Source: a virus
Lineage: Duplodnaviria > Caudoviricetes
Length of the DNA: 64,000 nucleotides
Direction: 5' to 3' (one strand)
Virus record (IMG/VR): IMGVR_UViG_3300036782_000001
Span: 3,754 to 67,753 of that record
The position numbers and the translations under genes are program-made. The notes beneath the pieces are model-generated. The model ran no database searches, was not told the origin of the DNA, and saw only the letters and a program-made list of their open reading frames with translations. Below, piece after piece: positions 1 through 64,000 of this stretch; positions within the stretch are counted from its first letter, which is position 1; each line of letters starts with the position of its first letter.

Positions 1-22
1 TATCTATTAAGGAGGGAGAAAG

Positions 23-1699
23 ATGCAAATATCCAAAGCACAACTGCAAGAGATGCTAATAAACAAGACACCATCTCTCTATGCATTGAGACATAGATTC
101 ATCAAGGGAAACCCCCTTACATTCCATAGTACGAAGAATGCAATCAAACATAGACCTTGGCAAATAGACATCCTCAATGACCAGCACCCTGATAAGGTAG
201 TACGTAAGTCACGTCAGTTAGGTCTGTCAGAGATGGCTATCACAGAGTTCACATGGTTCTTGGATACTCATCCAAATACTAAGGCTATGTACACGTTCCC
301 ACGTAAAGAGCAAATGGAGGATTTTAGTAACACTCGTATAACTCCTATCTTCACTGAATCAGACTACCTGAACAGTCGTCTTGACCCTAAGATGAACAAC
401 GTTCGTCTTAAAAAGCTTACTAACCAGAGTGTATTGTTCCTACGTTCAGCGTGGGGTAGTGCACTGGGTGAGGGTACCGATATTGATATGCTAGGACTGG
501 ATGAGTATGACCGTATGAAAGATGGAGTAGAGCTAGCCTTCCGTGAGTCTATGAAGTCCTCTGCGTATGGTTTAATGAGACGTTGGAGTACTCCTACTAT
601 ACCTGGTCGTGGTGTGGATTTACTATTCCAGAAGAGTGACCAACGCTTCTACCACCACAAGTGTGAGAAGTGTGGGCATTGGCAATTCCTTACAGTTGAG
701 GATAATATCCTACAGGTTAAGGATGATGGGGTTGACATAGTAAGGGAACAGATAAAGGATGGAACATTTATATTCATTTGTAGTGGCTGTAAGCAACCTC
801 TTAATCGTTGGCATCAAGGTGAGTATGTAGCAAAGCACCCAGATGTGCATGAGATACGTGGCTACCACATCAGTCAGTTAGATGCTGTATGGATTAATGC
901 TGATGAGATTATGCGTAACCAATTCCAATATAAGATTAAGCAATTGTTCTATAACTACGTTATTGGTATACCTTATGCGTCTGAAGGCTTGCTTATCACT
1001 GACCAAGACATACTTGCGTGTAAGAAGTATGAAGAGCCAATAGGTTACAGGGATTATTCAAAGTATCAGAAGATTGTAGCTGGAGTGGACTGGGGTTACT
1101 TCAACTGGATGGTAGTGTTGGGTCTTACTCATGACAACCGTGTAGACCTATTAGACCTGCATTGGGTGGCTGATAACCCTAACAAACCTCTAGAGAGCGT
1201 TAACATCTTCACAGCCCTATTGAAGCCATTTGACCCTGACGTTATTGTTGCCGATAATGGTTTTGGAGCTGACCGTAATAGTTACTTAATGCAACAGTTC
1301 CCTGGTAGAGTGTATGCATGTGACTGGGATACACCAAGGAACTCAATACCTCTCGTGGATGCATGGAATGACAAAGGTAGACGTGTAAGGGTTGATAAGA
1401 CTACTAAGATGAAGCGTACTCTGTACAACCTGAAAGCAAGAGCAATAGGGATGTTTGGTCAGTGTGAGAAGCTGGATATGTTAACCAAGCATTTAAAGAA
1501 CGTGAGAACCATCATGGAAGAGGAAGATGGTGAAGTGTATGAAAGGGTAACACGTGTAGGGGATGACCACTTAGCCTGTTCATTAACATATGCGTATATA
1601 GCCCTTGACAGAATACTTGCTCTACATGAGCCTAACACTAACCTTGACTTTGACTTCATGCCAACAGGACAAGGAACACATGGATATGATAGGATGTGA
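23..1699 (+). CDS. terL: Terminase large subunit
   Basis: RBS AAGGAGG; ATPase motifs KSRQLGLSE and LGLDEYD, STPT motif, CxxC pairs, C-terminal nuclease GVDWG...GDDH. Confidence 0.93.
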   Translation: MQISKAQLQEMLINKTPSLYALRHRFIKGNPLTFHSTKNAIKHRPWQIDILNDQHPDKVVRKSRQLGLSEMAITEFTWFLDTHPNTKAMYTFPRKEQMEDFSNTRITPIFTESDYLNSRLDPKMNNVRLKKLTNQSVLFLRSAWGSALGEGTDIDMLGLDEYDRMKDGVELAFRESMKSSAYGLMRRWSTPTIPGRGVDLLFQKSDQRFYHHKCEKCGHWQFLTVEDNILQVKDDGVDIVREQIKDGTFIFICSGCKQPLNRWHQGEYVAKHPDVHEIRGYHISQLDAVWINADEIMRNQFQYKIKQLFYNYVIGIPYASEGLLITDQDILACKKYEEPIGYRDYSKYQKIVAGVDWGYFNWMVVLGLTHDNRVDLLDLHWVADNPNKPLESVNIFTALLKPFDPDVIVADNGFGADRNSYLMQQFPGRVYACDWDTPRNSIPLVDAWNDKGRRVRVDKTTKMKRTLYNLKARAIGMFGQCEKLDMLTKHLKNVRTIMEEEDGEVYERVTRVGDDHLACSLTYAYIALDRILALHEPNTNLDFDFMPTGQGTHGYDRM

Positions 1700-1703
1700 T
1701 GAT

Positions 1704-3548
1704 ATGGAACTGTATATAAACATAAGCAAAGGGATGCACACACTCAACACTGGTAAGCTGACACGTAAGCGTGTAATGGTTAAAGGGAAGAATGGTAGAA
1801 CGTTCTATCGTATGCAATGGGTGAATCCATGGGATGCCAGTACCGGTCATGGTGTGAGGGCAATACACAATGGTAAACAGTTAGATGAGGCAATACGACA
1901 TGGTATTACCAGACAGCCTAACCTACAGCAACACCTATCTCATCAAGGGATACACTCAACACTAGACTTGAAGGATAAGCTACACTTTGACCATCCTCTG
2001 TTCTTACCTGAGACAGAGGAGTCATCACAAGGGGCAATGTTCTTAGCCAACCATATACAGCATGGTAGTCAGAAGTACCTTGGTATGTTTGATAACGACA
2101 TCTACCAACACTCCAGAGAGATGAGCAAGATAGATGACATAACAGGTATGGAAGAGGCTGAACGCATGAGTTCACTAGGGGCTAAGCTACCTAGCTCTTT
2201 CCTTGAGACCTTAGATGAAGGCTCAACAGTGGATATAGGCTGGTCTGTATCTAAGATGAATGGTGCTGATATGGACAGAGCCAAGGAGTTAGCTAAGATG
2301 ACCTATGGTGAGGACAGTATCCAGTATAATGCCATTAAGGATATGGAGCCAGACCCAGATAAGCAAGAGCAAGGGGAACAGAAGGTAGAGCATGTAATAG
2401 AGCCTAAGGATGAGAAGCCTGCATACGGCACACCAGAGGACTACCGCCCACATTACCATACTCATGATGAGAAGATTAACAACATGACTGAGTGGCGTAG
2501 GGAAGCCACTGAGAAGGAGATGCAAGGGAAGAACAAAAAGGAAGCAATCACCCAGAGTATAGACTTTGATGAGTTGGAGAGTATGGATGAGGATACAGTA
2601 GCTGACATGCTAGAAGACCAAGACAAGTATGGTGACCTGCATGAGCAACATGAAACAGCAATGAAGCATATGCTTAACAGTCAGCTAGAGGCTGCTAAGG
2701 AGTCAGCTAAGGATGTCTTTGGTGAGCTATCACCTACAGCCATTGAGCATGTGTTCAGCTCACCTGAAGGTAAGTATACTGCTCACATATCATCCATTAA
2801 GCCTGACATAATGAACTTGGGCATGGGCAAGTATGATGTCAACTGGTCTATGAGTATCAAGCTTAAATCAAAGGATGGATACCATGCTGGTAACATCAAC
2901 CGTACAGTTGGACGTGACCATGATGGTTCACTGGTGGTGCATAACGACTTGCTAGAGGTGGATGAGGACTACCAGAACATAGGCATTGCAAGCAATGTGT
3001 ATAACAGAAGTGAACAGATGTGGAAGCATATGGCAAAGGGCAACAAGGTTAAGATAAGCATATGTGCTAACATCACAGTAGGTGCTTATGCATGGGCTGA
3101 CAAGAGCAAGGGCTTTGACTTTGCTGATAGCTATGAGCTAAAGGCTGCTAGGTCTGAGCTTAAGGACTTCATAAGTAACAACAACTGGGATGAAGAGGAA
3201 GTCATGCAAGCCTGTGGATATGAGAATGTGGATGAGTTAGAGCATGCTTGGGAGTTCGCTGAACTGGATGATGGGTACAGGTATGACCTAACACCACATG
3301 CCTTTGAGGATATCAAGGGTGATGCCCACTTGGGCAAGGCATTCATGCTCACTAGTAAGTCCTCATGGGAAGCTGAGAAGCATATCAATACTGATGGCAA
3401 GGCATACCAAGAGCAACTACGTGATGATAGTGTTGACGACTACCTAGCTGACACAGGGCAAGAGGACTTGGACTATGAAGACCTAGAGGACTTGGATGAC
3501 GTTAGTGATGAGGAACTAGAAGTGTTTAGGAGGAAGTATAATGAGTGA
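1704..3548 (+). CDS. Tagged putative virion cargo protein with C-terminal GNAT acetyltransferase and acidic tail
   Basis: Start moved from 1605 to ATG 1704 (MELYINISKG, matching the 25705 paralog); GNAT motif A YQNIGIA, ANITVGAYAW..GFDF. Confidence 0.75.
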   Translation: MELYINISKGMHTLNTGKLTRKRVMVKGKNGRTFYRMQWVNPWDASTGHGVRAIHNGKQLDEAIRHGITRQPNLQQHLSHQGIHSTLDLKDKLHFDHPLFLPETEESSQGAMFLANHIQHGSQKYLGMFDNDIYQHSREMSKIDDITGMEEAERMSSLGAKLPSSFLETLDEGSTVDIGWSVSKMNGADMDRAKELAKMTYGEDSIQYNAIKDMEPDPDKQEQGEQKVEHVIEPKDEKPAYGTPEDYRPHYHTHDEKINNMTEWRREATEKEMQGKNKKEAITQSIDFDELESMDEDTVADMLEDQDKYGDLHEQHETAMKHMLNSQLEAAKESAKDVFGELSPTAIEHVFSSPEGKYTAHISSIKPDIMNLGMGKYDVNWSMSIKLKSKDGYHAGNINRTVGRDHDGSLVVHNDLLEVDEDYQNIGIASNVYNRSEQMWKHMAKGNKVKISICANITVGAYAWADKSKGFDFADSYELKAARSELKDFISNNNWDEEEVMQACGYENVDELEHAWEFAELDDGYRYDLTPHAFEDIKGDAHLGKAFMLTSKSSWEAEKHINTDGKAYQEQLRDDSVDDYLADTGQEDLDYEDLEDLDDVSDEELEVFRRKYNE

Positions 3549-3705
3549 TAAGCTGAGACAGTTCACAAGTGTTAAGCCTAAGCATAAGCGTGAGGGAACA
3601 GAGGGATTACTCAAGTCTAAAGATGGCAAGACAATAAGAGATGACAGCTGGCTACACCCTAGTGCTGGCGTGAAGAGGAAGAACCCAGAGGTACGGGGTG
3701 GGTAG
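3541..3705 (+). CDS. 54-aa basic peptide coupled to the GNAT gene (not in ORF track)
   Basis: AGGAGG RBS; MSDKLRQFTSVKPKHKREGTEGLLKSKDGKTIRDDSWLHPSAGVKRKNPEVRGG; similar to the N-terminus of the 26990 protein. Confidence 0.7.
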   Translation: MSDKLRQFTSVKPKHKREGTEGLLKSKDGKTIRDDSWLHPSAGVKRKNPEVRGG

Positions 3706-3960
3706 GCACCACCCCCCTTCCTAGAAACATGGGGGGTGGTAAAGTTTTCTTTTTCGGGAGTATAAGGAATCCTGTTTCCTTTGGAGTCCCTAGATGCCCT
3801 CCAACCCGATGCCTTTACACACTACCCCCTACTTTTTCAAACCACCCCCACCCTTATTTCTACCCTACAAAAAAGTACCCCACCTCCTTTTTCTCTAAAG
3901 GAAACCTTATTTTCGATATTTATAGAGAAAACTTCCCTTATGACCGTTTTTTCAAAGGTA
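3706..3960. other. Non-coding C-rich/A-T-tract segment, candidate genome end or packaging region
   Basis: Hairpin ACCACCCCCC...GGGGGGTGGT followed by alternating C-runs and A/T-runs, unlike flanking DNA. Confidence 0.35.
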
Positions 3961-3978
3961 GAAGGGAGGGATTCTGAA

Positions 3979-4512
3979 GTGAAGAACCACTACACCATTG
4001 ATGGAGACACTACAACGATATACTGCAAGAGTAAGGGAGATATAATCGAGGTGCTCATTGATACCGAGGATTTACCGAGGTTACAAGAGTATAGGACTTG
4101 GTGCATCAATCTACCTTACGGCAAGCAAGTTAAGCCCTACGTTATCGCTGGGGTAAAGGGGAGTACAAAAAGAGCAACATTGCATAGGATGTTAATGGGA
4201 TTCCCTGAGGGCATGGTAGTTGACCATAGGGACGGTAACACCTTCAACAACAAGAAGGAAAACCTAAGAGTGGTAACTCAAAGGGAGAACATAGAGCACT
4301 GCTGGAAGGATAACCTGAGTAAAGGCTCTAAAAGGACTGCGTGTACGGAGGATAACCCTGTAGGGGTTGTCTGGCACAAAAGGGATAAGCGATGGATAGC
4401 ACGTATCAAGGTTGATGGCAAGCGTATAGACATTGGTAGGTTTAAGGAAAAGGCTGATGCTATCCATGCTAGACAAGAAGCCGAAAAAGAATACTGGGGT
4501 GACCAACAATGA
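3979..4512 (+). CDS. HNH homing endonuclease with C-terminal AP2 domain
   Basis: GTG start after GGGAGGG; LHR..M...VVDHRDGNTFNNKKENLR; AP2-like GVVWHKRDKRWIARI...IGRF...DAIHAR. Confidence 0.9.
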   Translation: MKNHYTIDGDTTTIYCKSKGDIIEVLIDTEDLPRLQEYRTWCINLPYGKQVKPYVIAGVKGSTKRATLHRMLMGFPEGMVVDHRDGNTFNNKKENLRVVTQRENIEHCWKDNLSKGSKRTACTEDNPVGVVWHKRDKRWIARIKVDGKRIDIGRFKEKADAIHARQEAEKEYWGDQQ

Positions 4513-4853
4513 CGCATATAAAGTCAGAACCGCCTACTCTTAACATCCATGGTATGAATATTCCTATAATTATACCTGGCAACATGAGATTTCAGATAAG
4601 GAATAGAACTGCCTACTTTGAACTGCATAGAATAATGCTACCTAAAGACCTTATGGGAGTTCTAACCAATCACGTATGGGCTGAAGCACGACTAAATATG
4701 TGGTTAGGCATGAGGTTCGCAGGTCAAGAGTATAACTGGATGGCATACAACGGTCACATAGGAATTAGTAGTTATGAGGAGAAAAGAGTAGAACAAGATA
4801 TGCTGGTATTGGAACACGTTCATTTCATATTACATTTAATAGGAGGAGAATAA
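4509..4853 (+). CDS. Hypothetical protein, tandem paralog family member 1
   Basis: 114 aa, coupled to HNH gene; shares N- and C-terminal strand patterns with the next three ORFs. Confidence 0.7.
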   Translation: MTHIKSEPPTLNIHGMNIPIIIPGNMRFQIRNRTAYFELHRIMLPKDLMGVLTNHVWAEARLNMWLGMRFAGQEYNWMAYNGHIGISSYEEKRVEQDMLVLEHVHFILHLIGGE

Positions 4854-4854
4854 A

Positions 4855-5205
4855 ATGGGAGTTACTGTTACTGAAAAGAGCACACTTAGTATTGATGGGG
4901 TAGAGGTAAGTCACGAGGGGTTAAAGCTAGAAATGGCACCAAATGGAGGCGCTATCATCAAGATTAGGTCTCTTAATATGACTATAGACGACTGGGAAGA
5001 GCTACAAACAGGTAGCCCAAAGGTGTCGGCTATGTATACCAGAAAAGTAGTTACTGATGGTGGAAAGGGTAGTACTGGCATTGCCAACCGAGCATTCACA
5101 GGTAAATTAGCTAAGATTAACTACCATGCCAAGGATACATTCGAGTATACAGTTGCGGTGGAATCAGTGACACTTACGGTTAACCCTAGTTGGGTGGTGG
5201 AGTAA
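4855..5205 (+). CDS. Hypothetical protein, tandem paralog family member 2
   Basis: RBS AGGAGG; 116 aa; ends VAVESVTLTV. Confidence 0.75.
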   Translation: MGVTVTEKSTLSIDGVEVSHEGLKLEMAPNGGAIIKIRSLNMTIDDWEELQTGSPKVSAMYTRKVVTDGGKGSTGIANRAFTGKLAKINYHAKDTFEYTVAVESVTLTVNPSWVVE

Positions 5206-5207
5206 GG

Positions 5208-5528
5208 GTGAGTAAATCTATCGTTCTGTTTGGTGACAAGCCTGTGGAATGTAAGGATGTATTCTTTAGTCTGAATAATGAGGGTGGCGTAACAGTCCTT
5301 ATAAACTCTATAATTGTGGAACGCAATGATAGTATGTTTATAAGAGATGTACAGACAAAGGGTCAGAGAGTAAAAGTTACTATGCAATATGGTTCAGATA
5401 CCATACTAGGTGCATCAGGAGTAATTGATTCGCTAAGGTTCTTTAGAGTACTGTGTCAGAAGAAGGTAGAGCTGAAGGACATAGGCATCGAACTGACAGA
5501 CGTTATTATATCAGGAGGTAGCAGATAA
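5208..5528 (+). CDS. Hypothetical protein, tandem paralog family member 3
   Basis: GTG at 5208 after GGAG; in frame with the track ORF. Confidence 0.7.
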   Translation: MSKSIVLFGDKPVECKDVFFSLNNEGGVTVLINSIIVERNDSMFIRDVQTKGQRVKVTMQYGSDTILGASGVIDSLRFFRVLCQKKVELKDIGIELTDVIISGGSR

Positions 5529-5872
5529 TGAGACCGTGGCAGAAAGCATACTTAGAGCAACTTACAGGCAATGTTAGTTTTAAGACAAAGAACACAGAAT
5601 TACTCATTGGAGGGGTACACACCAAGCACCAGATTGAACCCTACAGTGTAACTAGAGAACGTGGAGCATACTATGTTAAGTTCAAGAGAATGGTCATACC
5701 TTCTCCTATAATGGATGCTTTGATGAATACAGAACCATTGGAGTTTAAGCTAACAGGAGAGGGAGATGACCGTATTGAAGGTGAATGCTATCTACAGGCT
5801 TGCGTGGAAGGTGCTAGTAGTGAGCACTATAGGGCATTAGAAGACGTTTTATTCTTGATTCAACCAAAGTAA
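5528..5872 (+). CDS. Hypothetical protein, tandem paralog family member 4
   Basis: RBS AGGAGG; TAATG overlap; followed by a hairpin and U-tract. Confidence 0.75.
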   Translation: MRPWQKAYLEQLTGNVSFKTKNTELLIGGVHTKHQIEPYSVTRERGAYYVKFKRMVIPSPIMDALMNTEPLEFKLTGEGDDRIEGECYLQACVEGASSEHYRALEDVLFLIQPK

Positions 5873-5930
5873 TACGAGGGAGAGGACTTTTGGTCTTCTC
5901 CTTCTTTTAATGTGAAGGGAGGGAGAGACG

Positions 5931-6131
5931 ATGAAGAAGGTGGAAAACATAGAGTGGGCTGGACATTGTGCCGAGTGCTTTACATGTGGGGCGTTTGCAC
6001 CTAATATGAAGGAGTTCCACAAGCAACTAGACAAAGGACATTGGAGTAAGCGTCCATTAGCAGTAAACAATATGAGAGTCAGTCAGCAATATATGCATAA
6101 CTGTGAGAAAGCAAAGGAGGATAACAAATGA
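5931..6131 (+). CDS. Small hypothetical protein with CxxCxxC
   Basis: RBS GGGAGGG; HCAECFTCG. Confidence 0.65.
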   Translation: MKKVENIEWAGHCAECFTCGAFAPNMKEFHKQLDKGHWSKRPLAVNNMRVSQQYMHNCEKAKEDNK

Positions 6132-6538
6132 ATCCACTAGAGTCTCAAGTACTACTTGGATTAGCCCAACAAGGCATACATTTAAATCCACTAAGCCATG
6201 AGGAAAAACCAAGTAAGCCCAAACGTGAGGAACGTAGATTCAATATCAGCGATGATGAGTTAAGGGATTTAGCAATCAAGTTACAAAACATAGTAATCTG
6301 GAGAGGTTGTGGTGCTGGAGGTACATTCGATGAGAACTATCATACTCCAGAGTATCACTTATTCTCTGATGAATGGGAGCCATTCCATATAAGAGTGACT
6401 AGGAAGAAGGATGGCAGGTCTATACTTAGTGCCATGAATAATTACTACTGGTCAGGAACGGAGTATGATTATAAAGCTTTACTAAGGCTGATTGACAATC
6501 ATAACAAGTTACTGCCTTTAATGAGGAAGGGGAATTAA
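6128..6538 (+). CDS. Hypothetical protein
   Basis: RBS AAGGAGG, operon coupling. Confidence 0.75.
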   Translation: MNPLESQVLLGLAQQGIHLNPLSHEEKPSKPKREERRFNISDDELRDLAIKLQNIVIWRGCGAGGTFDENYHTPEYHLFSDEWEPFHIRVTRKKDGRSILSAMNNYYWSGTEYDYKALLRLIDNHNKLLPLMRKGN

Positions 6539-6539
6539 T

Positions 6540-6788
6540 ATGAAGAAAGCATTGATACTAGCAGGTTGCGTACTATTACTGGGGGCTTGTGATCCACCTA
6601 AGCCTCCTGAGTATAAAGAGACCCCACAAGGGTTTAAACCCATTGGTCAATATGAGGAGTCCCCGTACCGAACAATTAAGCTAGAAGACAAGGAAACAAC
6701 TTGCAGATACTTAATAACTGATGATGGGTATATTACCCCCGATTTAGTACAACCTGCTAAGTGTAAGGGGATGATGAAAGGTGAGTAG
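6540..6788 (+). CDS. Lipoprotein
   Basis: Signal peptide MKKALILAGCVLLLGAC with lipobox LGA-C. Confidence 0.75.
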   Translation: MKKALILAGCVLLLGACDPPKPPEYKETPQGFKPIGQYEESPYRTIKLEDKETTCRYLITDDGYITPDLVQPAKCKGMMKGE

Positions 6789-7044
6789 AATCATGACACC
6801 ATTCTTTGGTAAGTGGGATGATAATGAAGACAAGAATACTGTAGACCCTGGAGAGCCTAGACCACCTAGGAAGCATGTAAATATGTCAGAGAAGGACTTC
6901 AGGGTATCAGTACTAAAAGGTCTTGTAGCAATTGAGCATGCAATTCGTACTGGTAATAGACACTACTGGGCAAGTGACATGGAATATGCAGTGCGCATGG
7001 CACAGTCTATGAGGGAGGATGATGGTAATGAACAAGGCAGTTAA
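6781..7044 (+). CDS. Hypothetical protein
   Basis: Coupled ORF in the operon. Confidence 0.65.
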   Translation: MSRIMTPFFGKWDDNEDKNTVDPGEPRPPRKHVNMSEKDFRVSVLKGLVAIEHAIRTGNRHYWASDMEYAVRMAQSMREDDGNEQGS

Positions 7045-7345
7045 GGTACTAGAAGCTCTTATGTATGGTAACATTGATGTGAAGATGGATGGTCATGAAT
7101 TGGTTTACTCTAGGGAGCATGAAGGGGTATTCATTAAGGGTGAGAAGTTTGAACATGGTCAACCAGTCGAGCAAGGCAAAGGTACTCCAGTGCTACTAAA
7201 TGCCGACTTTGACCTTAACTACTTCATACGTAAGTGTGAAGAGATGCCTGACCATGAAATACTGGGTATTTGTGGCAGTCTCGCACTTACTAAGCAGGTT
7301 CATGCTAAGAGAAAGCCTAGAAAGGGTGTTGGGGATGAGGGGTGA
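7019..7345 (+). CDS. Hypothetical protein
   Basis: RBS GGGAGG. Confidence 0.7.
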   Translation: MMVMNKAVKVLEALMYGNIDVKMDGHELVYSREHEGVFIKGEKFEHGQPVEQGKGTPVLLNADFDLNYFIRKCEEMPDHEILGICGSLALTKQVHAKRKPRKGVGDEG

Positions 7346-7487
7346 AAAAGTATTATCTATCCTTGGTATTACTCTACTCCTGCTAGGTATAGTGAGCGCC
7401 TGCGTGTGCTCCTTCTACGCAGGCAAGTCAGCAGGTAACATGGAGATATATGAGGGACTAGTAGAGAAAGGACTGATTAAAGAGTGA
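7335..7487 (+). CDS. Small membrane protein
   Basis: ATG 7335, one hydrophobic helix VLSILGITLLLLGIVSACV. Confidence 0.6.
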   Translation: MRGEKVLSILGITLLLLGIVSACVCSFYAGKSAGNMEIYEGLVEKGLIKE

Positions 7488-7590
7488 AGGGTAACAAACC
7501 AGAAGGTCTGGCAGAGGATATATGTTGGTTACTGTCTGTTATAATAGTATGTGTGATATTCTGGCTCTTATAAATTAAGGAGGGATATTA

Positions 7591-7797
7591 ATGAATGGCA
7601 AACAGGCTTTTATACTAGGAGTTGTTGTTGCTATTGTATCTATAGCTTCTCATTTAGGCACTACTGCTTTCTTGGACTCCATCTATGATAAAGGGTACAA
7701 TAAAGGCGTTAATGCAGGTATTGAGCAAGGCAAGAAGGATGCTATGAAAGACATTGAACTTAGCTACGATATGTGTGTTAAGAAGAAAGGGGAGTAA
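7591..7797 (+). CDS. Small membrane protein
   Basis: RBS AAGGAGG; N-terminal TM helix, GYNKGVNAG repeat. Confidence 0.7.
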   Translation: MNGKQAFILGVVVAIVSIASHLGTTAFLDSIYDKGYNKGVNAGIEQGKKDAMKDIELSYDMCVKKKGE

Positions 7798-7800
7798 CAC

Positions 7801-8106
7801 ATGCAGGTAATATTTGCATTAGCTTTAGCTGCCTGTATAGGCATGACATACTTCACAGACAACATGGCAGTTGTAACTTTAGTTATCATTATTAACAGTA
7901 TTTTCGCTCTGTTTGTGCTGAAAAATGAGGATTTAGCCTACCCTTCCACGTTCCTGTTAGTTACAGGGATAGTGGTTGGTCTGGTTGGAATGTGTCTAGC
8001 AATTATACTAGGCAATTACTATCTCGTAGTTCTTGCACTACCTTGGAGCGGTCTGATAGTGAGTAGTATTATACTAATGATTAAAGAAGATAGGAGTGAG
8101 TGGTAA
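7801..8106 (+). CDS. Multi-pass membrane protein
   Basis: About four hydrophobic segments. Confidence 0.7.
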   Translation: MQVIFALALAACIGMTYFTDNMAVVTLVIIINSIFALFVLKNEDLAYPSTFLLVTGIVVGLVGMCLAIILGNYYLVVLALPWSGLIVSSIILMIKEDRSEW

Positions 8107-8405
8107 TGAGAATTATGCCAATGGAACTTATAACGATTGATGGGGAGCTACTGAACAAACATAGTGATGGGGAAAGAGGTCAGACCCATAGAAGAAAGCA
8201 TGATAGACATTACAGCTGGAGTAATCCATTAGCCTTTGTACCAAGAGAAGGTGAGCTATTAACTTATAAGAAATTTAGTCGAGAAGGAACTGGAGAGGAA
8301 AAGACCTATCGAGTTGTTCGGGTGATATATCACACTGAGGAAGACACTAACAACTCTTATAAGGGTTGGGTTGAGATTCGTGTTAGTGAGGTGACAGGAG
8401 CATGA
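8106..8405 (+). CDS. Hypothetical protein
   Basis: RBS AGGAG, coupled ORF. Confidence 0.7.
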   Translation: MRIMPMELITIDGELLNKHSDGERGQTHRRKHDRHYSWSNPLAFVPREGELLTYKKFSREGTGEEKTYRVVRVIYHTEEDTNNSYKGWVEIRVSEVTGA

Positions 8406-8755
8406 AGCCATTTCTAAGTGACCGAATCCAAGTAGATGAGAATACCACTTTCCAGTTGTCAGAGGTTAACCTAAGGTTTGCCTCTTTCATGGAGCCAGAA
8501 TACTCTAATGGTATAGAACCCAAACCACCAAGGCAGGTAGACAACCTAAGGGGCGAACTTGTGGTACGCCACCATAGTAAGAATGCTGATGAGTCTTACC
8601 TACTATTCGGTGAAGCTAGACGTTATCGACCTGCTTTAACTACTCATTCTGTAGGGATTGCGGAACTACCTCTAGAGTTACAAAAGAAGCTCAAAGATGC
8701 ATGGGCTGAAGTGGAGCAGTACTTGAGAGACAAGACTGAAAAGGTAGGTGATTGA
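8402..8755 (+). CDS. Hypothetical protein
   Basis: ATGA overlap. Confidence 0.7.
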   Translation: MKPFLSDRIQVDENTTFQLSEVNLRFASFMEPEYSNGIEPKPPRQVDNLRGELVVRHHSKNADESYLLFGEARRYRPALTTHSVGIAELPLELQKKLKDAWAEVEQYLRDKTEKVGD

Positions 8756-8990
8756 TATGCTGATAGCAAGACTGACTTTATTACTTACTATTCTTGGTAT
8801 GGTGGGTGGAGCAATATATTTATTTACTCAAGGAGGTATAGGGTACTTCTTTGGAGCTATCTTGATGATAGCAGCAGCCTACTTTGCAGAGGACTTCTAT
8901 AATGATGAGAGCAAGAAGCCAGTCATGGTTACCATTGACCCTAAGGGTGATTGGAACCCTAGAAAAGGAGACGATACAAGATGGAAATAA
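8748..8990 (+). CDS. Small two-TM membrane protein
   Basis: Two hydrophobic helices. Confidence 0.65.
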   Translation: MIDMLIARLTLLLTILGMVGGAIYLFTQGGIGYFFGAILMIAAAYFAEDFYNDESKKPVMVTIDPKGDWNPRKGDDTRWK

Positions 8991-9016
8991 GCACTCTTAG
9001 GAGTGCTTTTTCTTTT
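8989..9016 (+). terminator. Intrinsic terminator
   Basis: AAGCACTC-TTAG-GAGTGCTT followed by a T-tract. Confidence 0.8.
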
Positions 9017-9086
9017 GTATGAGACTTTTTCCATATAAAGGAAATTAATAATTGCTGGACGATACTTAATTAAGGGAGCGGATTGT

Positions 9087-9368
9087 ATGCAAGTGATTGC
9101 ACCTAAAGAAACTGTTGTGTCTCAGATTCCTATTGGTAGTGTTATTATTGACAGTGCTGGGTTCGAATATCTTTTAACTGGTCGCATGGCTGAAGAGGTT
9201 GGAGAGTATGATAAAGCCATCCTACATAGATTCAGTGGTCAAGGTCGCCATGAGTGGGGTCATGACCTATCTAAGCCTGTATCCCCTGAAGAGATAGAAG
9301 GAGCACTGGGTACTAACTTCAAAGTATTCACCTCAGATGAATATATTCTACAGTTAGTTAAGAAATAG
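9087..9368 (+). CDS. Hypothetical protein
   Basis: RBS AAGGGAG; followed by terminator AGACCC-CTAGT-GGGTCT-TTTT. Confidence 0.7.
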   Translation: MQVIAPKETVVSQIPIGSVIIDSAGFEYLLTGRMAEEVGEYDKAILHRFSGQGRHEWGHDLSKPVSPEEIEGALGTNFKVFTSDEYILQLVKK

Positions 9369-9453
9369 ACCCCTAGTGGGTCTTTTTCTATGATATGACC
9401 TGTGCATTGAGGATACGAATTTTATACTTGATTACGAAAAAGGAGGTATTCTC

Positions 9454-9651
9454 ATGCCAAAACCATATCCTGGTTCTAAGTATATTCCTGGTTTAGGAAA
9501 GAGTGTCAAAATCATGGGTAACGAGATTGATATACCAAGCTTGAAGAAAGCCTTAGGCTTACCTGACGCAGGTACTAAGATCCTTCCTACTGACATTGAC
9601 ATGCCTAAGCTATTAACTGAGCTGGACAAGACTTACACTCGTAAGGCATAG
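9454..9651 (+). CDS. Standalone 65-aa protein
   Basis: RBS AAGGAGGT; flanked by terminators; high-expression codon style. Confidence 0.75.
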   Translation: MPKPYPGSKYIPGLGKSVKIMGNEIDIPSLKKALGLPDAGTKILPTDIDMPKLLTELDKTYTRKA

Positions 9652-9661
9652 TCCATTTAAA

Positions 9662-9696
9662 AAAGACTACTCTTAAGAGTAGTCTTTTTTATTTTT
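9662..9696 (+). terminator. Intrinsic, possibly bidirectional terminator
   Basis: AAAGACTACTCT-TA-AGAGTAGTCTTTTTT. Confidence 0.8.
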
Positions 9697-9764
9697 AAGT
9701 ATTAAAGAGAAAAGTTTTAAAAGGTTAGTTATTTAATTTTGAATTTAAAGGAGGTATTTTTAAT

Positions 9765-9920
9765 ATGAAAAATAATAAAGAAATTAAAAGACCTACCCTA
9801 AATGACATTAGAGAAAAACTTGGTATGAAACGTATAGATTTAGGGGATGTTCAACTAGTTGAAACTTACAGTGACCACATTAAGAATTTAAACTTAAACC
9901 TACCAGAGAGAAGAAATTAA
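9765..9920 (+). CDS. 51-aa peptide resembling the portal C-terminal motif (not in ORF track)
   Basis: RBS AAAGGAGGT; MKNNKEIKRPTLNDIREKLGMKRIDLGDVQLVETYSDHIKNLNLNLPERRN; terminator overlaps the stop. Confidence 0.7.
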   Translation: MKNNKEIKRPTLNDIREKLGMKRIDLGDVQLVETYSDHIKNLNLNLPERRN

Positions 9921-9965
9921 GCTCTCTGGTTTTTTCATTTTGAAACCACAAAGGAGGAATGTTTT

Positions 9966-10334
9966 ATGTACCCATTTAATAAACAGGATGAAAGAGTATG
10001 GGGTTGTATGGACATCAAGAACTACCACAATGGGGTATGGGTTATTACTATCGAGTATAAAGAGTTAGATGAGTCAAAGGGCAACCGACTAACAATAACT
10101 CTAGGAACTAAAGCAGAAGCAATTAACTATGTTGCTAGCTTATCTGTACCAGTTGAAAGCCCTGCAACAATAACAAGTATTGTTCACATCCAGAATAATG
10201 GTGCTATCTTCCGTTATGCACTTACTATTGATGATGAAACAAACACATTTGGCTTACTAGAAACAACAAGATTATCATGTGCAACTACTTCAGTAAGACC
10301 TACTGCACCAAGAAATCCTAACAAGAATGACTGA
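9966..10334 (+). CDS. Hypothetical protein
   Basis: RBS AAAGGAGG. Confidence 0.75.
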   Translation: MYPFNKQDERVWGCMDIKNYHNGVWVITIEYKELDESKGNRLTITLGTKAEAINYVASLSVPVESPATITSIVHIQNNGAIFRYALTIDDETNTFGLLETTRLSCATTSVRPTAPRNPNKND

Positions 10335-10352
10335 ATAACAGGAGAGACAGAA

Positions 10353-10529
10353 ATGATAGACAAAATAATCCTACTAGTAATCGGACTAGTGACTTTAATA
10401 TCAGGAATAGTAATGAGTTACTTTGATACAGGTTTAGCAAGAGCAATCGGCATACTGATTGTAGCTTGCTGCCTGTGTCTTTTTGCAATCACCATACTGT
10501 ATGGGTGGGGTAAACGTGAAAGAAAATGA
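10353..10529 (+). CDS. 58-aa two-TM membrane protein (not in ORF track)
   Basis: RBS AGGAG; MIDKIILLVIGLVTLISGIVMSYF... Confidence 0.6.
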   Translation: MIDKIILLVIGLVTLISGIVMSYFDTGLARAIGILIVACCLCLFAITILYGWGKRERK

Positions 10530-11172
10530 GATGTATAAGTATGTTAAAGAGCTACTTGAAGGCATTGGCTACGATGTCTATGCCGAGGTGGAAGTTAATT
10601 CTTGGGGTGGTAGCGGTAGGGCTGATGTAATTGGTTACCAGAAGCCTGCCGTATGTATCGTGGAGATGAAGACTTCTCTATCTATGGAATTGATTGAGCA
10701 AGCGTATAAGTGGAAGCGCTTTGGTCATTACATCTATATTGCCATACCTAAACGTAAGAAGCAAATACCTACATTTGTGTGTAACATGCTGTCTAGTATG
10801 GGAATTGGCATCATAGAGGTCGGTGACCGTGTGTGGGGTACACGCATAGTGCTGAAAGCCAAGTTCAACAGACCTTATAAGAATACTAAATGGGATGATG
10901 TATTGAAGCCCGAACACCAGACATGGCTAGAAGGTGGCTCAAGTGGTGGGGGGTATGTAACCAACTACAAGCTGACTATAGATAGGGTGAAGAGGTATCT
11001 AAAGATGAAGCGTGACTGGGTTTCCATGAACGAACTGCTAGACCATTGCGAAACGCACTACTCTAACCCTAAGAACTCCCTAGCAAAGGCTCTTAGGGAG
11101 TTTGAATCGAATTGGTGTGAGACAAAGGTAATAAACCGTAGAGTACACTTTAAATACAAGGAGGGCAAATAA
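10516..11172 (+). CDS. PD-(D/E)xK nuclease-fold protein with C-terminal HTH-like region
   Basis: EV...RADVIG...IVEMK...EQA motif pattern; GTG start at 10516. Confidence 0.65.
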   Translation: MKENEMYKYVKELLEGIGYDVYAEVEVNSWGGSGRADVIGYQKPAVCIVEMKTSLSMELIEQAYKWKRFGHYIYIAIPKRKKQIPTFVCNMLSSMGIGIIEVGDRVWGTRIVLKAKFNRPYKNTKWDDVLKPEHQTWLEGGSSGGGYVTNYKLTIDRVKRYLKMKRDWVSMNELLDHCETHYSNPKNSLAKALREFESNWCETKVINRRVHFKYKEGK

Positions 11173-11381
11173 TGGCTGGACTTACAATAACACTAGACCC
11201 TAAAGAGATAAAGGAAATTCTTATAACTCATCTAAGAAAGGAATACCCTGGCATGGAGGTAAAGGACATTGAGTTCAATGTGGACAAGCAACTAGAAGGA
11301 TATGGAATGCAAGAACACTATGTAACTAGATTCCACGGTGCTACTTGTGGCATGAGAAAGGGGAAAGGACAATGGGAATGA
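11172..11381 (+). CDS. Hypothetical protein
   Basis: RBS AAGGAGG, coupled ORF. Confidence 0.7.
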   Translation: MAGLTITLDPKEIKEILITHLRKEYPGMEVKDIEFNVDKQLEGYGMQEHYVTRFHGATCGMRKGKGQWE

Positions 11382-11770
11382 CACCTTATGTGTGGAAAGA
11401 AGGAATGTCACCAGAAGTAGAAGCAGATGGGGCATACTGGGAACGTAATATGTTGGCTCTACATTTTGCAGTTTATGCAAATGAAGCCTATAAATCATAT
11501 ACAGACCTACTAAAGAAGATGGGTCATGACAAGAACGTGGATATAAAAGACTATCTACCTTGTGGGTGGTATGACCACGGAGAGTGGGAAGGATGGTCTA
11601 GGGTAGTGAGTCTGTTTGATGGAAGAATGACGTTTCATATACCAGATGACTTTGACTTAGGTGACAAACTTCCACAGATTGAGCCTAATTGGAATGGACA
11701 TACGACAGAGGATAAGTGGCTCCGTTCTATGAAGAAATGCGGTTGTGAGATACCTGATTTAGAGAAATAG
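11372..11770 (+). CDS. Conserved-looking phage hypothetical protein
   Basis: AYWERN...GW...FHIP...WNGHT motif pattern. Confidence 0.7.
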   Translation: MGMTPYVWKEGMSPEVEADGAYWERNMLALHFAVYANEAYKSYTDLLKKMGHDKNVDIKDYLPCGWYDHGEWEGWSRVVSLFDGRMTFHIPDDFDLGDKLPQIEPNWNGHTTEDKWLRSMKKCGCEIPDLEK

Positions 11771-11839
11771 ACACTGAGGGGAGGAATTTCGATTCTTCCC
11801 CTTTTATTTTTGTGAAGACGTTGAGGGAGGGAAAGCATT

Positions 11840-12184
11840 ATGGCAAAGATTTTGGAAGTAAGTTTTCATAGAGCTGATAAAAGTAACATAGAGTTACGTA
11901 TGGAGGCTGGTAATTTCCATATTGCAAGATTTATATACGAACACAAGGATTTGCAAGAGTCTAAATTAACAAATGGGCATGACCATATATACAAGGTAAC
12001 AGAAGTGTGTGATAATATGGTTAGATTACTAAACATATACAATGAGAGTGGTAGACTGGGTACTCCTACTTACAATGTAATAATTGAAGCATACAAACCA
12101 TTCTTAAAAAACTACATGTCATTTGAAGCACTAGCAAGACGTATTAAGATGGCTAACAATGAAGAAGGGTGGTTAGATGCATGA
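11840..12184 (+). CDS. Hypothetical protein
   Basis: RBS GGGAGG. Confidence 0.7.
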   Translation: MAKILEVSFHRADKSNIELRMEAGNFHIARFIYEHKDLQESKLTNGHDHIYKVTEVCDNMVRLLNIYNESGRLGTPTYNVIIEAYKPFLKNYMSFEALARRIKMANNEEGWLDA

Positions 12185-12441
12185 GAAAAGTAATAGTAGC
12201 TTGTGGACTAATGGCTTTAATGTTAGCTGGATGTGACAGTGCTTCGGATGAAAAAGAAACTATCATGAGTAAGAAAGGAGCTATTCCTTCTGGATACGAT
12301 GTCATTAGCTCCGATAAGATAGATTCATATACTGATGTGTTCGAGATTGAGCATAAAGAAACTAAACAACGATATTCTGTAGTAAGATTCCAAGGGTATG
12401 GAATTACAATGTCACCACTACCAAGTAAGGGGGATAAATAA
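12181..12441 (+). CDS. Lipoprotein, paralog of 6540..6788
   Basis: Lipobox LAG-C; IEHKETKQRY vs LEDKETTCRY. Confidence 0.75.
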   Translation: MRKVIVACGLMALMLAGCDSASDEKETIMSKKGAIPSGYDVISSDKIDSYTDVFEIEHKETKQRYSVVRFQGYGITMSPLPSKGDK

Positions 12442-12767
12442 TGATACAATTAGGAGATAAATGTATATGGGTTCACCCAGAAGTCTTATCCTCTGTAGAA
12501 GATGGATACAACTATGACGAAGTTGCCATAGAGCACGTAGAGGATTTAGGATGGACAGTGGAACACAAGATGCAGAGTAAAGCTGTTATCTTTAAGTACA
12601 CGAGAAATGGAAAGTTCTACATGTTGGAAATGAATAGGGAAGGCGATGACTTCAAGGGTTACGAGCACCTAGACTACATGGATACTAAGGATTCAGAAGG
12701 ACGTATCAAGTGTGATGAAGTCGTTAGGGAACAGGTTATCTCTCATATTTGGAAGGGGGTGAAGTAA
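12441..12767 (+). CDS. Hypothetical protein
   Basis: RBS AAGGGGG, coupled ORF. Confidence 0.7.
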   Translation: MIQLGDKCIWVHPEVLSSVEDGYNYDEVAIEHVEDLGWTVEHKMQSKAVIFKYTRNGKFYMLEMNREGDDFKGYEHLDYMDTKDSEGRIKCDEVVREQVISHIWKGVK

Positions 12768-12838
12768 TGAACGTATACACTGAAAATGGAGTATATGAGA
12801 TCACTAAGCTTTTAGCTGATGCTAAGGGAAATAAGTAA
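12767..12838 (+). CDS. 23-aa peptide MNVYTENGVYEITKLLADAKGNK
   Basis: TAATG coupling, RBS AAGGGGGTG, terminator immediately after (about 12845-12872). Confidence 0.5.
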   Translation: MNVYTENGVYEITKLLADAKGNK

Positions 12839-12955
12839 GTAGTAAAGGAGGGGATAAAACCCCTCCTTTTTCATTTCTATTTATCCTCCAATATTTTATA
12901 GTTAGACGTAGTAATGAGACAAGTTCCTCATGAATAATAAAAGAAGGAGGTCTTT

Positions 12956-15790
12956 GTGATGAGCAGAGGTAGAAAGTGTTATATCCGCATAGACAACCCT
13001 AAAGGTATTAAAAAGAAGGATAAAAAGAAAGAGGAATTAGTACATGAATTAGGGCTAGAGAATTTCAAGAATGACCTACGCCCAGAGGTATGGAAGAGTA
13101 ATGAGCCAGAGCTGATTATTAAATCTGATGAGGAGTACATAGAAGAGTACTTTGACTTAGAGAAAATAATCCACGAGGAAGAGGTAGCAAAGGCAGGACG
13201 TGTCCATCTTCCTAGGGGTGCTAGACGTCACGCTTACAAAGTGCATTCTGACCACGGTGTAATTTACATTCCAGTCAATCGTTTGAAGCAGGTGTACCAA
13301 ACTCACCTAGCACTTCATAGGAGAAAAATCGCCCAAAACAAAGTTTCGATGCGAATGGGTAAGCCACTTCAACCCGTTGAAATCGGATATAACTATGATG
13401 TTCACGATGGACACCATAGATGGGAAGCCTCCAAAGAGTTAGGATACACACATGTTCCCTGTAAAGTAGTAGGAGATGACCCAGACAAGTTAAGGGACGC
13501 AAAAGAGAAGTATCGTGCTGTATGGAAGGCTGAAACTACTGAACAACTAGCAGAGACTCTATTACAGGACTTTGTGGATAAGATAACAGGTAAGAAACCT
13601 GTGTCCTTAGTACTTGATATCAACAAAGCCACTCTTAACAGAGGAAAGTTAGTTAAGAGACGTGTAATGGTTAAGGGTAAGGATGGAAAGGTCTTCTATC
13701 GTATGCAGTGGATTGACCCTAATGATGAGAAGGAAAATGTCCACCAAAAGGTACCTGACCAAGAGAATCACACAACATACAAGCATGATGATAAGTCAGT
13801 AAAGGAAATAGAGAAACGTCAGCACAACCGTTTCCCAGTAGTACAACATGAAGTAAAGCACTTCAAGAATAAGGAACATAATTACTCTACTGACAAGGAA
13901 GCCTACAATGAAGCTAAGGAGAAATACCACAGAGGTGAGAAGCTACCGCCTGTTAAGGTCAACCATAAAGGGGAGATACTTGAGGGACATCACCTTGTAG
14001 ACCTAGCTAGAGAGTTAGGATTAACCCATGCTCCTGCAATTGTATTAGGTAATCCTAAATTGAAGAAAGAGTATGAGGATGCACTAAAAGAGGACGTAAT
14101 GACTGAAGTTACCGATGAGGAAGGTAATAAGAAGGAAGTATCTGCTTCTGGTAAAGGTACCTCTGCTGATGGTACACAACGTGGTCAGCATATGGTGGTA
14201 GACGTTCCTGTAGAATATGTAGATGATATGGAACACTTCAAGCGTTATGTCAATAGGATGTATACTAAATCGTACATCATGGATTGTGCAGAAAAGGCTG
14301 GCATTACGTGGAATGATAAGAAAGCAGATGGAACCCTACTAACAGATGAGAAGATTCTATGGACTAGAGTTTTCAATGCTATCTCTGAACACATAGCTGC
14401 TGGTAACAAGTTTGAAGTGCCTCATGATGATAAGGACTCTAGTGCAAAGATGAAACAGATTAAGAAGGATGATGACCACAAGTTCTTCCTTATGTTCTGT
14501 AACAAGTTTAACTTTGACAGGGAAAAGATTAAGGACTGGTGTAGAGACCATGACCTTCTATGGAAAGAGAACCATAAAGACCCTGACATTGATTGGAAAA
14601 ACTGTGCTATGGCTATCAAGAAAGAATTATCTAAAGGTAAGATGCTGAATGGGGTACGTACAAGACGTAAACACCTTATGGAGGAAGCAAACACTATTGT
14701 AACAGATGCAGTTCGTGAACAGGTTAAAGCTCTTGGTAAGAAGTATGGCAAGACAGCTTTAGAAGAACAAGCACTAAAACAAGGTATTGAAGTAGACCTT
14801 TTAGATAAGAAAGGTAACGTAGTAGAGCACCCAGCTATCAGATGGATGAGGGTAGCGACTGCTATTCAGAAGCATATTGCCAAAGGTAATAAGTTTAAGA
14901 TGACTAATGACGATTTCGGTACAGAGGGAAGAATTCAAGCTGAAGAGTTTGATTATGGTGACAACGTTACTCTGACTCCACATGAGCGAGTAGGTATCGA
15001 TAGAGCCAAGCTTAACAGTAAGAAATTTGAACAACGTGCTAAGAAGTGGGCTACTAAGTCATTAGCTCTTGACCACGGTATTGACCCTAACAATACAGTG
15101 ATGGTAGATGAAGTGTATGATGCCTTTATTGAAGGTGCTCGTAATGCTAAGTTAATGGTACACTTTGACCCTACAGAATTACTAGATAGTGGTACATCTA
15201 TGCTAGAGGAAATGATGTCTTCAGGTAAGCTAAAGAACGATTTCCAATTAGATAGAGGGTATGATAAGGAGCATAGAGAGGTCATTGAACGTGATATCTA
15301 TGGTGATGACTTTGATGGTGCAGAAGACCATGAGCGCCCAGTATATGGTGTGCTAGACATATTCAATCAAGGCTTGAGCCTAGGACAACATGGTGGAGCA
15401 GCCTTAGTAATGAAGGAAGATGTTAAGAAACGTGCTTCTGGTACACCAAATGACTCTAACTCAATACCTTATGGCAAAGAGGGTAAATTAGTACACTCTG
15501 CTACAGACCCACATCACCTAGTAATACACCGTTGGTTTGGGCGTTGGAAAGAGCCTAAGAATGCTGATGGTAAGCGTAGACGTGCTATGAACTCCGTTAT
15601 TGAGGGTACAACATTCAATGACGATAAAGAGTACTTTGAAGCACAGGTACTTGGGGGAGTGGACTTGGCTAAGGATGTAGACCATGTTCTGGTACCTGAA
15701 CACTGGCAAAGTAATCCAGAGTGGCAAGACCATCATGAGCTAATGAAAATGTTTGCAGAGTCACAAGGGATAGGATTAAGATATGAATGA
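12956..15790 (+). CDS. Multidomain tagged cargo protein: two ParB/Srx-like domains, internal tag, three helical repeats, C-terminal DUF3626-like (ADP-ribosyltransferase-fold) domain
   Basis: VHDGHHRWEA and ILEGHHLVDLA; tag at about 13607-13720; C-terminus HFDP...ERPVYGVLD...DS...YFEAQVLGGVDLAKDV. Confidence 0.75.
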   Translation: MMSRGRKCYIRIDNPKGIKKKDKKKEELVHELGLENFKNDLRPEVWKSNEPELIIKSDEEYIEEYFDLEKIIHEEEVAKAGRVHLPRGARRHAYKVHSDHGVIYIPVNRLKQVYQTHLALHRRKIAQNKVSMRMGKPLQPVEIGYNYDVHDGHHRWEASKELGYTHVPCKVVGDDPDKLRDAKEKYRAVWKAETTEQLAETLLQDFVDKITGKKPVSLVLDINKATLNRGKLVKRRVMVKGKDGKVFYRMQWIDPNDEKENVHQKVPDQENHTTYKHDDKSVKEIEKRQHNRFPVVQHEVKHFKNKEHNYSTDKEAYNEAKEKYHRGEKLPPVKVNHKGEILEGHHLVDLARELGLTHAPAIVLGNPKLKKEYEDALKEDVMTEVTDEEGNKKEVSASGKGTSADGTQRGQHMVVDVPVEYVDDMEHFKRYVNRMYTKSYIMDCAEKAGITWNDKKADGTLLTDEKILWTRVFNAISEHIAAGNKFEVPHDDKDSSAKMKQIKKDDDHKFFLMFCNKFNFDREKIKDWCRDHDLLWKENHKDPDIDWKNCAMAIKKELSKGKMLNGVRTRRKHLMEEANTIVTDAVREQVKALGKKYGKTALEEQALKQGIEVDLLDKKGNVVEHPAIRWMRVATAIQKHIAKGNKFKMTNDDFGTEGRIQAEEFDYGDNVTLTPHERVGIDRAKLNSKKFEQRAKKWATKSLALDHGIDPNNTVMVDEVYDAFIEGARNAKLMVHFDPTELLDSGTSMLEEMMSSGKLKNDFQLDRGYDKEHREVIERDIYGDDFDGAEDHERPVYGVLDIFNQGLSLGQHGGAALVMKEDVKKRASGTPNDSNSIPYGKEGKLVHSATDPHHLVIHRWFGRWKEPKNADGKRRRAMNSVIEGTTFNDDKEYFEAQVLGGVDLAKDVDHVLVPEHWQSNPEWQDHHELMKMFAESQGIGLRYE

Positions 15791-15800
15791 GGTGGGCTAA

Positions 15801-16088
15801 ATGAAAATGGTAGTAGAAGGTATTAAGCTGACCAAAGACCATAAAGATGATAAGATTCTCTATCATAAGAATGGTAAGTATTATGTCAGGAGGGCATCAG
15901 ATGGCTTTACCAAAGGTGAGGCTATTAGACAACACGTATCGTCTTACTTTACTAAGTGGGGTTTTAGAAAGGTAGAGGGCGTAGCGGAGTTTGATAATGC
16001 CGAGGATATACATGCGAATATTGATAGATTCGAGCCTGCTAAGGGTTATATAGCCAAATATGCAGAGTCGGTACTTCCGAGGGGTTGA
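15801..16088 (+). CDS. Small partner protein downstream of the DUF3626-like domain (possible immunity/regulator)
   Basis: RBS GAGGTG; followed by a terminator. Confidence 0.65.
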   Translation: MKMVVEGIKLTKDHKDDKILYHKNGKYYVRRASDGFTKGEAIRQHVSSYFTKWGFRKVEGVAEFDNAEDIHANIDRFEPAKGYIAKYAESVLPRG

Positions 16089-16176
16089 TTTCCAAACCCC
16101 TCCTTTTTTTATGCTGAAAGGGAGTTCCTCCTGCGTTTGGCACTCTCTAATAAGGTTAAGGAAGGAAGTGTATAGC

Positions 16177-16893
16177 ATGTTTGCTGTTGGAGGTATCGTT
16201 GCTGAATATAAGTATGATAACGAGGACTTATTCGCACAACTAGAGAGTGCTAAGACGGAAGAGGAACGTAAAGAAGTAGTGGGAATTATTTATCTGAACA
16301 ATGTAGGAATCATACATAAGGCTGTAGGTAAATGGTTCCCTGGAGAAGCCCTTACTAGGTTCTGTCAAAGACACAGATTGACTCCAGAGGATGTTTTTAG
16401 TGAGGTTAGTTATAGTCTACTTAGAGCTATACAAACCTTTAAGGAGGGTAAGTTTACTTCTTATGCTGGTTTTTGTATGGATAACCAACTAAAGATGCTG
16501 TACCGAACTGTTAAGAGAAAAGGAGATATGACCAGTCTACAGTCAGAAGTGAATGAAGAGTCAGACAATGATAAGAAGAGTCTAACTATAGAGGAAGCAT
16601 TTCTATCTGCTGAAGATAAAGGCTATTCTGCTCTATGGGATACTGAGGAGTTCAATACAATAGTTCCTCACTTAAAGAGATGCTTTAGACGTGGTAATGA
16701 GGCTAAGGTGTTAACTATCTTCCTGAAAGAAGTACAGAAGGATGCAGGGGATATGATGTCACAGAAAGAAATGGCTGAAGTGATAGGTGTTAGTAAGTCT
16801 ACTGTCAACAAGACAGTAACTAAAATAAATAAACAGGCTAGAGAAATTAGGAGGGAACTATATGAAAGCGAATTACAGCGACAGACTAGTTGA
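16177..16893 (+). CDS. Phage RNA polymerase sigma factor (sigma70 family, sporulation-sigma-like)
   Basis: Region 2 EDVFSEVSYSLLRAIQTF..KFTSYAGFCMDNQL; region 4 HTH MSQKEMAEVIGVSKSTVNK. Confidence 0.85.
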   Translation: MFAVGGIVAEYKYDNEDLFAQLESAKTEEERKEVVGIIYLNNVGIIHKAVGKWFPGEALTRFCQRHRLTPEDVFSEVSYSLLRAIQTFKEGKFTSYAGFCMDNQLKMLYRTVKRKGDMTSLQSEVNEESDNDKKSLTIEEAFLSAEDKGYSALWDTEEFNTIVPHLKRCFRRGNEAKVLTIFLKEVQKDAGDMMSQKEMAEVIGVSKSTVNKTVTKINKQAREIRRELYESELQRQTS

Positions 16894-17221
16894 TAAGAGA
16901 ATGGTACTAACAACCCTGACAAAGGTAGAGGATACATCACTTTCTACAGTGTATGTAACTAATAACCCAGAGGTATTCCTTGTGGTATTCCATAATCAGG
17001 CTGCTCTAACAGACTACATTAAGCAGAACGTTGATGGACTGTTTGGTATACGTTTAATTAGGGAAGGTAAGAAGTACTGTAGCTATAACATTCCTTTAGA
17101 GTCTGGAGAAGAAGTACTAGCAAGAACTATTGCAGAAGCATATAATATTCTGAATAAGGACAATGACGAGCCTGTGATTATGTCCACGGATGAAGTAACA
17201 GGGTTGCCTATAATAGAATGA
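16862..17221 (+). CDS. Hypothetical protein
   Basis: RBS GGAGGG; terminator follows. Confidence 0.65.
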   Translation: MKANYSDRLVDKRMVLTTLTKVEDTSLSTVYVTNNPEVFLVVFHNQAALTDYIKQNVDGLFGIRLIREGKKYCSYNIPLESGEEVLARTIAEAYNILNKDNDEPVIMSTDEVTGLPIIE

Positions 17222-17281
17222 CCTCAATCCCCCTAGATTTTTATAACTAGGGGGCTTTTTAATTAAAAACGAGGTGATAAT

Positions 17282-17743
17282 ATGAAGGGTATCAATCATT
17301 ACAAGGTTCTCTCTAATGCCTATGGCAGAAAAGAACTATTAGAAATGGGTAAGAACAATGGTCTTAGTTGGCAGGAGGATAACGGACGTGAAGGTGTCAA
17401 CTGGATGCGATTTAGTAGGGCGTTAGTAAAGCACCTAGATGAAGGCAAACACTTTGACACTGACAGCACAGATACAGTGTCCCTACAGTCAATGCTGGAT
17501 CAATATACTCAGTTGAGAGATATGCATAAGCAAACTATGATTCCTCATGTAAGAGCTGGGTTGTCTAAACTATACTCTCAAGGAGATGCAACTAGCAAAG
17601 ACCCTATGGAATATCTTCCTAAGGTATATGATCACCTGGATGCTAATGGTGGACACGTGTGGGCTGAGAAAGTGAGAACTCTGGGTAGTCTCAATAGCCA
17701 GATTAAGGGTATAACTGAAAAACTCTCTACGAGACAAGTTTAG
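17282..17743 (+). CDS. Protein with a single copy of the helical repeat found in the cargo proteins
   Basis: YGRKELLEMGKNNGLSW...VNWMRFSRALVKHLDEGKHF. Confidence 0.7.
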   Translation: MKGINHYKVLSNAYGRKELLEMGKNNGLSWQEDNGREGVNWMRFSRALVKHLDEGKHFDTDSTDTVSLQSMLDQYTQLRDMHKQTMIPHVRAGLSKLYSQGDATSKDPMEYLPKVYDHLDANGGHVWAEKVRTLGSLNSQIKGITEKLSTRQV

Positions 17744-17791
17744 GTTGGCAATGAGCCAACCTTAATTTTTTGCACTTTTAAGTGGGACGAT

Positions 17792-17820
17792 TTGACAAAG
17801 GGACAAGCCCGTGACAAAAT
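17792..17820 (+). promoter_or_regulatory. SigA-like promoter
   Basis: TTGACA-17 nt-CAAAAT with an extended -10 TG. Confidence 0.5.
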
Positions 17821-17865
17821 GAGAGTGTGATTTTCATTTCCGAGAAAACAAGGGAGGAATACAAG

Positions 17866-18780
17866 ATGGTTAGAACAGGATTAGATAGATTTAATGCTAG
17901 GCAAGGTAAGGCAAAGGGTGACGAGAAGGCTATACATGAGGCTTCTATGAAAAAGCAGATGACTGCTGATATGTACGATGAGCTTAAAGATGAGGGCAAT
18001 ATTGAAGAAGCAGCTATGGTAGTAAGCAGAGATGGTATGAAGCTACTAGGTCAGATGCTTACTAATTCAATAGAAGGCTCTATTGAGAGAGTACTTGACC
18101 GTAAACTGGATGATAAGCTGGGTCAACTGTTATCAGGGCTACACAAAGGTATCCTAGAGGGTCTCTTGGCTGTACAAGAGACAGCAGTAACTAAGGCAGA
18201 AGAGAAGATAGAGGAAGCAGTTTCTAAAGCTAGTGAGCAAATAGTTGCTGAGATTGACCTATCAGAGACACCGTCCATTGACAAAACAATAGATAAGGTT
18301 AAGAAGAATATGGGAATTGATTTAGGAGATAAGGTGTCTGTACCTGACTTAGGAAAGCTAATGAACATAGCAGAGCCTACACAGGAAGATAAAAAGCCTG
18401 CTCCTACTAAGGCAAAGCCTAAGGATAAGCCTAAGACGGAGTTAACACCTCATAGAACTAAGCTAATGAGGGATATGCCTAGACATCTTCCAGATACAGC
18501 TCCTAAAGAACCTTTTAAATGGGATGCAGTACCAGAGAAGGGTGCCACGAAATATGCACCACGGTCTAATAAGGCTATGTTCTTGAAATATTGCCCTATC
18601 ATTATTGAATACTTGGAAGCACACAAAGGACAGCCAGTAGCATTCAAGGACATTAATGAATATGCAGTAGAGAAATACAATGTAACATACTTACCTAAGG
18701 GAACTCAATTCATGGAGTTTATAATCCTAAAAGACAGTCGTGTTGCACGACACTCTTACGGTCAGTACATTTTGAACTAA
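17866..18780 (+). CDS. Hypothetical coiled-coil protein with possible C-terminal winged helix
   Basis: ATG 17866 after AGGGAGG; C-terminus IIEYLEAHKGQPVAFKDI...YGQY. Confidence 0.7.
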   Translation: MVRTGLDRFNARQGKAKGDEKAIHEASMKKQMTADMYDELKDEGNIEEAAMVVSRDGMKLLGQMLTNSIEGSIERVLDRKLDDKLGQLLSGLHKGILEGLLAVQETAVTKAEEKIEEAVSKASEQIVAEIDLSETPSIDKTIDKVKKNMGIDLGDKVSVPDLGKLMNIAEPTQEDKKPAPTKAKPKDKPKTELTPHRTKLMRDMPRHLPDTAPKEPFKWDAVPEKGATKYAPRSNKAMFLKYCPIIIEYLEAHKGQPVAFKDINEYAVEKYNVTYLPKGTQFMEFIILKDSRVARHSYGQYILN

Positions 18781-19055
18781 AAGCGGAGAAGACTTTTCGC
18801 AAGGGGGCTTTTTTTAAAGCGAACAGGGCGAGAGAGTTAACATTACTCGACTGGGACACGACAAGGTAGGAAGCCTACCTTCCCCTTGCTAGGGGTTCAG
18901 GATTTGTGTTAAAAACTATAACTCAAGTATATTCTAACCTGAGCCTCTAGCAAGGGGTGGATAGTCCCTCACCCCTTTCCCTAATAGGATATTCCCCATA
19001 TTCTATCCCATACCTTTGTTGGTGGGAGGAACGTTACCCTCCTACCACTCTTTTT

Positions 19056-19126
19056 GGAGCCTTAGTTTAATGGTAAAACAGGGTGCTCATAACACTCCAT
19101 CGTAGGTTCGATACCTACAGGCTCCA
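19056..19126 (+). tRNA. tRNA with CAU anticodon (Met or Ile2)
   Basis: GGAGCCT/AGGCTCC acceptor, GGGTG-CTCATAA-CACTC anticodon arm, GTAGG-TTCGATA-CCTAC T arm; CCA not encoded. Confidence 0.88.
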
Positions 19127-19129
19127 TCA

Positions 19130-19282
19130 GTAAGTTGGAAATGTGACAGTGGTAGATGCATAAGTGTCATGGGGTCACACAGTACGCATGAAGGGGTTTA
19201 GGGCGTACGGTCAGGGAACTCTAGCTAAAGGGTAATATCGAGAAGGGTCGCTAGAACGTAGGTCATCTGGTTCATGGCTTAC
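19130..19282 (+). ncRNA. Candidate multibranch ncRNA with purine-rich loops
   Basis: Closing GTAAGTT/GGCTTAC; inner stems TGTGAC/GTCACA, GTACGC/GCGTAC, TCTAGC/GCTAGA. Confidence 0.45.
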
Positions 19283-19417
19283 ATACTAAACGAACAACTG
19301 TTCGTTGTCTTTTAACAATACTGTTTGTTTTCGTGAGTATTGTTCTACTGAACGTATGTGTAGTGTGGAAAGCTTACATACACCCGATAGTGGGTGTGGA
19401 AAGCCCACTATCATCTT

Positions 19418-19489
19418 TACCCCATAGCTTAAAGGTAAGAGCAACTAGTCAAGGCTAGGGAGGTGCAAGTTCGAAACTTGTTGGGGTAG
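19418..19489 (+). tRNA. Degenerate tRNA-like gene with abnormal anticodon loop
   Basis: TACCCCA/TGGGGTA acceptor, GCTT/GAGC D arm, GCAAG-TTCGAAA-CTTGT T arm; anticodon arm CTAG-TCAAGG-CTAG (6-nt loop). Confidence 0.65.
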
Positions 19490-19606
19490 TTGTGCGGGAG
19501 CACATATCTATTGTTTGTGGGAGGACAATAGGTGATTATCTCTATAGTGGTGACTTAGGACGCCACTACTACAGAGAGGTAGGCATTGCGAGTGCCTACT
19601 AATCAT

Positions 19607-19685
19607 GAGAGGGTTATCTGATTCAATAGAGTCCGATAGCAGGTTTGGATATAGCAAGGGGGTTCGAATCCCTCCACCTCTCTCC
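19607..19685 (+). tRNA. Degenerate tRNA-like element (possibly Cys-derived)
   Basis: GAGAGG/CCTCTC acceptor, TCCGA-TAGCAGGT-TTGGA arm with GCA in an 8-nt loop, GGGGG-TTCGAAT-CCCTC T arm. Confidence 0.5.
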
Positions 19686-19833
19686 TATCATGAAGGTGAC
19701 TGTGAATTGGTCACAGTACTATTGGGGGCATCCCCCTGACACCTTCACCGTCTACTATCCCATTATTAACTGCGACATGGTATGTTTCTTTGTGAACATC
19801 CTAGTGGTAGGTGTCGGAGCCTACCACATCCCT

Positions 19834-20389
19834 GGGGGTATAGTTCAACAGGTAGAACAGGAGGTTTAATATGTGGAAAGCTTACATCTCTAACTATGAG
19901 ATAAGTAACACAGGTCAGCTTAGAAATACTAAGACTGGCAGAGTATTAAAGTCCAAGATGTCCAATAAGGGTTATGTTAAGTATGGTGTATCGGTTTCTG
20001 GAAAGTATAAGGATGTGTTTGCACACAGAGCGGTAGCAGAAGCATTCATACCTAACCCAGACAATAAACCACAGGTTAATCATAAGGATGGCAACAAGCA
20101 GAATAATGACTACACTAATCTAGAGTGGTCTACTAGTTCTGAAAATATTGTACATGCTTATGAGAATAATCTGATGAACAGTAGTCATTGTGTGAAGGCT
20201 GTAATTCAGCTATCTAAGAATGGTGAAGAGGTTCATACTTATGGTTCTATAGAGGAAGCAGCAGCTAGTATAGGAGGGAGTCCCTCTCATATAAACGCTT
20301 GTTGTAGAGGACGTAGAAACACCCATAGAGGATACCGTTGGTCTTATGCCTATTAACCACCGACATAGGTTCGAATCCTATTGCCCTCG
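19834..20389 (+). tRNA. tRNA (Asn-like) split in the anticodon arm by an HNH gene
   Basis: 5' half GGGGGTA TA GTTC AACAGGTA GAAC A GGAGG (19834-19864); 3' half CTATTAA CCACC GAC ATAGG TTCGAAT CCTAT TGCCCTC G (20350-20389). Confidence 0.8.
19871..20356 (+). CDS. NUMOD4-HNH homing endonuclease with C-terminal NUMOD1-like HTH
   Basis: WK..YEISNTGQLR, AHRAVAEAFIPNPDNKPQVNHKDGNKQNN..NLEW, SIEEAA...HINACC. Confidence 0.92.
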   Translation: MWKAYISNYEISNTGQLRNTKTGRVLKSKMSNKGYVKYGVSVSGKYKDVFAHRAVAEAFIPNPDNKPQVNHKDGNKQNNDYTNLEWSTSSENIVHAYENNLMNSSHCVKAVIQLSKNGEEVHTYGSIEEAAASIGGSPSHINACCRGRRNTHRGYRWSYAY

Positions 20390-20390
20390 T

Positions 20391-20830
20391 ATCTGCTAAG
20401 TCAGAGAACAGCGTGTAAGAGTGCTGTATACTAACTATACTATGTGTGGTTAGAAAGTCAAATTTTGCTTTGTTGGTATCGGAAAATACTGACTAGCACC
20501 TCACTAAAGGTGGGAAAGGTACCCCACACGCTAGTGCCTCTAACACTAGTTACCAGAGATGCAGGATACACCGCCCTGCTTAGTGAAAGTCACTTTGCCA
20601 GTTAATCTGGCATTATCACATACCGTAAAGGTATGGTTTTATGTAAATTTATTAGCTCAATTAATCTTGAGTGCTAACACTAGGTAGAGGACAAAACTAC
20701 CGAATATAAAAAGCAGTTCACACTATCTACAATCCAGACGGATAGCATGCAGTGGGGCATGTTCATGTGGACTTAAAAGGTATACTGGGGTGCTGGATAC
20801 TCTGGTATACCTGGAACCCCCACTTACATA
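20391..20830 (+). ncRNA. Candidate large structured ncRNA (~440 nt)
   Basis: No ORF; at least ten short perfect hairpins plus long-range complementarities. Confidence 0.5.
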
Positions 20831-20837
20831 TAATATT

Positions 20838-21030
20838 TTCCCCAAGGCTCTGCTAGATGACGGTTTCGAGTCCGAATACAAGTACTGAGAGTAGCTACTC
20901 GTGGAACGTATAAAATGGCAGCCTTCTAGTATTCCCCCAGATTAGGGTTCGATTCCCTGTTACTACTTTACTAGTACTGGTCTAGCTAACCGTGGAACGT
21001 GTAGTAACATCTTGGAGAAGTCTTGGGGAA
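20838..21030 (+). ncRNA. Candidate ncRNA with two tandem T-loop-containing domains
   Basis: Terminal stem TTCCCCAAGGCT/AGTCTTGGGGAA; duplicated AGTACTG..TAGCTA..CGTGGAACGT. Confidence 0.6.
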
Positions 21031-21234
21031 GGTATTATGTGTCTTCCCACATAGTAGCTTCACTGTATCAGACTGGGGACTACACCCCAGATTTGTTTCC
21101 AGATAACTCAAATTTTGATACAAGCTTGTCAACTGCGGTAGGGGCTTGAACAACCCCTACCCCTCTTTATGTCCACAACATCACAGAATACTCACACCTT
21201 AGATACTGATTTCGATTTTAAATCACAGGGGGTA

Positions 21235-23295
21235 ATGTATTTGAAACCACAAGTAGTTATTTACGGACTAGATTCCAGACCAGTTAACACAGAGTTTGTT
21301 AAGAAGATTGCTAATATTGGTGGAGCTTTTGAGTTAGTTTTTGCTCCAGACTACCTAGTAGGGAAAGAACTAGTTGACTGGATTAAGGAAAATGTACCAG
21401 CAGTAAAAGAATTTATCTTATCTATTGATGCTATTGCATATGGTGATTTAGTAAGCTCTAGATACTACTATGATATCCAAGATGCTAATGACAGACTTCA
21501 TAACACTTTTGAGCCATTACGTGAGGCTTTTCCAGGCATTCCTGTAACAGCCTTTAACAGCATACTACAGTTAGCACCAAACCCTACGTCAGAAGCAGGG
21601 CGTAAAGACGTTAATCTAATACGTGAGTGGCACATTAATAACGACCTAATAAATAACGACTTAATAGGTCAAGAAAGAAATGATGCTATGAACCGTAACA
21701 TCCAAATAGAAAATGAAGTAAACCCAGACAAGTTCTGGAATTGGCAGAAAACAATAGACCGTAACTTAGAAATCAATAGAAAAATGCTAAGTTGGACGGA
21801 TTTAGGATACATCAAAAAACTTGTATTCTTTGTAGACACCTCTAATAAGTATGGACATACAAGTCTGAATAGAAAGTATCTAGAGAAGAAAGTTGCTTCT
21901 TTACCATCTACTCTAGGCGGAAAAGTCCATTTCGTAGCAGGTGAATATGGAACATCTACTCTACTAGTAGGGGGATTACAACAGAAATACTCTGGTATAG
22001 ATTTGTCAATCAATGTCTCCTATACAGACCCAGACCTAGAAAAGGAATGGATTGATATAAATGAGTCTCTTACATTAAACGAAAGTATAGTAAACCACGC
22101 TGGTGCTATTGGCATTAGAACTAACTTTACTACTGATCCTAATGCAATCATTTATGCTCATACTCCTTATTCTAAGGATGATGAATTAATTCGTCTTATA
22201 CAGGAGAACGTGAGTAAAGCTATCGTAATTGTTCCTAGTCAGTCTACAGGATTTATCTCTAGATTACAAAAAGAAGTAGATATTAGTAAGCTACTTGCTT
22301 TCTGTGGAACTGGTAACCCTAGCTCTCAGATTGGTCTTGCTATTGGACACGCAATTTCTAGACTGATTGCCTTGAAGACAGCTATGGCTAATGGTAACGG
22401 TGGATTAGCAACGACAACTCACGTTGATGCACTACTTAAACAGTTCTCTAATGTAATCTACATGAAGAAGCTATTTGGACATATCAGTGACTTTGCTACC
22501 TCAAAAGGTGTTGATATATTCCAACTAGGTAATATCCAGGAAGAATTATACGCTTACATAGATAAGCTCATGAGACCACGGGTTGTAAGCCTTTATGCTT
22601 CTAAGTTCCATCATAAGAAGATTGCAGTGGATGACGTGGTTAAGTATAACGTGCTGGACAGTAAGTTTACTGGTATCAGAATTCCTTTAAATCACATTAC
22701 AGAGGTGGATATGGAATCTAACTTAGATGTTAGAGTTAATGTACCTTTCTCTAAGGATTTTACAGATGTCCCTTCTAGTCACTGGGCTTATAGCTTTGTT
22801 ATGGCGCTTCGTAAGTTAAAGGTATTCCCTACTGGAGACTATTTCTATCCAGACGCTCCAATGCTACGACATCAATTAGTGTCAGTTATATTCTCTTTAT
22901 TTAAATTTGACACTAGTATAACATCTATACCTAATCCTATGTTTAAAGATGTTCCTAACACTCATCCCCTGTATAAGGAGATTGTTATGATCAACCACTT
23001 AGGTATAATGAAAGGTACAGAAAATGGTACATTTATACCAGACGGAGAGCTAACTAGAGCGGATATTGCAGTTATCCTATCAAACCTATTCTCTTTAAAA
23101 ACAACTCTGAAATATGACAATGTACCAAACTATTTCAGTGACTCTGGAGTAATTAGTTCAGCACAAGAGTCTATAAACTTTATAGCTCGTGTAGGAATTG
23201 CTTCTGTACCTGACAATAAACTATTTAATCCAACTGGAACAGCAACTAAAGCTATGGTTGCTACCTTCCTTGGTAGATCACTAGAAGTACTATAA
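21235..23295 (+). CDS. DUF4127-like protein with three C-terminal SLH domains
   Basis: LDSRPVN, SIDAIAYGDLVSSR; SLH repeats FTDVPSSHWAY, FKDVPNTHP...GIMKG..GTF.PDGELTRAD, FNPTGTATKA; start 21235 or TTG 21241. Confidence 0.75.
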   Translation: MYLKPQVVIYGLDSRPVNTEFVKKIANIGGAFELVFAPDYLVGKELVDWIKENVPAVKEFILSIDAIAYGDLVSSRYYYDIQDANDRLHNTFEPLREAFPGIPVTAFNSILQLAPNPTSEAGRKDVNLIREWHINNDLINNDLIGQERNDAMNRNIQIENEVNPDKFWNWQKTIDRNLEINRKMLSWTDLGYIKKLVFFVDTSNKYGHTSLNRKYLEKKVASLPSTLGGKVHFVAGEYGTSTLLVGGLQQKYSGIDLSINVSYTDPDLEKEWIDINESLTLNESIVNHAGAIGIRTNFTTDPNAIIYAHTPYSKDDELIRLIQENVSKAIVIVPSQSTGFISRLQKEVDISKLLAFCGTGNPSSQIGLAIGHAISRLIALKTAMANGNGGLATTTHVDALLKQFSNVIYMKKLFGHISDFATSKGVDIFQLGNIQEELYAYIDKLMRPRVVSLYASKFHHKKIAVDDVVKYNVLDSKFTGIRIPLNHITEVDMESNLDVRVNVPFSKDFTDVPSSHWAYSFVMALRKLKVFPTGDYFYPDAPMLRHQLVSVIFSLFKFDTSITSIPNPMFKDVPNTHPLYKEIVMINHLGIMKGTENGTFIPDGELTRADIAVILSNLFSLKTTLKYDNVPNYFSDSGVISSAQESINFIARVGIASVPDNKLFNPTGTATKAMVATFLGRSLEVL

Positions 23296-23396
23296 AAGAG
23301 TTAAAAACCCTAAGATACTAAATCTTAGGGTTTTTTCTATTATAAGGGGAAAACTCACAACCACTCGACTTTCTTTTATTAAAGGAGTGGTGATAG

Positions 23397-24305
23397 ATGA
23401 AGCACTGGGAACATACAGAAGTGGTAGATATGCCTGCGTACAAGGAGTTCTTGCAGTTTGGTACTCCTATTATGCCTAGCACTCAATTACCCTTCAATAC
23501 AGCAGTTTACGTAGTTTGTGATGGTGGCTCTAAGCAGTTAGAAGGTATCTATGACAAGACTGTCGGTGGTATCAGACCCCTTAAAGACACTAAAGCTCCA
23601 AACCGTGACCTAAGACTGTATAAAGATGCAATCCAATCAGAGAATATCACAGTACTAGCAGTGGATGGATTAATGGGAACAGGTAAGACATCTACCATTG
23701 TTGAAGCATTAATTAAGAAGCATCTAAGTAATGTTCATTTACCAGACCATGTATTTGCAAGTGGTAACTGGAAACCAGACCCAGATGTACACAAGATACT
23801 TATCTCTAAGCCTGCTGTAAACGCTGGTGAAGAGGAATATGGTTTCTTACCTGGGGATATTAATGAGAAGATGATTCCTACTCTTCGTAACTACACCCAA
23901 TATTTTGATAGAAACCATCAATCAGGTTTCAGTAACCTTAATACAGCTGGCTATGTTGAGGTACTACCCTTAGGATTCGTTCGTGGTATGGATGCAATGA
24001 ATACTGACTTAGTAGTCGATGAATGTCAGAATACTAAAGAGTTAGTAACAATCGTATCTAGAAGGGCAGAGAATTCTAGAATATTTTTAATAGGAGATAC
24101 TTCTCCATTCCAAATAGACCTTAAAGGGAATACCCCGACTAAGAATGGTCTCAATGACATCATTGACCTCTTACAGGGAGCAGAATACTTCCAGTATATT
24201 GAAATGAAATCCCTAGAAAACATCGTAAGAAGCTACGAGGTAAGGGATTTAGTGAGAAGACTGTTTAAGAAGCATGGTGCTAACCCTCAAGAGTGGCGTT
24301 CTTAG
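23397..24305 (+). CDS. phoH: PhoH-family ATPase
   Basis: GLMGTGKT, GFLPGDINEK, VRG, VDECQN, GDTSPFQID, IVRS. Confidence 0.9.
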   Translation: MKHWEHTEVVDMPAYKEFLQFGTPIMPSTQLPFNTAVYVVCDGGSKQLEGIYDKTVGGIRPLKDTKAPNRDLRLYKDAIQSENITVLAVDGLMGTGKTSTIVEALIKKHLSNVHLPDHVFASGNWKPDPDVHKILISKPAVNAGEEEYGFLPGDINEKMIPTLRNYTQYFDRNHQSGFSNLNTAGYVEVLPLGFVRGMDAMNTDLVVDECQNTKELVTIVSRRAENSRIFLIGDTSPFQIDLKGNTPTKNGLNDIIDLLQGAEYFQYIEMKSLENIVRSYEVRDLVRRLFKKHGANPQEWRS

Positions 24306-24373
24306 GTATTTCCAAGGTACACAAGGTGGGGTATTTGTTACCTCACCTTATATTAATGTAAGGGGGACTACAC

Positions 24374-24556
24374 ATGGCTATGACAAAGGTTCAGCTAATT
24401 ACAGGTATTATCTATACTGAAGAGCCTGCTACTAAACTACGCTCATTCCTACAGGGTGGAGTTAAAACAGGAACATTCGTAGGATATACTGATGAGAATA
24501 AGACTGATAAGGTTATTGTAGCGGTTCATGCAATGGAATATATTTTTGTTAAGTAG
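24374..24556 (+). CDS. Small hypothetical protein
   Basis: RBS AAGGGGG; terminator follows. Confidence 0.65.
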   Translation: MAMTKVQLITGIIYTEEPATKLRSFLQGGVKTGTFVGYTDENKTDKVIVAVHAMEYIFVK

Positions 24557-24649
24557 AGGTCTCTAAAAAGAGACCTTTTCTTATGCAGGAGAGAGGTTTT
24601 GAGAATCTCTTTCTTTTAAGGTAAAAATCAAAGGAATGGAGAGATTCAC

Positions 24650-25228
24650 ATGACTTGTGAACGTGTAGCACCAAAGACCATTAATCTAGTACCAGAATCA
24701 TACAATAACCCTAGAATACTAAGAGGGACTTGGATTTACTCCCATCCCACTAAACCAATGCCCTCCCTCCCATTTGTCTATAGATTTAGGGAGATTATAG
24801 CTCAAAGCAGACAGTGTGGGGATAACTCGCAGGTAGTATTTGATGCAATTACTAATTATCCTACTTTAACTAATAAAGTCAATTTAACCCTAGAACAAGT
24901 GGCAGATAATAGGATGACTAAGAGAAGGATGAACTACATGGATGGTTCACTAACTCTAAGTGCTACTGAGGAGAACTACCTAGCAGCAGCTAAGGAAGTT
25001 ATAGACTCTCATTTTGCTGGGCTGTACTATAAGTATATGAGAAGTGGAACAGTTGTAGGATTGAAAATAAATACCTCTAGTAAGGCTATTTATGCTATGA
25101 CTTGTGAAGTTAACAGTTTCCTAAATGAAGTGGTGCTTAGAGGGGGAAAACTAAGCTCAACCAGTGTATATAGAATTATGGGTATTCTAAATAAGAACTT
25201 TGAGTTATTACAGGAGGAATTGGAATGA
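24650..25228 (+). CDS. Hypothetical protein
   Basis: RBS GGAG; 192 aa. Confidence 0.7.
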   Translation: MTCERVAPKTINLVPESYNNPRILRGTWIYSHPTKPMPSLPFVYRFREIIAQSRQCGDNSQVVFDAITNYPTLTNKVNLTLEQVADNRMTKRRMNYMDGSLTLSATEENYLAAAKEVIDSHFAGLYYKYMRSGTVVGLKINTSSKAIYAMTCEVNSFLNEVVLRGGKLSSTSVYRIMGILNKNFELLQEELE

Positions 25229-25425
25229 TTACACTTTTAGTGTTATGTATAGGATTATTTTTAGGTGCAGGTGCAATTTTGGTGTTAACAGGTATACAAA
25301 TAAAGGGAGACAGTGAGTACATTGTCAACTTTACAATCGTGTGTATTCTCTTCATAGTGTTCTGGTTATCCCTTGGGGGTATAATTCAGAGCATAGTATA
25401 TTTAATTACAGGGAGGTTTATCTAA
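25225..25425 (+). CDS. Two-TM membrane protein
   Basis: Hydrophobic helices, ATGA overlap. Confidence 0.65.
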   Translation: MITLLVLCIGLFLGAGAILVLTGIQIKGDSEYIVNFTIVCILFIVFWLSLGGIIQSIVYLITGRFI

Positions 25426-25640
25426 TGGCTTTTACATTAATGAAATGGAATGAACAATACGGTGGAGATGCTAAGTTTGTAGTGCGAGATGATGATACTG
25501 GTAAACAAAGTATGTTTACCCCTGGTAGAGCACAAGATGTCGTCTGGACTAACAGTGACTTAGCCAATGCACCAGAGATGTCTAAGTGGAGTGACTTTGG
25601 TGATGAAACAGTAGACAATTTAGAAGATGTAGCATTTTAA
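25425..25640 (+). CDS. Small acidic protein
   Basis: ATG 25425 after GGGAGGT; terminator at about 25647-25680. Confidence 0.7.
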   Translation: MAFTLMKWNEQYGGDAKFVVRDDDTGKQSMFTPGRAQDVVWTNSDLANAPEMSKWSDFGDETVDNLEDVAF

Positions 25641-25704
25641 TTGTGTAAGCCCTTACAATAGTAAGGGCTTATTTTTATTTAGAGAAGTCGGGAGGTGGGT
25701 TAGA

Positions 25705-27018
25705 ATGGAGTTAATTATAAACATCAACAAAGCCAGAGTCCTTAATACAGGCAAACTAGTTAAACGTGCTGTTCAAGTAAAAGGACAGGGTGGTAGAACA
25801 TTCACTCGTATGCAATGGATAAATCCTGATAAAGGTAAACCAGTAATGGAGACATCACATGAAGGACATGAAGACCCTCATGCACATAGAGTAGCTAACA
25901 TGAGTCCTGAACAGAAGCATTCTATGGTCAATCATTTTGTATCTAATAATAGGGATGAAGCGAATGACCTAGCAATGACTACAGGACAGAAGAGAGCACC
26001 TTATGTAGCAGACCATCAGGTTACCCAGCACTTAATGGATCATGCACACAAGATACCTCATGAATACGTGAAAGACCACTTGGATAGTAAAGAGTCAAAG
26101 CCTAGTCTAAATGTAGTGGGAAGTGACCTTCCAGAGAAGGAAGTTAACAAGCGTATGGGTAAGGAAGGTAGCTTAGACTTGTCCAAACTCAATACAGGGG
26201 CTTCAATGTATGACGACGACATCTTTAAAGAAGATACAGAGTATGCTAGTGAGGAAGGTCTTAACCCAGAGAAGGAATTTAGACATGTATTCAAAGACGT
26301 TACTAAAGCTGGTATTGAGAATGTATTTTCTGACCCTAAGGGTAACTGGACTGCACAGGTATCAGGTTATGACCTATTCCAGGATGGGGATAACGTGAAC
26401 TGTGGCTTAAACATGACCCTATACGACAAGGATGGGGAGAAGATGGGACATATCATACGTTCAGCTTACCATGACGCAGATGGCACTCTACAGATACACA
26501 ATGATGAGATGGAGTTAAAGACACAGTATCATGGTAAAGGGGTAGCCCAAACTATATACGACAGGTCTGAACAACTATGGAGACACCTATCAGGTGGGCA
26601 CAAGGTGGAGATAAACCTGACAGCCAATATCAGTGTTGGTGCATATGCATGGTCTAAGAAAGGCTTTGATTTTGCTAATGACAAGGAGCTAAAGATGGCT
26701 AGGGAAGAACTGAAACAATTCTGTAGAGGCAATGATATTAGCCTAGCAGATGTGCTTAAGAAGAGTGGACACAAGAGCGTAGATGATTTAAACCACTCAT
26801 GGCAGTTCTCTACACTACAGAATGGTAAGTCCTATGAACTTGACAAAGTTATAGACCCTAAATATAAAAAGGACGTTGAAGGTAGAGAAGGTCATTTTGG
26901 TAAGGCTTTCATGCTAGGTGGACTAGGTATATGGGACGGTAAAAAGACACTAAACGATGACCATTCTTCAGAAAAAGTAGGTGAAATACATGGCAGAGCA
27001 ACTAAAAAGAACAGCTAG
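25705..27018 (+). CDS. Tagged putative virion cargo protein with GNAT acetyltransferase (paralog of 1704..3548)
   Basis: N-terminal tag MELIININKA..LNTGKLVKR..RMQWINP; YHGKGVA, ANISVGAYAWSKKGFDF. Confidence 0.78.
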   Translation: MELIININKARVLNTGKLVKRAVQVKGQGGRTFTRMQWINPDKGKPVMETSHEGHEDPHAHRVANMSPEQKHSMVNHFVSNNRDEANDLAMTTGQKRAPYVADHQVTQHLMDHAHKIPHEYVKDHLDSKESKPSLNVVGSDLPEKEVNKRMGKEGSLDLSKLNTGASMYDDDIFKEDTEYASEEGLNPEKEFRHVFKDVTKAGIENVFSDPKGNWTAQVSGYDLFQDGDNVNCGLNMTLYDKDGEKMGHIIRSAYHDADGTLQIHNDEMELKTQYHGKGVAQTIYDRSEQLWRHLSGGHKVEINLTANISVGAYAWSKKGFDFANDKELKMAREELKQFCRGNDISLADVLKKSGHKSVDDLNHSWQFSTLQNGKSYELDKVIDPKYKKDVEGREGHFGKAFMLGGLGIWDGKKTLNDDHSSEKVGEIHGRATKKNS

Positions 27019-30000
27019 AAAAGTACCTCATTACCGTCACGGTAGAGAAGGTATGAGTAGTGAAGGTGATGCTTGGATGCATCCAGAAGTGTTTGATGAC
27101 GATTACGAACGAAAAACGAATTCTGACATAAGACGTTATATGAGTTCTCTGACGAAATCCAATCGTTTGGTTGTTGACATTAACAAGGCTGAAGCACCGA
27201 AAACTGGTAGGTCTTTGAATAGAGGAAAATTGGTTAAGAGAGCGGTACAAGTGAAAGGGAAAGATGGTAAGATGTTCACTCGTATGCAATGGGTAGACCC
27301 GAATGATGACCACCAAATACAGTCTCACCCTCTACACCAAGAGCCTTCACTGGAAGGTACTAAGCCTACTTCTTCTAAAGACCCTAGTGAGATGTCACGA
27401 GAAGAATACGTAGACCATCACGTTCGTAAGAAGATGTCTAAAGAAGAGAAATACGATATGCTAGAGAAACATGGTGTTGAATGGAAGCGAAATAACCATG
27501 AAGCTATTGACCATAAGAATGCTGTAATGGCTCTTAAAAATCATCTATTAAAGAATCCTCACCTTATTGGTGCACACAACAATAAGGAAGCAAAGGACAT
27601 TGAGAAGCCAATAACAGGTACAGATGATGAGAATGAGTTCTGGAATATGTGGGATAAGGCTGACAGAGAGGGTTCATATGAGCTTATGCGTAAGCTGGGT
27701 ATTATCGAAAAGGATGAGCAAGACCCTAGATTCGACCCTAATGTAAAGGAAAATATGAAGCCTATTAAGCACTTACTGAACGTTACTCGCTTGAAGAAGC
27801 ATCTACGTGAGAATAGACATCTCATGACTGACCCTGAGTATCTTCCTACAAAGGATACAAATGCAACTAAGGCTGCTAAAAAGCAATTAGAAGATAAGAA
27901 ACAAGGTATCAAGCCATCTCCTGCACAAGCAGGTGGTAATGATGTCCACACCATCTTAGCCAATATGCCTAGGGAACAGTTGTATAAGCTTATGAAGGAT
28001 GCAGGTATAGCAGATGAAGACCCACTTATCACAGGAGATAAGATGGCAGGGGTTAAGCACCACCTTAATATGATTAAGTTCAAGAAGCACCTAGAACACC
28101 ACCCTGAGATACTAACTCACAATCCTGATGGTTCTCTTACAGAAGGTGAGAAAGAACGTATTGCTTCCCTACCTGAAGAGGCTAAAGAACGTGACCGTAT
28201 TAAGAGCTTTGTGTCTGATATGTCTCAAGAGGACGTAGAGGATGCACTAGACAAATACTCTGACCATGATGCAGTTAAGAGTAGGACTAAATCTGACCAT
28301 GAGGGTATTAACAGTATGCATGCAAAGGGTGCTCTAGTTAAAGTATTCTCTGAAGATAAGGAAAGAATGAAGCCTTATCAAAAAGAAGTAAGTGCTGACA
28401 GACTAATGAAGATGCGTATTGGTAATAAGGTTATGGGTAAATTCCTACGTCATGCATTTGGCTTCAAGGGTATAGGAGACCTAAAAAGACCTGAAGATGA
28501 TGAGTTCCGTACTACAGAGTGGCAATGGCATGGTAATGGTGGTAGTGGCTCTGCTATGATGGAGAAGAACGATGATGGAGATGCAGTACTAACTGTTATA
28601 GACTATGGGGAAGATGGTCAAGGGTGGAACGAATTCCAAGTCCCTCTACAGGAGGTTAAGGACTTTGTAGACGATTTGAGAAAAGGGAACGAACAAAAGA
28701 AAAAGGTTGAGCAGAAGGAAGTTCCCCTACAGAAGAAGCCAGCAGACCAGATAGAGAAAGCCCTAAACGAGAGTTTCGAAAAGAACTACACTCCAGAGGT
28801 TGGGGAGGTCATGAAGTCCCACTTTACTAAACTGTGGAATAATGCAGACCGCTCTGGAAAGATTAGTGACATCGTGAAGAAGTCTATGAATATGACTAAG
28901 GGTACTATGAGGAACTTACTTAAAGAATGGGGTGTTCCAGTCTCTCCTACAGGAGATATTATTAAGACTAACGACCCTAACTTTAAGTCTATGGTATTCA
29001 AGGATGAGATTCAAGATAAGAAGTCTAAGAGTGCTATGGATTACCTTAAAGCAGCAGACATAGGAGTAGACCGCAAAGCTACACCTGATGCTCCCTATGA
29101 CCCTTATGTACTACACGAATCAGCTAAGAACTGGACAGAAGGGGAGAAGGCACAGGCACGTAAGGAGCTATTAAAGAATGCAATTCATGTTAAGACGGGT
29201 ATTACACATGAAGACCATGACAAACGTATAGCAAAACTTACAGACCACCTTCATTCATCTACGACTCATATACCATTTGACTTGATGAGTCACTTAATGG
29301 CAAATGGTATGAAAGTTAAGTTCTCTGATGTAGATGCTCACGGTAATGCTCACACAGGGGCTAACTACAATGGTAAGGACAATGCTATTTATCTTGACTC
29401 TCAGTACTATCATTCTACGTCAGTGTTTAAAGACCATCCACATGACCACATACCAGAGAAGACAGAACATCCTACTATCAAGGGAGCTAAATACGGTCAC
29501 TGGAGTATAGGAGAGAATATGGTGCATGAATCTGCCCACGCTATTGACAGATTCCTAAGTGGTGGGGATTCCTACCTAAACTGGGATAAAGGTCAAGGTA
29601 GTACTTATGCTAAAGACCATTTAAATACTGTTCCTGAACATTATAAGAAGAAAGTTGAACAGTCTAACCCTGATAAGGAGATTAGATACAGCAAGGAAGG
29701 AAAGTATTTTTATGTTTTAGATGAGTGGATGTCCAACTATGAGGGACGTGTCTATGGAGAGTATCAAAAGCTAAATCCCGATTACGTTCACTCTGACAAT
29801 GGTACAGGTAAGATGTATGATAAGAAGTTCCAAGGTGTGGAAGGTATGCATGGTACTGAACACTGGGCTGAATCGGTAGCAGGTTATGGTAATGCTATTC
29901 ACTCTTACCAACGTTGGAAAGATATGAATCCAGGTAATAAGTCTACATCCATGGATGAGTGGGCTGAACAGATGCATAAGCAGTATTCACAAAAGGGCTT

Positions 30001-30250
30001 TGGTACAGCTAATGCAGAAGGTCAAAACTATAAAGCTGGTACAAGCACTAGACCAATGGAATCTTATGGATGGCAATACCACACAATGAAACAACACTAT
30101 CCTGAACTATTTGGTGCAATGCAGTCCATCTTTAATAGACCCGACTTTTTAGGAAGTAAGGGACAGAGCCGAACAGAGTCAATTCAGCATGGAAACTCAG
30201 CTAAGAAATCTCTAGGCTTATTCGTTGATTTGGGAGGGAGCAAGGCATGA
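26990..30250 (+). CDS. Tagged multidomain cargo protein with helical repeats and C-terminal zincin metallopeptidase
   Basis: ATG 26990 after AGGTGA; tag at about 27167-27301; HESAH at 29525-29539 and downstream EHWAES. Confidence 0.75.
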   Translation: MAEQLKRTARKVPHYRHGREGMSSEGDAWMHPEVFDDDYERKTNSDIRRYMSSLTKSNRLVVDINKAEAPKTGRSLNRGKLVKRAVQVKGKDGKMFTRMQWVDPNDDHQIQSHPLHQEPSLEGTKPTSSKDPSEMSREEYVDHHVRKKMSKEEKYDMLEKHGVEWKRNNHEAIDHKNAVMALKNHLLKNPHLIGAHNNKEAKDIEKPITGTDDENEFWNMWDKADREGSYELMRKLGIIEKDEQDPRFDPNVKENMKPIKHLLNVTRLKKHLRENRHLMTDPEYLPTKDTNATKAAKKQLEDKKQGIKPSPAQAGGNDVHTILANMPREQLYKLMKDAGIADEDPLITGDKMAGVKHHLNMIKFKKHLEHHPEILTHNPDGSLTEGEKERIASLPEEAKERDRIKSFVSDMSQEDVEDALDKYSDHDAVKSRTKSDHEGINSMHAKGALVKVFSEDKERMKPYQKEVSADRLMKMRIGNKVMGKFLRHAFGFKGIGDLKRPEDDEFRTTEWQWHGNGGSGSAMMEKNDDGDAVLTVIDYGEDGQGWNEFQVPLQEVKDFVDDLRKGNEQKKKVEQKEVPLQKKPADQIEKALNESFEKNYTPEVGEVMKSHFTKLWNNADRSGKISDIVKKSMNMTKGTMRNLLKEWGVPVSPTGDIIKTNDPNFKSMVFKDEIQDKKSKSAMDYLKAADIGVDRKATPDAPYDPYVLHESAKNWTEGEKAQARKELLKNAIHVKTGITHEDHDKRIAKLTDHLHSSTTHIPFDLMSHLMANGMKVKFSDVDAHGNAHTGANYNGKDNAIYLDSQYYHSTSVFKDHPHDHIPEKTEHPTIKGAKYGHWSIGENMVHESAHAIDRFLSGGDSYLNWDKGQGSTYAKDHLNTVPEHYKKKVEQSNPDKEIRYSKEGKYFYVLDEWMSNYEGRVYGEYQKLNPDYVHSDNGTGKMYDKKFQGVEGMHGTEHWAESVAGYGNAIHSYQRWKDMNPGNKSTSMDEWAEQMHKQYSQKGFGTANAEGQNYKAGTSTRPMESYGWQYHTMKQHYPELFGAMQSIFNRPDFLGSKGQSRTESIQHGNSAKKSLGLFVDLGGSKA

Positions 30251-30624
30251 AGGTAGTTATTCACAAAGACGGAAAATTAGGTACGGTAAAATATAGCAAA
30301 GATGGTCAAGCTATGGTGAGCCACCCTGATGCTAAGGTTAGGAAGGATGTAAAGGATTACTTGGATACTGAACGAGAGTTTACTGTAGCAAACCCTAATA
30401 CAGACCCTGATGTAGTTGGTTCTAGGAGGAAGCTTTATGCTTCCCCTAAAGCCAATGAAGATACAATGTCTATGGCTTTATGTGAGATGTTCCACCATAC
30501 AGGGGTGCATGTAGACTGGTCTGGTAAGTTATCTAAGGATTTCTTAGGACAGAAGGACAAGAACAGTAAGGCAGATAAGCCTATTGAAAAATCAACAGTA
30601 GACGATTTCGATATTATAAACTAG
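30247..30624 (+). CDS. Small partner protein downstream of the metallopeptidase
   Basis: ATGA overlap, RBS GGGAGGGAG. Confidence 0.7.
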   Translation: MKVVIHKDGKLGTVKYSKDGQAMVSHPDAKVRKDVKDYLDTEREFTVANPNTDPDVVGSRRKLYASPKANEDTMSMALCEMFHHTGVHVDWSGKLSKDFLGQKDKNSKADKPIEKSTVDDFDIIN

Positions 30625-30634
30625 GAGGGCTAAC

Positions 30635-31177
30635 ATGAACGATGACACTTTGTTGGTAATATCGCCCAAGCTTATGGACATCCAGAAGGGTAAGAGTGAC
30701 CGTAATGGATTAGTACAACAGATACTAACATATGTACGAGATGGTAGAACAATAACTCGTAAACAGTGGGTACGTAGTGAGTTTGCAGACCACGCTAAGA
30801 AAAATGAGGAAGAAAAGAAAGACGTACTATTACGTGAGCAAGAAAGGGAAAGACGTAAGGAAGCTAAGAAGAATGATGAACAGAATGCGAAAATGGCTAC
30901 TCAAGATAAACGAGCACGTAAGAAGAAGATAAAAGAGAAGGAAAAGATGGAAGGGCATGGGGAAGGTACTAAGCATGTTATCCATGTAGGGGAATACGCT
31001 AAGAAGCTAGCAGACCAAAAGAAAAAGCGTATGCAGGAAGAGAAGGATAAGAAGCATAAGCAACAAGGCGATAAGAAGAAGGATAACAAGAAGAAGGATA
31101 AACATGGCTCCTTTGGACAGGCTAAACAGACCAGAGAAGATAATAAAGCAAGTGACAATATGTCTCTTGGTAAGTAG
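30635..31177 (+). CDS. Highly basic/charged protein with a divergent N-terminal tag (putative internal DNA-condensing protein)
   Basis: MDIQKGKSDRNGLV...RDGRTITRKQWV, then Lys/Glu-rich low-complexity sequence. Confidence 0.7.
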   Translation: MNDDTLLVISPKLMDIQKGKSDRNGLVQQILTYVRDGRTITRKQWVRSEFADHAKKNEEEKKDVLLREQERERRKEAKKNDEQNAKMATQDKRARKKKIKEKEKMEGHGEGTKHVIHVGEYAKKLADQKKKRMQEEKDKKHKQQGDKKKDNKKKDKHGSFGQAKQTREDNKASDNMSLGK

Positions 31178-31276
31178 CGTACACGTAAGTGTATGCTATT
31201 TTTATTGGCTTTGCGAATTTTATTCTAAGAGAATAATGTGTATACCCCTTTTAATTTATAGTAGGAGGTGCTAGTA

Positions 31277-32857
31277 ATGGGGCTTTGGAACTCACTAGGT
31301 AATTTACTAAACGTAAATATGCCGAACTACCCTGATTCAACAGACCTAAGCAAGTCTATGAATCAGCATGAAGACATAATGAAATCTGAAAGAGCACGTG
31401 ACCCTAAGTTTGTTATAGAAGATCCACTATCAATGCTATCCCAACTAGGATTCAAGGATAAACCGTCATCATTGACATTCGATACGTTGAAGAAGATGGC
31501 AGTACGAAATTCAGTGGTTGCTTCTATTATTACAACGAGGGTTAACCAGGTGGCTAGTTTTTCACAGCCATCTAGATTTACTAAGGATGGTGTAGGGTTT
31601 GAAATAACACTACGTGACCCTAACAAAACTCCCTCTAAAGAAGAAATGAGCATGATTCTATCCCTAGAGTCATTTATAGAGAACTGTGGTTTCACCTATG
31701 ACCCTGCTAGGGACAACTTTGATACATTCCTTCGTAAGATAACTAGGGACTCTCTAACGTATGACCAGTTGAACTTTGAGACTGTACCTGATAGAAGAGG
31801 GTTACCAGCAGAGATATATGCGGTAGATGCTTCTACAATTAGGGCAGCAGAGATGGAAGACCCTACTCCAGATACTGGGGTTACTTTTGCTGACTTTAAA
31901 GGTAACAGTACACAGAACAAGTTCGTACAGGTACTTAATGGTGCTATCATTGCAGAGTTCACAGGATTAGAATTAGCGTTTGCTGTACGTAACCCTAGAA
32001 CAGACATCAATATTCAGCCCTATGGTCACTCTGAGCTAGAGGTTCTTATACACCAAATAACTGCACATTTATGGGCAGAAGAGTATAACTCTAAGTACTT
32101 CTCTCAAGGAGGTACTACAAAGGGTATCTTGAATATCAAAGGTCAGAATATAAGCAAGGAACAGTTAGACGCTTTCCGTAGACAGTGGACTGCTCAAATC
32201 GCTGGTATGACTGGTGCATGGAAGACCCCTGTAGTATCTGTTGATGGCTTAGAATACGTTAACGTATCCCAATCTAACAGAGAGATGGAGTACGAGATGT
32301 GGATGAACTACCTTATCAACATATGTTGTGCAGTATACCAAATTGACCCTGCTGAAATAAACTTCCCTAACCGTGGAGGTGCTGGAGGTTCTGGTGGAGG
32401 ACTAGGTGAAGGTGGTATTGAAGACCGTCTTAAAAACTCTAAGGACAAGGGATTACGACCAATGTTAAGCTTCTTAGCTAACGTAATTAATCGTTATATT
32501 GTTCGTAGATTCTCCAATAAGTTTGTATTCAACTTTGTAGGACTTGATAAGGAATCTGAGAAGTCTAGATTAGAGGTGCAAGATAAACAAGTACGCTCAT
32601 TTAAGACTATTAACGAGTTACGTAAGCAACGTGGTATGGAGCCTATTGAAAATGGGGATGTTATCCTAGACCCAACATTTATAAACTACGTAATGCAGAA
32701 GGAAATGGCACAAGAGGCAGAGCAACAAGGTGACCCTAATGACCCTAATGCAGGAGCAGGAGAAGAGCCACAAGAGGAGCAAAGCCCAGAAGAGGTACAA
32801 CAGGCACAAGAGGATGACCAAATACACCAGTCTATAGACCAGCAGTATAGTCAATGA
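31277..32857 (+). CDS. Portal protein
   Basis: Size, position, [26 protein letters not shown] motif. Confidence 0.92.
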
Positions 32858-32915
32858 TAGTATATGTGTTATAAGGTCTATAACTGATTTTATACTTTAG
32901 ATACAAGGGGGTGAA

Positions 32916-33680
32916 GTGATGGCAGATTTATTTAAGTTTAGCGTAAGTGCTGATGCTGATATACAGAAATCTTCAGAAGAGGGTAAGCGTATTATACGTG
33001 GTTATGCTTCTACTGAAGATGAGGATAGACAAGGTGAGTCTATGGTTCAGAAGGGCTTAGACATTTCTGACTTCCTTAATCACGGGTACTTCAACTATGA
33101 CCACGATAACAGTGTAATTATGGGTTACCCTTACCCTACATGTAGGGTGGATGACAAAGGATTATATGTTGAGGGTGAGTTGTTCAAGGGAATACCACAG
33201 GCAGATAGGCTTTGGGAGTTAGCTATAGCTTTGAAGAAGTCTAATGCTCCTAGGAAAGTAGGCTTCTCTGTCGAGGGTAAGGTTATGGAGCGTGATGGAA
33301 GTCGTATTCTAAAGGCTAAAATTTATAATGTGGCAATTACAACCAACCCAGTTAATACCCATACATCATGGGAGGCGGTTGTTAAGTCTTTCAATGCACC
33401 TTCTCACATACATGTAGATGAGGTAGAGAAAGCCCTATCCGCAGGTTATGAAACTGACCCAGAGGATATGGAAGGTGGAGAGACGTTTCGTAAGGAAAGC
33501 CTAGACAAAGACTTAAAGAACTTGTCGTATGTGATAGATAACGACGATAAGAAGAAAATTCTTAAAGAGAAACTTGCTAAGAAGTCGTTAACTACACGAG
33601 AAACAATTGTATACTTACAGTTAACTAAAGGCTACTCTAGAGCAGAAGCTGAAGCCTTCATTAAAAAGGCTATAAATTAA
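32916..33680 (+). CDS. Prohead protease
   Basis: IRGYAST..EDRQGE, NYDH, GFSVEG, VAITTNPVN. Confidence 0.92.
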   Translation: MMADLFKFSVSADADIQKSSEEGKRIIRGYASTEDEDRQGESMVQKGLDISDFLNHGYFNYDHDNSVIMGYPYPTCRVDDKGLYVEGELFKGIPQADRLWELAIALKKSNAPRKVGFSVEGKVMERDGSRILKAKIYNVAITTNPVNTHTSWEAVVKSFNAPSHIHVDEVEKALSAGYETDPEDMEGGETFRKESLDKDLKNLSYVIDNDDKKKILKEKLAKKSLTTRETIVYLQLTKGYSRAEAEAFIKKAIN

Positions 33681-33693
33681 GGGGGTATATAGA

Positions 33694-34515
33694 ATGGCTA
33701 ATATCAATCCGTTAGATGCAGATATCAACAAGTCATTAGATGAGTTAGAGCAGTTGGCAGAGAACGTAAAGAAGAGTACGGCAGAGACTACTGAAAAGTT
33801 ATCTAAAGGTTTAGATAATGATGAGGTAGCACCTGAAGAGGTATCTGAGGATTCTCCTGAACAGGGTAACGAGGGAGAAGAAGCACCTGAAGAAGGCGCA
33901 CCAGAGGGTAATGAAGCTCCAGCAGAAGACGGAGATGTAGATGCTGATACAGAAGCTGAAGAAGATGCTAACGAAGATGAGCCTGTAGAGAAGTCATTAG
34001 AAGACACTTTAAAATCTAATGATGGCGTTCGTAAGGCACTAGAAGTTAGCGAATTCTTAGATGAGTTAGTTAAAGGCTTATCTTCAGTACTCACTGGACA
34101 CTCTGATGAGTTACAGAAGTCTATTGATAGCACTAACCAATCTAACCAGATCATAGCTAAATCTATGTTAGGTATTGTTAAGTCTCACCAAACAATCGTA
34201 TCTAGCCAAGAGAACCTAGCTAAGTCTATTGCTGAGTTAAGCAACCGTATGGTGAAAGTTGAAACAACTCCAACTGTACGTAAATCAGTGCCATCTGCTA
34301 ACACTAAAGTGTTACAAAAATCCTTTGAAGCTTCTAATGGTGAAGCACCTAAGCAAGAAGAAGGACTAAGCAAGTCGATGGCTATGTCTAAGTTGACTGA
34401 TGCGATACAAAAAGGACAAGGCGACTTGACTATGGATGTACTAGCATTAGAGTCTGGCGCTAATATTAGTGACCTATCGTCTAACGCTAAATTACTATTA
34501 GGTTCTAACAATTAA
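33694..34515 (+). CDS. Scaffold-like protein
   Basis: Acidic coiled coil between protease and capsid with many [ILV]xK[SAG] sites. Confidence 0.7.
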   Translation: MANINPLDADINKSLDELEQLAENVKKSTAETTEKLSKGLDNDEVAPEEVSEDSPEQGNEGEEAPEEGAPEGNEAPAEDGDVDADTEAEEDANEDEPVEKSLEDTLKSNDGVRKALEVSEFLDELVKGLSSVLTGHSDELQKSIDSTNQSNQIIAKSMLGIVKSHQTIVSSQENLAKSIAELSNRMVKVETTPTVRKSVPSANTKVLQKSFEASNGEAPKQEEGLSKSMAMSKLTDAIQKGQGDLTMDVLALESGANISDLSSNAKLLLGSNN

Positions 34516-34532
34516 TCGGAGGTGCAAAACAC

Positions 34533-35936
34533 ATGTTTCCTAACTTAGAAAACGGACAAGGTTTCGGTACGGCTACTCAGGCAGATGTGGATAATCTTAA
34601 TAAAGCCTTATCAGCAGGTCATGAGGTCAACCCTCTTGAACTACAGGGCGGTGGAGCGTTCCGAGTTGAATCTTTAGAGAACAGCTTAAAGGTTCTAACT
34701 TATGGCGACCAACATATTAAATTCTGGAAGAAGATTCCTAAACAGACTGCATACTCTACTGTAGAGCAATACGGTCAATTACTAGACTACGGACGTAACC
34801 AAGGAGCGTTCGTTGGTGAGGGTATGTTACCAGATACTAACGACTCTACTTACGCACGTAAGGCAGCATTCGTTAAGTTCTTAGGTACTACTCGTGAAGT
34901 TACACACCCAATGACATTAGTAAATAGTGCATTCGGTAACGTTGTAGCTCGACAAAACCAAGACGGTATCCTTTGGATGCTTAAACAAGTGGAGCAATCT
35001 CTATTCTGGGGTAACTCTAAGTTAAAGCCAGGTGGAGAAGAAGGTCGTGAGTGGGACGGTTTAGTAAACCTTATCGATAAAGAAAATACTATCGACTTAA
35101 AAGGTAACTACTTAGAAGAGCACCATATGAACTGGGGCGCTCAAATGATCATCCAGAACTACGGTACTCCAACTGATATGTTCTTACCATTCGAAGTTAT
35201 GGCACAGTTCTCTCAAGAGTTCTTCCCTAAAGAGCGTGTGTTAATGCCAACACAACAAGGCTACCAAGCTGGTGTGGTTGTTAACAAATTCATGACTCAC
35301 GGTGGAGAAGTAGAGTTCAGCCCTGATATCTTCTTAACAAAAACTAAGCCATTAAGCATGAATGCTTCTAGCTATAAAGCTCCTGCTGTAGGTACTTTAG
35401 CTGGTGCATTAGACGCTTCTGGTACTGCTGGTGACTTTGCTAAGCAAGGTGGCGGTGTATACAAATATGCTATCACATTAAATAACGACCACGGTGAGTC
35501 TATCCCATCTAACGTTGTAGCTGTTACAATGACAGGTTCAGACTTAGCTAAGGGAGTTAAGCTTACTATCACTAACCCTGCTTCTACTGCATTCCCAGTT
35601 GATTACGTTCGTGTATATCGTTCTGAGAAAGATGGCAACCAGTTATATGAAGTTGCTAAGTTTGCAGTAACGTCTCAAGGTAGTGCAGCGACTACTGTAT
35701 TCACTGATAACGGTGAAACAATCGCTAACACGTATACTTCATTCATGGGTGAAATGTCTCCAGAGATTATCGGCTTTAAACAGCTAGCTCCTATGATGAA
35801 GATGGATTTAGCTACGCTTGGTCCAGTTATCCGTTGGATGATTTTAATGTACGGTGTACCTGTACTTTATGCTCCTAAGAAATGGATGAAGTACACTAAT
35901 ATTAAAGCTGACGTACCAGGCTTCATTGGTGCTTAA
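34533..35936 (+). CDS. Major capsid protein
   Basis: Herelleviridae-like (FRVESLE, AYSTVEQY); predicted maturation at LNK24|A25. Confidence 0.92.
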   Translation: MFPNLENGQGFGTATQADVDNLNKALSAGHEVNPLELQGGGAFRVESLENSLKVLTYGDQHIKFWKKIPKQTAYSTVEQYGQLLDYGRNQGAFVGEGMLPDTNDSTYARKAAFVKFLGTTREVTHPMTLVNSAFGNVVARQNQDGILWMLKQVEQSLFWGNSKLKPGGEEGREWDGLVNLIDKENTIDLKGNYLEEHHMNWGAQMIIQNYGTPTDMFLPFEVMAQFSQEFFPKERVLMPTQQGYQAGVVVNKFMTHGGEVEFSPDIFLTKTKPLSMNASSYKAPAVGTLAGALDASGTAGDFAKQGGGVYKYAITLNNDHGESIPSNVVAVTMTGSDLAKGVKLTITNPASTAFPVDYVRVYRSEKDGNQLYEVAKFAVTSQGSAATTVFTDNGETIANTYTSFMGEMSPEIIGFKQLAPMMKMDLATLGPVIRWMILMYGVPVLYAPKKWMKYTNIKADVPGFIGA

Positions 35937-36042
35937 TATAAATAAGTGATCGCATAGGAGGGAGTGGACTTAGTTCACTCCCTTTTATCATGCCCTACGA
36001 TACGTTGATTATATTATTATAAACTATTAGGAGGTATTTACT

Positions 36043-36303
36043 ATGGCTAAGGTACAAAACATTCTATTACGAGGTCAAGAGGTAATGTTATCTACGGGAG
36101 CAGTACAGTTTGATGAACACGGTATTGCGGAGATTGAATCAGAAGAAGTGTACAACGGTGTCCTTAAGCTAAAGAACTTCTTTGCAGTAGAAGAGGCTAA
36201 AGAGGAAGTTAAGGAAGAAGTTAAAGAAGAGCCTAAGGAAGAAGCAAAAGAAGAGGAAAAGCCTAAGGCAAAAGCACCTGCTAAGAAAACTGCTGCTAAA
36301 TAA
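36043..36303 (+). CDS. Small virion-associated protein with KEE repeats
   Basis: EEAKEEVKEEVKEEPKEEAKEEEK. Confidence 0.7.
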   Translation: MAKVQNILLRGQEVMLSTGAVQFDEHGIAEIESEEVYNGVLKLKNFFAVEEAKEEVKEEVKEEPKEEAKEEEKPKAKAPAKKTAAK

Positions 36304-36317
36304 TAGGAGGGGTACAC

Positions 36318-37067
36318 ATGGACTTATATGTCAAGTATGAAGACATAAATGCCCAATTCCTAGTTGAGAACTACCTATTTGGGGTTCCATTAGAAGACCT
36401 ATATGGCAATAAGATGGGTGAGGGCTTACTGGAGCATTACATTAAGTCAGCTATACTTTACACACAACGTATGTTGCAGGTCATCATAGAGCCACAAGAT
36501 ATAGAGGGTGAAGTGCATGACTACTACCAAAATGACTTTATGAGCTGGTCTTTCCTACAGTTACACAAGAGACCTATCATAGAGGTACACAAGCTACAAA
36601 TGAATTTTGGTACCTATAATGCGGCAGAGATACCTAAGGATTGGATACGACAATATGAAATTCCTGGACAAATTCAGCTATTCCCTACTTCAGGTAGTGC
36701 AGGCAGTATGATTATAGCTCAGAATGGCTCATTCTTACCATTGGCTCTAGGACAATACTCTAGTGCTCCTGGTATATGGAGAGTTAGCTATAAAGCAGGT
36801 ATGGAAAAGATTCCTCATGACTTAGTAGAGTATATCATGAAGCGTGCTTCTATTGGTATCCTTCAGGTATGGGGTGACTTAATCATCGGTGCTGGTATTG
36901 CCAACCAGACTATCAGTATTGACGGTCTATCTCAGTCTATTGGTACTACACAGTCTCCAGAGTTCTCTGGTGCTGGTGCTCGTATTAAAAACTATTCAGA
37001 TGACATGAAAGACCTAGAAAAACGCTTAAAGGATACTTATTTAGGTATAAGTATGGGTCTTCTATAG
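36318..37067 (+). CDS. Head-tail adaptor/neck protein
   Basis: Position; GAGIANQTISIDGLSQSIGTTQS motif. Confidence 0.75.
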   Translation: MDLYVKYEDINAQFLVENYLFGVPLEDLYGNKMGEGLLEHYIKSAILYTQRMLQVIIEPQDIEGEVHDYYQNDFMSWSFLQLHKRPIIEVHKLQMNFGTYNAAEIPKDWIRQYEIPGQIQLFPTSGSAGSMIIAQNGSFLPLALGQYSSAPGIWRVSYKAGMEKIPHDLVEYIMKRASIGILQVWGDLIIGAGIANQTISIDGLSQSIGTTQSPEFSGAGARIKNYSDDMKDLEKRLKDTYLGISMGLL

Positions 37068-37079
37068 GAGGGAATTAGG

Positions 37080-37790
37080 ATGACACAAGAATATCCATAT
37101 AACCTCCCTACTGGTAACCAAGTTCGGGCTGACCTAAAGCCCGAACTATTTGATTCAGCTATATTACAAAAAGGTTACACTGTAATATGGGAACAAGGTA
37201 TGTTCTGTCCTTGTATTGATATGAGGTCTGGTCAACCTAGTTACGCTTGCCCTATGTGTGGTGGCAAAGGCTATACATACTTTGGAGCAAAGGAAACTAA
37301 GTCTTTGATCACTAGTATCAGTGGTAACAAAGACCAAGACCATATTGGTCTCAATGAACAAGGTTCAGCTTACCTTACTCCTTTAAGTACAGATATGGTA
37401 GGGTTTAGAGATAAATTCACCTTAGTAGACTTTGATATAAAGTTCTCTGAAGTAATAGCGAGGGATGAAACTAAGTTCGATACTCTAGATTACCAAGCCT
37501 TAAAAGTTATTATGGTCAAGTCTCTAACCAAGGAGTATGTAGAAGGCTTTGATTATATAGTAGCAGAGGATGGTAAGAAAATAGAATGGCTAACTCCAAT
37601 GCCCACTAAAGAGAGATACTCAATCCTTTACACTACCAGACCCGTGTATATTGCTATTGGTCCAGTACATGACCTTAGAGGTACTTATACAATGGCGAAA
37701 GGTGGAGGGGTAGAGAGCTTTGTTAGACTTCCTTCACAATTCCATATCAAGAGGGAGGACTTACTAGATGAAACTTTCAATGCAAGTTGA
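37080..37790 (+). CDS. Neck/head-closure protein
   Basis: CPC...CPMCGGKG, position. Confidence 0.7.
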   Translation: MTQEYPYNLPTGNQVRADLKPELFDSAILQKGYTVIWEQGMFCPCIDMRSGQPSYACPMCGGKGYTYFGAKETKSLITSISGNKDQDHIGLNEQGSAYLTPLSTDMVGFRDKFTLVDFDIKFSEVIARDETKFDTLDYQALKVIMVKSLTKEYVEGFDYIVAEDGKKIEWLTPMPTKERYSILYTTRPVYIAIGPVHDLRGTYTMAKGGGVESFVRLPSQFHIKREDLLDETFNAS

Positions 37791-37980
37791 GGTAGGTAGT
37801 CTAGTAGATATCCTAAAGGATGTAGAAAAGGATGTAAAGCGTGATACTGGAGAAGACCAATTCTATATACAGAATCCTCAATTTAAACAGGATGAAGGAG
37901 CGGTATCCAAACCTATAATGCAGGTTAAACCAGAAACTCCTACTCCTAAGAAAGTTAAGCTGAAGTGGGGGAGGAATTAA
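37768..37980 (+). CDS. Hypothetical protein
   Basis: RBS GGGAGG. Confidence 0.55.
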   Translation: MKLSMQVEVGSLVDILKDVEKDVKRDTGEDQFYIQNPQFKQDEGAVSKPIMQVKPETPTPKKVKLKWGRN

Positions 37981-37982
37981 TA

Positions 37983-38813
37983 ATGATTCCTTTAGTAGAG
38001 GATTATATTATTGAGAATATAGAAGAACGCTTGAAAGTGTTGAGAGCTAACCCTTCTGCTATAAGCAGGATTATACCGCTTGGCAAGGAAAGACTTGACA
38101 TGATAAGCAAATATATAACTAAGAAAGAAATTCTTCTAAAGAAGGGCTACCCTAGAACACCTGCGGAGCTACCTTGTATCTGTATCATGCTATCTACGGA
38201 AGATGAGACAGAAGAGGGCTTAGGGGATACAGGGTTTAGTGGAAACGACTCATCCTTCCTTACTGTAGGCTTACCTGTTAAATACGGAACACTAGGATGG
38301 GAAGTTCAACTAACAAAGCCAAATGTCACAAAAGTTCATTCTATACGCCATAATGATACAGGCATGGTTATAGATGATTATGATGTTGACTATGCTAAGT
38401 CTAAAATTATTATTCGTGAGGACTTTGTAATGGAAGACGATATGGTTACCATTGAGTTTTCTTACACTAGTGGGGCACAAGAGACAGTACGAACGATGTT
38501 TGAAGCTGAGTATAGAATAGAAATATGGACGGAGAACGGAGACCTTACAGTAGACCTGTACCACTTAGTTAAGTGGGCAATGCTCTCTGGTAGGGACTTC
38601 CTTATAGATAAGAAAGATATCTATAGACAAAAGCTCTCTGGTGGTGATTTTGAACCAGTACGTAGCTTTGAACCAGCGTTTGTATACAGAAGGGCATTAA
38701 CCTTCTGGTGTCAATTCAGTGTAGACCCTATCAAGAACATACTTGATGACGACCTACATGTAGTTACAGAAGTCCATGTGAATCAAGAGTATTATAACAG
38801 GGAGGATTCATAA
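37983..38813 (+). CDS. Tail terminator/neck protein
   Basis: Position before sheath; GYPR..ELPCICI. Confidence 0.65.
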   Translation: MIPLVEDYIIENIEERLKVLRANPSAISRIIPLGKERLDMISKYITKKEILLKKGYPRTPAELPCICIMLSTEDETEEGLGDTGFSGNDSSFLTVGLPVKYGTLGWEVQLTKPNVTKVHSIRHNDTGMVIDDYDVDYAKSKIIIREDFVMEDDMVTIEFSYTSGAQETVRTMFEAEYRIEIWTENGDLTVDLYHLVKWAMLSGRDFLIDKKDIYRQKLSGGDFEPVRSFEPAFVYRRALTFWCQFSVDPIKNILDDDLHVVTEVHVNQEYYNREDS

Positions 38814-39013
38814 TGGCTACTAAAAAAGAGGATACAAAAGTAGTACCTGTTGAAGAAATTCCTCAATCTCGTATACATTTCCGTGAGTTCATACAGTTGC
38901 ACACAAACCTAGACGCTGTTACCAGTGCAGGATTTAAGTCTACCTGTGGCTCTACTGAATGGATGTATCTAGAAGAGTGGCAGGAATACTTAGACAAGTA
39001 TAAATCAATATAA
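38813..39013 (+). CDS. Small virion morphogenesis protein
   Basis: Short ORF immediately before sheath. Confidence 0.65.
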   Translation: MATKKEDTKVVPVEEIPQSRIHFREFIQLHTNLDAVTSAGFKSTCGSTEWMYLEEWQEYLDKYKSI

Positions 39014-39027
39014 GAGAGGTGTTTTAA

Positions 39028-40755
39028 ATGGCTTACGAAAACTCTGGTATTACGTTTAACGGACGTAGAATTATCCATCCAGGTGCTTATGATCGCATAG
39101 ACACTAGTGCTATGACAGCTTCTACTCCTGGTAGTTTAAACCGCCCTATCTTAATCGGTACTGCTGATGCAGGTGAAGCTGGTAAGGTAATGTGGTGGAC
39201 AGACCCTAGTAAGGCAAGAGCGTACTTTAAAAATGGTGACCTACCTACTGCGGTTGAATTAGCATTCTCTCCACTACCTGAAGGCGGTGGCGGTGCATCT
39301 ATCGTAGGTACTTTACTAGTAAACCCTACAGTTGCAGCTACTAAAGATGTAGGTGGGGGTAAGTGGACTGCTAAGGAATTTGGCTCTATCGGTAACGAAA
39401 TCCAAGTTAAGATGGAAGATGGTACTCTTTCAGGTACTAAGAAAGTTTCTATATACCGCTTCAGTACTAATGATGTTGAATCTTGGGATAACATTGGTGC
39501 TATCTTAGAGGTAAACTATACAGGAACTAAGGCTTATGCTGAGATTGCTGTAAACGCTGGCGTTGTCACTACTAAAACTGGTGCTGATTCCGCTACTGCT
39601 ACTGTTGACTTAACTGTAGATGGTAAGTTACCACAATACAGCACAATTGATGCTTTAGTATCATACATCAATAGCATGTCTGGGTATTCCGCTCGTGTTA
39701 TCAACATTGCTGATGCTAAGATGCCTGTAACCGCTTTGGATACAGTTACAGCTGTAACTATCAAGAGTGCTCCTAAGACTCTACTATCTGCTAAAGTGGG
39801 TATCGAGACGCGTGTAAACGTATCATCTCTGTTGGTTAGTGTGGCTATGACTGGCACTCCAGCAAACTTCCCATGGACTTACTTAGCAGGAGGACAAAAG
39901 GGTACCACTCCTACTTCATGGTCAGCACACTTTGGCACACTGCGTAAGGAGTTCTTCGACTTACTTTGTGTCCTATCTCCAGATAGTGCAATCCATGCAG
40001 AAGCAGCAGCACATGTACAAGTGATGGAAACACGTAGACAGAAGCAATACTTATTCTTCGGTGGTGCAGGGGATGACCTTACTAAACCAGAAGATAAGAC
40101 TACGGCTAAACAACGTGCATCTGCAATGAACTACCGTAGAGCAGTTCTTTGCTACCCATCAATTTACCATCCAATAGTAGAGAGTGGTAAGAAATTATTA
40201 CCAGCATATATGACTGCTGCTATGGTATGTGGGCGTGTAGCTGGAGTACCAACTTCAGAGCCTATCACGTTCGACTTCTTCAATATCTCAGGTCTAGGCG
40301 TAGACTTAGTTGCAGGTGACCCAGATATTGATGAATTAATCGCTTCAGGTGTATGTGTAATGGAACGAGTTCAGAATGGTGGAATTCGCCTAGCACAGGG
40401 TGTAACAACGTATCTTGGACCAGTACGTACGCCTAACGTAGAGATTAGTACAGGACGTACAGCAGATGAAGTTTCTGACCGTGTTACAAACAGATTAGAA
40501 GACACATTCGTAGGTTCTAGCTCTGCGATTGCTACTAACTCTTCTGTAACTACAGAAGCTACTAACGTTCTAGACGAATGTACACGTGAGAAGTTAATTC
40601 TTGGATACCGTAACATTCGAGTACGATTCGAAGGTACTGCTGTATATGTTGATTATGAAGCTGCTATTACAGAGCCGATTAACTTCATCCTAGTAACATC
40701 TCACTTTGTTCCATCTAGTACGTTTAACAACTTAGTAGAGGGGCAACAAATTTAA
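39028..40755 (+). CDS. Tail sheath protein
   Basis: RIIHPGAY N-terminus, size, C-terminal PINFILVT. Confidence 0.92.
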   Translation: MAYENSGITFNGRRIIHPGAYDRIDTSAMTASTPGSLNRPILIGTADAGEAGKVMWWTDPSKARAYFKNGDLPTAVELAFSPLPEGGGGASIVGTLLVNPTVAATKDVGGGKWTAKEFGSIGNEIQVKMEDGTLSGTKKVSIYRFSTNDVESWDNIGAILEVNYTGTKAYAEIAVNAGVVTTKTGADSATATVDLTVDGKLPQYSTIDALVSYINSMSGYSARVINIADAKMPVTALDTVTAVTIKSAPKTLLSAKVGIETRVNVSSLLVSVAMTGTPANFPWTYLAGGQKGTTPTSWSAHFGTLRKEFFDLLCVLSPDSAIHAEAAAHVQVMETRRQKQYLFFGGAGDDLTKPEDKTTAKQRASAMNYRRAVLCYPSIYHPIVESGKKLLPAYMTAAMVCGRVAGVPTSEPITFDFFNISGLGVDLVAGDPDIDELIASGVCVMERVQNGGIRLAQGVTTYLGPVRTPNVEISTGRTADEVSDRVTNRLEDTFVGSSSAIATNSSVTTEATNVLDECTREKLILGYRNIRVRFEGTAVYVDYEAAITEPINFILVTSHFVPSSTFNNLVEGQQI

Positions 40756-40769
40756 GGAGGTGACTACCT

Positions 40770-41183
40770 ATGGGAATGGTAGATAAACAGACGGTACACG
40801 CTGGTCATACCATAAACATCCGTATTCGTGGTGAAATCGTTGGTAGGATTCAGGGTTTAGATGGTGAGCGTGATTTCGGTACAGAAGGTGTATACGAAAT
40901 CGGCTCAATGATGCCACAAGAACACGTACACAACAGATACACTGGTTCTGTAACATGTGAGAGATTCTTCGTACGTAAGAAAGACCTTGCACGTATAGGA
41001 ATGGCTTCTGTTGGTGAAGAGGTATTAAAGAAAGATGTTATCACTATTGAGGTAGTAGATAAGTATACTAAAGAGATTGTTCGTTCTTACCACGGATGCT
41101 CTATTGGTAACTATCGTGAGAACTTCCGAGTTAACGCTATCGCAGGTGAAAACGCTACTTTCCAATATCTATATGCAAGCTAA
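40770..41183 (+). CDS. Tail tube protein
   Basis: GRIQGLDGERDFGTEGVYEIGSMMPQEHV. Confidence 0.9.
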   Translation: MGMVDKQTVHAGHTINIRIRGEIVGRIQGLDGERDFGTEGVYEIGSMMPQEHVHNRYTGSVTCERFFVRKKDLARIGMASVGEEVLKKDVITIEVVDKYTKEIVRSYHGCSIGNYRENFRVNAIAGENATFQYLYAS

Positions 41184-41271
41184 TAGTACTAACAATAGTA
41201 GGAGCAGGAGTATAATTTACGTACTCCTGCTCCTATTTTTATTATGAATTAAAACTCAAGGAGGTATTTAT

Positions 41272-41679
41272 ATGTCAGAAATTAAGACAATCACATTAAC
41301 GACTTTAGAAGGTATCAATGAAGGGGATAAGCGAACTCACTTATTTGATGTAGACTTTACAGACGTAAACCCGAAATTCAAAGGCAGATTTATTGTACAC
41401 CAACCTAACCTTATGGAACAGTTAAAAATTGGACGTGTGTATACTGCCCTAACTGGTGGATTACCAGTAGACCAACACACTGACAACATTGCTACTATCT
41501 TATCAACACTGGATATAGTTATTGATGAGAAGCCTGAATGGTTCATAGCTACAGATGCATCAGTAGACTACCCTATCATGGAAGCAGTGTACATGGAGTA
41601 CTTGGAATGGACTAACACCTTTCGTAAGCCAAATAAACCAAGTGACAATGAAAGCAATAGCGGAGACCAACCAAGCTAG
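41272..41679 (+). CDS. Tail assembly chaperone (G)
   Basis: Position before tape measure; overlaps a +1-frame ORF. Confidence 0.75.
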   Translation: MSEIKTITLTTLEGINEGDKRTHLFDVDFTDVNPKFKGRFIVHQPNLMEQLKIGRVYTALTGGLPVDQHTDNIATILSTLDIVIDEKPEWFIATDASVDYPIMEAVYMEYLEWTNTFRKPNKPSDNESNSGDQPS

Positions 41680-41959
41680 GTTTGAATGGTGGGTACAGAC
41701 TGAATTTAAGGTCTTACCCACTGACCCTAAGTATCAAGCCTTAACCCAGATGCAGTTGGACTTAATGTATGAACATTACTTGCTAGATAATCCTCCAGTG
41801 GAGGAGGAAACTAAGCCAGCCAATGACCCTACTTATAAAGAAGATGAGCCTGAACAGTACGATGACCCAGACTTCAAGCATGTATGGGACAATATGGACG
41901 ATGACAAGGCTGTACATGGGGAAGAGGTTAAGAAAAAGGACGAGTTTGAGGAGGTGTAG
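41620..41959 (+). CDS. Tail assembly chaperone frameshift extension (T)
   Basis: +1 frame open across ACC TTT CGT (41617-41625); no good RBS of its own. Confidence 0.65.
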
Positions 41960-41962
41960 TGA

Positions 41963-44656
41963 ATGGCTAGAGATAGGCAGACGGATGCTAATATCAAGTT
42001 CAATGCCGACACTAGGGATGCCCTTACTGACATAAAACAACTGGAAGCTAAGGTATCTAAGCTGAAAGACTTGGCTAATCAAGGTGACCAGATGCAGGGG
42101 GGCTTACTCTCCTATAGACAAGTTTCTATGTACAGAAAGATCCTAGATGAAACTGAGCAATTGTATAACCAATATTACAAGAAATTAGAACGTATGGATA
42201 CAGAGCATACCCGTAAAATAGAGGAAAACCAAAAGAAGATTAAGAAGTACCAAGAACAGGTTAGAAACTCTCAAGGTGGTAACAAGTGGGGTGATGTGGC
42301 AAGCCCTAGAGTACAGCAACATCATCAAGACAAGCTAGACCGAGCTGTATCAGAGAGGGATAGACTAAACTCTGGCTCTAATAGTGCAGAGTTGGAACGT
42401 TTACGTAACGTTGTAAACCAGATGAATCCTTCTATGCAGAATCGTAATGATAACCGTGACCGTATAGATAAGATGCATGAGCGTAATCCTGGTTTAGAAC
42501 GTACTGTGTATGGTGCCACTTCTGCTGTAGGTTCAGCAGGTCTCATAGCTAGTATAGGTGGGATGTTCAACTATGGTCAGAGATATGCTGATATCTTAAG
42601 ACCACAGGAGCTACAGGCTTCACAATTAGGTCAGAAGATTGGCTATGGTAAAGAGGGAAATGATGAGACCTTCCGTGCAGATGCAGTAGAGGTAGGTTTG
42701 AAGAATCAGTATAAAGCAGGGGAAACTCTACAAACACAAGCTGTTCTTGCTATGGGTGGTAGAACTGACCTTAAAAAGCTAGGTGCTGATACTGAGGCAT
42801 CACAGACCTTTGGACGTAGTACTGGTACTGACCCTAATGAAATAGCTAATATGGGTAGCATGCTTCAACGTATGGGAGCTATGGATGAAGGACAAATGAA
42901 GCGTCTATCAGACATGATAGGTGGGGCGGTAGCCAAAAACAAGATGAGTGGGCGAGAAGAGGAAATGATGAGAGCAACATCATCCCTAGCTCAATCAGTG
43001 AGTAGAGGTCTACCATCCTTTAGCGATGGTCAATTCAAGAACATGCTTTCCAGTCAGGTTATGTTAGGTAATCTAGCTCCAGAGCTTAAAGGGGAACGTG
43101 GTTCTAAGTTACTAGGTACAATGGATGCAGGTTTCAAAGAAGGTAACCATACCCTAGATGTATTAATGCGTAATGGTAACTCTGACTTCTTAGGAGTAGA
43201 GGGTACTTGGAAAATGAAACTGCAACAAGAAGAGGGTATATCCAACCCTAAGAACGTCACTGACTTAGTGAAAGGCTTAAAAGCTACTTATGGTAAAGAT
43301 GTACTAAAGACTAGTCAAGGTCAAGCAGTAGCAGGTATGTCTTTATCTCAAGGTCTTGGTGTATCTAAGCAAGAGAGTAAGAAGCTTATAGACTCTGGAT
43401 TCTTAGAGCAAATGGAGCAGGGTAAACTACCTACTTCTAAGGAGCTTGAACAAGCAGGTATGAAAGACCTAGCGAAAAAGGCAAAAGATTGGGATAACGC
43501 TGAATCCAAGAACTGGACAGGTAATGAAGCAGGGTATGAAAAGACTGGTACTGAAACTGGTGGTAACATCTGGGCAGGTACTTCTAGTGTCGTTGGTAAT
43601 GCTCTAACTTCATTGAATCCTTGGGTTATGTTCGGTGGTATGTCAGCTATGGCTCTAGGTGGCTCATACATGACAGGTAAGTATGGGGGCAGAGGTGTTT
43701 CTAGAGGTCTAACTAGAATGCTTAATCCTAATATAGGTCAGCAACGTGGAGCGGTACCTAGAGCAGGTAACTTCATGGGTAATATTAAAAACACTGCTGG
43801 TGGCATGTGGAACGCTACCAAAAATGGTGCAGGTAGCTTATGGAATGCTACTAAGAGCGGTGGCTCTAAAGCATGGAATTGGGGTAAAAACCTATTCAAA
43901 GGTGGAGGAGGCACCCCTCCTACTGGGGGAGTACCTGCTAGTAGTAGCGGTCTGTGGAGCAAGTTAGGAAAGGTAGCTGGTCCAGTAGGTACAGCTCTGT
44001 CTCTAAAGTGGGCTGCTGATGCAGGGGATGAAGCTGGTGACTGGTTATTTGGTCATAGTAAGGGGGATATAAAGTCTGACCAACCCCTGACTAATATAGG
44101 CAAAGAACCACTACGTCACACAGATGATAGAAAGAGTGCATTCAGACGTGGTTGGGAATGGATGTCTGGTAGCGGTGATGAAGAGGACAAGAAAAAGGAA
44201 GAGAAAAAGAAAGAAGAGAAACCTGTACCTAAATCTGAGAAGACAGATACTCCTGTACCAAAGGCTGAAGAAGGTAGCACTGAAACACCTAAGACAGAGG
44301 GAGATAAGGGCACTGACAGTTCTAAGAAAGAGCTGAAGGTGGACAGTATCAATGTTAAGGATAAGGCTATGCAGGATTATCTGAATCAGAATAGAGACAA
44401 GTCAAAAGACGTATCTTCTAGTTCTAAGTCTGATAAAGATGTTGACACTAATGTTAAGCTGATTAAGATAGAACACACTGTCCGAGTAGAATGGACAGGC
44501 ACTAAATTAGCTCCAGATAATGAGTACAAGGTTTCTAATAGTATCTCTGACTACTTCACTAACGCCACACAGATTCTTATGGGCAAAGGTGGAGGAATGG
44601 GGGGAGCACCTGCTATGGGTGGTATGAACCTATCCAGAGACCAAAGCCGAGAGTAG
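41963..44656 (+). CDS. Tape measure protein
   Basis: Helical, Gly/Ala-rich, WNATK repeats, position. Confidence 0.85.
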   Translation: MARDRQTDANIKFNADTRDALTDIKQLEAKVSKLKDLANQGDQMQGGLLSYRQVSMYRKILDETEQLYNQYYKKLERMDTEHTRKIEENQKKIKKYQEQVRNSQGGNKWGDVASPRVQQHHQDKLDRAVSERDRLNSGSNSAELERLRNVVNQMNPSMQNRNDNRDRIDKMHERNPGLERTVYGATSAVGSAGLIASIGGMFNYGQRYADILRPQELQASQLGQKIGYGKEGNDETFRADAVEVGLKNQYKAGETLQTQAVLAMGGRTDLKKLGADTEASQTFGRSTGTDPNEIANMGSMLQRMGAMDEGQMKRLSDMIGGAVAKNKMSGREEEMMRATSSLAQSVSRGLPSFSDGQFKNMLSSQVMLGNLAPELKGERGSKLLGTMDAGFKEGNHTLDVLMRNGNSDFLGVEGTWKMKLQQEEGISNPKNVTDLVKGLKATYGKDVLKTSQGQAVAGMSLSQGLGVSKQESKKLIDSGFLEQMEQGKLPTSKELEQAGMKDLAKKAKDWDNAESKNWTGNEAGYEKTGTETGGNIWAGTSSVVGNALTSLNPWVMFGGMSAMALGGSYMTGKYGGRGVSRGLTRMLNPNIGQQRGAVPRAGNFMGNIKNTAGGMWNATKNGAGSLWNATKSGGSKAWNWGKNLFKGGGGTPPTGGVPASSSGLWSKLGKVAGPVGTALSLKWAADAGDEAGDWLFGHSKGDIKSDQPLTNIGKEPLRHTDDRKSAFRRGWEWMSGSGDEEDKKKEEKKKEEKPVPKSEKTDTPVPKAEEGSTETPKTEGDKGTDSSKKELKVDSINVKDKAMQDYLNQNRDKSKDVSSSSKSDKDVDTNVKLIKIEHTVRVEWTGTKLAPDNEYKVSNSISDYFTNATQILMGKGGGMGGAPAMGGMNLSRDQSRE

Positions 44657-44667
44657 GAGGGTATATC

Positions 44668-47163
44668 ATGGCAATTCAACGATATAAACCTAATGCCGAA
44701 GTTATTTTCTATACTGAAGAGGGTCAGCTAGTAGCAAGGGGTGTGGCTGACCCTAACAGTAAGGTTGACAACGACATAGTTGCAATCTATACTAATAGAG
44801 ACATGGGTGAGGATGCACCAGTGTTCAATATAAGTCTTACTAACGCCAAGGCTTGGCATAGGTGGATTACTGCTAATGATATGTTAATTATCAAAATGAG
44901 CAGACCGCCTGAAGCCTTGGCTGAAGTTATGTATGGGCTAGTAGACTGGGCTGGTAAGACAGTGGACGCTAACAGTGATTCTCCCTCTCGTACTATTTCA
45001 GTAAAGGGCAGAGGGTTTGCTAAAGCATTTATACAATTTGATATTGGTATTGTGCCAGAGGCACAGTTCAATATAGAAAAGCTAGGATGGGTTCAAACTC
45101 TAGGTATTACTCTAGACCAAGCAACCCCAGATGAGCTAGCAAAAGCAGCATACGAGAAGATAGCTAAACCTTTCATAAACTATAAGTGGAAAGGCTCTAA
45201 AGCCTTATTCGACATAATGAAAACTAAGTTTAGTTCGAGAAAAGACATGAAACTTCTAGATACTTCTGGTTTAATGGCTTGGCAAGGTAGTTTGCTAGGT
45301 ATGTACAATGCCATAGCAGAGAAGCCTTTCCATGAGATATTCTATGAAATAGAGGGTGGCTCACCTACTATGTTTATTAGGGAAACCCCCTTCAATAAGG
45401 ACAAGTGGGATAAACTGCCTTCTGTCAGCATAGGTGACCAAGATGTAGTTAATGATGATACAGGTAGAGGAGACTTAGAAACTTACACAATGTTCTCTGT
45501 AAGTGCCAAGACGTTAATGGCTCCAGATGACATGTTTAAGACCTTTGGTGTTCGTCCATACTGGTATCCACCTTACAAGAATAAATATGGTATCAGACGC
45601 CTAACAGTAGAGACTTCCTATCTTGCAGTAAATGGTACTCCTAGTGGGGGAGGAACAGGTGCTACAGGAGCAGGTGGAACAGGTACAGGAGCTGGTGGTG
45701 CACCTCTTAATCCTGACCCTCCTGGTACGGGTGGTAATACTGGAGGTACTCCAGGAACTGGTAATCCTACCAACCCTACTCCAGACCCTAGCCAACCAAA
45801 TGCTGGTAATGGTAGCCAAACAGTGACAAATGAGGATGGTTCAACAGGCACTAGTCCTACCAATGGTAACGGTACAGGTTCTGTAGACCTTATGAAAGGT
45901 CTAATGGAAGACCTATACAATTGGAATATTCTTAATAATCACTTTTATAGCGGAAACATGATTGTAAAAGGAAGTAATAAATACAAGATTGGAACAAGAT
46001 TGGTATATAAATCAATAGAGGATAACTCTACTATAGAATACTACATCAAGTCAGTTACTCACAGTTTTACTGTTTTTGGTGGGTGGACAACCACTCTAGG
46101 GTTAATTAGGGGATGTGAACCTACTAAACGCTTTATAGCTCCAGTAGGTAAGTTCGAACAGTATGAAGGGCATGGCTTCTTAGGAGACAACAGTACCATT
46201 GCAGAGCAAAAAGCTAGTGGAGGTTTACCAACTATTAATGACTTATGGAACCAGATATTTGGTGGTATGATGGGTGGCGGAGGTCTATTAGGTAATATTG
46301 GGCTAGGAATAGGAGCAGGTGCTGGTATAGACGGTAATGCTGCACAGAAGGTAGTAGCAGGTGCTCAAAGCATACTGCAAAATGGTGTTAATGGTGTAAG
46401 AGTTCGCTATACATTTGGTGGTGGAAACCCTGCATCTGGTGCCCTAGACTGTTCATCCTTTACTCAATATGTCTACAAGACTTATGCAGGCATAGACATC
46501 GGCAGGGTTACTGGAGAACAAGTTAAGAAGGGGGTAGAGGTGCCTAAAGCTCAACTACAGCCAGGTGACTTAGTATTCTTCAAGAATACCTATAATAGTG
46601 GATATATCTATGGAGTTTCCCACGTAGGTATCTATGTAGGTGGTGGTAACTTTATTGAGAACTCTAGTTCCAAGTCGGTAACTCTAACTGCTCTAAGTAA
46701 TTCTTATGCTACTGCTCACTGGTTGATGGGTAGACGTGTTCTAACTACTACTGGTAGTAGTGGTACCGGTGGTAGTGGTAATGGAGGTCACGGTAATGGT
46801 CAGCTAGCAGGGGGTTCAGGGGGTACTAAGTTTATAGCAACTGTATATAGCTCACCGAACATAGATAACTATTCTCCTAATACTACTACTGCTGTAGGAG
46901 CACCTACTGTAGAAGGAGAAACTATTGCAGTTGACCCTAAAGTAATCCCTCTACACAGTAGGGTTCAGATTACTTGTCCTTCTTATCCATCTATCAATGG
47001 TACCTACACTGCACAAGATACAGGGAGTGCAATCAAAGGTAACCGCATAGATATCTACTGGGAAGGTAGACCTCCTAGAAATGCAGCAGCAGTTAAGAAG
47101 GCTATGAATGACTTTGGTAAGAAGGAAATCTTCGTTAAGGTAGTAAGATATGGGAAAGGGTGA
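44668..47163 (+). CDS. Baseplate hub/tail lysin with NlpC/P60 and 3D domains
   Basis: LDCSSFTQYVY...PGDLVFF...HVGIY; IAVDPKVIPL..AQDTGSAIKGNRIDIY; Gly-rich linkers. Confidence 0.88.
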   Translation: MAIQRYKPNAEVIFYTEEGQLVARGVADPNSKVDNDIVAIYTNRDMGEDAPVFNISLTNAKAWHRWITANDMLIIKMSRPPEALAEVMYGLVDWAGKTVDANSDSPSRTISVKGRGFAKAFIQFDIGIVPEAQFNIEKLGWVQTLGITLDQATPDELAKAAYEKIAKPFINYKWKGSKALFDIMKTKFSSRKDMKLLDTSGLMAWQGSLLGMYNAIAEKPFHEIFYEIEGGSPTMFIRETPFNKDKWDKLPSVSIGDQDVVNDDTGRGDLETYTMFSVSAKTLMAPDDMFKTFGVRPYWYPPYKNKYGIRRLTVETSYLAVNGTPSGGGTGATGAGGTGTGAGGAPLNPDPPGTGGNTGGTPGTGNPTNPTPDPSQPNAGNGSQTVTNEDGSTGTSPTNGNGTGSVDLMKGLMEDLYNWNILNNHFYSGNMIVKGSNKYKIGTRLVYKSIEDNSTIEYYIKSVTHSFTVFGGWTTTLGLIRGCEPTKRFIAPVGKFEQYEGHGFLGDNSTIAEQKASGGLPTINDLWNQIFGGMMGGGGLLGNIGLGIGAGAGIDGNAAQKVVAGAQSILQNGVNGVRVRYTFGGGNPASGALDCSSFTQYVYKTYAGIDIGRVTGEQVKKGVEVPKAQLQPGDLVFFKNTYNSGYIYGVSHVGIYVGGGNFIENSSSKSVTLTALSNSYATAHWLMGRRVLTTTGSSGTGGSGNGGHGNGQLAGGSGGTKFIATVYSSPNIDNYSPNTTTAVGAPTVEGETIAVDPKVIPLHSRVQITCPSYPSINGTYTAQDTGSAIKGNRIDIYWEGRPPRNAAAVKKAMNDFGKKEIFVKVVRYGKG

Positions 47164-48305
47164 TTGCTATGCAATTTCAACCACATCTTGGTAGGGAGTT
47201 TAAAGATAACTATAAGCCACAGGACAGACTTAACTTTATGTCCTTGGCTAAGGTTATCAAGGTTCACCATAAGCATTACACCGCAGATGTGCAGTTAGTC
47301 AAGACTAATGATACTATACGTTCCAGTGAAGAATCTGAAGGTAAGTATAGTGCTAAGATACTTACACAGGGTGCTCACTTTGATGATGCAACAATAGGAA
47401 CTTCTGGTGTCATGTACCCTATCCGAGAAGGACAACTAGTAGTAGTTGCCTTCTTAGATGGAGTATACACACAACCAATTATCATTGGTAGTATCCACAA
47501 TAACAAGATGGATGAGTTCAATATCCTTCCTAACCGATATCCTCTAAGACCTGACAGCTCCCTAGAGGATATGAGGGAGACTATGAAGTACTTAAATGTA
47601 CATCCTTCTCAGTTCTACACAATGATTGATGGTATAGGAGCAGTAGAGATGTCCCATCCATCTAAGACGTTCCTAAAGATTGACCCCGATATATACAGTG
47701 AACTATCAGATGAGCATGGGGGCTTTGACCATCAGAACTTAACAGAACGTGACCCTATGACTTATAGACCTCGTTCTGCTAAGACAGAGAATACTGCATA
47801 CCCTGTCAAGATGCTCTTTAACTATAGGACTAGCTTTGAGGATGACCAGACTAACTGGACTAAGTTCTTCCTAAACAATGATGGCATGTTCAGGATAACT
47901 AGGGATACTAATGATGAAGCCATTACCTATCAAGAGCTAGGAGCTAGGGGAGAATACAAAGTACGTAGACAGTTAGATAGCTCTAAGCATGGTGAAGGTA
48001 AAGACTTTGTAGAGTTGGTTATTGAGGAAACTGGTAGAACTGTTATCAAGAGGTCTGTAGATGGCAATGAGGCTATGATAGAGATAAGTGAGCTAGGAGA
48101 CATAGCACTAGAGAATTCTACAGACACTTATGTTAGGGTAACCGTTGATGGGGATATTAATTTACGAGCAGACGGAGAACTCAATATCACAACGGAGAAC
48201 GGTAGAGCTTTTCCAGTATTGGTTTCTAGCGAAGAACCAGCAAACCCAAAAGACGGGTTGGTTTGGTTAGACACAAGCATTCCAACGGAGGTGCCTAAGC
48301 CATGA
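47160..48305 (+). CDS. Baseplate central spike-like protein
   Basis: OB-fold pattern GQLVVVAFLDG...PIIIGS and beta-repeat C-terminus. Confidence 0.7.
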   Translation: MIAMQFQPHLGREFKDNYKPQDRLNFMSLAKVIKVHHKHYTADVQLVKTNDTIRSSEESEGKYSAKILTQGAHFDDATIGTSGVMYPIREGQLVVVAFLDGVYTQPIIIGSIHNNKMDEFNILPNRYPLRPDSSLEDMRETMKYLNVHPSQFYTMIDGIGAVEMSHPSKTFLKIDPDIYSELSDEHGGFDHQNLTERDPMTYRPRSAKTENTAYPVKMLFNYRTSFEDDQTNWTKFFLNNDGMFRITRDTNDEAITYQELGARGEYKVRRQLDSSKHGEGKDFVELVIEETGRTVIKRSVDGNEAMIEISELGDIALENSTDTYVRVTVDGDINLRADGELNITTENGRAFPVLVSSEEPANPKDGLVWLDTSIPTEVPKP

Positions 48306-48811
48306 ATGCACAAAACGATGGGAAGAACAGATTAAGACGTATGGAGTTCATCTTCAATGGTCAATCATTCAAACTAGCCTTAAACCCAGAGGAATACGAG
48401 CAGTCACAACCTAGTAGGGTAACAATTACTCAAACTAAAGGTGGTGCTTGGGTAGATGACTGGGGTGCTGGTATTGCAAATATAAGTATGAAGGGTACTA
48501 CTGGTTGGAAGAACGGTACAGGAGACCCTACTAGTGGTTTCAAGAAGTTTAGGGAACTACAAGCTATGGTAGAAGCATACTATACTAAGCTACCTCCTGG
48601 AGCTACTATACCAGCAGATAAGGAAATGATATTCCACAACTACACTGATGAACAGCACTATGTAGTGATACCTAAGGTATTTAGACTATTCAGGTCTGTA
48701 GCCAGACCATTGTTATATCAATACCAAATAGAGTTAATGTGTCAACGTGATGCAAGTGCCCCTGCTAGTAGAGGTGCTTCAGTTGAAATAAAGCAAGGAA
48801 GGGTGCAGTGA
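48302..48811 (+). CDS. Baseplate/tube initiator protein
   Basis: LNPEEYEQSQPSRVTITQTKGG..ISMKGTTG. Confidence 0.7.
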   Translation: MNAQNDGKNRLRRMEFIFNGQSFKLALNPEEYEQSQPSRVTITQTKGGAWVDDWGAGIANISMKGTTGWKNGTGDPTSGFKKFRELQAMVEAYYTKLPPGATIPADKEMIFHNYTDEQHYVVIPKVFRLFRSVARPLLYQYQIELMCQRDASAPASRGASVEIKQGRVQ

Positions 48812-48815
48812 TGAT

Positions 48816-49439
48816 ATGTATGCAACTCCATCAGAAGACTACATCTCTACCAATGTGAACTCTAAGGCTTTAAACTATATATTGGATACTCTGTGTAACA
48901 TCAGTTCCATACTAGGGGATACTAACGGAAAGATGACAAGAACAACAGCTACAGAGGTTGTTAAGGCTCTAGATATCTCTGCTACAGGTGCTCTGTTATC
49001 TAGTACAGAAGTCATTACTGACTTCTCATCCCCTCATCTACCAGAAGAAATGTATGTCCCAGAGGTGTCTTATGACTCTTACTTAACTTATACTTATGCT
49101 AAATCAGGGGATTTAGATTATGTACTGACTATAGTAGACAATTGGGAGATATCAAGCCCTCTATTAGTTCTTACTAGAGAACCTCATGTTCCAGCCTATG
49201 TTGCTATACGAGGTTTATATTTAGAGACCTTCACAGTATATAAACAGGCTGTAGAGCTGAAAACACTAGATACTATACAAACAGATAGGCTAATTACTAA
49301 TTGTAAAGTGGTAGCCTCTTATGTAGCAAAACAAGGAAAAGTGAACTACGACTTGTTAGAGGTACTGAAGAATCTGAGGGTATCCCTTATGTATCTTAGA
49401 CACTATTCATATTTATTGAAAGAAGAAGGTGGTATCTAA
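48816..49439 (+). CDS. Baseplate region hypothetical protein
   Basis: Operon position. Confidence 0.65.
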   Translation: MYATPSEDYISTNVNSKALNYILDTLCNISSILGDTNGKMTRTTATEVVKALDISATGALLSSTEVITDFSSPHLPEEMYVPEVSYDSYLTYTYAKSGDLDYVLTIVDNWEISSPLLVLTREPHVPAYVAIRGLYLETFTVYKQAVELKTLDTIQTDRLITNCKVVASYVAKQGKVNYDLLEVLKNLRVSLMYLRHYSYLLKEEGGI

Positions 49440-50038
49440 TGAAGTATCGTAAGTACCTAGTTAAGCATGGTGACACCATACAAATGATAGCACAGAATGA
49501 GCTAGGAGACGCTGCTTTATGGTTAGACCTAGCCCTTCTTAATGATTTAGCCTACCCTTTCGTTGACACTATACCTAGTAAAGGAGTAGTAATTCCTGGA
49601 GATTACTTATCCATCCCTATGGGTGAGGGGGTTGACTCTGATCCTAGCCTAGTGTATGGTCAAGACCTTCTTCTAACTACTGACAAGTTCTCTCTAACAA
49701 ATGGTACTAACGGTGACTTAATAGAGTCCAATGGGGACTTTTCCATAATAGATGGAGTGCAAACCCTGAAGCAGGATTTATTCCACAGATTACTCACTCC
49801 TCTGGGTACTCTACCTTATCACCCTGACTTTGGTAGTAATATTCCTATGCTGATAGGTGAAGTTAGAACAGATGAGTGGAGAGTCAAGATAGGCATAGAA
49901 GTATCTAGGACTTTCAGAAGTGATGCTAGAGTAATAGATGTTACTAATATGGTTGTAGAGCCTATTGATAATGGAGTAACTATAGAATGTGACATCATCA
50001 CAGATGTAGGAGAAACTAGATTAAAAGGCACCATATAG
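49439..50038 (+). CDS. LysM plus gp25-like baseplate wedge protein
   Basis: YLVKHGDTIQMIA; LLTPLGTLPYHPDFGS. Confidence 0.82.
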   Translation: MKYRKYLVKHGDTIQMIAQNELGDAALWLDLALLNDLAYPFVDTIPSKGVVIPGDYLSIPMGEGVDSDPSLVYGQDLLLTTDKFSLTNGTNGDLIESNGDFSIIDGVQTLKQDLFHRLLTPLGTLPYHPDFGSNIPMLIGEVRTDEWRVKIGIEVSRTFRSDARVIDVTNMVVEPIDNGVTIECDIITDVGETRLKGTI

Positions 50039-50050
50039 GAGGTGGACAGA

Positions 50051-51094
50051 ATGAAAATAAAGACTCTGAAAGAGATAGTGTCAGATATGGCAGGGTATAT
50101 GGTAACTGCTGGTAGTAAGATAACTAACTTCAATCCAGGTTCAGTTGTACGTACTCTATTTGAGGCAGTAGCTACAGAGATAGAGCAACTGTATTTTAAG
50201 ATGAAGAAAGGACACTCTGAAGCTATAGAAGGCTCTTTGTACACTAGCTTTGGGTTTAGTAAGACACCTGCGGTAAAGTCCGTTGGTCTCCTAACTCTAG
50301 AGTTTAAAGCTCCCTTGAGTCTAGTGTTTACTATAAGCAAAGGTCATACATTCTACACCGTCCCTGTAAAGGGTAAGGTAATCTACTTTGAATGTTTGGA
50401 AGACAAGACAGTACCTATTGGAGAAGTTTCTGTAGATGTTAAAGTACAGTGTACAGAAGCAGGGGAGATTGGTAACGTTCCTCCTTTATCTATCCGTAGT
50501 GTTATGTCTCCATTGCCAATGGTAGAACGCATGTATAATTTATCACCTTTCCATACTGGTCTACCTGAAGAGACAACAGAACAACGTAAGAAGAGATTCA
50601 GTACCTTCATTGGTACTTTACAGAGAGGTACGGTTGACTCTATAAAGTATGGTGTATCCCAAATACCTGACGTTGCTGGGGTTAATGTAAAAGAGGATGT
50701 GGGTCTTATTTATATTTATATGCATGATGCACAAGGTCAGTTACCAGACACACTAAAAACACAGGTGGAGAACATTCTTCCTAATTATAAGTGCGGAGGT
50801 ATAAAACCTATAGTATCTAAAGTTAATATTAAGCAGGTAGATATTGACATCAAGATTACTCTGGAGAATGGGTTCGATAAAGGCACCTACGCCTTAATCA
50901 CATACAATTCTGTAAGCACTTTCTTAGAGAAGTATACAGTTGGTAAAAGCTTACTAAGGGCAGAACTAGTTAGGTTCATAATGAACTTGGACTATAATGC
51001 TATAATGAACGTAAATCTTAATATTGACAAAGACATTATTGCACAGGATAATGAACTAGTAAGACCTGGTAAGATCACTATAAACATAGAGTAG
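50051..51094 (+). CDS. Baseplate J-like wedge protein
   Basis: TNFNPGSVVRTLFEAVA, AGEIGNV, EETTEQRKKR. Confidence 0.85.
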   Translation: MKIKTLKEIVSDMAGYMVTAGSKITNFNPGSVVRTLFEAVATEIEQLYFKMKKGHSEAIEGSLYTSFGFSKTPAVKSVGLLTLEFKAPLSLVFTISKGHTFYTVPVKGKVIYFECLEDKTVPIGEVSVDVKVQCTEAGEIGNVPPLSIRSVMSPLPMVERMYNLSPFHTGLPEETTEQRKKRFSTFIGTLQRGTVDSIKYGVSQIPDVAGVNVKEDVGLIYIYMHDAQGQLPDTLKTQVENILPNYKCGGIKPIVSKVNIKQVDIDIKITLENGFDKGTYALITYNSVSTFLEKYTVGKSLLRAELVRFIMNLDYNAIMNVNLNIDKDIIAQDNELVRPGKITINIE

Positions 51095-51105
51095 GAGTGG
51101 TTTAC

Positions 51106-51636
51106 ATGGGATTCATCAGTAAGCTAGCTTCCTTCTTCAATAGAAAGTCTACAGGAGAGCTAGGTAACTTAGCAGGTGCTTGGCAAAAGTCTCTTGATAA
51201 GGCTGAAACAGACCTAAATGAACTAGAACTCCAGTATATTATAGACACTGCTACTGGAGAGTGGCTAGAGGAATGGGGTTCTTGGTTCGAGGTTAGTAGG
51301 AAGCTTAATGAGACAGATATAAGCTATAGAAAACGTATTAAGCTAAAGATGACTAGAGCTAAAAGTACTATTCCAGCACTGGTAGCAGCTGTTAAGGAAG
51401 CTATGGGAGAGGATACAATTGTGGTGCCTTATGAGACTTACAAGGATTTGTTTATACACAATATATCTCCTCTAAGTGGAACACATAAGTTACAGGATGC
51501 TGAGTACACTAGGCTTGCAGTGGTGGTATTGAGGATTAATAAACAGTTGACACCTGAAGCTGACCTATTAATCCGTAGTGTTAAAGGTGGAGGTATAAAG
51601 CTTATAATAGAGTATGTATCCAATCTAAAACCATAG
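51106..51636 (+). CDS. Baseplate wedge protein
   Basis: TATGEWLEEWGSWF..R..ETD..YRKRI. Confidence 0.75.
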   Translation: MGFISKLASFFNRKSTGELGNLAGAWQKSLDKAETDLNELELQYIIDTATGEWLEEWGSWFEVSRKLNETDISYRKRIKLKMTRAKSTIPALVAAVKEAMGEDTIVVPYETYKDLFIHNISPLSGTHKLQDAEYTRLAVVVLRINKQLTPEADLLIRSVKGGGIKLIIEYVSNLKP

Positions 51637-51728
51637 ACTCAATCATACCCTGTACCACAATATGTGGGCAGGGTTATTCTATTAGAAATTAGAATAGTAG
51701 AACTCAACGAAAAGGAGATGAAAACCTT

Positions 51729-54700
51729 ATGATTAACAAAGAAGCTCCTTACTATGATGATTTCGACCCAGCCAAAAGGTATAGCAAAATATCTTTTGTA
51801 CCAGGTAGAGTAGCTCAAGCACGTGAATTTACTCAAATGCAGACAGCCATATATGAGTATCTTAAACGTGTATCTGATACTCTGTATAGAGACGGTTCTG
51901 TAGTGTCTGGAATGGGATGGACTCTGACTAGTAATACTGTAAAAGTTGATGCAGGTAAAGTATACCTTAAAGGTGTGGTTCACCTATTTGATGCTCAAGA
52001 GATAGCTATCACTAAAAAGGGTAAAGAGGTTGTAGGCGTTAAGCTAAAGGAAGAGATAATCACAGAAGACAAAGATGTATCTCTTACAGACCCCGCTCTT
52101 AATATGGGTAACTATGGTCAACCAGGTGCTCACAGGGTTAAGTCTACTCCTATCTTAGTTATTAATGATGCTGATGCTTCTTCTATCTATGAGTTTAATG
52201 ATGGAGAACTACAGTTAGAGATGGCAAGACCTCAATTTGATAGTGGATTAATGGATATGTTAGCTAAACGTACTAGAGACACTAATGGTAACTACCGAGT
52301 GATTGGCTTAGATTTAAGTGCTGAAGAGCATGATGCCAATAACATGAGAATCATTGTAGAAGCAGGTACAGCTTATATAATGGGTTATGAAGTTATTAAG
52401 GTAACCCCTGTTAAGAAAGTTGTATCTAAGGCTCTAGATACTCGCATAGTACAAAATGAGCCACAAATATATCTAGGAAACCAAGATAAGTACCCACTTA
52501 ATAATGCTCCTGCCAAACGTATAGACCGTGTATCAGGAGAAGTTCAGATAACAGAGAATGTTACAAGAGGTACTACAATCAAAGGTCAAGACCCTCTTAG
52601 TAAGACTCCAGTATCCGACATTGTGTCTATCACAGGTTACACTAAAGGAGCAGATTACAAACTAGTGGGTAACAGTGTAGACTGGAATGGTAGTGTAGGT
52701 AGTAAAGAGCCTTCTACTGGTTCTACTTATTCTGTCACGTATAAGTACAGAAAGAACTTTGTCAATGCTACCGACTATAAGCTAATTACTATCACTGATG
52801 GGTGGGGAGTAACTAAGGACTATATCCAATGGCTTGCAGGAGATAAACCAGTCAACAATACACAAGTTAACCTTGACTACCAATTCTATCTACCTCGTGC
52901 TGATTTAGTGTCTATTGATCGCTATGGTAATGTAATAGTGACTCAAGGTCAGAGTGATGTAGAGTCAAACGTAGTAGCCCCACAACCATCAAGTGATGAA
53001 CAGCTAGTCCTTGGTGCAGTTTATATAAACCCTGGACCAAATAATAAGACTGCTAGGACTAAATTCAATGCAATAACAAGGATGGAAATGGGAGAGATTC
53101 AACGTCTGGCTAGACGTGTTGATGATTTGGAGTATAACCAAGCAATAACAGCACTTGACCGTGATGCAATGGCTGGAGAACTACCTTCAGACTTAAAAGG
53201 TATATTCTCTGATAGCTTCAGGTCTGTTACACGTGGTGACTTATCACATCCAAACTTCAATATTATGTACTCATTGGAAGACGGAGTAATCATGTTACCT
53301 ACAGATACAACTAAAGACATCAAGCCAAATATCAATATGGACTTGTCTAATATCAAGTCATTTGGTCGTCTAATAGGTGCTCCTATGACTGAAGTGGTTG
53401 GTGTTGAACAACCATATGCAACACAGTCAATGCTAGTCAATCCGTACTTATCCTTCAATGTATTCTCTAGCTTGAAGCTAACACCTGCATCAGACAACTG
53501 GGTAGATGAAAGCTATATCAAGATTGAGAACACTGAGTATAGTGTACGTAACTTCTATCGTTGGTGGGGACATCCCGATTTAACTCCTTGGGTACAAGAC
53601 TTACTAGACCTGAAGATGGATGATGGAAGAACAGTAGGTGAGTGGAGACCACCTTGGTCTCCAGGTGAGACAGTAGATACATCACCTAGAACAACTGTAT
53701 CCCAGACAGAGAAATCTCGTAGTATACTAGAAGATGCTATCACTATTATGAGACAGATTGATGTAGAAATCTTCTGTGAGAACCTACAGCCTACAGCAGA
53801 TAACTTAGAGCTTACGTTCGATGGAGTGCGTGTACCACTTACTGGTATCAAGGGTACATCCACTGGTGCAAATCCTGGTACAGTTAGAGCTAATAGTTCT
53901 GGTCAAGTATGGGCTAAGTTCACAATACCTGCGGGTATTAAAACTGGTACACGAGAGGTTATCTTACGAAATGGTACTAACTCTGCGGTGGCTTCATTCA
54001 CGTCTATAGGAACTAAGAGAACAGTTACGGATACTATCCTAACTAAACGTATTACTCTAGTACCTGTCGATCCACTAGCACAGACATTTGAATTCGATAG
54101 AGATACTATGTTAACTTCTGTAGGGGTTTACTTCTCTGCGAAGCATGATACTAAGCCTTGTACAGTACAGATTCGTAACGTAGTCAATGGATACCCAAGT
54201 AACGTTATCTATGCTGAGAAGGTTCTACAACCTTCTGATATTAAGACTAGCTCTAATGCTGTTGCTGAAACTAAGATTACATTCGATGACCCTGTAATGT
54301 GCCAAGCTAATATCCAGTACTGTATAGTAGTCTTGTCTGACAATGACAAACACTCTATGTGGGTGTGTGACTTAGGTCAGAAAGATGTTACTACTGGGGT
54401 ACAGGTTACTCAACAGCCTTATCTGATTGGTATGCTATTCAGCTCTAAGAATGCTAAGACATGGACAGCTCATCAGTCTATGAACTTAAAGTTCAAGGTA
54501 TATAAAGCTGAGTTCCAGCCTACAGGGGTAATTGAATTTGACCCTATTTCTAACTTAGGAGCAGACCGCTTAGTATTACTTGCAGACTATTTAGTTCCTG
54601 CTAATACTGGTTGTGTATGGGAAGTCAGTCTGGATGATGGCATGTATGTCCCATTAGCAAACTATGAGCCACATGACTTATCTCAGATTGTTAGTAAGGT

Positions 54701-55100
54701 TAAATTAAAAGCTACCTTCAAGTCTGAAAAGAATATGTCTCCACTGATGTCTAAGGATAGCTTCACCTTAGTAGGATTCATGTCAGGTAAGACAGGTTCA
54801 TATCTAGGACGTACAGTAGAAGGAGAACAAATTTACACTACTGTTAAGCAAACTTATGATGCTCACCTACCTGCTGGCTGTACAGTTACACCACAGTTCA
54901 GCTATGATAATGGTGCTACATGGATAACTCCTCCATTAGTGAGTAGTCAACAGGTATCCTCCGATTACATTAGATATAACCATGAAGTAGCTGTACCAGC
55001 TAATAAGAATGCTAAGAAGTTCAAAGCACGCTTAAATCTATCCACACCTAATGCAGTAATTAGACCTACTGCTAGAAGGTTCATTAATATTATGAAGTAA
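51729..55100 (+). CDS. Large baseplate structural protein (DUF4815-like)
   Basis: PYYDDFD...FVPGRVAQAREFTQMQ, DPLAQTF. Confidence 0.8.
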   Translation: MINKEAPYYDDFDPAKRYSKISFVPGRVAQAREFTQMQTAIYEYLKRVSDTLYRDGSVVSGMGWTLTSNTVKVDAGKVYLKGVVHLFDAQEIAITKKGKEVVGVKLKEEIITEDKDVSLTDPALNMGNYGQPGAHRVKSTPILVINDADASSIYEFNDGELQLEMARPQFDSGLMDMLAKRTRDTNGNYRVIGLDLSAEEHDANNMRIIVEAGTAYIMGYEVIKVTPVKKVVSKALDTRIVQNEPQIYLGNQDKYPLNNAPAKRIDRVSGEVQITENVTRGTTIKGQDPLSKTPVSDIVSITGYTKGADYKLVGNSVDWNGSVGSKEPSTGSTYSVTYKYRKNFVNATDYKLITITDGWGVTKDYIQWLAGDKPVNNTQVNLDYQFYLPRADLVSIDRYGNVIVTQGQSDVESNVVAPQPSSDEQLVLGAVYINPGPNNKTARTKFNAITRMEMGEIQRLARRVDDLEYNQAITALDRDAMAGELPSDLKGIFSDSFRSVTRGDLSHPNFNIMYSLEDGVIMLPTDTTKDIKPNINMDLSNIKSFGRLIGAPMTEVVGVEQPYATQSMLVNPYLSFNVFSSLKLTPASDNWVDESYIKIENTEYSVRNFYRWWGHPDLTPWVQDLLDLKMDDGRTVGEWRPPWSPGETVDTSPRTTVSQTEKSRSILEDAITIMRQIDVEIFCENLQPTADNLELTFDGVRVPLTGIKGTSTGANPGTVRANSSGQVWAKFTIPAGIKTGTREVILRNGTNSAVASFTSIGTKRTVTDTILTKRITLVPVDPLAQTFEFDRDTMLTSVGVYFSAKHDTKPCTVQIRNVVNGYPSNVIYAEKVLQPSDIKTSSNAVAETKITFDDPVMCQANIQYCIVVLSDNDKHSMWVCDLGQKDVTTGVQVTQQPYLIGMLFSSKNAKTWTAHQSMNLKFKVYKAEFQPTGVIEFDPISNLGADRLVLLADYLVPANTGCVWEVSLDDGMYVPLANYEPHDLSQIVSKVKLKATFKSEKNMSPLMSKDSFTLVGFMSGKTGSYLGRTVEGEQIYTTVKQTYDAHLPAGCTVTPQFSYDNGATWITPPLVSSQQVSSDYIRYNHEVAVPANKNAKKFKARLNLSTPNAVIRPTARRFINIMK

Positions 55101-55172
55101 TGAGTTTGGGCAGGTATATTATACCTGTCCATTCTTTATGCACTTTTAAATTTACAGGAAGGGGATGTTGGT

Positions 55173-55412
55173 ATGCCAGAAATGAAGGTACTTGAGAGTG
55201 GGGGTATAATATTCGTCCCTACGGTAGAGGAACAAAAAGTAATAGACATGAAAACCCAAGCACAGAAAGACCTAGAAGAAGCTCAAATAATAAAGACCCA
55301 AGCACAACAAGAGCTATTCGAGGTCAGGCAAATAAAAGAGGAAATAGAGGTGATACACAGAAGAGCAGAGAAGGTATTACAAGACTTAAAGGAGATGAGA
55401 CGAAATGGCTAG
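55173..55412 (+). CDS. Small coiled-coil protein
   Basis: RBS AAGGGG; GGIIFVPT followed by coiled coil. Confidence 0.7.
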   Translation: MPEMKVLESGGIIFVPTVEEQKVIDMKTQAQKDLEEAQIIKTQAQQELFEVRQIKEEIEVIHRRAEKVLQDLKEMRRNG

Positions 55413-58400
55413 TATGAAGGTCAGATTAGGTGGTAAGTGGGTTACTGTAGCAGGTAGTGGTGGAGTGTCTCAAGAAGACTTACAGCAGGTAGTAAATGAA
55501 GCCAATGATTATGCTAATCGTCTAAAGGACTTAATAGATGATGACATCAAGGCTATGGAAGATAGCATGACTGGATTAGAAAATAATATCAACGGTGCCT
55601 TCTCTGATGGTATCATTACCAAGACTGAGGCTAGACGTATCCAGTCTTATATCAATACTTTACAGACTAATAAAGCCCGTTTTGATAAAGAATATGAGAG
55701 CCTTATATCTAATGAATACATGAATGAAAACGATAAGCAAGGTTTACTCTCTGCTAAGGCTAGTCATGATGAGAAGTTCCTTTTATTAATCAAGGCTATA
55801 AATGACGCTATAGAGGATGGAATAGCTACTCCAGAGGAATCCAGGCATGTTAATGAGAGCTTTACTAACTATAATAATGCAGCTGCTGTACTTACTTCTG
55901 CTATATATGAAGCAATTGATGATATTGCAACTAACAAAACAGGAAAAGCCTTAGAAGAAGCTAAGACGTTTGCTAGCCAAGCAGCAGAGGGTGTTAAGAC
56001 TATACTAAATGCTGAGGTAGATGGTGTTAAGAAGTCAATGACTGACCTAGATGAGGAGATTAAGGGTGCATTCCGTGATGGAATCATACAGGAAAATGAA
56101 CTTTCTACTATTAAGGCTTATTTAAATACCCTTGACACTTCTAAACAGGGCTTGGATAAAAGATATGAGTCTACATATAACAATGTTGACTTACCAGCTC
56201 AAAATAAAACTAATCTTAATACTGTTAAGATAGATTATGATCGTTCATACAATGCATTAATCAATACTATCAATGATGCTATTGCTGACCAGTTGGGCAC
56301 TCCAGAAGAGCAAGAACTTATCAATGCCAAGTTTAAAGATTACAACCAAAAACTTGCACTATTGACAACTCAATTAGAACTTGCAATTGAAGCAATTTCT
56401 AAGACTAAATCTTCTAGAGCGGAAAAGAATGCAAAAGAGTATTCCGACCAAATGAAAGGTGAAATTGCAAAGGACATTAAAGGGGTAGAAGATGCTAATA
56501 CTGCATTGAAAGAGGAAATCCATACTAGCTTCAAGGATGGAATCATAGATGCAAGTGAAGCACAGAAAATTAAGTCTTATATAAACTTATTGGATAACAA
56601 TAAGAAAGCTTTAGTGGAAAGATATAATGAGTTGTCTAACAACACATTCATTTCTCCTATTGCTAAGACAACTTTAATCACTAAAAAGGCTTTATTTGAT
56701 GCTAAGTATGGTTTACTTATCAGTGAGATTAACAATGCAATAGCTGATGGGGTGACTACTGCAACTGAATCTCAAGCCGTAGACTCTGCATTCAGTGTTT
56801 ACAATGATGCAGTTAAAGAGTTTACAAACGCTATGGAGAAGGCAGCAGATAGCATTGCACAGGGTAAGGCTAATGCGGCAGAGTTTAACGCTAACGAGTA
56901 TGCAGATGAGGCTAGTAATCGTCTAGATATGATTAAAGTTCGTTATATCAAAAATACTATTACTGGCAACTCTGTAAATGCCTATAAGCACTGGACTGAA
57001 ATCAAGGCTATCGTGAAGGGTGTGAACGTTGCCACTTCTGGTATCGTTACAGGTAGCCCTGGCGTTACAAACCTTGGGGTGGTTAATAATGATAAAGTGG
57101 ATGACCAGTTTGCAGAAGACCGTACAGCAGGAGAGTCATTCGTACAGATTGACTTAGGTTCAGTTAAGGAAGAAATTGAGTACCTACAACTATGGCACTT
57201 CTATCAGGATGCAAGACAGTACAATGGCAACAAAGTAGAGGTATCTGAAGATGGTAAGAAATGGTATACTATGTTCAGCAGTGACAAATCTGGTACGTAC
57301 AAGGAATCTGCTGATGGATTCATTATCCCTATCAATGCTGGTCGTATCTATAATCACACTATTCAACGTATCTCTACTACAGAGACTCAAATCACTAGCA
57401 TCAACGGTGTGTTAAAAACAGTAGTAAAGAACACTGAATTTGAACAGGGTATGAAGGACTCTAAGGAACATGCAGATGCAGTAGCTCAAGCAGTACGTAG
57501 TGAGCTGTCTAACTTCTCTAATCTGATTACTACTCGTATTGATGGTATTGAAGACCAAGTGGATGGTAATATCACTACATGGTTTTTATCTGGGGTACCT
57601 ACCCTTACTAACAAACCATCAGTGGACTGGAATACAGAGGCACTAAAAGACATGCATTTAGGTGACCTTTATTACGACTCTGCTACAGGATACTGCTATA
57701 GATTCCTGAAAGACAAGCTAATATATGCATGGGCTAAGATAACAGACTCTGACATTACTGAAGCTATACAAAAAGCAGCTAAGGCTCAAGATACTGCTGA
57801 TGGTAAGAGACGAGTGTTCGTTGTTCAACCTATCCCTCCATATGACCCAGGTGATTTATGGGCACAAGGTTCTGGTGGAGACCTAATGCGCTGTAATGTT
57901 GCTAAGGGTGAAGGTGCGTTATATAATGCTGGAGACTGGGGTAAGGCTTCCAAATATGTAGACCAAAAAGCAGTAGATGATACCCTAAATCCATTTGTGA
58001 CTAGGTTAGAGACTGCGGAATCTACAGTTACCCAAACTGCTAGGGAAGTAGGTAACCGTGTTAAGATTGATACGTACAACCAAGAGATTACCAACATCAA
58101 TACTAACATTGGTAACATTGACTCTGCACAGAAAGGTACATCAGACAAGCTAGATAAATTGTCTATAGGTGGACGTAACCTACTAAAGAACAGTGGTAAC
58201 TTTGTTACTGTTGACAACTGGACATCTGGGGGTACCTCTACAGCTACCCTCATGCTAGACAAAGATGACCTTAAAATCAGTAAGGTAGGTCTAACTGCTG
58301 GAGTTCACATCATTAATCCTAGTTTACAACGTATTGAGTGGGATGCCTCTAAGGACTATATTATCACCATTAGAGCTAAAGGGTCTGCTTCCTTTGACCT

Positions 58401-61400
58401 TAATGCAGGTATTACAGGTGACAACGGAGCGAATGCAGTCTTCCCATTCGCTTCATTTGGTAATGTAACTACTGCATATAAAGAGTTCACTGTGGTATTC
58501 AAGCCTAAGGTAACTGGAATCGCTGACTTCCGTATCTCAACTACTCCAATCCCTAATGGAGGAGCTTTATGGATTGACTGGATTAAGGTGGAAGGAGGTA
58601 ACAAGCCTACCGCTTGGTCACCAGCACCAGAGGACTTAACAGACTATGCAGACATATCTGTAAGCCAAATATTAGATGCTTCATTTGAAAGAGGACTAAG
58701 ATTCTGGAGTGCCTATAATGCTACTATTGATGTAGGAGCACCTTTACAAAGTGGAGTAACTTATAAGACCTCTTCTGACAGTATCACTGGTAGAACTGCT
58801 TTACAAATATCCGATGCAGAAGGTTGGATATACTCTGCTAACGCTATCCCCGTAGACACAAGCCGAGTATATCGTGTTCGCTTCCGTGTTAAGAAAACAC
58901 GTGATGTTGATACTGGCGGTACTAACGTGTATGCAGGGGTTGCTACTTATGATAAGAACGGTGTGCTTCAAAGTACAGCTCCTGGTAACCACAGATATTG
59001 TGCAGCATCAGGAAAACCATTAAAAGTAGCTGATGGGTGGCAGGTATTCGAAGGATATATTACTGGTGAGGGTAATGTAACTCATAATCAATTTAGACCA
59101 GGTACAGCATATGTAAAACCTATGTTTGTAGTAGACTATGCTAAAGGAACTGGCGGTATCAATATAATTGACCTTATGGACTTTGAAGACGTTACTGCAC
59201 AGATTAAAGCACAGGATTACTCTACAGGTAAAATAGATGAAGCTAAAAAGGCACAAGAAGAATACGCTAAAGCACAGGCAGAAGCAGCTAAGACACTAGC
59301 TAATGCCTATGCAGATGGCAAGATTACTCTTGAAGAGCAACGTGCGATAGACGATGCTAATACAAAGCTAGCCCAAGCTAAGGCACATGCAGAACAGAAG
59401 GCAAAAGAGGCACAGGATGCAGCACAGGGCTATGTGGATGGCATTGAGATAGGTGGTACTAATACTTTAAAGAATGCTGGCTTTAAAGATAGCACAAACA
59501 ACTGGACTGTTCATTATTCTGGGGTATCCATAGACCCTGCTAAAGAATTTGAAGGCTACCCAACAATGGTCAGTAACCAGACAGGTCTCGTGGATAATCA
59601 ATGGAGGGGCTTCAACAGTATACCACAAAGATACCCTTGTAGACAAGGTGATAAATTTGTAGCTAGTGTCTATACTTACACTGAAAATCGTACAGGTGTA
59701 GACCAAGATGCAGTAATGGAATTGAGCTTCTATGATGCTAACAATAATAGACTAGCAGGTTATCCTATTTTGTCTATTCTACCAAAAGCTAATGTTTCAT
59801 GGGAGAGATTTACTTTAAACGCAGTAGCTCCTGCCAATGCAGTGTATGTGACTGTATACTGCTATGTTAGAAGAAATGGTAAAGTGTGGTTCGCTAAACC
59901 TCAGTTAGAAAGAGGTACTAAAGCTACTGCATGGGGGCTTGCCCCAGAGGACTTAGTGGATGCTATTGGAAAGATTAAGGTTGGTGGAAAGAACCTACTG
60001 ATAGGAGGGGAGTCTCTACTTATCAACTCCAACAATGTTTCTGTATACCCTATAACTGTTACTAAGATGACTGAAGGGGCTGTTAGCTTTAATCGTGTTA
60101 AGAACTCTAAGACAGGAACAGATGTTAATACAATAAGTGTGTATAATACAATACCGTTTAATACTATCTCTGACAATCTTGCAGGTAAGCAAGTTACCTT
60201 TTCTCACCAAGTCCGTGCATCTAAAGCAATAGAGGGTATTGTAATGCATGAGTTGTATGGTACTTCTACATTGAAGTTACCTGCTTCTAATACTAAGTTT
60301 GCAGTAACTACCGACTGGCAGACTCTATCAGTTACAGTAGATTTACCTAGTAACCTTAGTGGGTACACTGGTGTGAGGTTCTTACTATCTGTATTCTCTA
60401 ACATGGTAGACCAATACGTAGATTATAGACCTATCAAGATTGAATTCGGTAATAAAGCTACAGACTGGACACCTGCACCTGAAGATGTAAACAAGCTTAT
60501 ATCTGATGTAGATACAAAAGCCCAGAATGTTACTGGTAGAGTGGACGATATGTCAGCAGATGGAAGGCTAACACCCATAGAGAAGCAGGATGCTAGAACT
60601 GATTGGGATATCATTGCTGGGGAGTATAATAACTTCTATACTCAAGCGGATGCTTTCAAGATTACTACAGAGAAAGCTACTTACAAGACCAGATATGATG
60701 AGCTTAACACTTATCTTACTCCTTTGTTTGCTAAAATGAATGAGACATCTGATATTGTAAGAACTGACTATAGACTGAAGTTCAAGAACTATTTTGAAGC
60801 TAAGTCTGCACTAGCAAAAGCTATCTCTTATGCATCTAAGTCTCAGATTGATAACATCTCTATAGGAGGAAGGAACTTAGTAATAGGTACTAGTGGAATA
60901 CTCCTCGACCAAACCTCAGCTAGTATAGGGGGGGCAGAGCAAGGTAGAAAGAATCTAGTTGTATCAGATTCATTTCTTATGAGTAAGGGTAAAGAAATTA
61001 CCTTCTCTGCTGATGCTTGGGCTAGTGGTCTGGACTATGGTACTACTAACTCTTGGGTTGGTGCTGAGATTAAGATAGACTTTGTTGATGGTTCTGCTTC
61101 CCAGTACATCAATATTAGAAATAATACCTTACCAAAAGGTACTTATGACTGGGCTAGGTTCTCTGTCACATCAGTTATAAATGATAAACCTATTAAATCC
61201 GCTATACTCTATCTTCTAGCTAGAGATTTTAAAGGTTCTATCAAGATGCGTAACCTAAAAATAGAGCTAGGTAACCGCCCTACAGACTGGACTCCTGCAC
61301 CAGAGGATATAGACCAGTTGATAACTGACCTAGATTCTAAGGCAACTACTCTTCAAAATAACGTGGATGCCATGTCTGATGACAATTTGCTTACTCCTAG

Positions 61401-64000
61401 TGAGAAGTCCTTATTGAAAAAGGACTGGGATTCTATCGTTGGTGAGTACCCTACAATATCTGCCCAAGCAGATGCATTTGGGGCTACTGCGGAGAAGAAC
61501 AACTATACTGCTGCATATACTAACCTTAAAAATCTTATAGAAGCTCCACTTTCAAATGTTACTACTACATCTCCTGTAAACGGTGCTGACATGAGAAACA
61601 AGTTTAAGGACTATGCTGACAAGAAATCTAAGCTATTAAGATACCTGTCAGATTCAGCTAAGAGTCAGATAGATGGCATTAATGTTGGTGGACGTAACTT
61701 AATCTCTGGTACATCCTTTAAGAATGCTGATGGTTGGACTAGATGGAGTAACCTTGAGACTGTAGGAGTTCGTAATGATGCCTTTAACAACTTTGACTTC
61801 CTAGTAACAGAGACTAAGGTAAATGGAGCTAACTCAACCGTACCTACTGGTACAGCCATAGGTATGAGAGGTACTGCACGTCCATTCCCTGTTAAGAAGG
61901 ATAATCAATATACAGTGTCTATGGTTGTCGCTACTAGTGAGATTGGCAACATGCTTAACTACACATATGTCATGTATAGTGATGGTTCAGGGATTAACCA
62001 AAGAATACCAGACATCAAGGTTGATAGCTTCCCTAAATACAGCCCTATAGCTTCTGGGTCAGCAACTTACTTCTATAAAGTGTCCTTTACTTTCACAGCT
62101 AGTAAGGATGATAAGATAGCCCACCTATTAATAGGTGGATTAGCAGCTAGAGATTTGCCTACTGCTGCTAATAATGCATATGCTTGGATTCGTGTAGCAT
62201 ATCTTAAAGTAGAAGAAGGAAACAGACCTACTGCATGGACACCATCCTTTGAGGATATATTTGGTGACATTAAGTCAGCAGATGACAAGGCACAGGCAGT
62301 ACAGAACTCCGTAAACGATATGTCTGCGGATAACAAAATTACTGCCCTAGAAAAGCACCAAGCAAGTAAGGACTGGGAAGGTGTTAAAGCGGAGTATCCT
62401 ATAGTAGCAGCACAGGCAGATGCATATGGAAAGACTGCTGAAAAGACTGCTTATACCTCTGCTTATACTGCACTGAAAAACTACATCGAACCTATTTTAG
62501 CTAAGCTAAATGAGACTTCTGATATAGATGGTGCTAACTATAGAGGATTATGGAAAAACTACTCGGATACTAAGTCTAAGCTATTGAGAGCAGTTACAGA
62601 TGGTTCTAAGGATGCTATAGACAATATATCTGTTGGTGGCAGAAACTTAATACTAGGCTCTCACAAGGACTTCTCAACAACAGACTATCTAATTAATCAG
62701 TACATGCTAGCTGAAAACTGGGTAGCTGGTCAGGAGTATACTTTTGTAATTAAAGGTACGGTTCCAGCAGGTCAGAAGTTTGGTATATGGATGAATGGTG
62801 GCTCTAACAACGTTGGGTATGCTACTACTGAATATATCAAAGGTGTAACCTATGTTACATTCAAAGCCCTAGCCACAACTGCTGGTAATGAAAGAATCAT
62901 AAATCTGTATAACGTCCCAAGCAACACTACCGCATCTACAGTAGATTGGGTTGCATTATATAGAGGTAATAAGCCTATGGATTGGACACCTGCTCCAGAA
63001 GAGGTACAGGGTAATATCGATAACATCAGTGTTGGTAGCCGTAACTATCTTGCTAATGGTGACTTCAGCACTCCTATAGTTAATGACCCCAACACTGGGT
63101 TTTATGCTAAAGGTGACATCACGGAGATAGTAGACATCTCTACTGAGACTCCACCCCACAAGTTTGCATTACACTGTAAGAATACTGTTGCTAAGAACAA
63201 TGGTCAAAGTAGTATTCCTATTTTCGAGGGTAGTGCTGCTAACGACCTTCTTGGTAAGGAGATTACAGTCAGTCTGTGGATTAAGTATCAGAACGTAACA
63301 AAAGGGGTTAATAGCTGGAATGCTCTACGAGTGGGAGAACTAGTCATAGATTATAAAAGGGCTGATGGGTCTTCTGTATATGGATACCCTTCAGTAGTAG
63401 ACCAAGTAGCTGGTACAAATATGACTTGGAGGAAGGTTTTCGCTACCTTCAAGGTGTCTCATCCAGAAGCTAAGAGTGTCAACAAGATTTCCTTTAAGGC
63501 TATGCTAGAGGGTTGTACAGGAGAGTTCTGGGTTACTGGTCAGAAAGTAGAGGTTGGTAATAAGGTTACTGACTGGACACCGATGCCTGAAGAAGTTAAT
63601 AATGTTATCTCTACCATCACAACTCGCGTTGGCTCTGTAGAGGCTACTACCCAAAACTTAGGTAATGAGCTACGTAATAAAGTTAATAGCACCGATGTGT
63701 TTACTCAGCAAGAGGTACTATCTAAACTTGCTGAAGGTGAAATCTATCTAAGAGGTACTGGTCTAAACCATGGAGGAAACCGAGTACTAAAGGTAAATGG
63801 AGCCACTAAATATGACAGTAATGCTACTCGTGGTTTGCGTTTACTGACTTTGAGTAGGGCAAACCTAGCAACAGTAGAGGACATTAACTATGATGTATAT
63901 GCAAGTGATGCTCAACAGATTGCCCTATCTGATAAGCTGAAATCCTTAGGTAATAACGTCTTGGTCACTCTTACATCTTATGATGCGATTAACATGACTA
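55405..64000 (+). CDS. Giant tail fibre/receptor-binding protein, 3' end outside window (not in ORF track)
   Basis: RBS AAGGAG; MASMKVRLGGKWVTV...; repeated GGRNL...TDWTPAPED modules and helical repeats in one frame; no stop seen before the window end. Confidence 0.85.
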   Translation, partial: MASMKVRLGGKWVTVAGSGGVSQEDLQQVVNEANDYANRLKDLIDDDIKAMEDSMTGLENNINGAFSDGIITKTEARRIQSYINTLQTNKARFDKEYESLISNEYMNENDKQGLLSAKASHDEKFLLLIKAINDAIEDGIATPEESRHVNESFTNYNNAAAVLTSAIYEAIDDIATNKTGKALEEAKTFASQAAEGVKTILNAEVDGVKKSMTDLDEEIKGAFRDGIIQENELSTIKAYLNTLDTSKQGLDKRYESTYNNVDLPAQNKTNLNTVKIDYDRSYNALINTINDAIADQLGTPEEQELINAKFKDYNQKLALLTTQLELAIEAISKTKSSRAEKNAKEYSDQMKGEIAKDIKGVEDANTALKEEIHTSFKDGIIDASEAQKIKSYINLLDNNKKALVERYNELSNNTFISPIAKTTLITKKALFDAKYGLLISEINNAIADGVTTATESQAVDSAFSVYNDAVKEFTNAMEKAADSIAQGKANAAEFNANEYADEASNRLDMIKVRYIKNTITGNSVNAYKHWTEIKAIVKGVNVATSGIVTGSPGVTNLGVVNNDKVDDQFAEDRTAGESFVQIDLGSVKEEIEYLQLWHFYQDARQYNGNKVEVSEDGKKWYTMFSSDKSGTYKESADGFIIPINAGRIYNHTIQRISTTETQITSINGVLKTVVKNTEFEQGMKDSKEHADAVAQAVRSELSNFSNLITTRIDGIEDQVDGNITTWFLSGVPTLTNKPSVDWNTEALKDMHLGDLYYDSATGYCYRFLKDKLIYAWAKITDSDITEAIQKAAKAQDTADGKRRVFVVQPIPPYDPGDLWAQGSGGDLMRCNVAKGEGALYNAGDWGKASKYVDQKAVDDTLNPFVTRLETAESTVTQTAREVGNRVKIDTYNQEITNINTNIGNIDSAQKGTSDKLDKLSIGGRNLLKNSGNFVTVDNWTSGGTSTATLMLDKDDLKISKVGLTAGVHIINPSLQRIEWDASKDYIITIRAKGSASFDLNAGITGDNGANAVFPFASFGNVTTAYKEFTVVFKPKVTGIADFRISTTPIPNGGALWIDWIKVEGGNKPTAWSPAPEDLTDYADISVSQILDASFERGLRFWSAYNATIDVGAPLQSGVTYKTSSDSITGRTALQISDAEGWIYSANAIPVDTSRVYRVRFRVKKTRDVDTGGTNVYAGVATYDKNGVLQSTAPGNHRYCAASGKPLKVADGWQVFEGYITGEGNVTHNQFRPGTAYVKPMFVVDYAKGTGGINIIDLMDFEDVTAQIKAQDYSTGKIDEAKKAQEEYAKAQAEAAKTLANAYADGKITLEEQRAIDDANTKLAQAKAHAEQKAKEAQDAAQGYVDGIEIGGTNTLKNAGFKDSTNNWTVHYSGVSIDPAKEFEGYPTMVSNQTGLVDNQWRGFNSIPQRYPCRQGDKFVASVYTYTENRTGVDQDAVMELSFYDANNNRLAGYPILSILPKANVSWERFTLNAVAPANAVYVTVYCYVRRNGKVWFAKPQLERGTKATAWGLAPEDLVDAIGKIKVGGKNLLIGGESLLINSNNVSVYPITVTKMTEGAVSFNRVKNSKTGTDVNTISVYNTIPFNTISDNLAGKQVTFSHQVRASKAIEGIVMHELYGTSTLKLPASNTKFAVTTDWQTLSVTVDLPSNLSGYTGVRFLLSVFSNMVDQYVDYRPIKIEFGNKATDWTPAPEDVNKLISDVDTKAQNVTGRVDDMSADGRLTPIEKQDARTDWDIIAGEYNNFYTQADAFKITTEKATYKTRYDELNTYLTPLFAKMNETSDIVRTDYRLKFKNYFEAKSALAKAISYASKSQIDNISIGGRNLVIGTSGILLDQTSASIGGAEQGRKNLVVSDSFLMSKGKEITFSADAWASGLDYGTTNSWVGAEIKIDFVDGSASQYINIRNNTLPKGTYDWARFSVTSVINDKPIKSAILYLLARDFKGSIKMRNLKIELGNRPTDWTPAPEDIDQLITDLDSKATTLQNNVDAMSDDNLLTPSEKSLLKKDWDSIVGEYPTISAQADAFGATAEKNNYTAAYTNLKNLIEAPLSNVTTTSPVNGADMRNKFKDYADKKSKLLRYLSDSAKSQIDGINVGGRNLISGTSFKNADGWTRWSNLETVGVRNDAFNNFDFLVTETKVNGANSTVPTGTAIGMRGTARPFPVKKDNQYTVSMVVATSEIGNMLNYTYVMYSDGSGINQRIPDIKVDSFPKYSPIASGSATYFYKVSFTFTASKDDKIAHLLIGGLAARDLPTAANNAYAWIRVAYLKVEEGNRPTAWTPSFEDIFGDIKSADDKAQAVQNSVNDMSADNKITALEKHQASKDWEGVKAEYPIVAAQADAYGKTAEKTAYTSAYTALKNYIEPILAKLNETSDIDGANYRGLWKNYSDTKSKLLRAVTDGSKDAIDNISVGGRNLILGSHKDFSTTDYLINQYMLAENWVAGQEYTFVIKGTVPAGQKFGIWMNGGSNNVGYATTEYIKGVTYVTFKALATTAGNERIINLYNVPSNTTASTVDWVALYRGNKPMDWTPAPEEVQGNIDNISVGSRNYLANGDFSTPIVNDPNTGFYAKGDITEIVDISTETPPHKFALHCKNTVAKNNGQSSIPIFEGSAANDLLGKEITVSLWIKYQNVTKGVNSWNALRVGELVIDYKRADGSSVYGYPSVVDQVAGTNMTWRKVFATFKVSHPEAKSVNKISFKAMLEGCTGEFWVTGQKVEVGNKVTDWTPMPEEVNNVISTITTRVGSVEATTQNLGNELRNKVNSTDVFTQQEVLSKLAEGEIYLRGTGLNHGGNRVLKVNGATKYDSNATRGLRLLTLSRANLATVEDINYDVYASDAQQIALSDKLKSLGNNVLVTLTSYDAINMT

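What the first reader, a model, noticed from the sequence alone, without database searches (positions are those of the whole stretch)
1704..31177. Shared capsid-loading tag on five proteins with different enzymatic payloads: a candidate protease-matured virion effector system
Seen: five dispersed ORFs carry a ~40-aa motif. 1704 LYINISKG.MHTLNTGKLTRKRVMVKGKNGRTFYRMQWVNP; ~13607 LVLDINKA.TLNRGKLVKRRVMVKGKDGKVFYRMQWIDP; 25705 LIININKA.RVLNTGKLVKRAVQVKGQGGRTFTRMQWINP; ~27167 LVVDINKA...LNRGKLVKRAVQVKGKDGKMFTRMQWVDP; divergent 30635 LMDIQKG..DRNGLV...DGRTITRKQWV. Each starts with [ILV]xK[AG], matching the [ILV]xK[SAG] pattern at the capsid N-terminus (LNK|A), portal (LSKS, IMKS), protease (IQKS) and a dozen scaffold sites. 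Payloads are two GNATs, ParB-ParB plus a DUF3626-like ART fold, an HExxH zincin, and a basic low-complexity protein. Known: Listeria phage A511 capsid is cleaved at a Lys-Ser bond, T4 internal proteins use a cleaved capsid-targeting sequence, and GNAT/ART/zincin/ParB are recurrent domains of phage polyvalent proteins. Inference: the tag is a modular address label that packs host-modifying enzymes into the prohead, where the protease processes them for injection with the DNA.
Basis: partly seen in the sequence, partly recalled or inferred. Interest (0 to 1): 0.9.

Follow-up and report, generated by a model that had tools for sequence, protein, structure and literature searches.

The report
Shared protease-site tag on phage cargo proteins
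Five otherwise unrelated proteins of a Bacillus phage begin a module with the same 40-residue tag, which carries the cutting motif of the phage's head protease, so they are probably loaded into the virus head and trimmed there, though no experiment shows this yet.

Summary
The window is a CP-51-like Bacillus myophage (Herelleviridae). Five proteins share a tag made of L-Y-I-D-L-x-K|[AGS] followed by a basic beta-hairpin ending R-M-Q-W-V-x-P. There is no sixth copy.

A profile of the tag finds 217 proteins among 1.84 billion representatives. It finds none in 185,579 cellular genomes, and no Pfam or PDB entry covers it.

The phi-x-K|[SAG] motif also lies near the N-termini of portal, protease, scaffold and capsid. 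The capsid site is K24|A25, at the residue number of K24|S25 in Listeria and Staphylococcus relatives. The motif is 5 to 8 times enriched in protease and scaffold.

In relatives, tagged genes follow the large terminase or precede the portal gene. Payloads are GNAT (fold-supported), ParB plus DUF3626, a conserved HExxH domain, and a basic tail. Other phages fuse the GNAT payload to MuF, a known head module.

Best reading (0.55): a T4-CTS-like head-loading and release module for an S78 prohead protease. Packaging, cleavage and the division of roles within the tag are inferred. If cleavage is where predicted, the hairpin stays on the mature protein.

This is a new variant of a known kind.

The parts
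23..1699 (+). Large terminase subunit. In relatives it is followed directly by the P1 and P2 tagged genes.
   Evidence: Pfam GpA_ATPase E 2.4e-19. Synteny.
1704..3548 (+). P1. It has the tag at the N-terminus, then a conserved His-rich extension of about 70 aa, then a GNAT-like C-terminal domain. An alternative start at ATG 1680 would add 8 residues.
1704..1829 (+). Tag copy 1: MELYINISK|G ... RMQWVNP.
12956..15790 (+). P2. Domain order is ParB-like, tag, ParB-like, helical repeats, DUF3626 (the SopF-type family).
   Evidence: Pfam DUF3626 E 2.3e-7 at 30.6 bits against a 27-bit cut-off. Pfam ParB_N is below its cut-off. PHROG ParB-like families match.
13604..13720 (+). Tag copy 2, internal: VSLVLDINK|A ... 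RMQWIDP.
25645..25672 (+). Terminator-like hairpin (12-pair stem followed by a T run) just upstream of P3. No comparable terminator follows before the capsid gene.
25705..27018 (+). P3. It has the tag at the N-terminus, a helical linker and a GNAT-fold C-terminal domain. A strong ribosome-binding site (GGGAGGTGGG) precedes the ATG.
25705..25827 (+). Tag copy 3: MELIININK|A ... RMQWINP.
   Evidence: AF2 places strands at residues 19-26 and 32-40, and residues 1-15 have pLDDT below 50.
26981..30250 (+). P4. It has a leader of about 60 aa, the tag, helical repeats and a C-terminal domain with a conserved HExxH (HESAH at residue 849).
   Evidence: HExxH in 25 of 25 homologs.
27164..27301 (+). Tag copy 4: ..LTK|SNRLVVDINK|A ... 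RMQWVDP, with a second upstream K|S site.
30247..30624 (+). Conserved untagged 125-aa ORF between P4 and P5.
   Evidence: Syntenic in relatives. No Pfam family matches.
30635..31177 (+). P5. It has a divergent tag and a K/E-rich basic tail. It is the only tagged protein that SPO1-like phages also have, directly upstream of the portal gene.
30671..30778 (+). Tag copy 5, divergent: LMDIQK|G ... TRKQWVRS.
31268..32857 (+). Portal protein, with DLSK|S and DIMK|S in its first 40 residues.
   Evidence: Pfam Phage_portal. K39-S40 are invariant in 5 relatives. The motif appears.
32916..33680 (+). Prohead serine protease, Peptidase_S78. It has ADADIQK|S near its N-terminus and 9 phi-x-K-[SAG] sites.
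33694..34515 (+). Scaffolding protein. It has LDADINK|S at residues 8-14 and 14 phi-x-K-[SAG] sites (51 per 1000 residues).
34533..35936 (+). Major capsid protein. The predicted maturation cut is K24|A25.
   Evidence: The site lines up with K24|S25 of Listeria phage P100plus and Staphylococcus phage 812.

Best explanation
The tag is a two-part head-loading and processing module for a phage with an HK97-type (Peptidase_S78) prohead protease.

Part 1 is a short hydrophobic peptide ending in the protease's cleavage motif, L-Y-I-D-L-x-K|[AGS]. It sits either at the N-terminus, typically 9 residues long, or just after another phi-x-K|S site. Part 2 is a basic beta-hairpin (N-x-x-K-L-V-K-K-x-V-Q-V-K-G-K-N-G-K-x-F-T-R-M-Q-W-V-D-P).

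Proposed course of events:
1. The five proteins are made with the head genes.
2. They enter the prohead with portal, scaffold, protease and capsid protein.
3. The protease that trims those head proteins cuts them at phi-x-K|[AGS]. This frees them from the assembly core and splits multi-module proteins such as P2 into separate pieces.
4. They leave with the DNA at infection and act as host-modifying or anti-defence enzymes: GNAT acyltransferases, ParB-type nuclease/NTPase plus a DUF3626 ART-like domain, a zincin, and a basic DNA-associated protein.

Shown here: the module, its anatomy, its distribution, the shared motif, the gene neighbourhoods and the payload folds. Inferred: cleavage, packaging and injection. 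It is also inferred which part acts as the address. The removed peptide is the closer analogue of the T4 CTS. The hairpin stays on the mature protein and may dock to an acidic partner or to DNA.
For: 1. Site conservation. The motif phi-x-K-[AGS] precedes the hairpin in 165 of 170 tags from 165 proteins. P1 is K in 100%, P3 is L/I/M in 95%, P4 is D in 70%, and P1' is A, G or S.

2. Fixed peptide length. K is at residue 9 in 45 of 71 N-terminal tags. Of 93 internal tags, 58 carry a second K[SAG] site 5-14 residues upstream: P1' is S in 51 of the 58 and P3 is hydrophobic (L/M/I/V/F) in 52 of the 58. Random windows in the same proteins gave 20.8 +/- 4.0, with a maximum of 30 in 200 trials.

3. The same motif marks the head proteins. 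D-phi-x-K-[SAG] occurs 12 times in the window's 72 genes, against 4.1 +/- 2.1 in shuffles. Seven of the 12 are three tag sites or lie in the first 40 residues of portal, protease and scaffold. The density of phi-x-K-[SAG] is 51 per 1000 residues in scaffold and 35 per 1000 in protease, against 6.3 per 1000 overall.

4. Capsid K24|A25 sits at the same residue number as K24|S25 in P100plus and phage 812. A Lys|Ser cut is reported for A511 capsid; this is recalled, and the paper was not held.

5. The site survives sequence drift. In the Exiguobacterium phage the five orthologs have LTK|S, LVK|S, IQK|A, LFK|A and LQK|G.

6. The protease is Peptidase_S78.

7. Synteny. The orders TerL-P1-P2 and P3-P4-orf-P5-portal-protease-scaffold-capsid hold in 20 of 27 IMG/VR loci and in 11 of the 13 metagenome loci analysed out of 23 returned. 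They also hold in the Exiguobacterium phage.

8. A terminator lies upstream of P3 and none comparable follows before the capsid gene.

9. The P3/P1 GNAT payload forms the C-terminus of a MuF/minor-capsid-2 protein next to the terminase genes and a 576-aa unannotated ORF in Bacillus phage PBC5. It is also joined to MuF in a Pseudomonas phage.

10. Proteins with two tags look like fusions of tagged units: P0022-P0025 and P0029.

11. No confirmed tag was found in 185,579 cellular genomes.

12. AF2 models residues 1-15 of P3 and 1-16 of P1 as disordered, followed by a hairpin.

13. Precedents exist. One is the T4 CTS. Another is the N-terminal 30 residues of P1 DarB, which suffice for capsid targeting (passages of PMC9024508).
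Against: - No virion proteomics, N-terminal sequencing or packaging test was available. The CP-51 and JL/Shanette proteome papers are not held.
- GenBank annotators call the orthologs 'hypothetical protein', not virion protein.
- If the cut is where predicted, the conserved hairpin is not removed. So 'tag equals address' is not established, and a basic hairpin would also suit DNA binding.
- In the window, P2 lies 9.4 kb from P1, among small ORFs and next to a sigma-factor gene. Its timing may therefore differ.
- The L-Y-I residues at P7-P5 are conserved in tags but not in the head-protein sites. The peptide therefore does more than specify cleavage, and what it does is unknown.
- Trypsin also cuts after K, so published tryptic data could not confirm these sites even if available.
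- The GNAT fold matches are weak in E-value (best 5.7e-3 against PDB, none at or below 0.001), although they are consistent.
Confidence: 0.55

Rival explanations
1. Division of labour. Only the short L-Y-I-D-L-x-K peptide is the capsid-targeting and release signal, as in T4. The hairpin is a nucleic-acid-binding clamp, or a clamp for an acidic partner. It keeps the mature cargo on the packaged DNA so that the cargo leaves with it.
For: The predicted cut lies before the hairpin. The hairpin consensus has seven K/R and one D. P5 is essentially a hairpin plus a K/E-rich basic tail and is the only tagged protein in SPO1-like phages. The peptide is 9 residues long in 45 of 71 N-terminal tags, close in length to the T4 CTS (T4 length recalled). 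Nachito's pre-portal 866-aa protein starts directly with a degenerate hairpin and has no peptide.
Against: The two parts are almost never separated: 165 of 170 tags have both. No DNA-binding family or solved structure matches the hairpin. The hairpin is absent from cellular DNA-binding proteins.
Confidence: 0.3
2. The tagged proteins are not injected effectors. They are internal head or core components that act in assembly or DNA organisation, as DarA and Hdf line the phage P1 capsid. The tag is then their anchoring element.
For: In P1, 55 DarA-Hdf pairs bind the inner capsid surface and the DNA (abstract of PMC12810830). P5 and the untagged ORF at 30247 are conserved next to the portal gene. 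P5 occurs even in SPO1-like phages that lack the enzyme payloads.
Against: Four of the five carry enzyme-like payloads typical of conflict systems: GNAT, ParB, DUF3626 and HExxH. Payloads vary widely between relatives: 37 clusters among 178 payload segments, most with no Pfam family. SPO1-like phages build heads without P1-P4.
Confidence: 0.15
3. The phi-x-K|[AGS] sites in the tagged proteins are cut by P4's own HExxH zincin, not by the prohead protease. This would be autoprocessing or trans-processing of polyvalent proteins, as proposed for MPTase domains.
For: HExxH is conserved in 25 of 25 P4 homologs. The polyvalent-protein survey proposes MPTase autoproteolysis before or after packaging (passages of PMC5512222).
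Against: The same motif marks capsid, scaffold, protease and portal in Herelleviridae that have no P4, namely CampHawk, P100plus, 812 and Bastille. CampHawk keeps the site in its P5 ortholog. Scaffold and protease are saturated with the motif, which fits the prohead protease's known task.
Confidence: 0.08
4. The proteins act only in the infected cell and are never packaged. The tag is a shared interaction or localisation element, or a degron cut late by the head protease to switch them off.
For: No virion data exist. The orthologs are annotated as hypothetical. P2 in the window lies among small genes next to a sigma factor.
Against: The tagged genes are tightly linked to the terminase and portal-protease-scaffold-capsid genes across diverged relatives. 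The GNAT payload is fused to MuF elsewhere. The paired cleavage motifs resemble propeptide excision.
Confidence: 0.12

Closest known systems
Phage T4 capsid targeting sequence (CTS) on internal proteins IPI-III and Alt, removed by the gp21 prohead protease
   Same: A short N-terminal peptide is shared by several unrelated head-internal proteins. It ends in the same cleavage motif that the prohead protease uses on capsid and scaffold proteins. The cargo includes host-modifying enzymes. The predicted removed peptide here, about 9 residues, has about the same length.
   Different: There is no sequence relation. The protease family differs (Peptidase_S78 here; T4 gp21 belongs to another family, recalled). 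The cut is after Lys, not Glu. This module has a second conserved part, the basic hairpin, that would stay on the cargo. It also occurs internally and repeatedly, bracketed by two sites. The T4 CTS is proven by reporter packaging; here nothing has been tested.
Phage P1 Dar system (DarA, Hdf, DdrA, DdrB, DarB, Ulx) and the N-terminal packaging signal of DarB
   Same: Antirestriction-type cargo is loaded into the head. The ParB-like and metallopeptidase domains resemble those of DdrB. An N-terminal 30-residue signal suffices for capsid targeting (PMC9024508 passages). DarA is processed. DarA and Hdf contact both capsid and DNA (PMC12810830 abstract).
   Different: No tag is described as shared between the P1 cargo proteins in the passages read. 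Loading there is stepwise through DarA and Hdf. No homolog of DarA-N or Hdf was looked for or seen here.
Polyvalent proteins of phages and conjugative elements (Iyer et al. 2017, PMC5512222)
   Same: The domain repertoire matches: GNAT, ART, ParB/DdrB-like, zincin MPTase and Rho-N/HeH-like DNA-binding modules. The genes lie next to virion genes. Packaging and injection are predicted, and proteolytic release of domains is proposed.
   Different: The survey uses MuF, portal fusions and similar modules as the head link. In the main text, searches for CP-51, Shanette and DUF3626 gave 0 occurrences, and the four 'hairpin' mentions among the passages shown concern other domains. Its supplementary files could not be seen. 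Here the link is a separate 40-aa tag, and the payloads are spread over five genes.
MuF / SPP1 gp7 minor head proteins with C-terminal effector domains
   Same: The architecture is a head-incorporation module joined to a variable enzymatic payload, encoded next to the portal gene. The very GNAT-like payload of P3 and P1 is the C-terminal domain of a MuF protein in Bacillus phage PBC5.
   Different: None of the five proteins has a MuF or minor-capsid-2 domain. The tag is far smaller and unrelated in sequence.

Membership tests
T4-type capsid targeting sequence system (functional class) | A short peptide shared by several otherwise unrelated head-internal proteins | tested here: met
   There are five copies in one phage. 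The profile finds 217 proteins. The peptide-plus-hairpin anatomy holds in 165 of 170 tags.
T4-type capsid targeting sequence system (functional class) | The peptide ends in the cleavage motif that the prohead protease uses on capsid and scaffold | tested here: met
   This is met by sequence only. The motif phi-x-K|[SAG] is shared with the capsid K24|A25 site and with the portal, protease and scaffold N-termini, and it is enriched in scaffold and protease. Actual cleavage was not observed.
T4-type capsid targeting sequence system (functional class) | Tagged proteins are present, in processed form, in purified virions | not testable with these tools
   The proteome papers for CP-51 and JL/Shanette are not held. 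Annotations say 'hypothetical'.
T4-type capsid targeting sequence system (functional class) | The peptide suffices to load a foreign protein into the head | not testable with these tools
   This needs a reporter-fusion experiment.
T4-type capsid targeting sequence system (homology) | Sequence relation to the T4 CTS and a gp21-type protease | tested here: not met
   The protease is Pfam Peptidase_S78 and the cut is after Lys. The tag matches no Pfam family. It works like the T4 CTS but is not a member of that family.
Polyvalent / virion-delivered effector proteins (Iyer et al. 2017) | Several effector-type domains (GNAT, ART, ParB, MPTase) in proteins encoded beside virion genes | tested here: met
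   P2 has ParB-like domains plus DUF3626. P3 and P1 have the GNAT fold. P4 has a conserved HExxH.
Polyvalent / virion-delivered effector proteins (Iyer et al. 2017) | A known head-link module (MuF, portal fusion) in the same polypeptide | tested here: not met
   No MuF, minor-capsid-2 or portal domain is present in the five proteins. MuF is found only in distant phages that carry the same GNAT payload.
Substrates of Peptidase_S78 (HK97-type) prohead protease | An S78 protease is encoded in the head module | tested here: met
   PF04586 matches at E 3.8e-8, 34.1 bits against a 21-bit cut-off.
Substrates of Peptidase_S78 (HK97-type) prohead protease | Experimentally mapped cut after Lys in this phage group | not testable with these tools
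   The A511 Lys|Ser capsid cut is recalled. The paper was not held. Only the alignment of capsid N-termini was done.
GNAT acyltransferases (payload of P1 and P3) | GNAT fold | tested here: met
   In the Foldseek PDB list for P3, GNAT acetyltransferases predominate. The other top entries, M. tuberculosis ICL2, carry an acetyl-CoA-binding domain. Best E is 5.7e-3, TM to target is 0.4-0.48, and 0 hits reach E 0.001. BFVD acetyltransferase hits were found for P1. Pfam finds no GNAT family, and catalytic residues were not examined.
DUF3626 (SopF-type) domain (payload of P2) | Pfam model match above the gathering score | tested here: met
   The match is 30.6 bits against a 27-bit cut-off, covering profile positions 2-117 of 301 only. 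The family also appears in 14 of 145 other tagged proteins. ADP-ribosyltransferase activity of the family is recalled and was not tested.

The most novel reading that the evidence does not exclude
The tag is a portable, sequence-defined 'load into the head, release by the head protease' cassette of Herelleviridae-like phages of Gram-positive bacteria. Any protein, or string of proteins, that acquires it becomes virion cargo. The prohead protease doubles as a polyprotein-processing enzyme that cuts cargo units apart at paired phi-x-K|S/A/G sites. On this reading, the 200-plus tagged proteins, most with no known family, form a ready-made catalogue of injected anti-host and anti-defence effectors. 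The tag itself would be a tool for loading chosen proteins into such phages.
Probability: 0.4. Interest if true: 0.8.

Novelty: new variant of a known kind. Interest (0 to 1): 0.68.

Why it matters
Capsid targeting signals have been worked out in only a few Gram-negative phages, such as T4 and P1 DarB. A conserved, searchable signal for an S78-protease myophage group of Firmicutes would do three things.

1. It would give a sequence rule for predicting which phage proteins travel in the virion. A profile search already lists 217 proteins, mostly of unknown function.
2. It would define the cleavage specificity of the Herelleviridae prohead protease (phi-x-K|S/A/G) from comparative data. It would also predict mature N-termini for capsid, scaffold, portal and protease.
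3. It would make the question of what these phages inject besides DNA directly testable, using reporter fusions and N-terminomics.

Even if the packaging idea fails, the module remains an unannotated, widespread and strongly conserved protein element that deserves a family entry.

Tried and rejected
**Complex prediction.** Portal, scaffold and the first 60 residues of P3 were folded together, with alignments. The result was 'no answer': score 0.00, partner fold uncertain, controls not run. It counts neither for nor against binding.

**ESM Atlas.** A search with P3 residues 1-60 gave no usable hit and no model.

**PDB sequence searches.** The tag profile gave only chance-level matches (best E 0.15). 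P2 gave no match.

**Pfam on tagged proteins.** Pfam was run on 145 tagged proteins, 74 and 71. It named few payloads. DUF3626 matched 14, ParB_N 2, and single proteins matched Topoisom_I, Fibritin_C and others. P0099 (2715 aa, Lipoprotein_17 repeats) is a false positive of the profile search and was dropped.

**Payload clustering.** Single-linkage clustering gave 14 clusters and 37. It is blurred by small shared helical modules, so it is only a rough measure of diversity.

**tblastn of single tags against 50,697 phage records.** The CP-51 group and one Exiguobacterium phage were the only hits (8 records, 7). The wider family is so far metagenomic.

**Promoter scan.** It gave fewer promoter-like sites than shuffles. 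The one site before P3 overlaps the ribosome-binding site and the start codon, so it was rejected as a promoter.

**Literature.** Searches found no description of this tag or of a Herelleviridae capsid targeting signal. That is the basis for calling it undescribed. Subscription papers and all supplementary files were not searchable. These include the polyvalent-protein alignments and the Bc431v3 proteome table.

**Rejected idea.** The copies are not recent DNA repeats: codons differ at about half of the identical residues.

**Counts and dropped rows.**
- In one search, 13 of the 23 metagenome loci were analysed. L048, L049, L061, L067 and L069 were left out as short. L050, L052, L053, L057 and L068 were left out as duplicates of IMG/VR contigs or of the CP-51 type.
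- In some searches, P0006 was dropped because it is identical to the window's P3.
- The 150 proteins listed are the best of 217. The other 67 were not seen.

Full report
**What the window is**

Megablast of 25000-31500 finds 7 phage records. All are Bacillus phages of the CP-51/JL/Shanette group (Siminovitchvirus, Herelleviridae) at 85-89% identity. The record holding the window is a 67.7-kb viral contig, estimated 49% complete.

Genes run on the + strand. In order they are:
- Large terminase, 23-1699.
- P1, 1704-3548.
- About 9.4 kb of small ORFs.
- P2, 12956-15790.
- A sigma factor, tRNAs, a DUF4127-SLH protein and PhoH.
- After a strong terminator-like hairpin at 25645-25672: P3, P4, a 125-aa ORF, P5, portal, Peptidase_S78 protease, scaffold and capsid.

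This order rests.

**The observation**

Translations show the five copies exactly as reported. A six-frame regex gave 6 matches. Five are the tags, and one lies in a stop-filled frame. An HMM of the five finds only them among 808 six-frame ORFs; the next best hit has E 0.11. The whole record has 5 copies.

Three results show that the resemblance is homology and not chance:
- PHROG profiles of each family hit the tag region of the others.
- The SPO1-like ortholog of the divergent P5 tag matches the other tags by BLASTP.
- The Exiguobacterium phage vB_EalM-132 has all five orthologs, each with a tag.

Among the four strong copies, amino-acid identity is 61-82% while synonymous sites are scrambled. 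The copies are therefore old and held by selection on the protein.

**Anatomy**

A profile search of 1.84 billion representatives gave 217 proteins at E <= 1e-3 and 46 at E <= 1e-10. Of the 150 listed, one is a false positive (P0099).

I anchored 169-170 tags from 165 proteins on the invariant Trp. The hairpin consensus is N-T-A-K-L-V-K-K-P-V-Q-V-K-G-K-N-G-K-T-F-T-R-M-Q-W-V-D-P. Conservation is G 96%, R 97%, Q 95% and W 100%.

Upstream, 165 of 170 tags have phi-x-K-[AGS], with the wider consensus L-Y-I-D-L-x-K|[A/G/S]. Three of the five exceptions start right at the hairpin and may be truncated gene calls.

Two features point to a discrete short peptide:
- In N-terminal tags, K is residue 9 in 45 of 71.
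- In internal tags, 58 of 93 have a second K[SAG] site 5-14 residues upstream. P1' is S in 51 of the 58 and P3 is hydrophobic in 52 of the 58. Control windows gave 20.8 +/- 4.0.

So a 9-12-residue peptide is bounded either by the N-terminus or by a second cleavage-like site.

AF2 models of P3 (mean pLDDT 78) and P1 (73) give a disordered stretch at residues 1-15 or 1-16. A two-stranded hairpin of moderate confidence follows.

**Link to the head protease**

The protease is Peptidase_S78. In the window's 72 genes, D-phi-x-K-[SAG] occurs 12 times against 4.1 +/- 2.1 in shuffles. It sits at three tag sites and in the first 40 residues of portal (twice), protease and scaffold. Scaffold and protease carry 14 and 9 phi-x-K-[SAG] sites, which is 51 and 35 per 1000 residues against 6.3 overall.

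Capsid reads ..VDNLNK24|A25. Listeria phage P100plus and Staphylococcus phage 812 read ..K24|S25 at the same residue number. CampHawk, Nachito and Bastille have the same pattern. The paper was not held.

The scaffold and protease N-terminal sites persist in relatives with 46-70% identity. Portal K39-S40 is invariant in 5 sequences.

This is strong comparative evidence that phi-x-K|[SAG] is the specificity of the prohead protease. It is good but indirect evidence that the tags are its substrates.

**Gene context**

In relatives the tagged genes lie in two blocks: TerL-P1-P2, and P3-P4-orf-P5-portal-protease-scaffold-capsid. This holds in:
- 20 of 27 IMG/VR loci. The other 7 are P2 alone, of the CP-51 arrangement.
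- 11 of the 13 metagenome loci analysed. The other 2 are too short.
- The Exiguobacterium phage.

SPO1-like CampHawk has only the P5 ortholog, directly before the portal gene.

A second, metagenome-only group of tags carries a conserved leader of about 30 residues. It lies downstream of a terminase 50% identical to the window's, next to a large helicase-like protein.

**Payloads**

- P3's C-terminal domain has a GNAT fold. GNAT acetyltransferases predominate in the PDB match list, with weak E-values.
- P1's C-terminal domain is homologous to it and matches viral acetyltransferases.
- P2 has PHROG ParB-like matches and Pfam DUF3626. DUF3626 is the domain family of SopF (passages of PMC6682159). 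Its ADP-ribosyltransferase activity is recalled.
- P4's HExxH is conserved in 25 of 25 homologs.
- P5 is a basic tail. All 56 homologs are unnamed or labelled only 'hypothetical/uncharacterized protein'.

The GNAT payload also forms the C-terminus of a MuF/minor-capsid-2 protein in the terminase-proximal block of Bacillus siphophage PBC5. It is joined to MuF in a Pseudomonas phage as well. The same cargo therefore travels with a known head module elsewhere.

Proteins with two tags look like fusions of units that are separate genes here: P0022-P0025, and P0029, which fuses a P4-like part to a P5-like part.

**Specificity**

The pattern scan of 185,579 cellular genomes gave 9 pattern matches, none confirmed. 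No Pfam family, PDB chain or Atlas cluster covers the tag.

**Interpretation**

The best-supported reading is a head-loading and release module analogous to the T4 CTS, which is known from T4 and P1 (passages of PMC9024508; abstract of PMC12810830). It is adapted here to an S78 protease that cuts after Lys.

The cut precedes the hairpin. The removed nonapeptide is therefore the closer CTS analogue, and the hairpin remains on the cargo. Whether the hairpin docks to the acidic scaffold or portal regions, or to DNA, is open. The one complex prediction gave no answer.

The rivals are:
- A DNA-binding hairpin with a separate targeting peptide.
- Structural core proteins.
- Processing by the P4 zincin.
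- Purely intracellular proteins.

They are listed with their tests in the rival explanations. Packaging, cleavage and injection remain inferences until virion N-terminomics and reporter fusions are done.

**Verdict**

This is a new variant of a known kind: a CTS-like system, unrelated in sequence, with an added retained hairpin and polyprotein-like use. Interest is 0.68.

Noticed in passing
window 13900-15000 (P2), 27400-28400 (P4); also P0116, P0117, P0138 and L033:9386-11986: A small helical module of the form G-[IV]-x-W-K-x-x-x-H-x-x-I-[ND]-[WH]-[MK]-[RN]-A-x-M-A recurs, often several times, in P2, P4 and many unrelated tagged payloads. It may be a HeH/Rho-N-like DNA-binding unit. It causes spurious 'transcriptional regulator' PHROG hits (phrog_12391).
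   Followed up: partly
window 1830-2050 (P1 residues about 43-115): P1-type tags are followed by a conserved, His-rich extension of about 70 aa (S-T-G-H-G-V-R-x-I ... H-P ... Q-G ... H-P-x-F-Y-L-P-E-T-x-E-S). It appears in 29 tagged proteins with different C-terminal parts. AF2 models it confidently, with pLDDT about 80-92. Its function is unknown.
   Followed up: partly
L031:12683-14578 (CP-51 gp194 and gp195): In phage CP-51 the P1 ortholog is annotated as two ORFs. One is a 72-aa piece, apparently carrying the tag. The other is a 539-aa payload piece. This may be a natural split or a frameshift.
   Followed up: no
window 21169-23295: This is a 708-aa phage protein with a DUF4127 domain and two S-layer homology (SLH) repeats. 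That is an unusual cell-wall-anchoring domain for a phage gene lying between the tRNA region and PhoH.
   Followed up: no
window 3729-12767: About 9 kb of some 30 small ORFs separates P1 from P2. In the Exiguobacterium phage and in several metagenomic relatives, TerL, P1 and P2 are directly adjacent. The block therefore looks like an insertion into the terminase-cargo module.
   Followed up: partly
L037-L040 (IMG/VR contigs): A second tag group is known only from metagenomes. It has a conserved leader (M-x-x-x-F-[IV]-N-x-G-x-D ... L-K-S ... [DE]-L-x-K-A) before the hairpin. Two or three tagged genes lie in a row downstream of a terminase 50% identical to the window's, beside a phrog_62 helicase-like protein.
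   Followed up: partly
L033:9386-11986 (Bacillus phage Nachito): The 866-aa protein just upstream of the Nachito portal gene starts directly with a degenerate hairpin (M-A-G-K-Q-G-L-V-P-V-Q-R-Q-V-M-R-N-G-R-S-F-I-T-T-V-Y-I-N-P). It has no L-Y-I-D-L-x-K peptide. The HMM misses it.
   Followed up: partly
portal N-termini: window 31268-31390; L032, L033, L034, L035, L036: A phi-x-K|[SA] site 30-50 residues into the portal protein is present in all Herelleviridae examined: CampHawk, Nachito, Bastille, P100plus, 812 and EalM-132. This suggests the portal N-terminus is trimmed too.
   Followed up: no

Follow-up and report, generated by a model that had tools for sequence, protein, structure and literature searches.

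A candidate peptide partner of GNAT-like domains on phage head-associated proteins, free at one locus and fused at the other in a Bacillus myophage

Two proteins with a GNAT-like domain, GNAT-1 and GNAT-2, are encoded in the stretch of DNA analysed here (64,000 nt, hereafter the window), which comes from a CP-51-like Bacillus myophage, and the gene for each overlaps a downstream reading frame: a free 54-codon open reading frame (ORF) at locus 1 and the gene for a 1086-aa protein at locus 2. What is the 54-aa product, and how is it related to the leader of the large protein? Our preferred reading, to which we assign a probability of about one half, is that the ORF encodes a free, C-terminally truncated paralogue of a conserved, inhibitor-like cap peptide that binds the GNAT-like domain. 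The features concerned, all on the + strand, are as follows.

1704–3548, +: GNAT-1 protein, 614 aa from the ATG at 1704, comprising an N-terminal module, a long linker, the GNAT-like domain and an acidic tail (ORF list; start set by aligning the GNAT-2 N-terminus).
2691–3395, +: GNAT-like domain of GNAT-1 with its helical C-terminal subdomain (aligned to GNAT-2 residues 192–419; motifs common to distant homologues).
3541–3705, +: 54-aa ORF, a free truncated copy of the leader/partner peptide with a core ending DDSWLHP (ORF list, BLASTP, profile searches).
3708–3755, +: terminator-like element, a 10-bp GC stem (3708–3717 / 3731–3740) followed by a U-rich tract (centroid fold −21.9 kcal/mol).
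25705–27018, +: GNAT-2 protein, 437 aa (ORF list, AF2 model, Foldseek).
26260–26964, +: GNAT-like domain and helical subdomain of GNAT-2, residues 186–420 (alignments, AF2 model, Foldseek; interface in the complex model).
26990–30250, +: 1086-aa protein, comprising the leader, an N-terminal module, a long middle part and a C-terminal region with an HExxH motif (ORF list; PHROG 23829).
26990–27160, +: leader, residues 1–57, core DAWMHP, overlapping the end of GNAT-2 by 29 nt (BLASTP, profile; residues 1–54 form the modelled interface).
27164–27301, +: N-terminal module of the 1086-aa protein, beginning at 'DINKA' (module profile).

GNAT-1 and GNAT-2 are paralogues that share 38% identity across 300 aa (E = 3e-56); GNAT-1 corresponds to PHROG 27103 and also to the C-terminal part of PHROG 4611, 'minor head protein'. 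The AF2 model of GNAT-2 has a mean pLDDT of 72.3 with a core at 80–94, and its conserved segment 307–320 falls below 50 in the monomer. All four PDB matches to this model at E ≤ 0.001 in Foldseek are GNAT acetyltransferases (best 5c82, E = 3.3e-4), with low TM-scores because only about 120 of the 437 residues align; model and structure search together assign the GNAT fold to GNAT-2. In GNATs, the acetyl-CoA pyrophosphate is bound by a Q/R-x-x-G-x-G/A motif that follows strand β4. GNAT-1, GNAT-2 and most homologues have a Q/H-G/N-x-G-x-A/G stretch, with degenerate versions in phages HSE3 and PBC5, and as read from the alignments both window proteins carry the pyrophosphate-binding motif. Neither protein matches a Pfam or NCBIfam family, and Pfam detects no MuF domain in either; a distant homologue (L137) passes the Pfam Acetyltransf_1 cut-off (23.4 versus 20.7 bits) beside a MuF domain. 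Matches of the GNAT profile to PDB sequences are weak (best E = 0.03), five of the six being acetyltransferases, and distant members of the domain family are weakly RimI-like (E = 4.9e-4, below the cut-off). The GNAT-domain tree, with a long branch for GNAT-1 and seven open branches among its 14 inner ones, leaves in-genome duplication and acquisition of locus 1 side by side as origins of the two copies.

The first-pass annotation had aligned the 54-aa ORF with the leader of the protein starting at 26990, and both searches bear this out. BLASTP aligns the two with 15 of 40 residues identical and one 8-residue gap (E = 5e-5). A profile built from nine fused leaders, with the 54-aa sequences excluded, was searched against the 808 six-frame ORF pieces of at least 30 aa in the window; its two best matches were the 26990 protein, at E = 6.7e-28, and the 54-aa ORF, at E = 1.9e-7, followed by a piece scoring 0.064. 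The 8 residues absent from the 26990 leader are present in two leaders from other contigs (L023 and L040), which thus bridge the two window sequences. Homology covers roughly the first 40 residues of the 54-aa ORF and the first 35 or so of the 1086-aa protein, and this part of the proposed match stands; the last 14 residues are unrelated, and the copy, which lacks the second half of the leader, ends inside the terminator-like hairpin. Across the 67,753-nt record of the phage, a profile of the whole family finds exactly two places, the 54-aa ORF and the 26990 leader.

At locus 2, LTKS and DINKA had been proposed as sites at which the leader might be released. A profile of the N-terminal module that begins at 'DINKA' matches five window proteins (E = 9.5e-24, 1.4e-22, 3.8e-22, 3.8e-19 and 2.3e-4), and a module of the same type starts at residue 1 in both GNAT-1 and GNAT-2. 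'DINKA' therefore marks the boundary of a homologous module, evidence for a fusion point and not for cleavage, and release at LTKS or DINKA is unsupported. For the C-terminal region of the 1086-aa protein, the Atlas offers no more than a lead to zincin-like peptidase families. Two other origins for the 54-aa ORF were considered and rejected: a degenerate N-terminal module, raised by a second BLASTP segment (E = 0.010), scores E = 0.85 with the module profile, and exon 1 of a gene split by an HNH endonuclease gene is dismissed because HNH-free relatives have the same 54-codon ORF with the same stop.

Is the peptide a regular companion of the domain? Homologous GNAT-like domains form the C-terminus of MuF, portal or polyvalent phage proteins, with MuF domains found in PBC5_004, L074 and L137 and a papain-fold glutamine deamidase domain on the same protein in one case. 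About 70 of 95 non-redundant homologues have a recurrent small ORF or N-terminal leader directly downstream; blind clustering of the downstream ORFs gave recurrent families of 36, 15, 9, 3, 2, 2 and 2 loci, about 25 loci having none. Among the 9,656 ORF pieces of the 95 loci the leader profile matches 15, and each of these directly follows its GNAT gene. Searched five times over, the leader-only profile found nothing beyond these 15 SPO1-type loci at E = 1e-3, so that the link to a second, wider peptide family, which includes free 59-aa and 57-aa ORFs of phages HSE3 and PBC5, needed profile–profile comparison (hhalign E = 5e-5, probability 67.5%, 28 columns). The wider-family profile gave 12 matches, 11 immediately downstream and one inside the C-terminus of a GNAT protein, and none among the remaining approximately 9,450 ORF pieces.

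At E ≤ 1e-3 the family profile collects 206 representative clusters, and among the best 150 of these, 103 members are free proteins (47–128 aa, median 72), 26 lie at the N-terminus of longer proteins and 21 are internal or C-terminal. Peptide and GNAT-like domain are also fused to one another, in both orders (L152 and P0144; P0042, P0148 and P0153). The first-pass description, free at one locus and fused at the other, is thus correct and recurs widely among relatives, and conservation of the peptide beside homologous GNATs, named there as a check, reaches across phyla. These searches establish the homology, the conserved adjacency and the existence of free and fused forms. No Pfam family was matched by the 54-aa ORF, the leader-bearing protein or ten peptide-family members, and the only PHROG match of the peptide is that of the 54-aa ORF to PHROG 22736, of unknown function. 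The small ORF gp021 of HSE3 is mis-named 'glutamate--tRNA ligase'. The largest downstream family, at 36 actinobacterial loci, was rejected as a leader homologue (hhalign E = 0.4–0.5) and is a positional equivalent only.

The 54-aa ORF had been described as unannotated; it is already listed as a hypothetical protein in CP-51 (gp196) and Shanette (gp31). AGGAGG lies 7 nt ahead of its ATG, which overlaps the stop of the upstream gene as ATGAGTGA, and the peptide would be made together with the GNAT through translational coupling. The 54 codons are kept in seven variants, dN/dS is 0.08–0.43 in 21 pairs, and codons 27–39 include four synonymously varying codons and no amino-acid change; the ORF is under purifying selection. 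Length and tight coupling persist although the variants have three different junctions with the upstream gene, and the two GNAT–peptide pairs have diverged in parallel, at 38% identity each.

These observations weigh on an improbable alternative, in which the ORF is a duplication leftover, the stump of the next gene cut where the late operon now ends, and is kept open only by its overlap with the terminator and coupling signals. The homologous part stops after some 40 residues and the unrelated 14-residue tail follows; the last seven codons are invariant at the DNA level because they are part of the GC hairpin; the annotated terminal-repeat end of Shanette lies 84 nt behind the ORF homologue; and the free form of exactly this 54-aa type is confined to the CP-51 group (two clusters in 5.8 billion proteins, six of 50,697 phage records). 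A mere stump is harder to reconcile with a frame intact in all seven variants at the dN/dS given above, with a core that is unchanged in amino acids despite synonymous change, or with a ribosome-binding site and coupling that outlast three junctions. The duplication must also be old, since the GNAT paralogues are only 38% identical, and the retained part is the one with the invariant Asp and the His of the family. The hairpin itself was missed by a consensus terminator scan of 3300–4200, which called no terminator, because its loop has 13 nt; its energy is ordinary for its composition (z-score −0.30 versus shuffles), so 'terminator-like' reflects a reading of the sequence, not statistics.

Modelling of a GNAT–peptide pair, the other check that had been proposed, was carried out for the GNAT-2 domain with the full leader, with no cofactor in the model. 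The complex scored 0.89 (runs 0.89, 0.88 and 0.89) against 0.46 for the best of three controls, and thus passes them, a score to be taken as support, not as binding. The mark for this score is reached by 58 of 80 solved complexes and two of 110 mismatched pairs, a calibration only roughly valid for the alignments used. At least 96% of contacts were common to the runs, with partner pLDDT of at least 82. The predicted interface involves GNAT residues 266–271, 273–281, 305–318, 364–370 and 394–401, which are the invariant positions of the family, and its most confident contacts are made by leader residues 43–51, a segment that the 54-aa protein lacks. The model supports binding of the peptide to the GNAT-like domain at this site; when the contact list is read against textbook GNAT topology, the peptide is predicted to cover the elements that bind acetyl-CoA in GNATs. 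Conserved adjacency, natural fusions and a complex model that passes its controls together support the first-pass view of the peptide as the probable cognate partner of each GNAT.

On the cap reading, the GNAT-like domain would be the C-terminal module of phage proteins that are built into or packed in the head; the carriers elsewhere are MuF minor head proteins, portal fusions and polyvalent proteins, and this phage would use a different N-terminal module. The peptide would fold onto the GNAT with its Asp-x-x-x-His core on strand β4, the pyrophosphate loop and helix α4, while the rest wraps the helical C-terminal subdomain, so that the cofactor and substrate cleft of a putative acetyltransferase would be capped. 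With its cleft capped, the enzyme would be silent in the phage-producing cell, an immunity- or antitoxin-like role. At locus 2 the peptide would have become the N-terminal leader of the next packaged protein, and at locus 1 what survives would be a 54-residue protein that retains just the first half of the interface. We infer that the peptide inhibits the GNAT and that the GNAT proteins of this phage are packaged and injected; the inhibitor or antitoxin role advanced in the first-pass annotation is plausible in the light of the model. Against it stands the arrangement at locus 2 and many other loci, where an immunity protein joined to the following packed effector would enter the head together with the enzyme that it blocks, which would be odd.

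An alternative that we consider unlikely is that the peptide is a docking tag. The GNAT-like domain would then be a receptor anchored in the procapsid through MuF, portal or N-terminal module, and the peptide a loading signal that brings its carrier into the head for injection; the 54-aa protein would be a tag without cargo or a very small cargo. Proteins with an N-terminal peptide do carry varied effector-type domains (Zeta toxin kinase, MuF, DUF3626 and NUDIX, and the HExxH region in the window), ADP-ribosylglycohydrolase and 2H phosphoesterase domains occur in the actinobacterial family at the equivalent position, the GNAT-like domain is always on head-associated carriers, and the large wrap-around interface of the model would suit a stable complex. 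In phage P1 some internal Dar proteins are needed for packing others, and T4 has N-terminal capsid-targeting sequences; the present system resembles these in that an N-terminal signal or partner protein would decide head entry, and differs in that most family members are free small proteins without cargo. Those 103 free proteins among the best 150 of 206 representatives, none with a cargo domain, sit poorly with a tag, as do the retention in most members of the acetyl-CoA motif Q-x-x-G-x-A/G, for which a mere receptor would have no need, and the ratio of one tag per GNAT gene, the record holding no further tagged genes; a peptide fused to the GNAT protein itself would load nothing. Broadened to a general cargo-loading code of tailed phages, the idea becomes quite doubtful: a receptor domain at the portal vertex, held there by MuF, portal or N-terminal module, would recognize one short N-terminal peptide, and any effector gaining that peptide by fusion would be packed and injected, with the kinase, NUDIX and metallopeptidase-like region as candidate cargoes and the free small proteins as regulators or minimal cargo.

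A very unlikely further possibility is that the peptide is acetylated by the GNAT, as the first-pass annotation had also allowed, or is required for the enzyme to fold or act. The β4–β5 cleft of GNATs binds peptide substrates, and the modelled peptide would touch both strands; segment 307–320, poorly modelled alone yet placed in the interface, would fit a fold-completing partner. The weak RimI-like resemblance of the distant members points the same way, and phage GNATs are placed among protein-modifying RimI-like enzymes in the polyvalent-protein study (PMC5512222). The 24-row family alignment disfavours a substrate: only one Asp is invariant and a His nearly so, no lysine is found at a fixed position, and the N-terminus is anywhere from about 5 to 40 residues away from the core. 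The modelled contacts would also cover the pyrophosphate loop and helix α4, where the cofactor should lie.

Among known systems, the arrangement resembles MuF polymorphic toxins, in which long MuF proteins with C-terminal toxin domains precede small ORFs proposed as immunity genes (Jamet et al. 2017, PMC5576092). Shared with that account are a head protein, encoded beside portal and terminase genes, that ends in a variable enzyme domain, and a small ORF of less than 150 aa directly after it; here, too, a small ORF follows immediately downstream of the C-terminal enzyme domain, and in distant homologues this GNAT-like domain is indeed attached to a MuF domain. In contrast, the window proteins lack a detectable MuF domain, the phage is a lytic myophage, and the partner belongs to a single conserved family whose members are often joined to the following protein; the main text of PMC5576092 contains neither GNAT nor acetyltransferase. 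Iyer et al. (2017, PMC5512222), in the parts consulted, describe GNAT domains on multi-domain polyvalent proteins encoded beside packaging genes and predicted to be packed and injected, which the homologue on the papain-fold glutamine deamidase protein recalls; two GNAT families appear in that account, which, in those parts, describes no conserved downstream partner peptide. Resemblance to type II toxin–antitoxin pairs lies in a GNAT enzyme held inactive by direct binding of a small cognate protein, as the peptide would do here. The GNAT pairs of that type (TacT/TacA, AtaT/AtaR and KacT/KacA) have DUF1778/ribbon-helix-helix antitoxins encoded upstream. No such upstream DUF1778-type antitoxin is found here; unlike those antitoxins, the partner is downstream, without a Pfam family or DNA-binding domain, and unlike the toxins, the GNAT includes an additional helical subdomain and is borne by a virion-type carrier.

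Judged by titles and abstract openings, our literature search found no publication on this GNAT–peptide pair and no virion proteomics of CP-51, HSE3 or PBC5. To our knowledge, how injected head enzymes stay harmless in the producing cell, or are picked for packing, is known for very few phages. A widespread module of two parts emerges from the analysis, made up of a GNAT-like domain carried by head-associated proteins and a cognate peptide of approximately 35–70 residues without a Pfam family; it accounts for numerous small ORFs labelled 'hypothetical' that follow the genes of minor head proteins. The pair offers a concrete and cheap test system: as an inhibitor, the peptide would be a new kind of GNAT antitoxin, and as a loading tag, it could serve to direct selected proteins into phage heads.

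The window DNA is approximately 86–89% identical to that of the Bacillus phages CP-51, Shanette and JL (Herelleviridae, genus Siminovitchvirus), and the phage's own record comprises 67,753 nt at an estimated completeness of 49%. It encodes two paralogous proteins with a GNAT-like domain, GNAT-1 and GNAT-2 (38% identity over 300 residues, E 3e-56), whose first approximately 40 residues are 64% identical and which lie in two separate loci:

23–1699, large terminase (locus 1)
1704–3548, GNAT-1, behind the terminase (locus 1)
3541–3705, 54-aa ORF, behind GNAT-1 (locus 1)
25705–27018, GNAT-2 (locus 2)
26990–30250, 1086-aa protein, behind GNAT-2 (locus 2)

Proteins of 125 and 180 aa follow the 1086-aa protein in locus 2 and, judging by synteny in CP-51 and Shanette, the portal gene would come next. 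Two viral contigs (L020 and L027) have the gene order GNAT, leader-bearing 1100-aa protein, large terminase, and the window has terminase, GNAT-1, peptide; the order in these contigs hints at the origin of locus 1.

A strong ribosome-binding site precedes the 54-aa ORF, whose ATG overlaps the stop codon of GNAT-1. The first-pass annotation had matched this ORF to the N-terminal leader of the 1086-aa protein, and the homology proved real and far beyond chance: BLASTP aligned the two with 15/40 identities (E 5e-5), and a profile of nine fused leaders, built without any 54-aa sequence, recovered the ORF at E 1.9e-7, while among the window's 808 six-frame ORF pieces the next one scored 0.064. Family-profile matches in the 67,753-nt record numbered exactly two, each directly behind a GNAT gene. 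The homology is limited to the first approximately 40 residues of the ORF, up to DDSWLHP; it has no counterpart to the second half of the leader, and its final 14 residues bear no relation to it. The leaders of the viral contigs L023 and L040 have eight residues that the window's leader lacks and thus bridge the 54-aa ORF and the leader. The ORF had also been described as unannotated, which does not extend to the relatives, where it is annotated.

A DINKA stretch in the 1086-aa protein, previously proposed as a site releasing the leader, does exist, but profile evidence identified it as the first strand of a homologous N-terminal module, and it therefore marks a fusion point; cleavage of the leader from the 1086-aa protein would be conjectural. 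With a profile of the N-terminal module, five proteins of the window were matched, the 180-aa protein less strongly than GNAT-1, GNAT-2, the 1086-aa protein and a 944-aa protein. The 944-aa protein lies far from both GNAT loci, and its module is also matched by PHROG 26588:

12956–15790 (+), 944-aa protein, module at residues ~216–255 (E 3.8e-22), behind a ParB-like nuclease region

The approximately 40-residue module, which ends in a conserved Q-W-V-x-P, stands at the start of four proteins encoded near the packaging genes, at these positions:

1704–1829, module
25705–25827, module
27164–27301, module
30686–30790, module

None of the curated models reached the GNAT proteins of the window. The AF2 model of GNAT-2 (mean pLDDT 72.3, pTM 0.56) matched GNAT acetyltransferases in all four Foldseek hits to the PDB with E ≤ 0.001, and a profile search of PDB sequences gave only weak matches (best E 0.03), five of six being acetyltransferases. 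Most members show the usual acetyl-CoA motif behind strand beta4, and an additional helical subdomain with invariant residues of its own lies at the C-terminus of the domain. L137, a distant homologue with a MuF domain in the same protein, passes Pfam Acetyltransf_1. Phage proteins of several kinds end in the GNAT-like domain: it lies at the C-terminus of MuF minor head proteins (PBC5_004, L074, L137), of a lambda-type portal protein (L054) and of large multi-domain proteins, one of which (L047) includes a papain-fold glutamine deamidase domain as well. In the window phage the domain has a different carrier, the N-terminal module described above; as an idea only, this module may be the phage group's MuF counterpart as a head-association domain.

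GNAT-domain homologues from viral and prokaryotic contigs were reduced to 95 non-redundant genes with a stop codon. Among 9,656 ORF pieces from these loci the leader profile gave 15 matches, all 15 being the ORF immediately downstream. A second peptide family gave 12 matches, 11 immediately downstream and one C-terminal within the GNAT protein (L152), and zero among the other ORF pieces; because this profile contains its own matches, the test is that absence and not the E-values. The second family includes free ORFs of phages HSE3 (59 aa) and PBC5 (57 aa), and hhalign linked it to the leader family (E 5e-5, probability 67.5%, 28 columns). The HSE3 member (gp021; L007, 4651–4830) is mis-annotated as 'glutamate--tRNA ligase'.

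Blind clustering of downstream ORFs in the 95 loci returned genuine recurrent families of 36, 15, 9, 3, 2, 2 and 2 loci; the other clusters were alternative frames in GC-rich DNA and were set aside as spurious, and approximately 25 loci lacked a recurrent downstream neighbour. The 36-locus family, from Nocardia, Saccharopolyspora and related genomes (L047, L055–L066 and others), is another conserved leader or small ORF encoded behind the same GNAT-like domain, with no detectable relation to the window's leader; its members are fused to ADP-ribosylglycohydrolase (often) or 2H phosphoesterase domains. As judged from these sequences, GNAT–peptide pairing is general.

The 54-aa ORF is under purifying selection. 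Its 54-codon length is kept in all seven variants across three junction types with the upstream gene (5-nt overlap, 1-nt overlap, and a stop followed directly by an in-frame ATG), dN/dS is 0.08–0.43 (21 pairs), and codons 27–39 include four synonymously varying codons with zero amino-acid change. That the ORF is a leftover of duplication is accordingly improbable: the split of the two copies is old, given the low identity of the GNAT paralogues, and the reading frame of a dead stump would have been disrupted by now. Across the seven variants the final seven codons show no change in the DNA; they lie within a GC-rich hairpin region with a T-rich tract behind it, which a consensus scan did not call a terminator. 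In the Shanette-type variants (L002, L030, L032) the GNAT-1 stop TAG directly precedes the peptide's in-frame ATG; read-through would yield a GNAT–peptide fusion like the natural ones elsewhere.

Beyond the hairpin, positions 3760–3900 (+) are strongly C-rich and G-poor, a character kept among relatives although the sequence is not. In Shanette (L002, 5061–5309) the annotated long terminal repeat ends 84 nt behind the 54-aa ORF, so that GNAT-1 and the peptide close the repeat. Just behind the terminator-like hairpin lies one further gene:

3979–4512 (+), HNH endonuclease (Pfam HNH_3, E 2.9e-10; weak AP2-like C-terminal match)

It looks like a homing-endonuclease insertion, because CP-51 and Shanette have no counterpart at the same place.

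At E ≤ 1e-3, a search of 1.84 billion proteins with a 24-member family profile recovered 206 representative clusters. In 103 of the best 150 the peptide is a free protein (47–128 aa, median 72); in 26 it forms the N-terminus of a longer protein, and in 21 it is internal or close to the C-terminus (20 behind an N-terminal region without GNAT motif, one a GNAT–peptide fusion). Domains behind an N-terminal peptide include Zeta toxin kinase, MuF, DUF3626 and NUDIX, and in three representatives another GNAT-like domain follows in the same protein. No Pfam family covered the peptide part in ten family members, and no PHROG matched eight downstream proteins (seven members and one actinobacterial-type ORF). 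A 222-aa DUF4258 protein at the same position (L041) was placed in the family by no profile and is a look-alike only. The varied effector domains would be accounted for if the peptide were a docking tag loading the next protein into the head, but this reading leaves unexplained the many cargo-less free forms and the retained cofactor motif, and we regard it as the main, though less probable, rival to the inhibitor-like cap considered below.

We favour the peptide as a cognate binding partner of the GNAT-like domain (probability roughly 75%). Modelling of the GNAT-2 domain (residues 186–437, 17-row alignment) with the leader (residues 1–60, 24-row alignment) gave a predicted complex scoring 0.89 (runs 0.89, 0.88 and 0.89) against 0.46 for the best of three controls; 58 of 80 solved complexes reach the mark, as do 2 of 110 mismatched pairs, counts that hold only roughly here because the alignments were our own. 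At least 96% of contacts recur across the runs, partner pLDDT is at least 82, and recall of a known complex is unlikely because there is no close solved relative by sequence. The model supports, rather than shows, binding. Its interface takes in nearly the whole leader and, on the GNAT side, residues 266–271 (beta4), 273–281 and 305–318 (beta5, alpha4) and invariant helical-subdomain residues; the leader's nearly invariant His31 contacts residues 312 and 315. Residues 273–281 we take to be the loop and the beginning of the helix that bind the cofactor pyrophosphate in GNATs, and on textbook GNAT topology the modelled contacts would overlap the acetyl-CoA site. Because it is homologous over the first half of the interface, the 54-aa protein would bind GNAT-1.

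What the bound peptide does is less certain. An inhibitor-like cap has about an even chance; it is favoured because most family members are free small proteins, each GNAT has one peptide, the two pairs diverged in parallel, the modelled site covers cofactor elements, and MuF toxins give precedent for downstream immunity ORFs (PMC5576092). That the peptide is a substrate, as the first-pass annotation also offered, or an activator of the GNAT is the least probable of these readings.

GNATs in polyvalent proteins (PMC5512222) and small ORFs behind MuF toxins, proposed as immunity genes (PMC5576092), have been described; the passages of these papers considered here contain neither the conserved peptide family nor the fusion pattern, and the literature searched yielded no publication on the GNAT–peptide pair. 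We propose that this pair is an enzyme–partner module of head-associated phage effectors.
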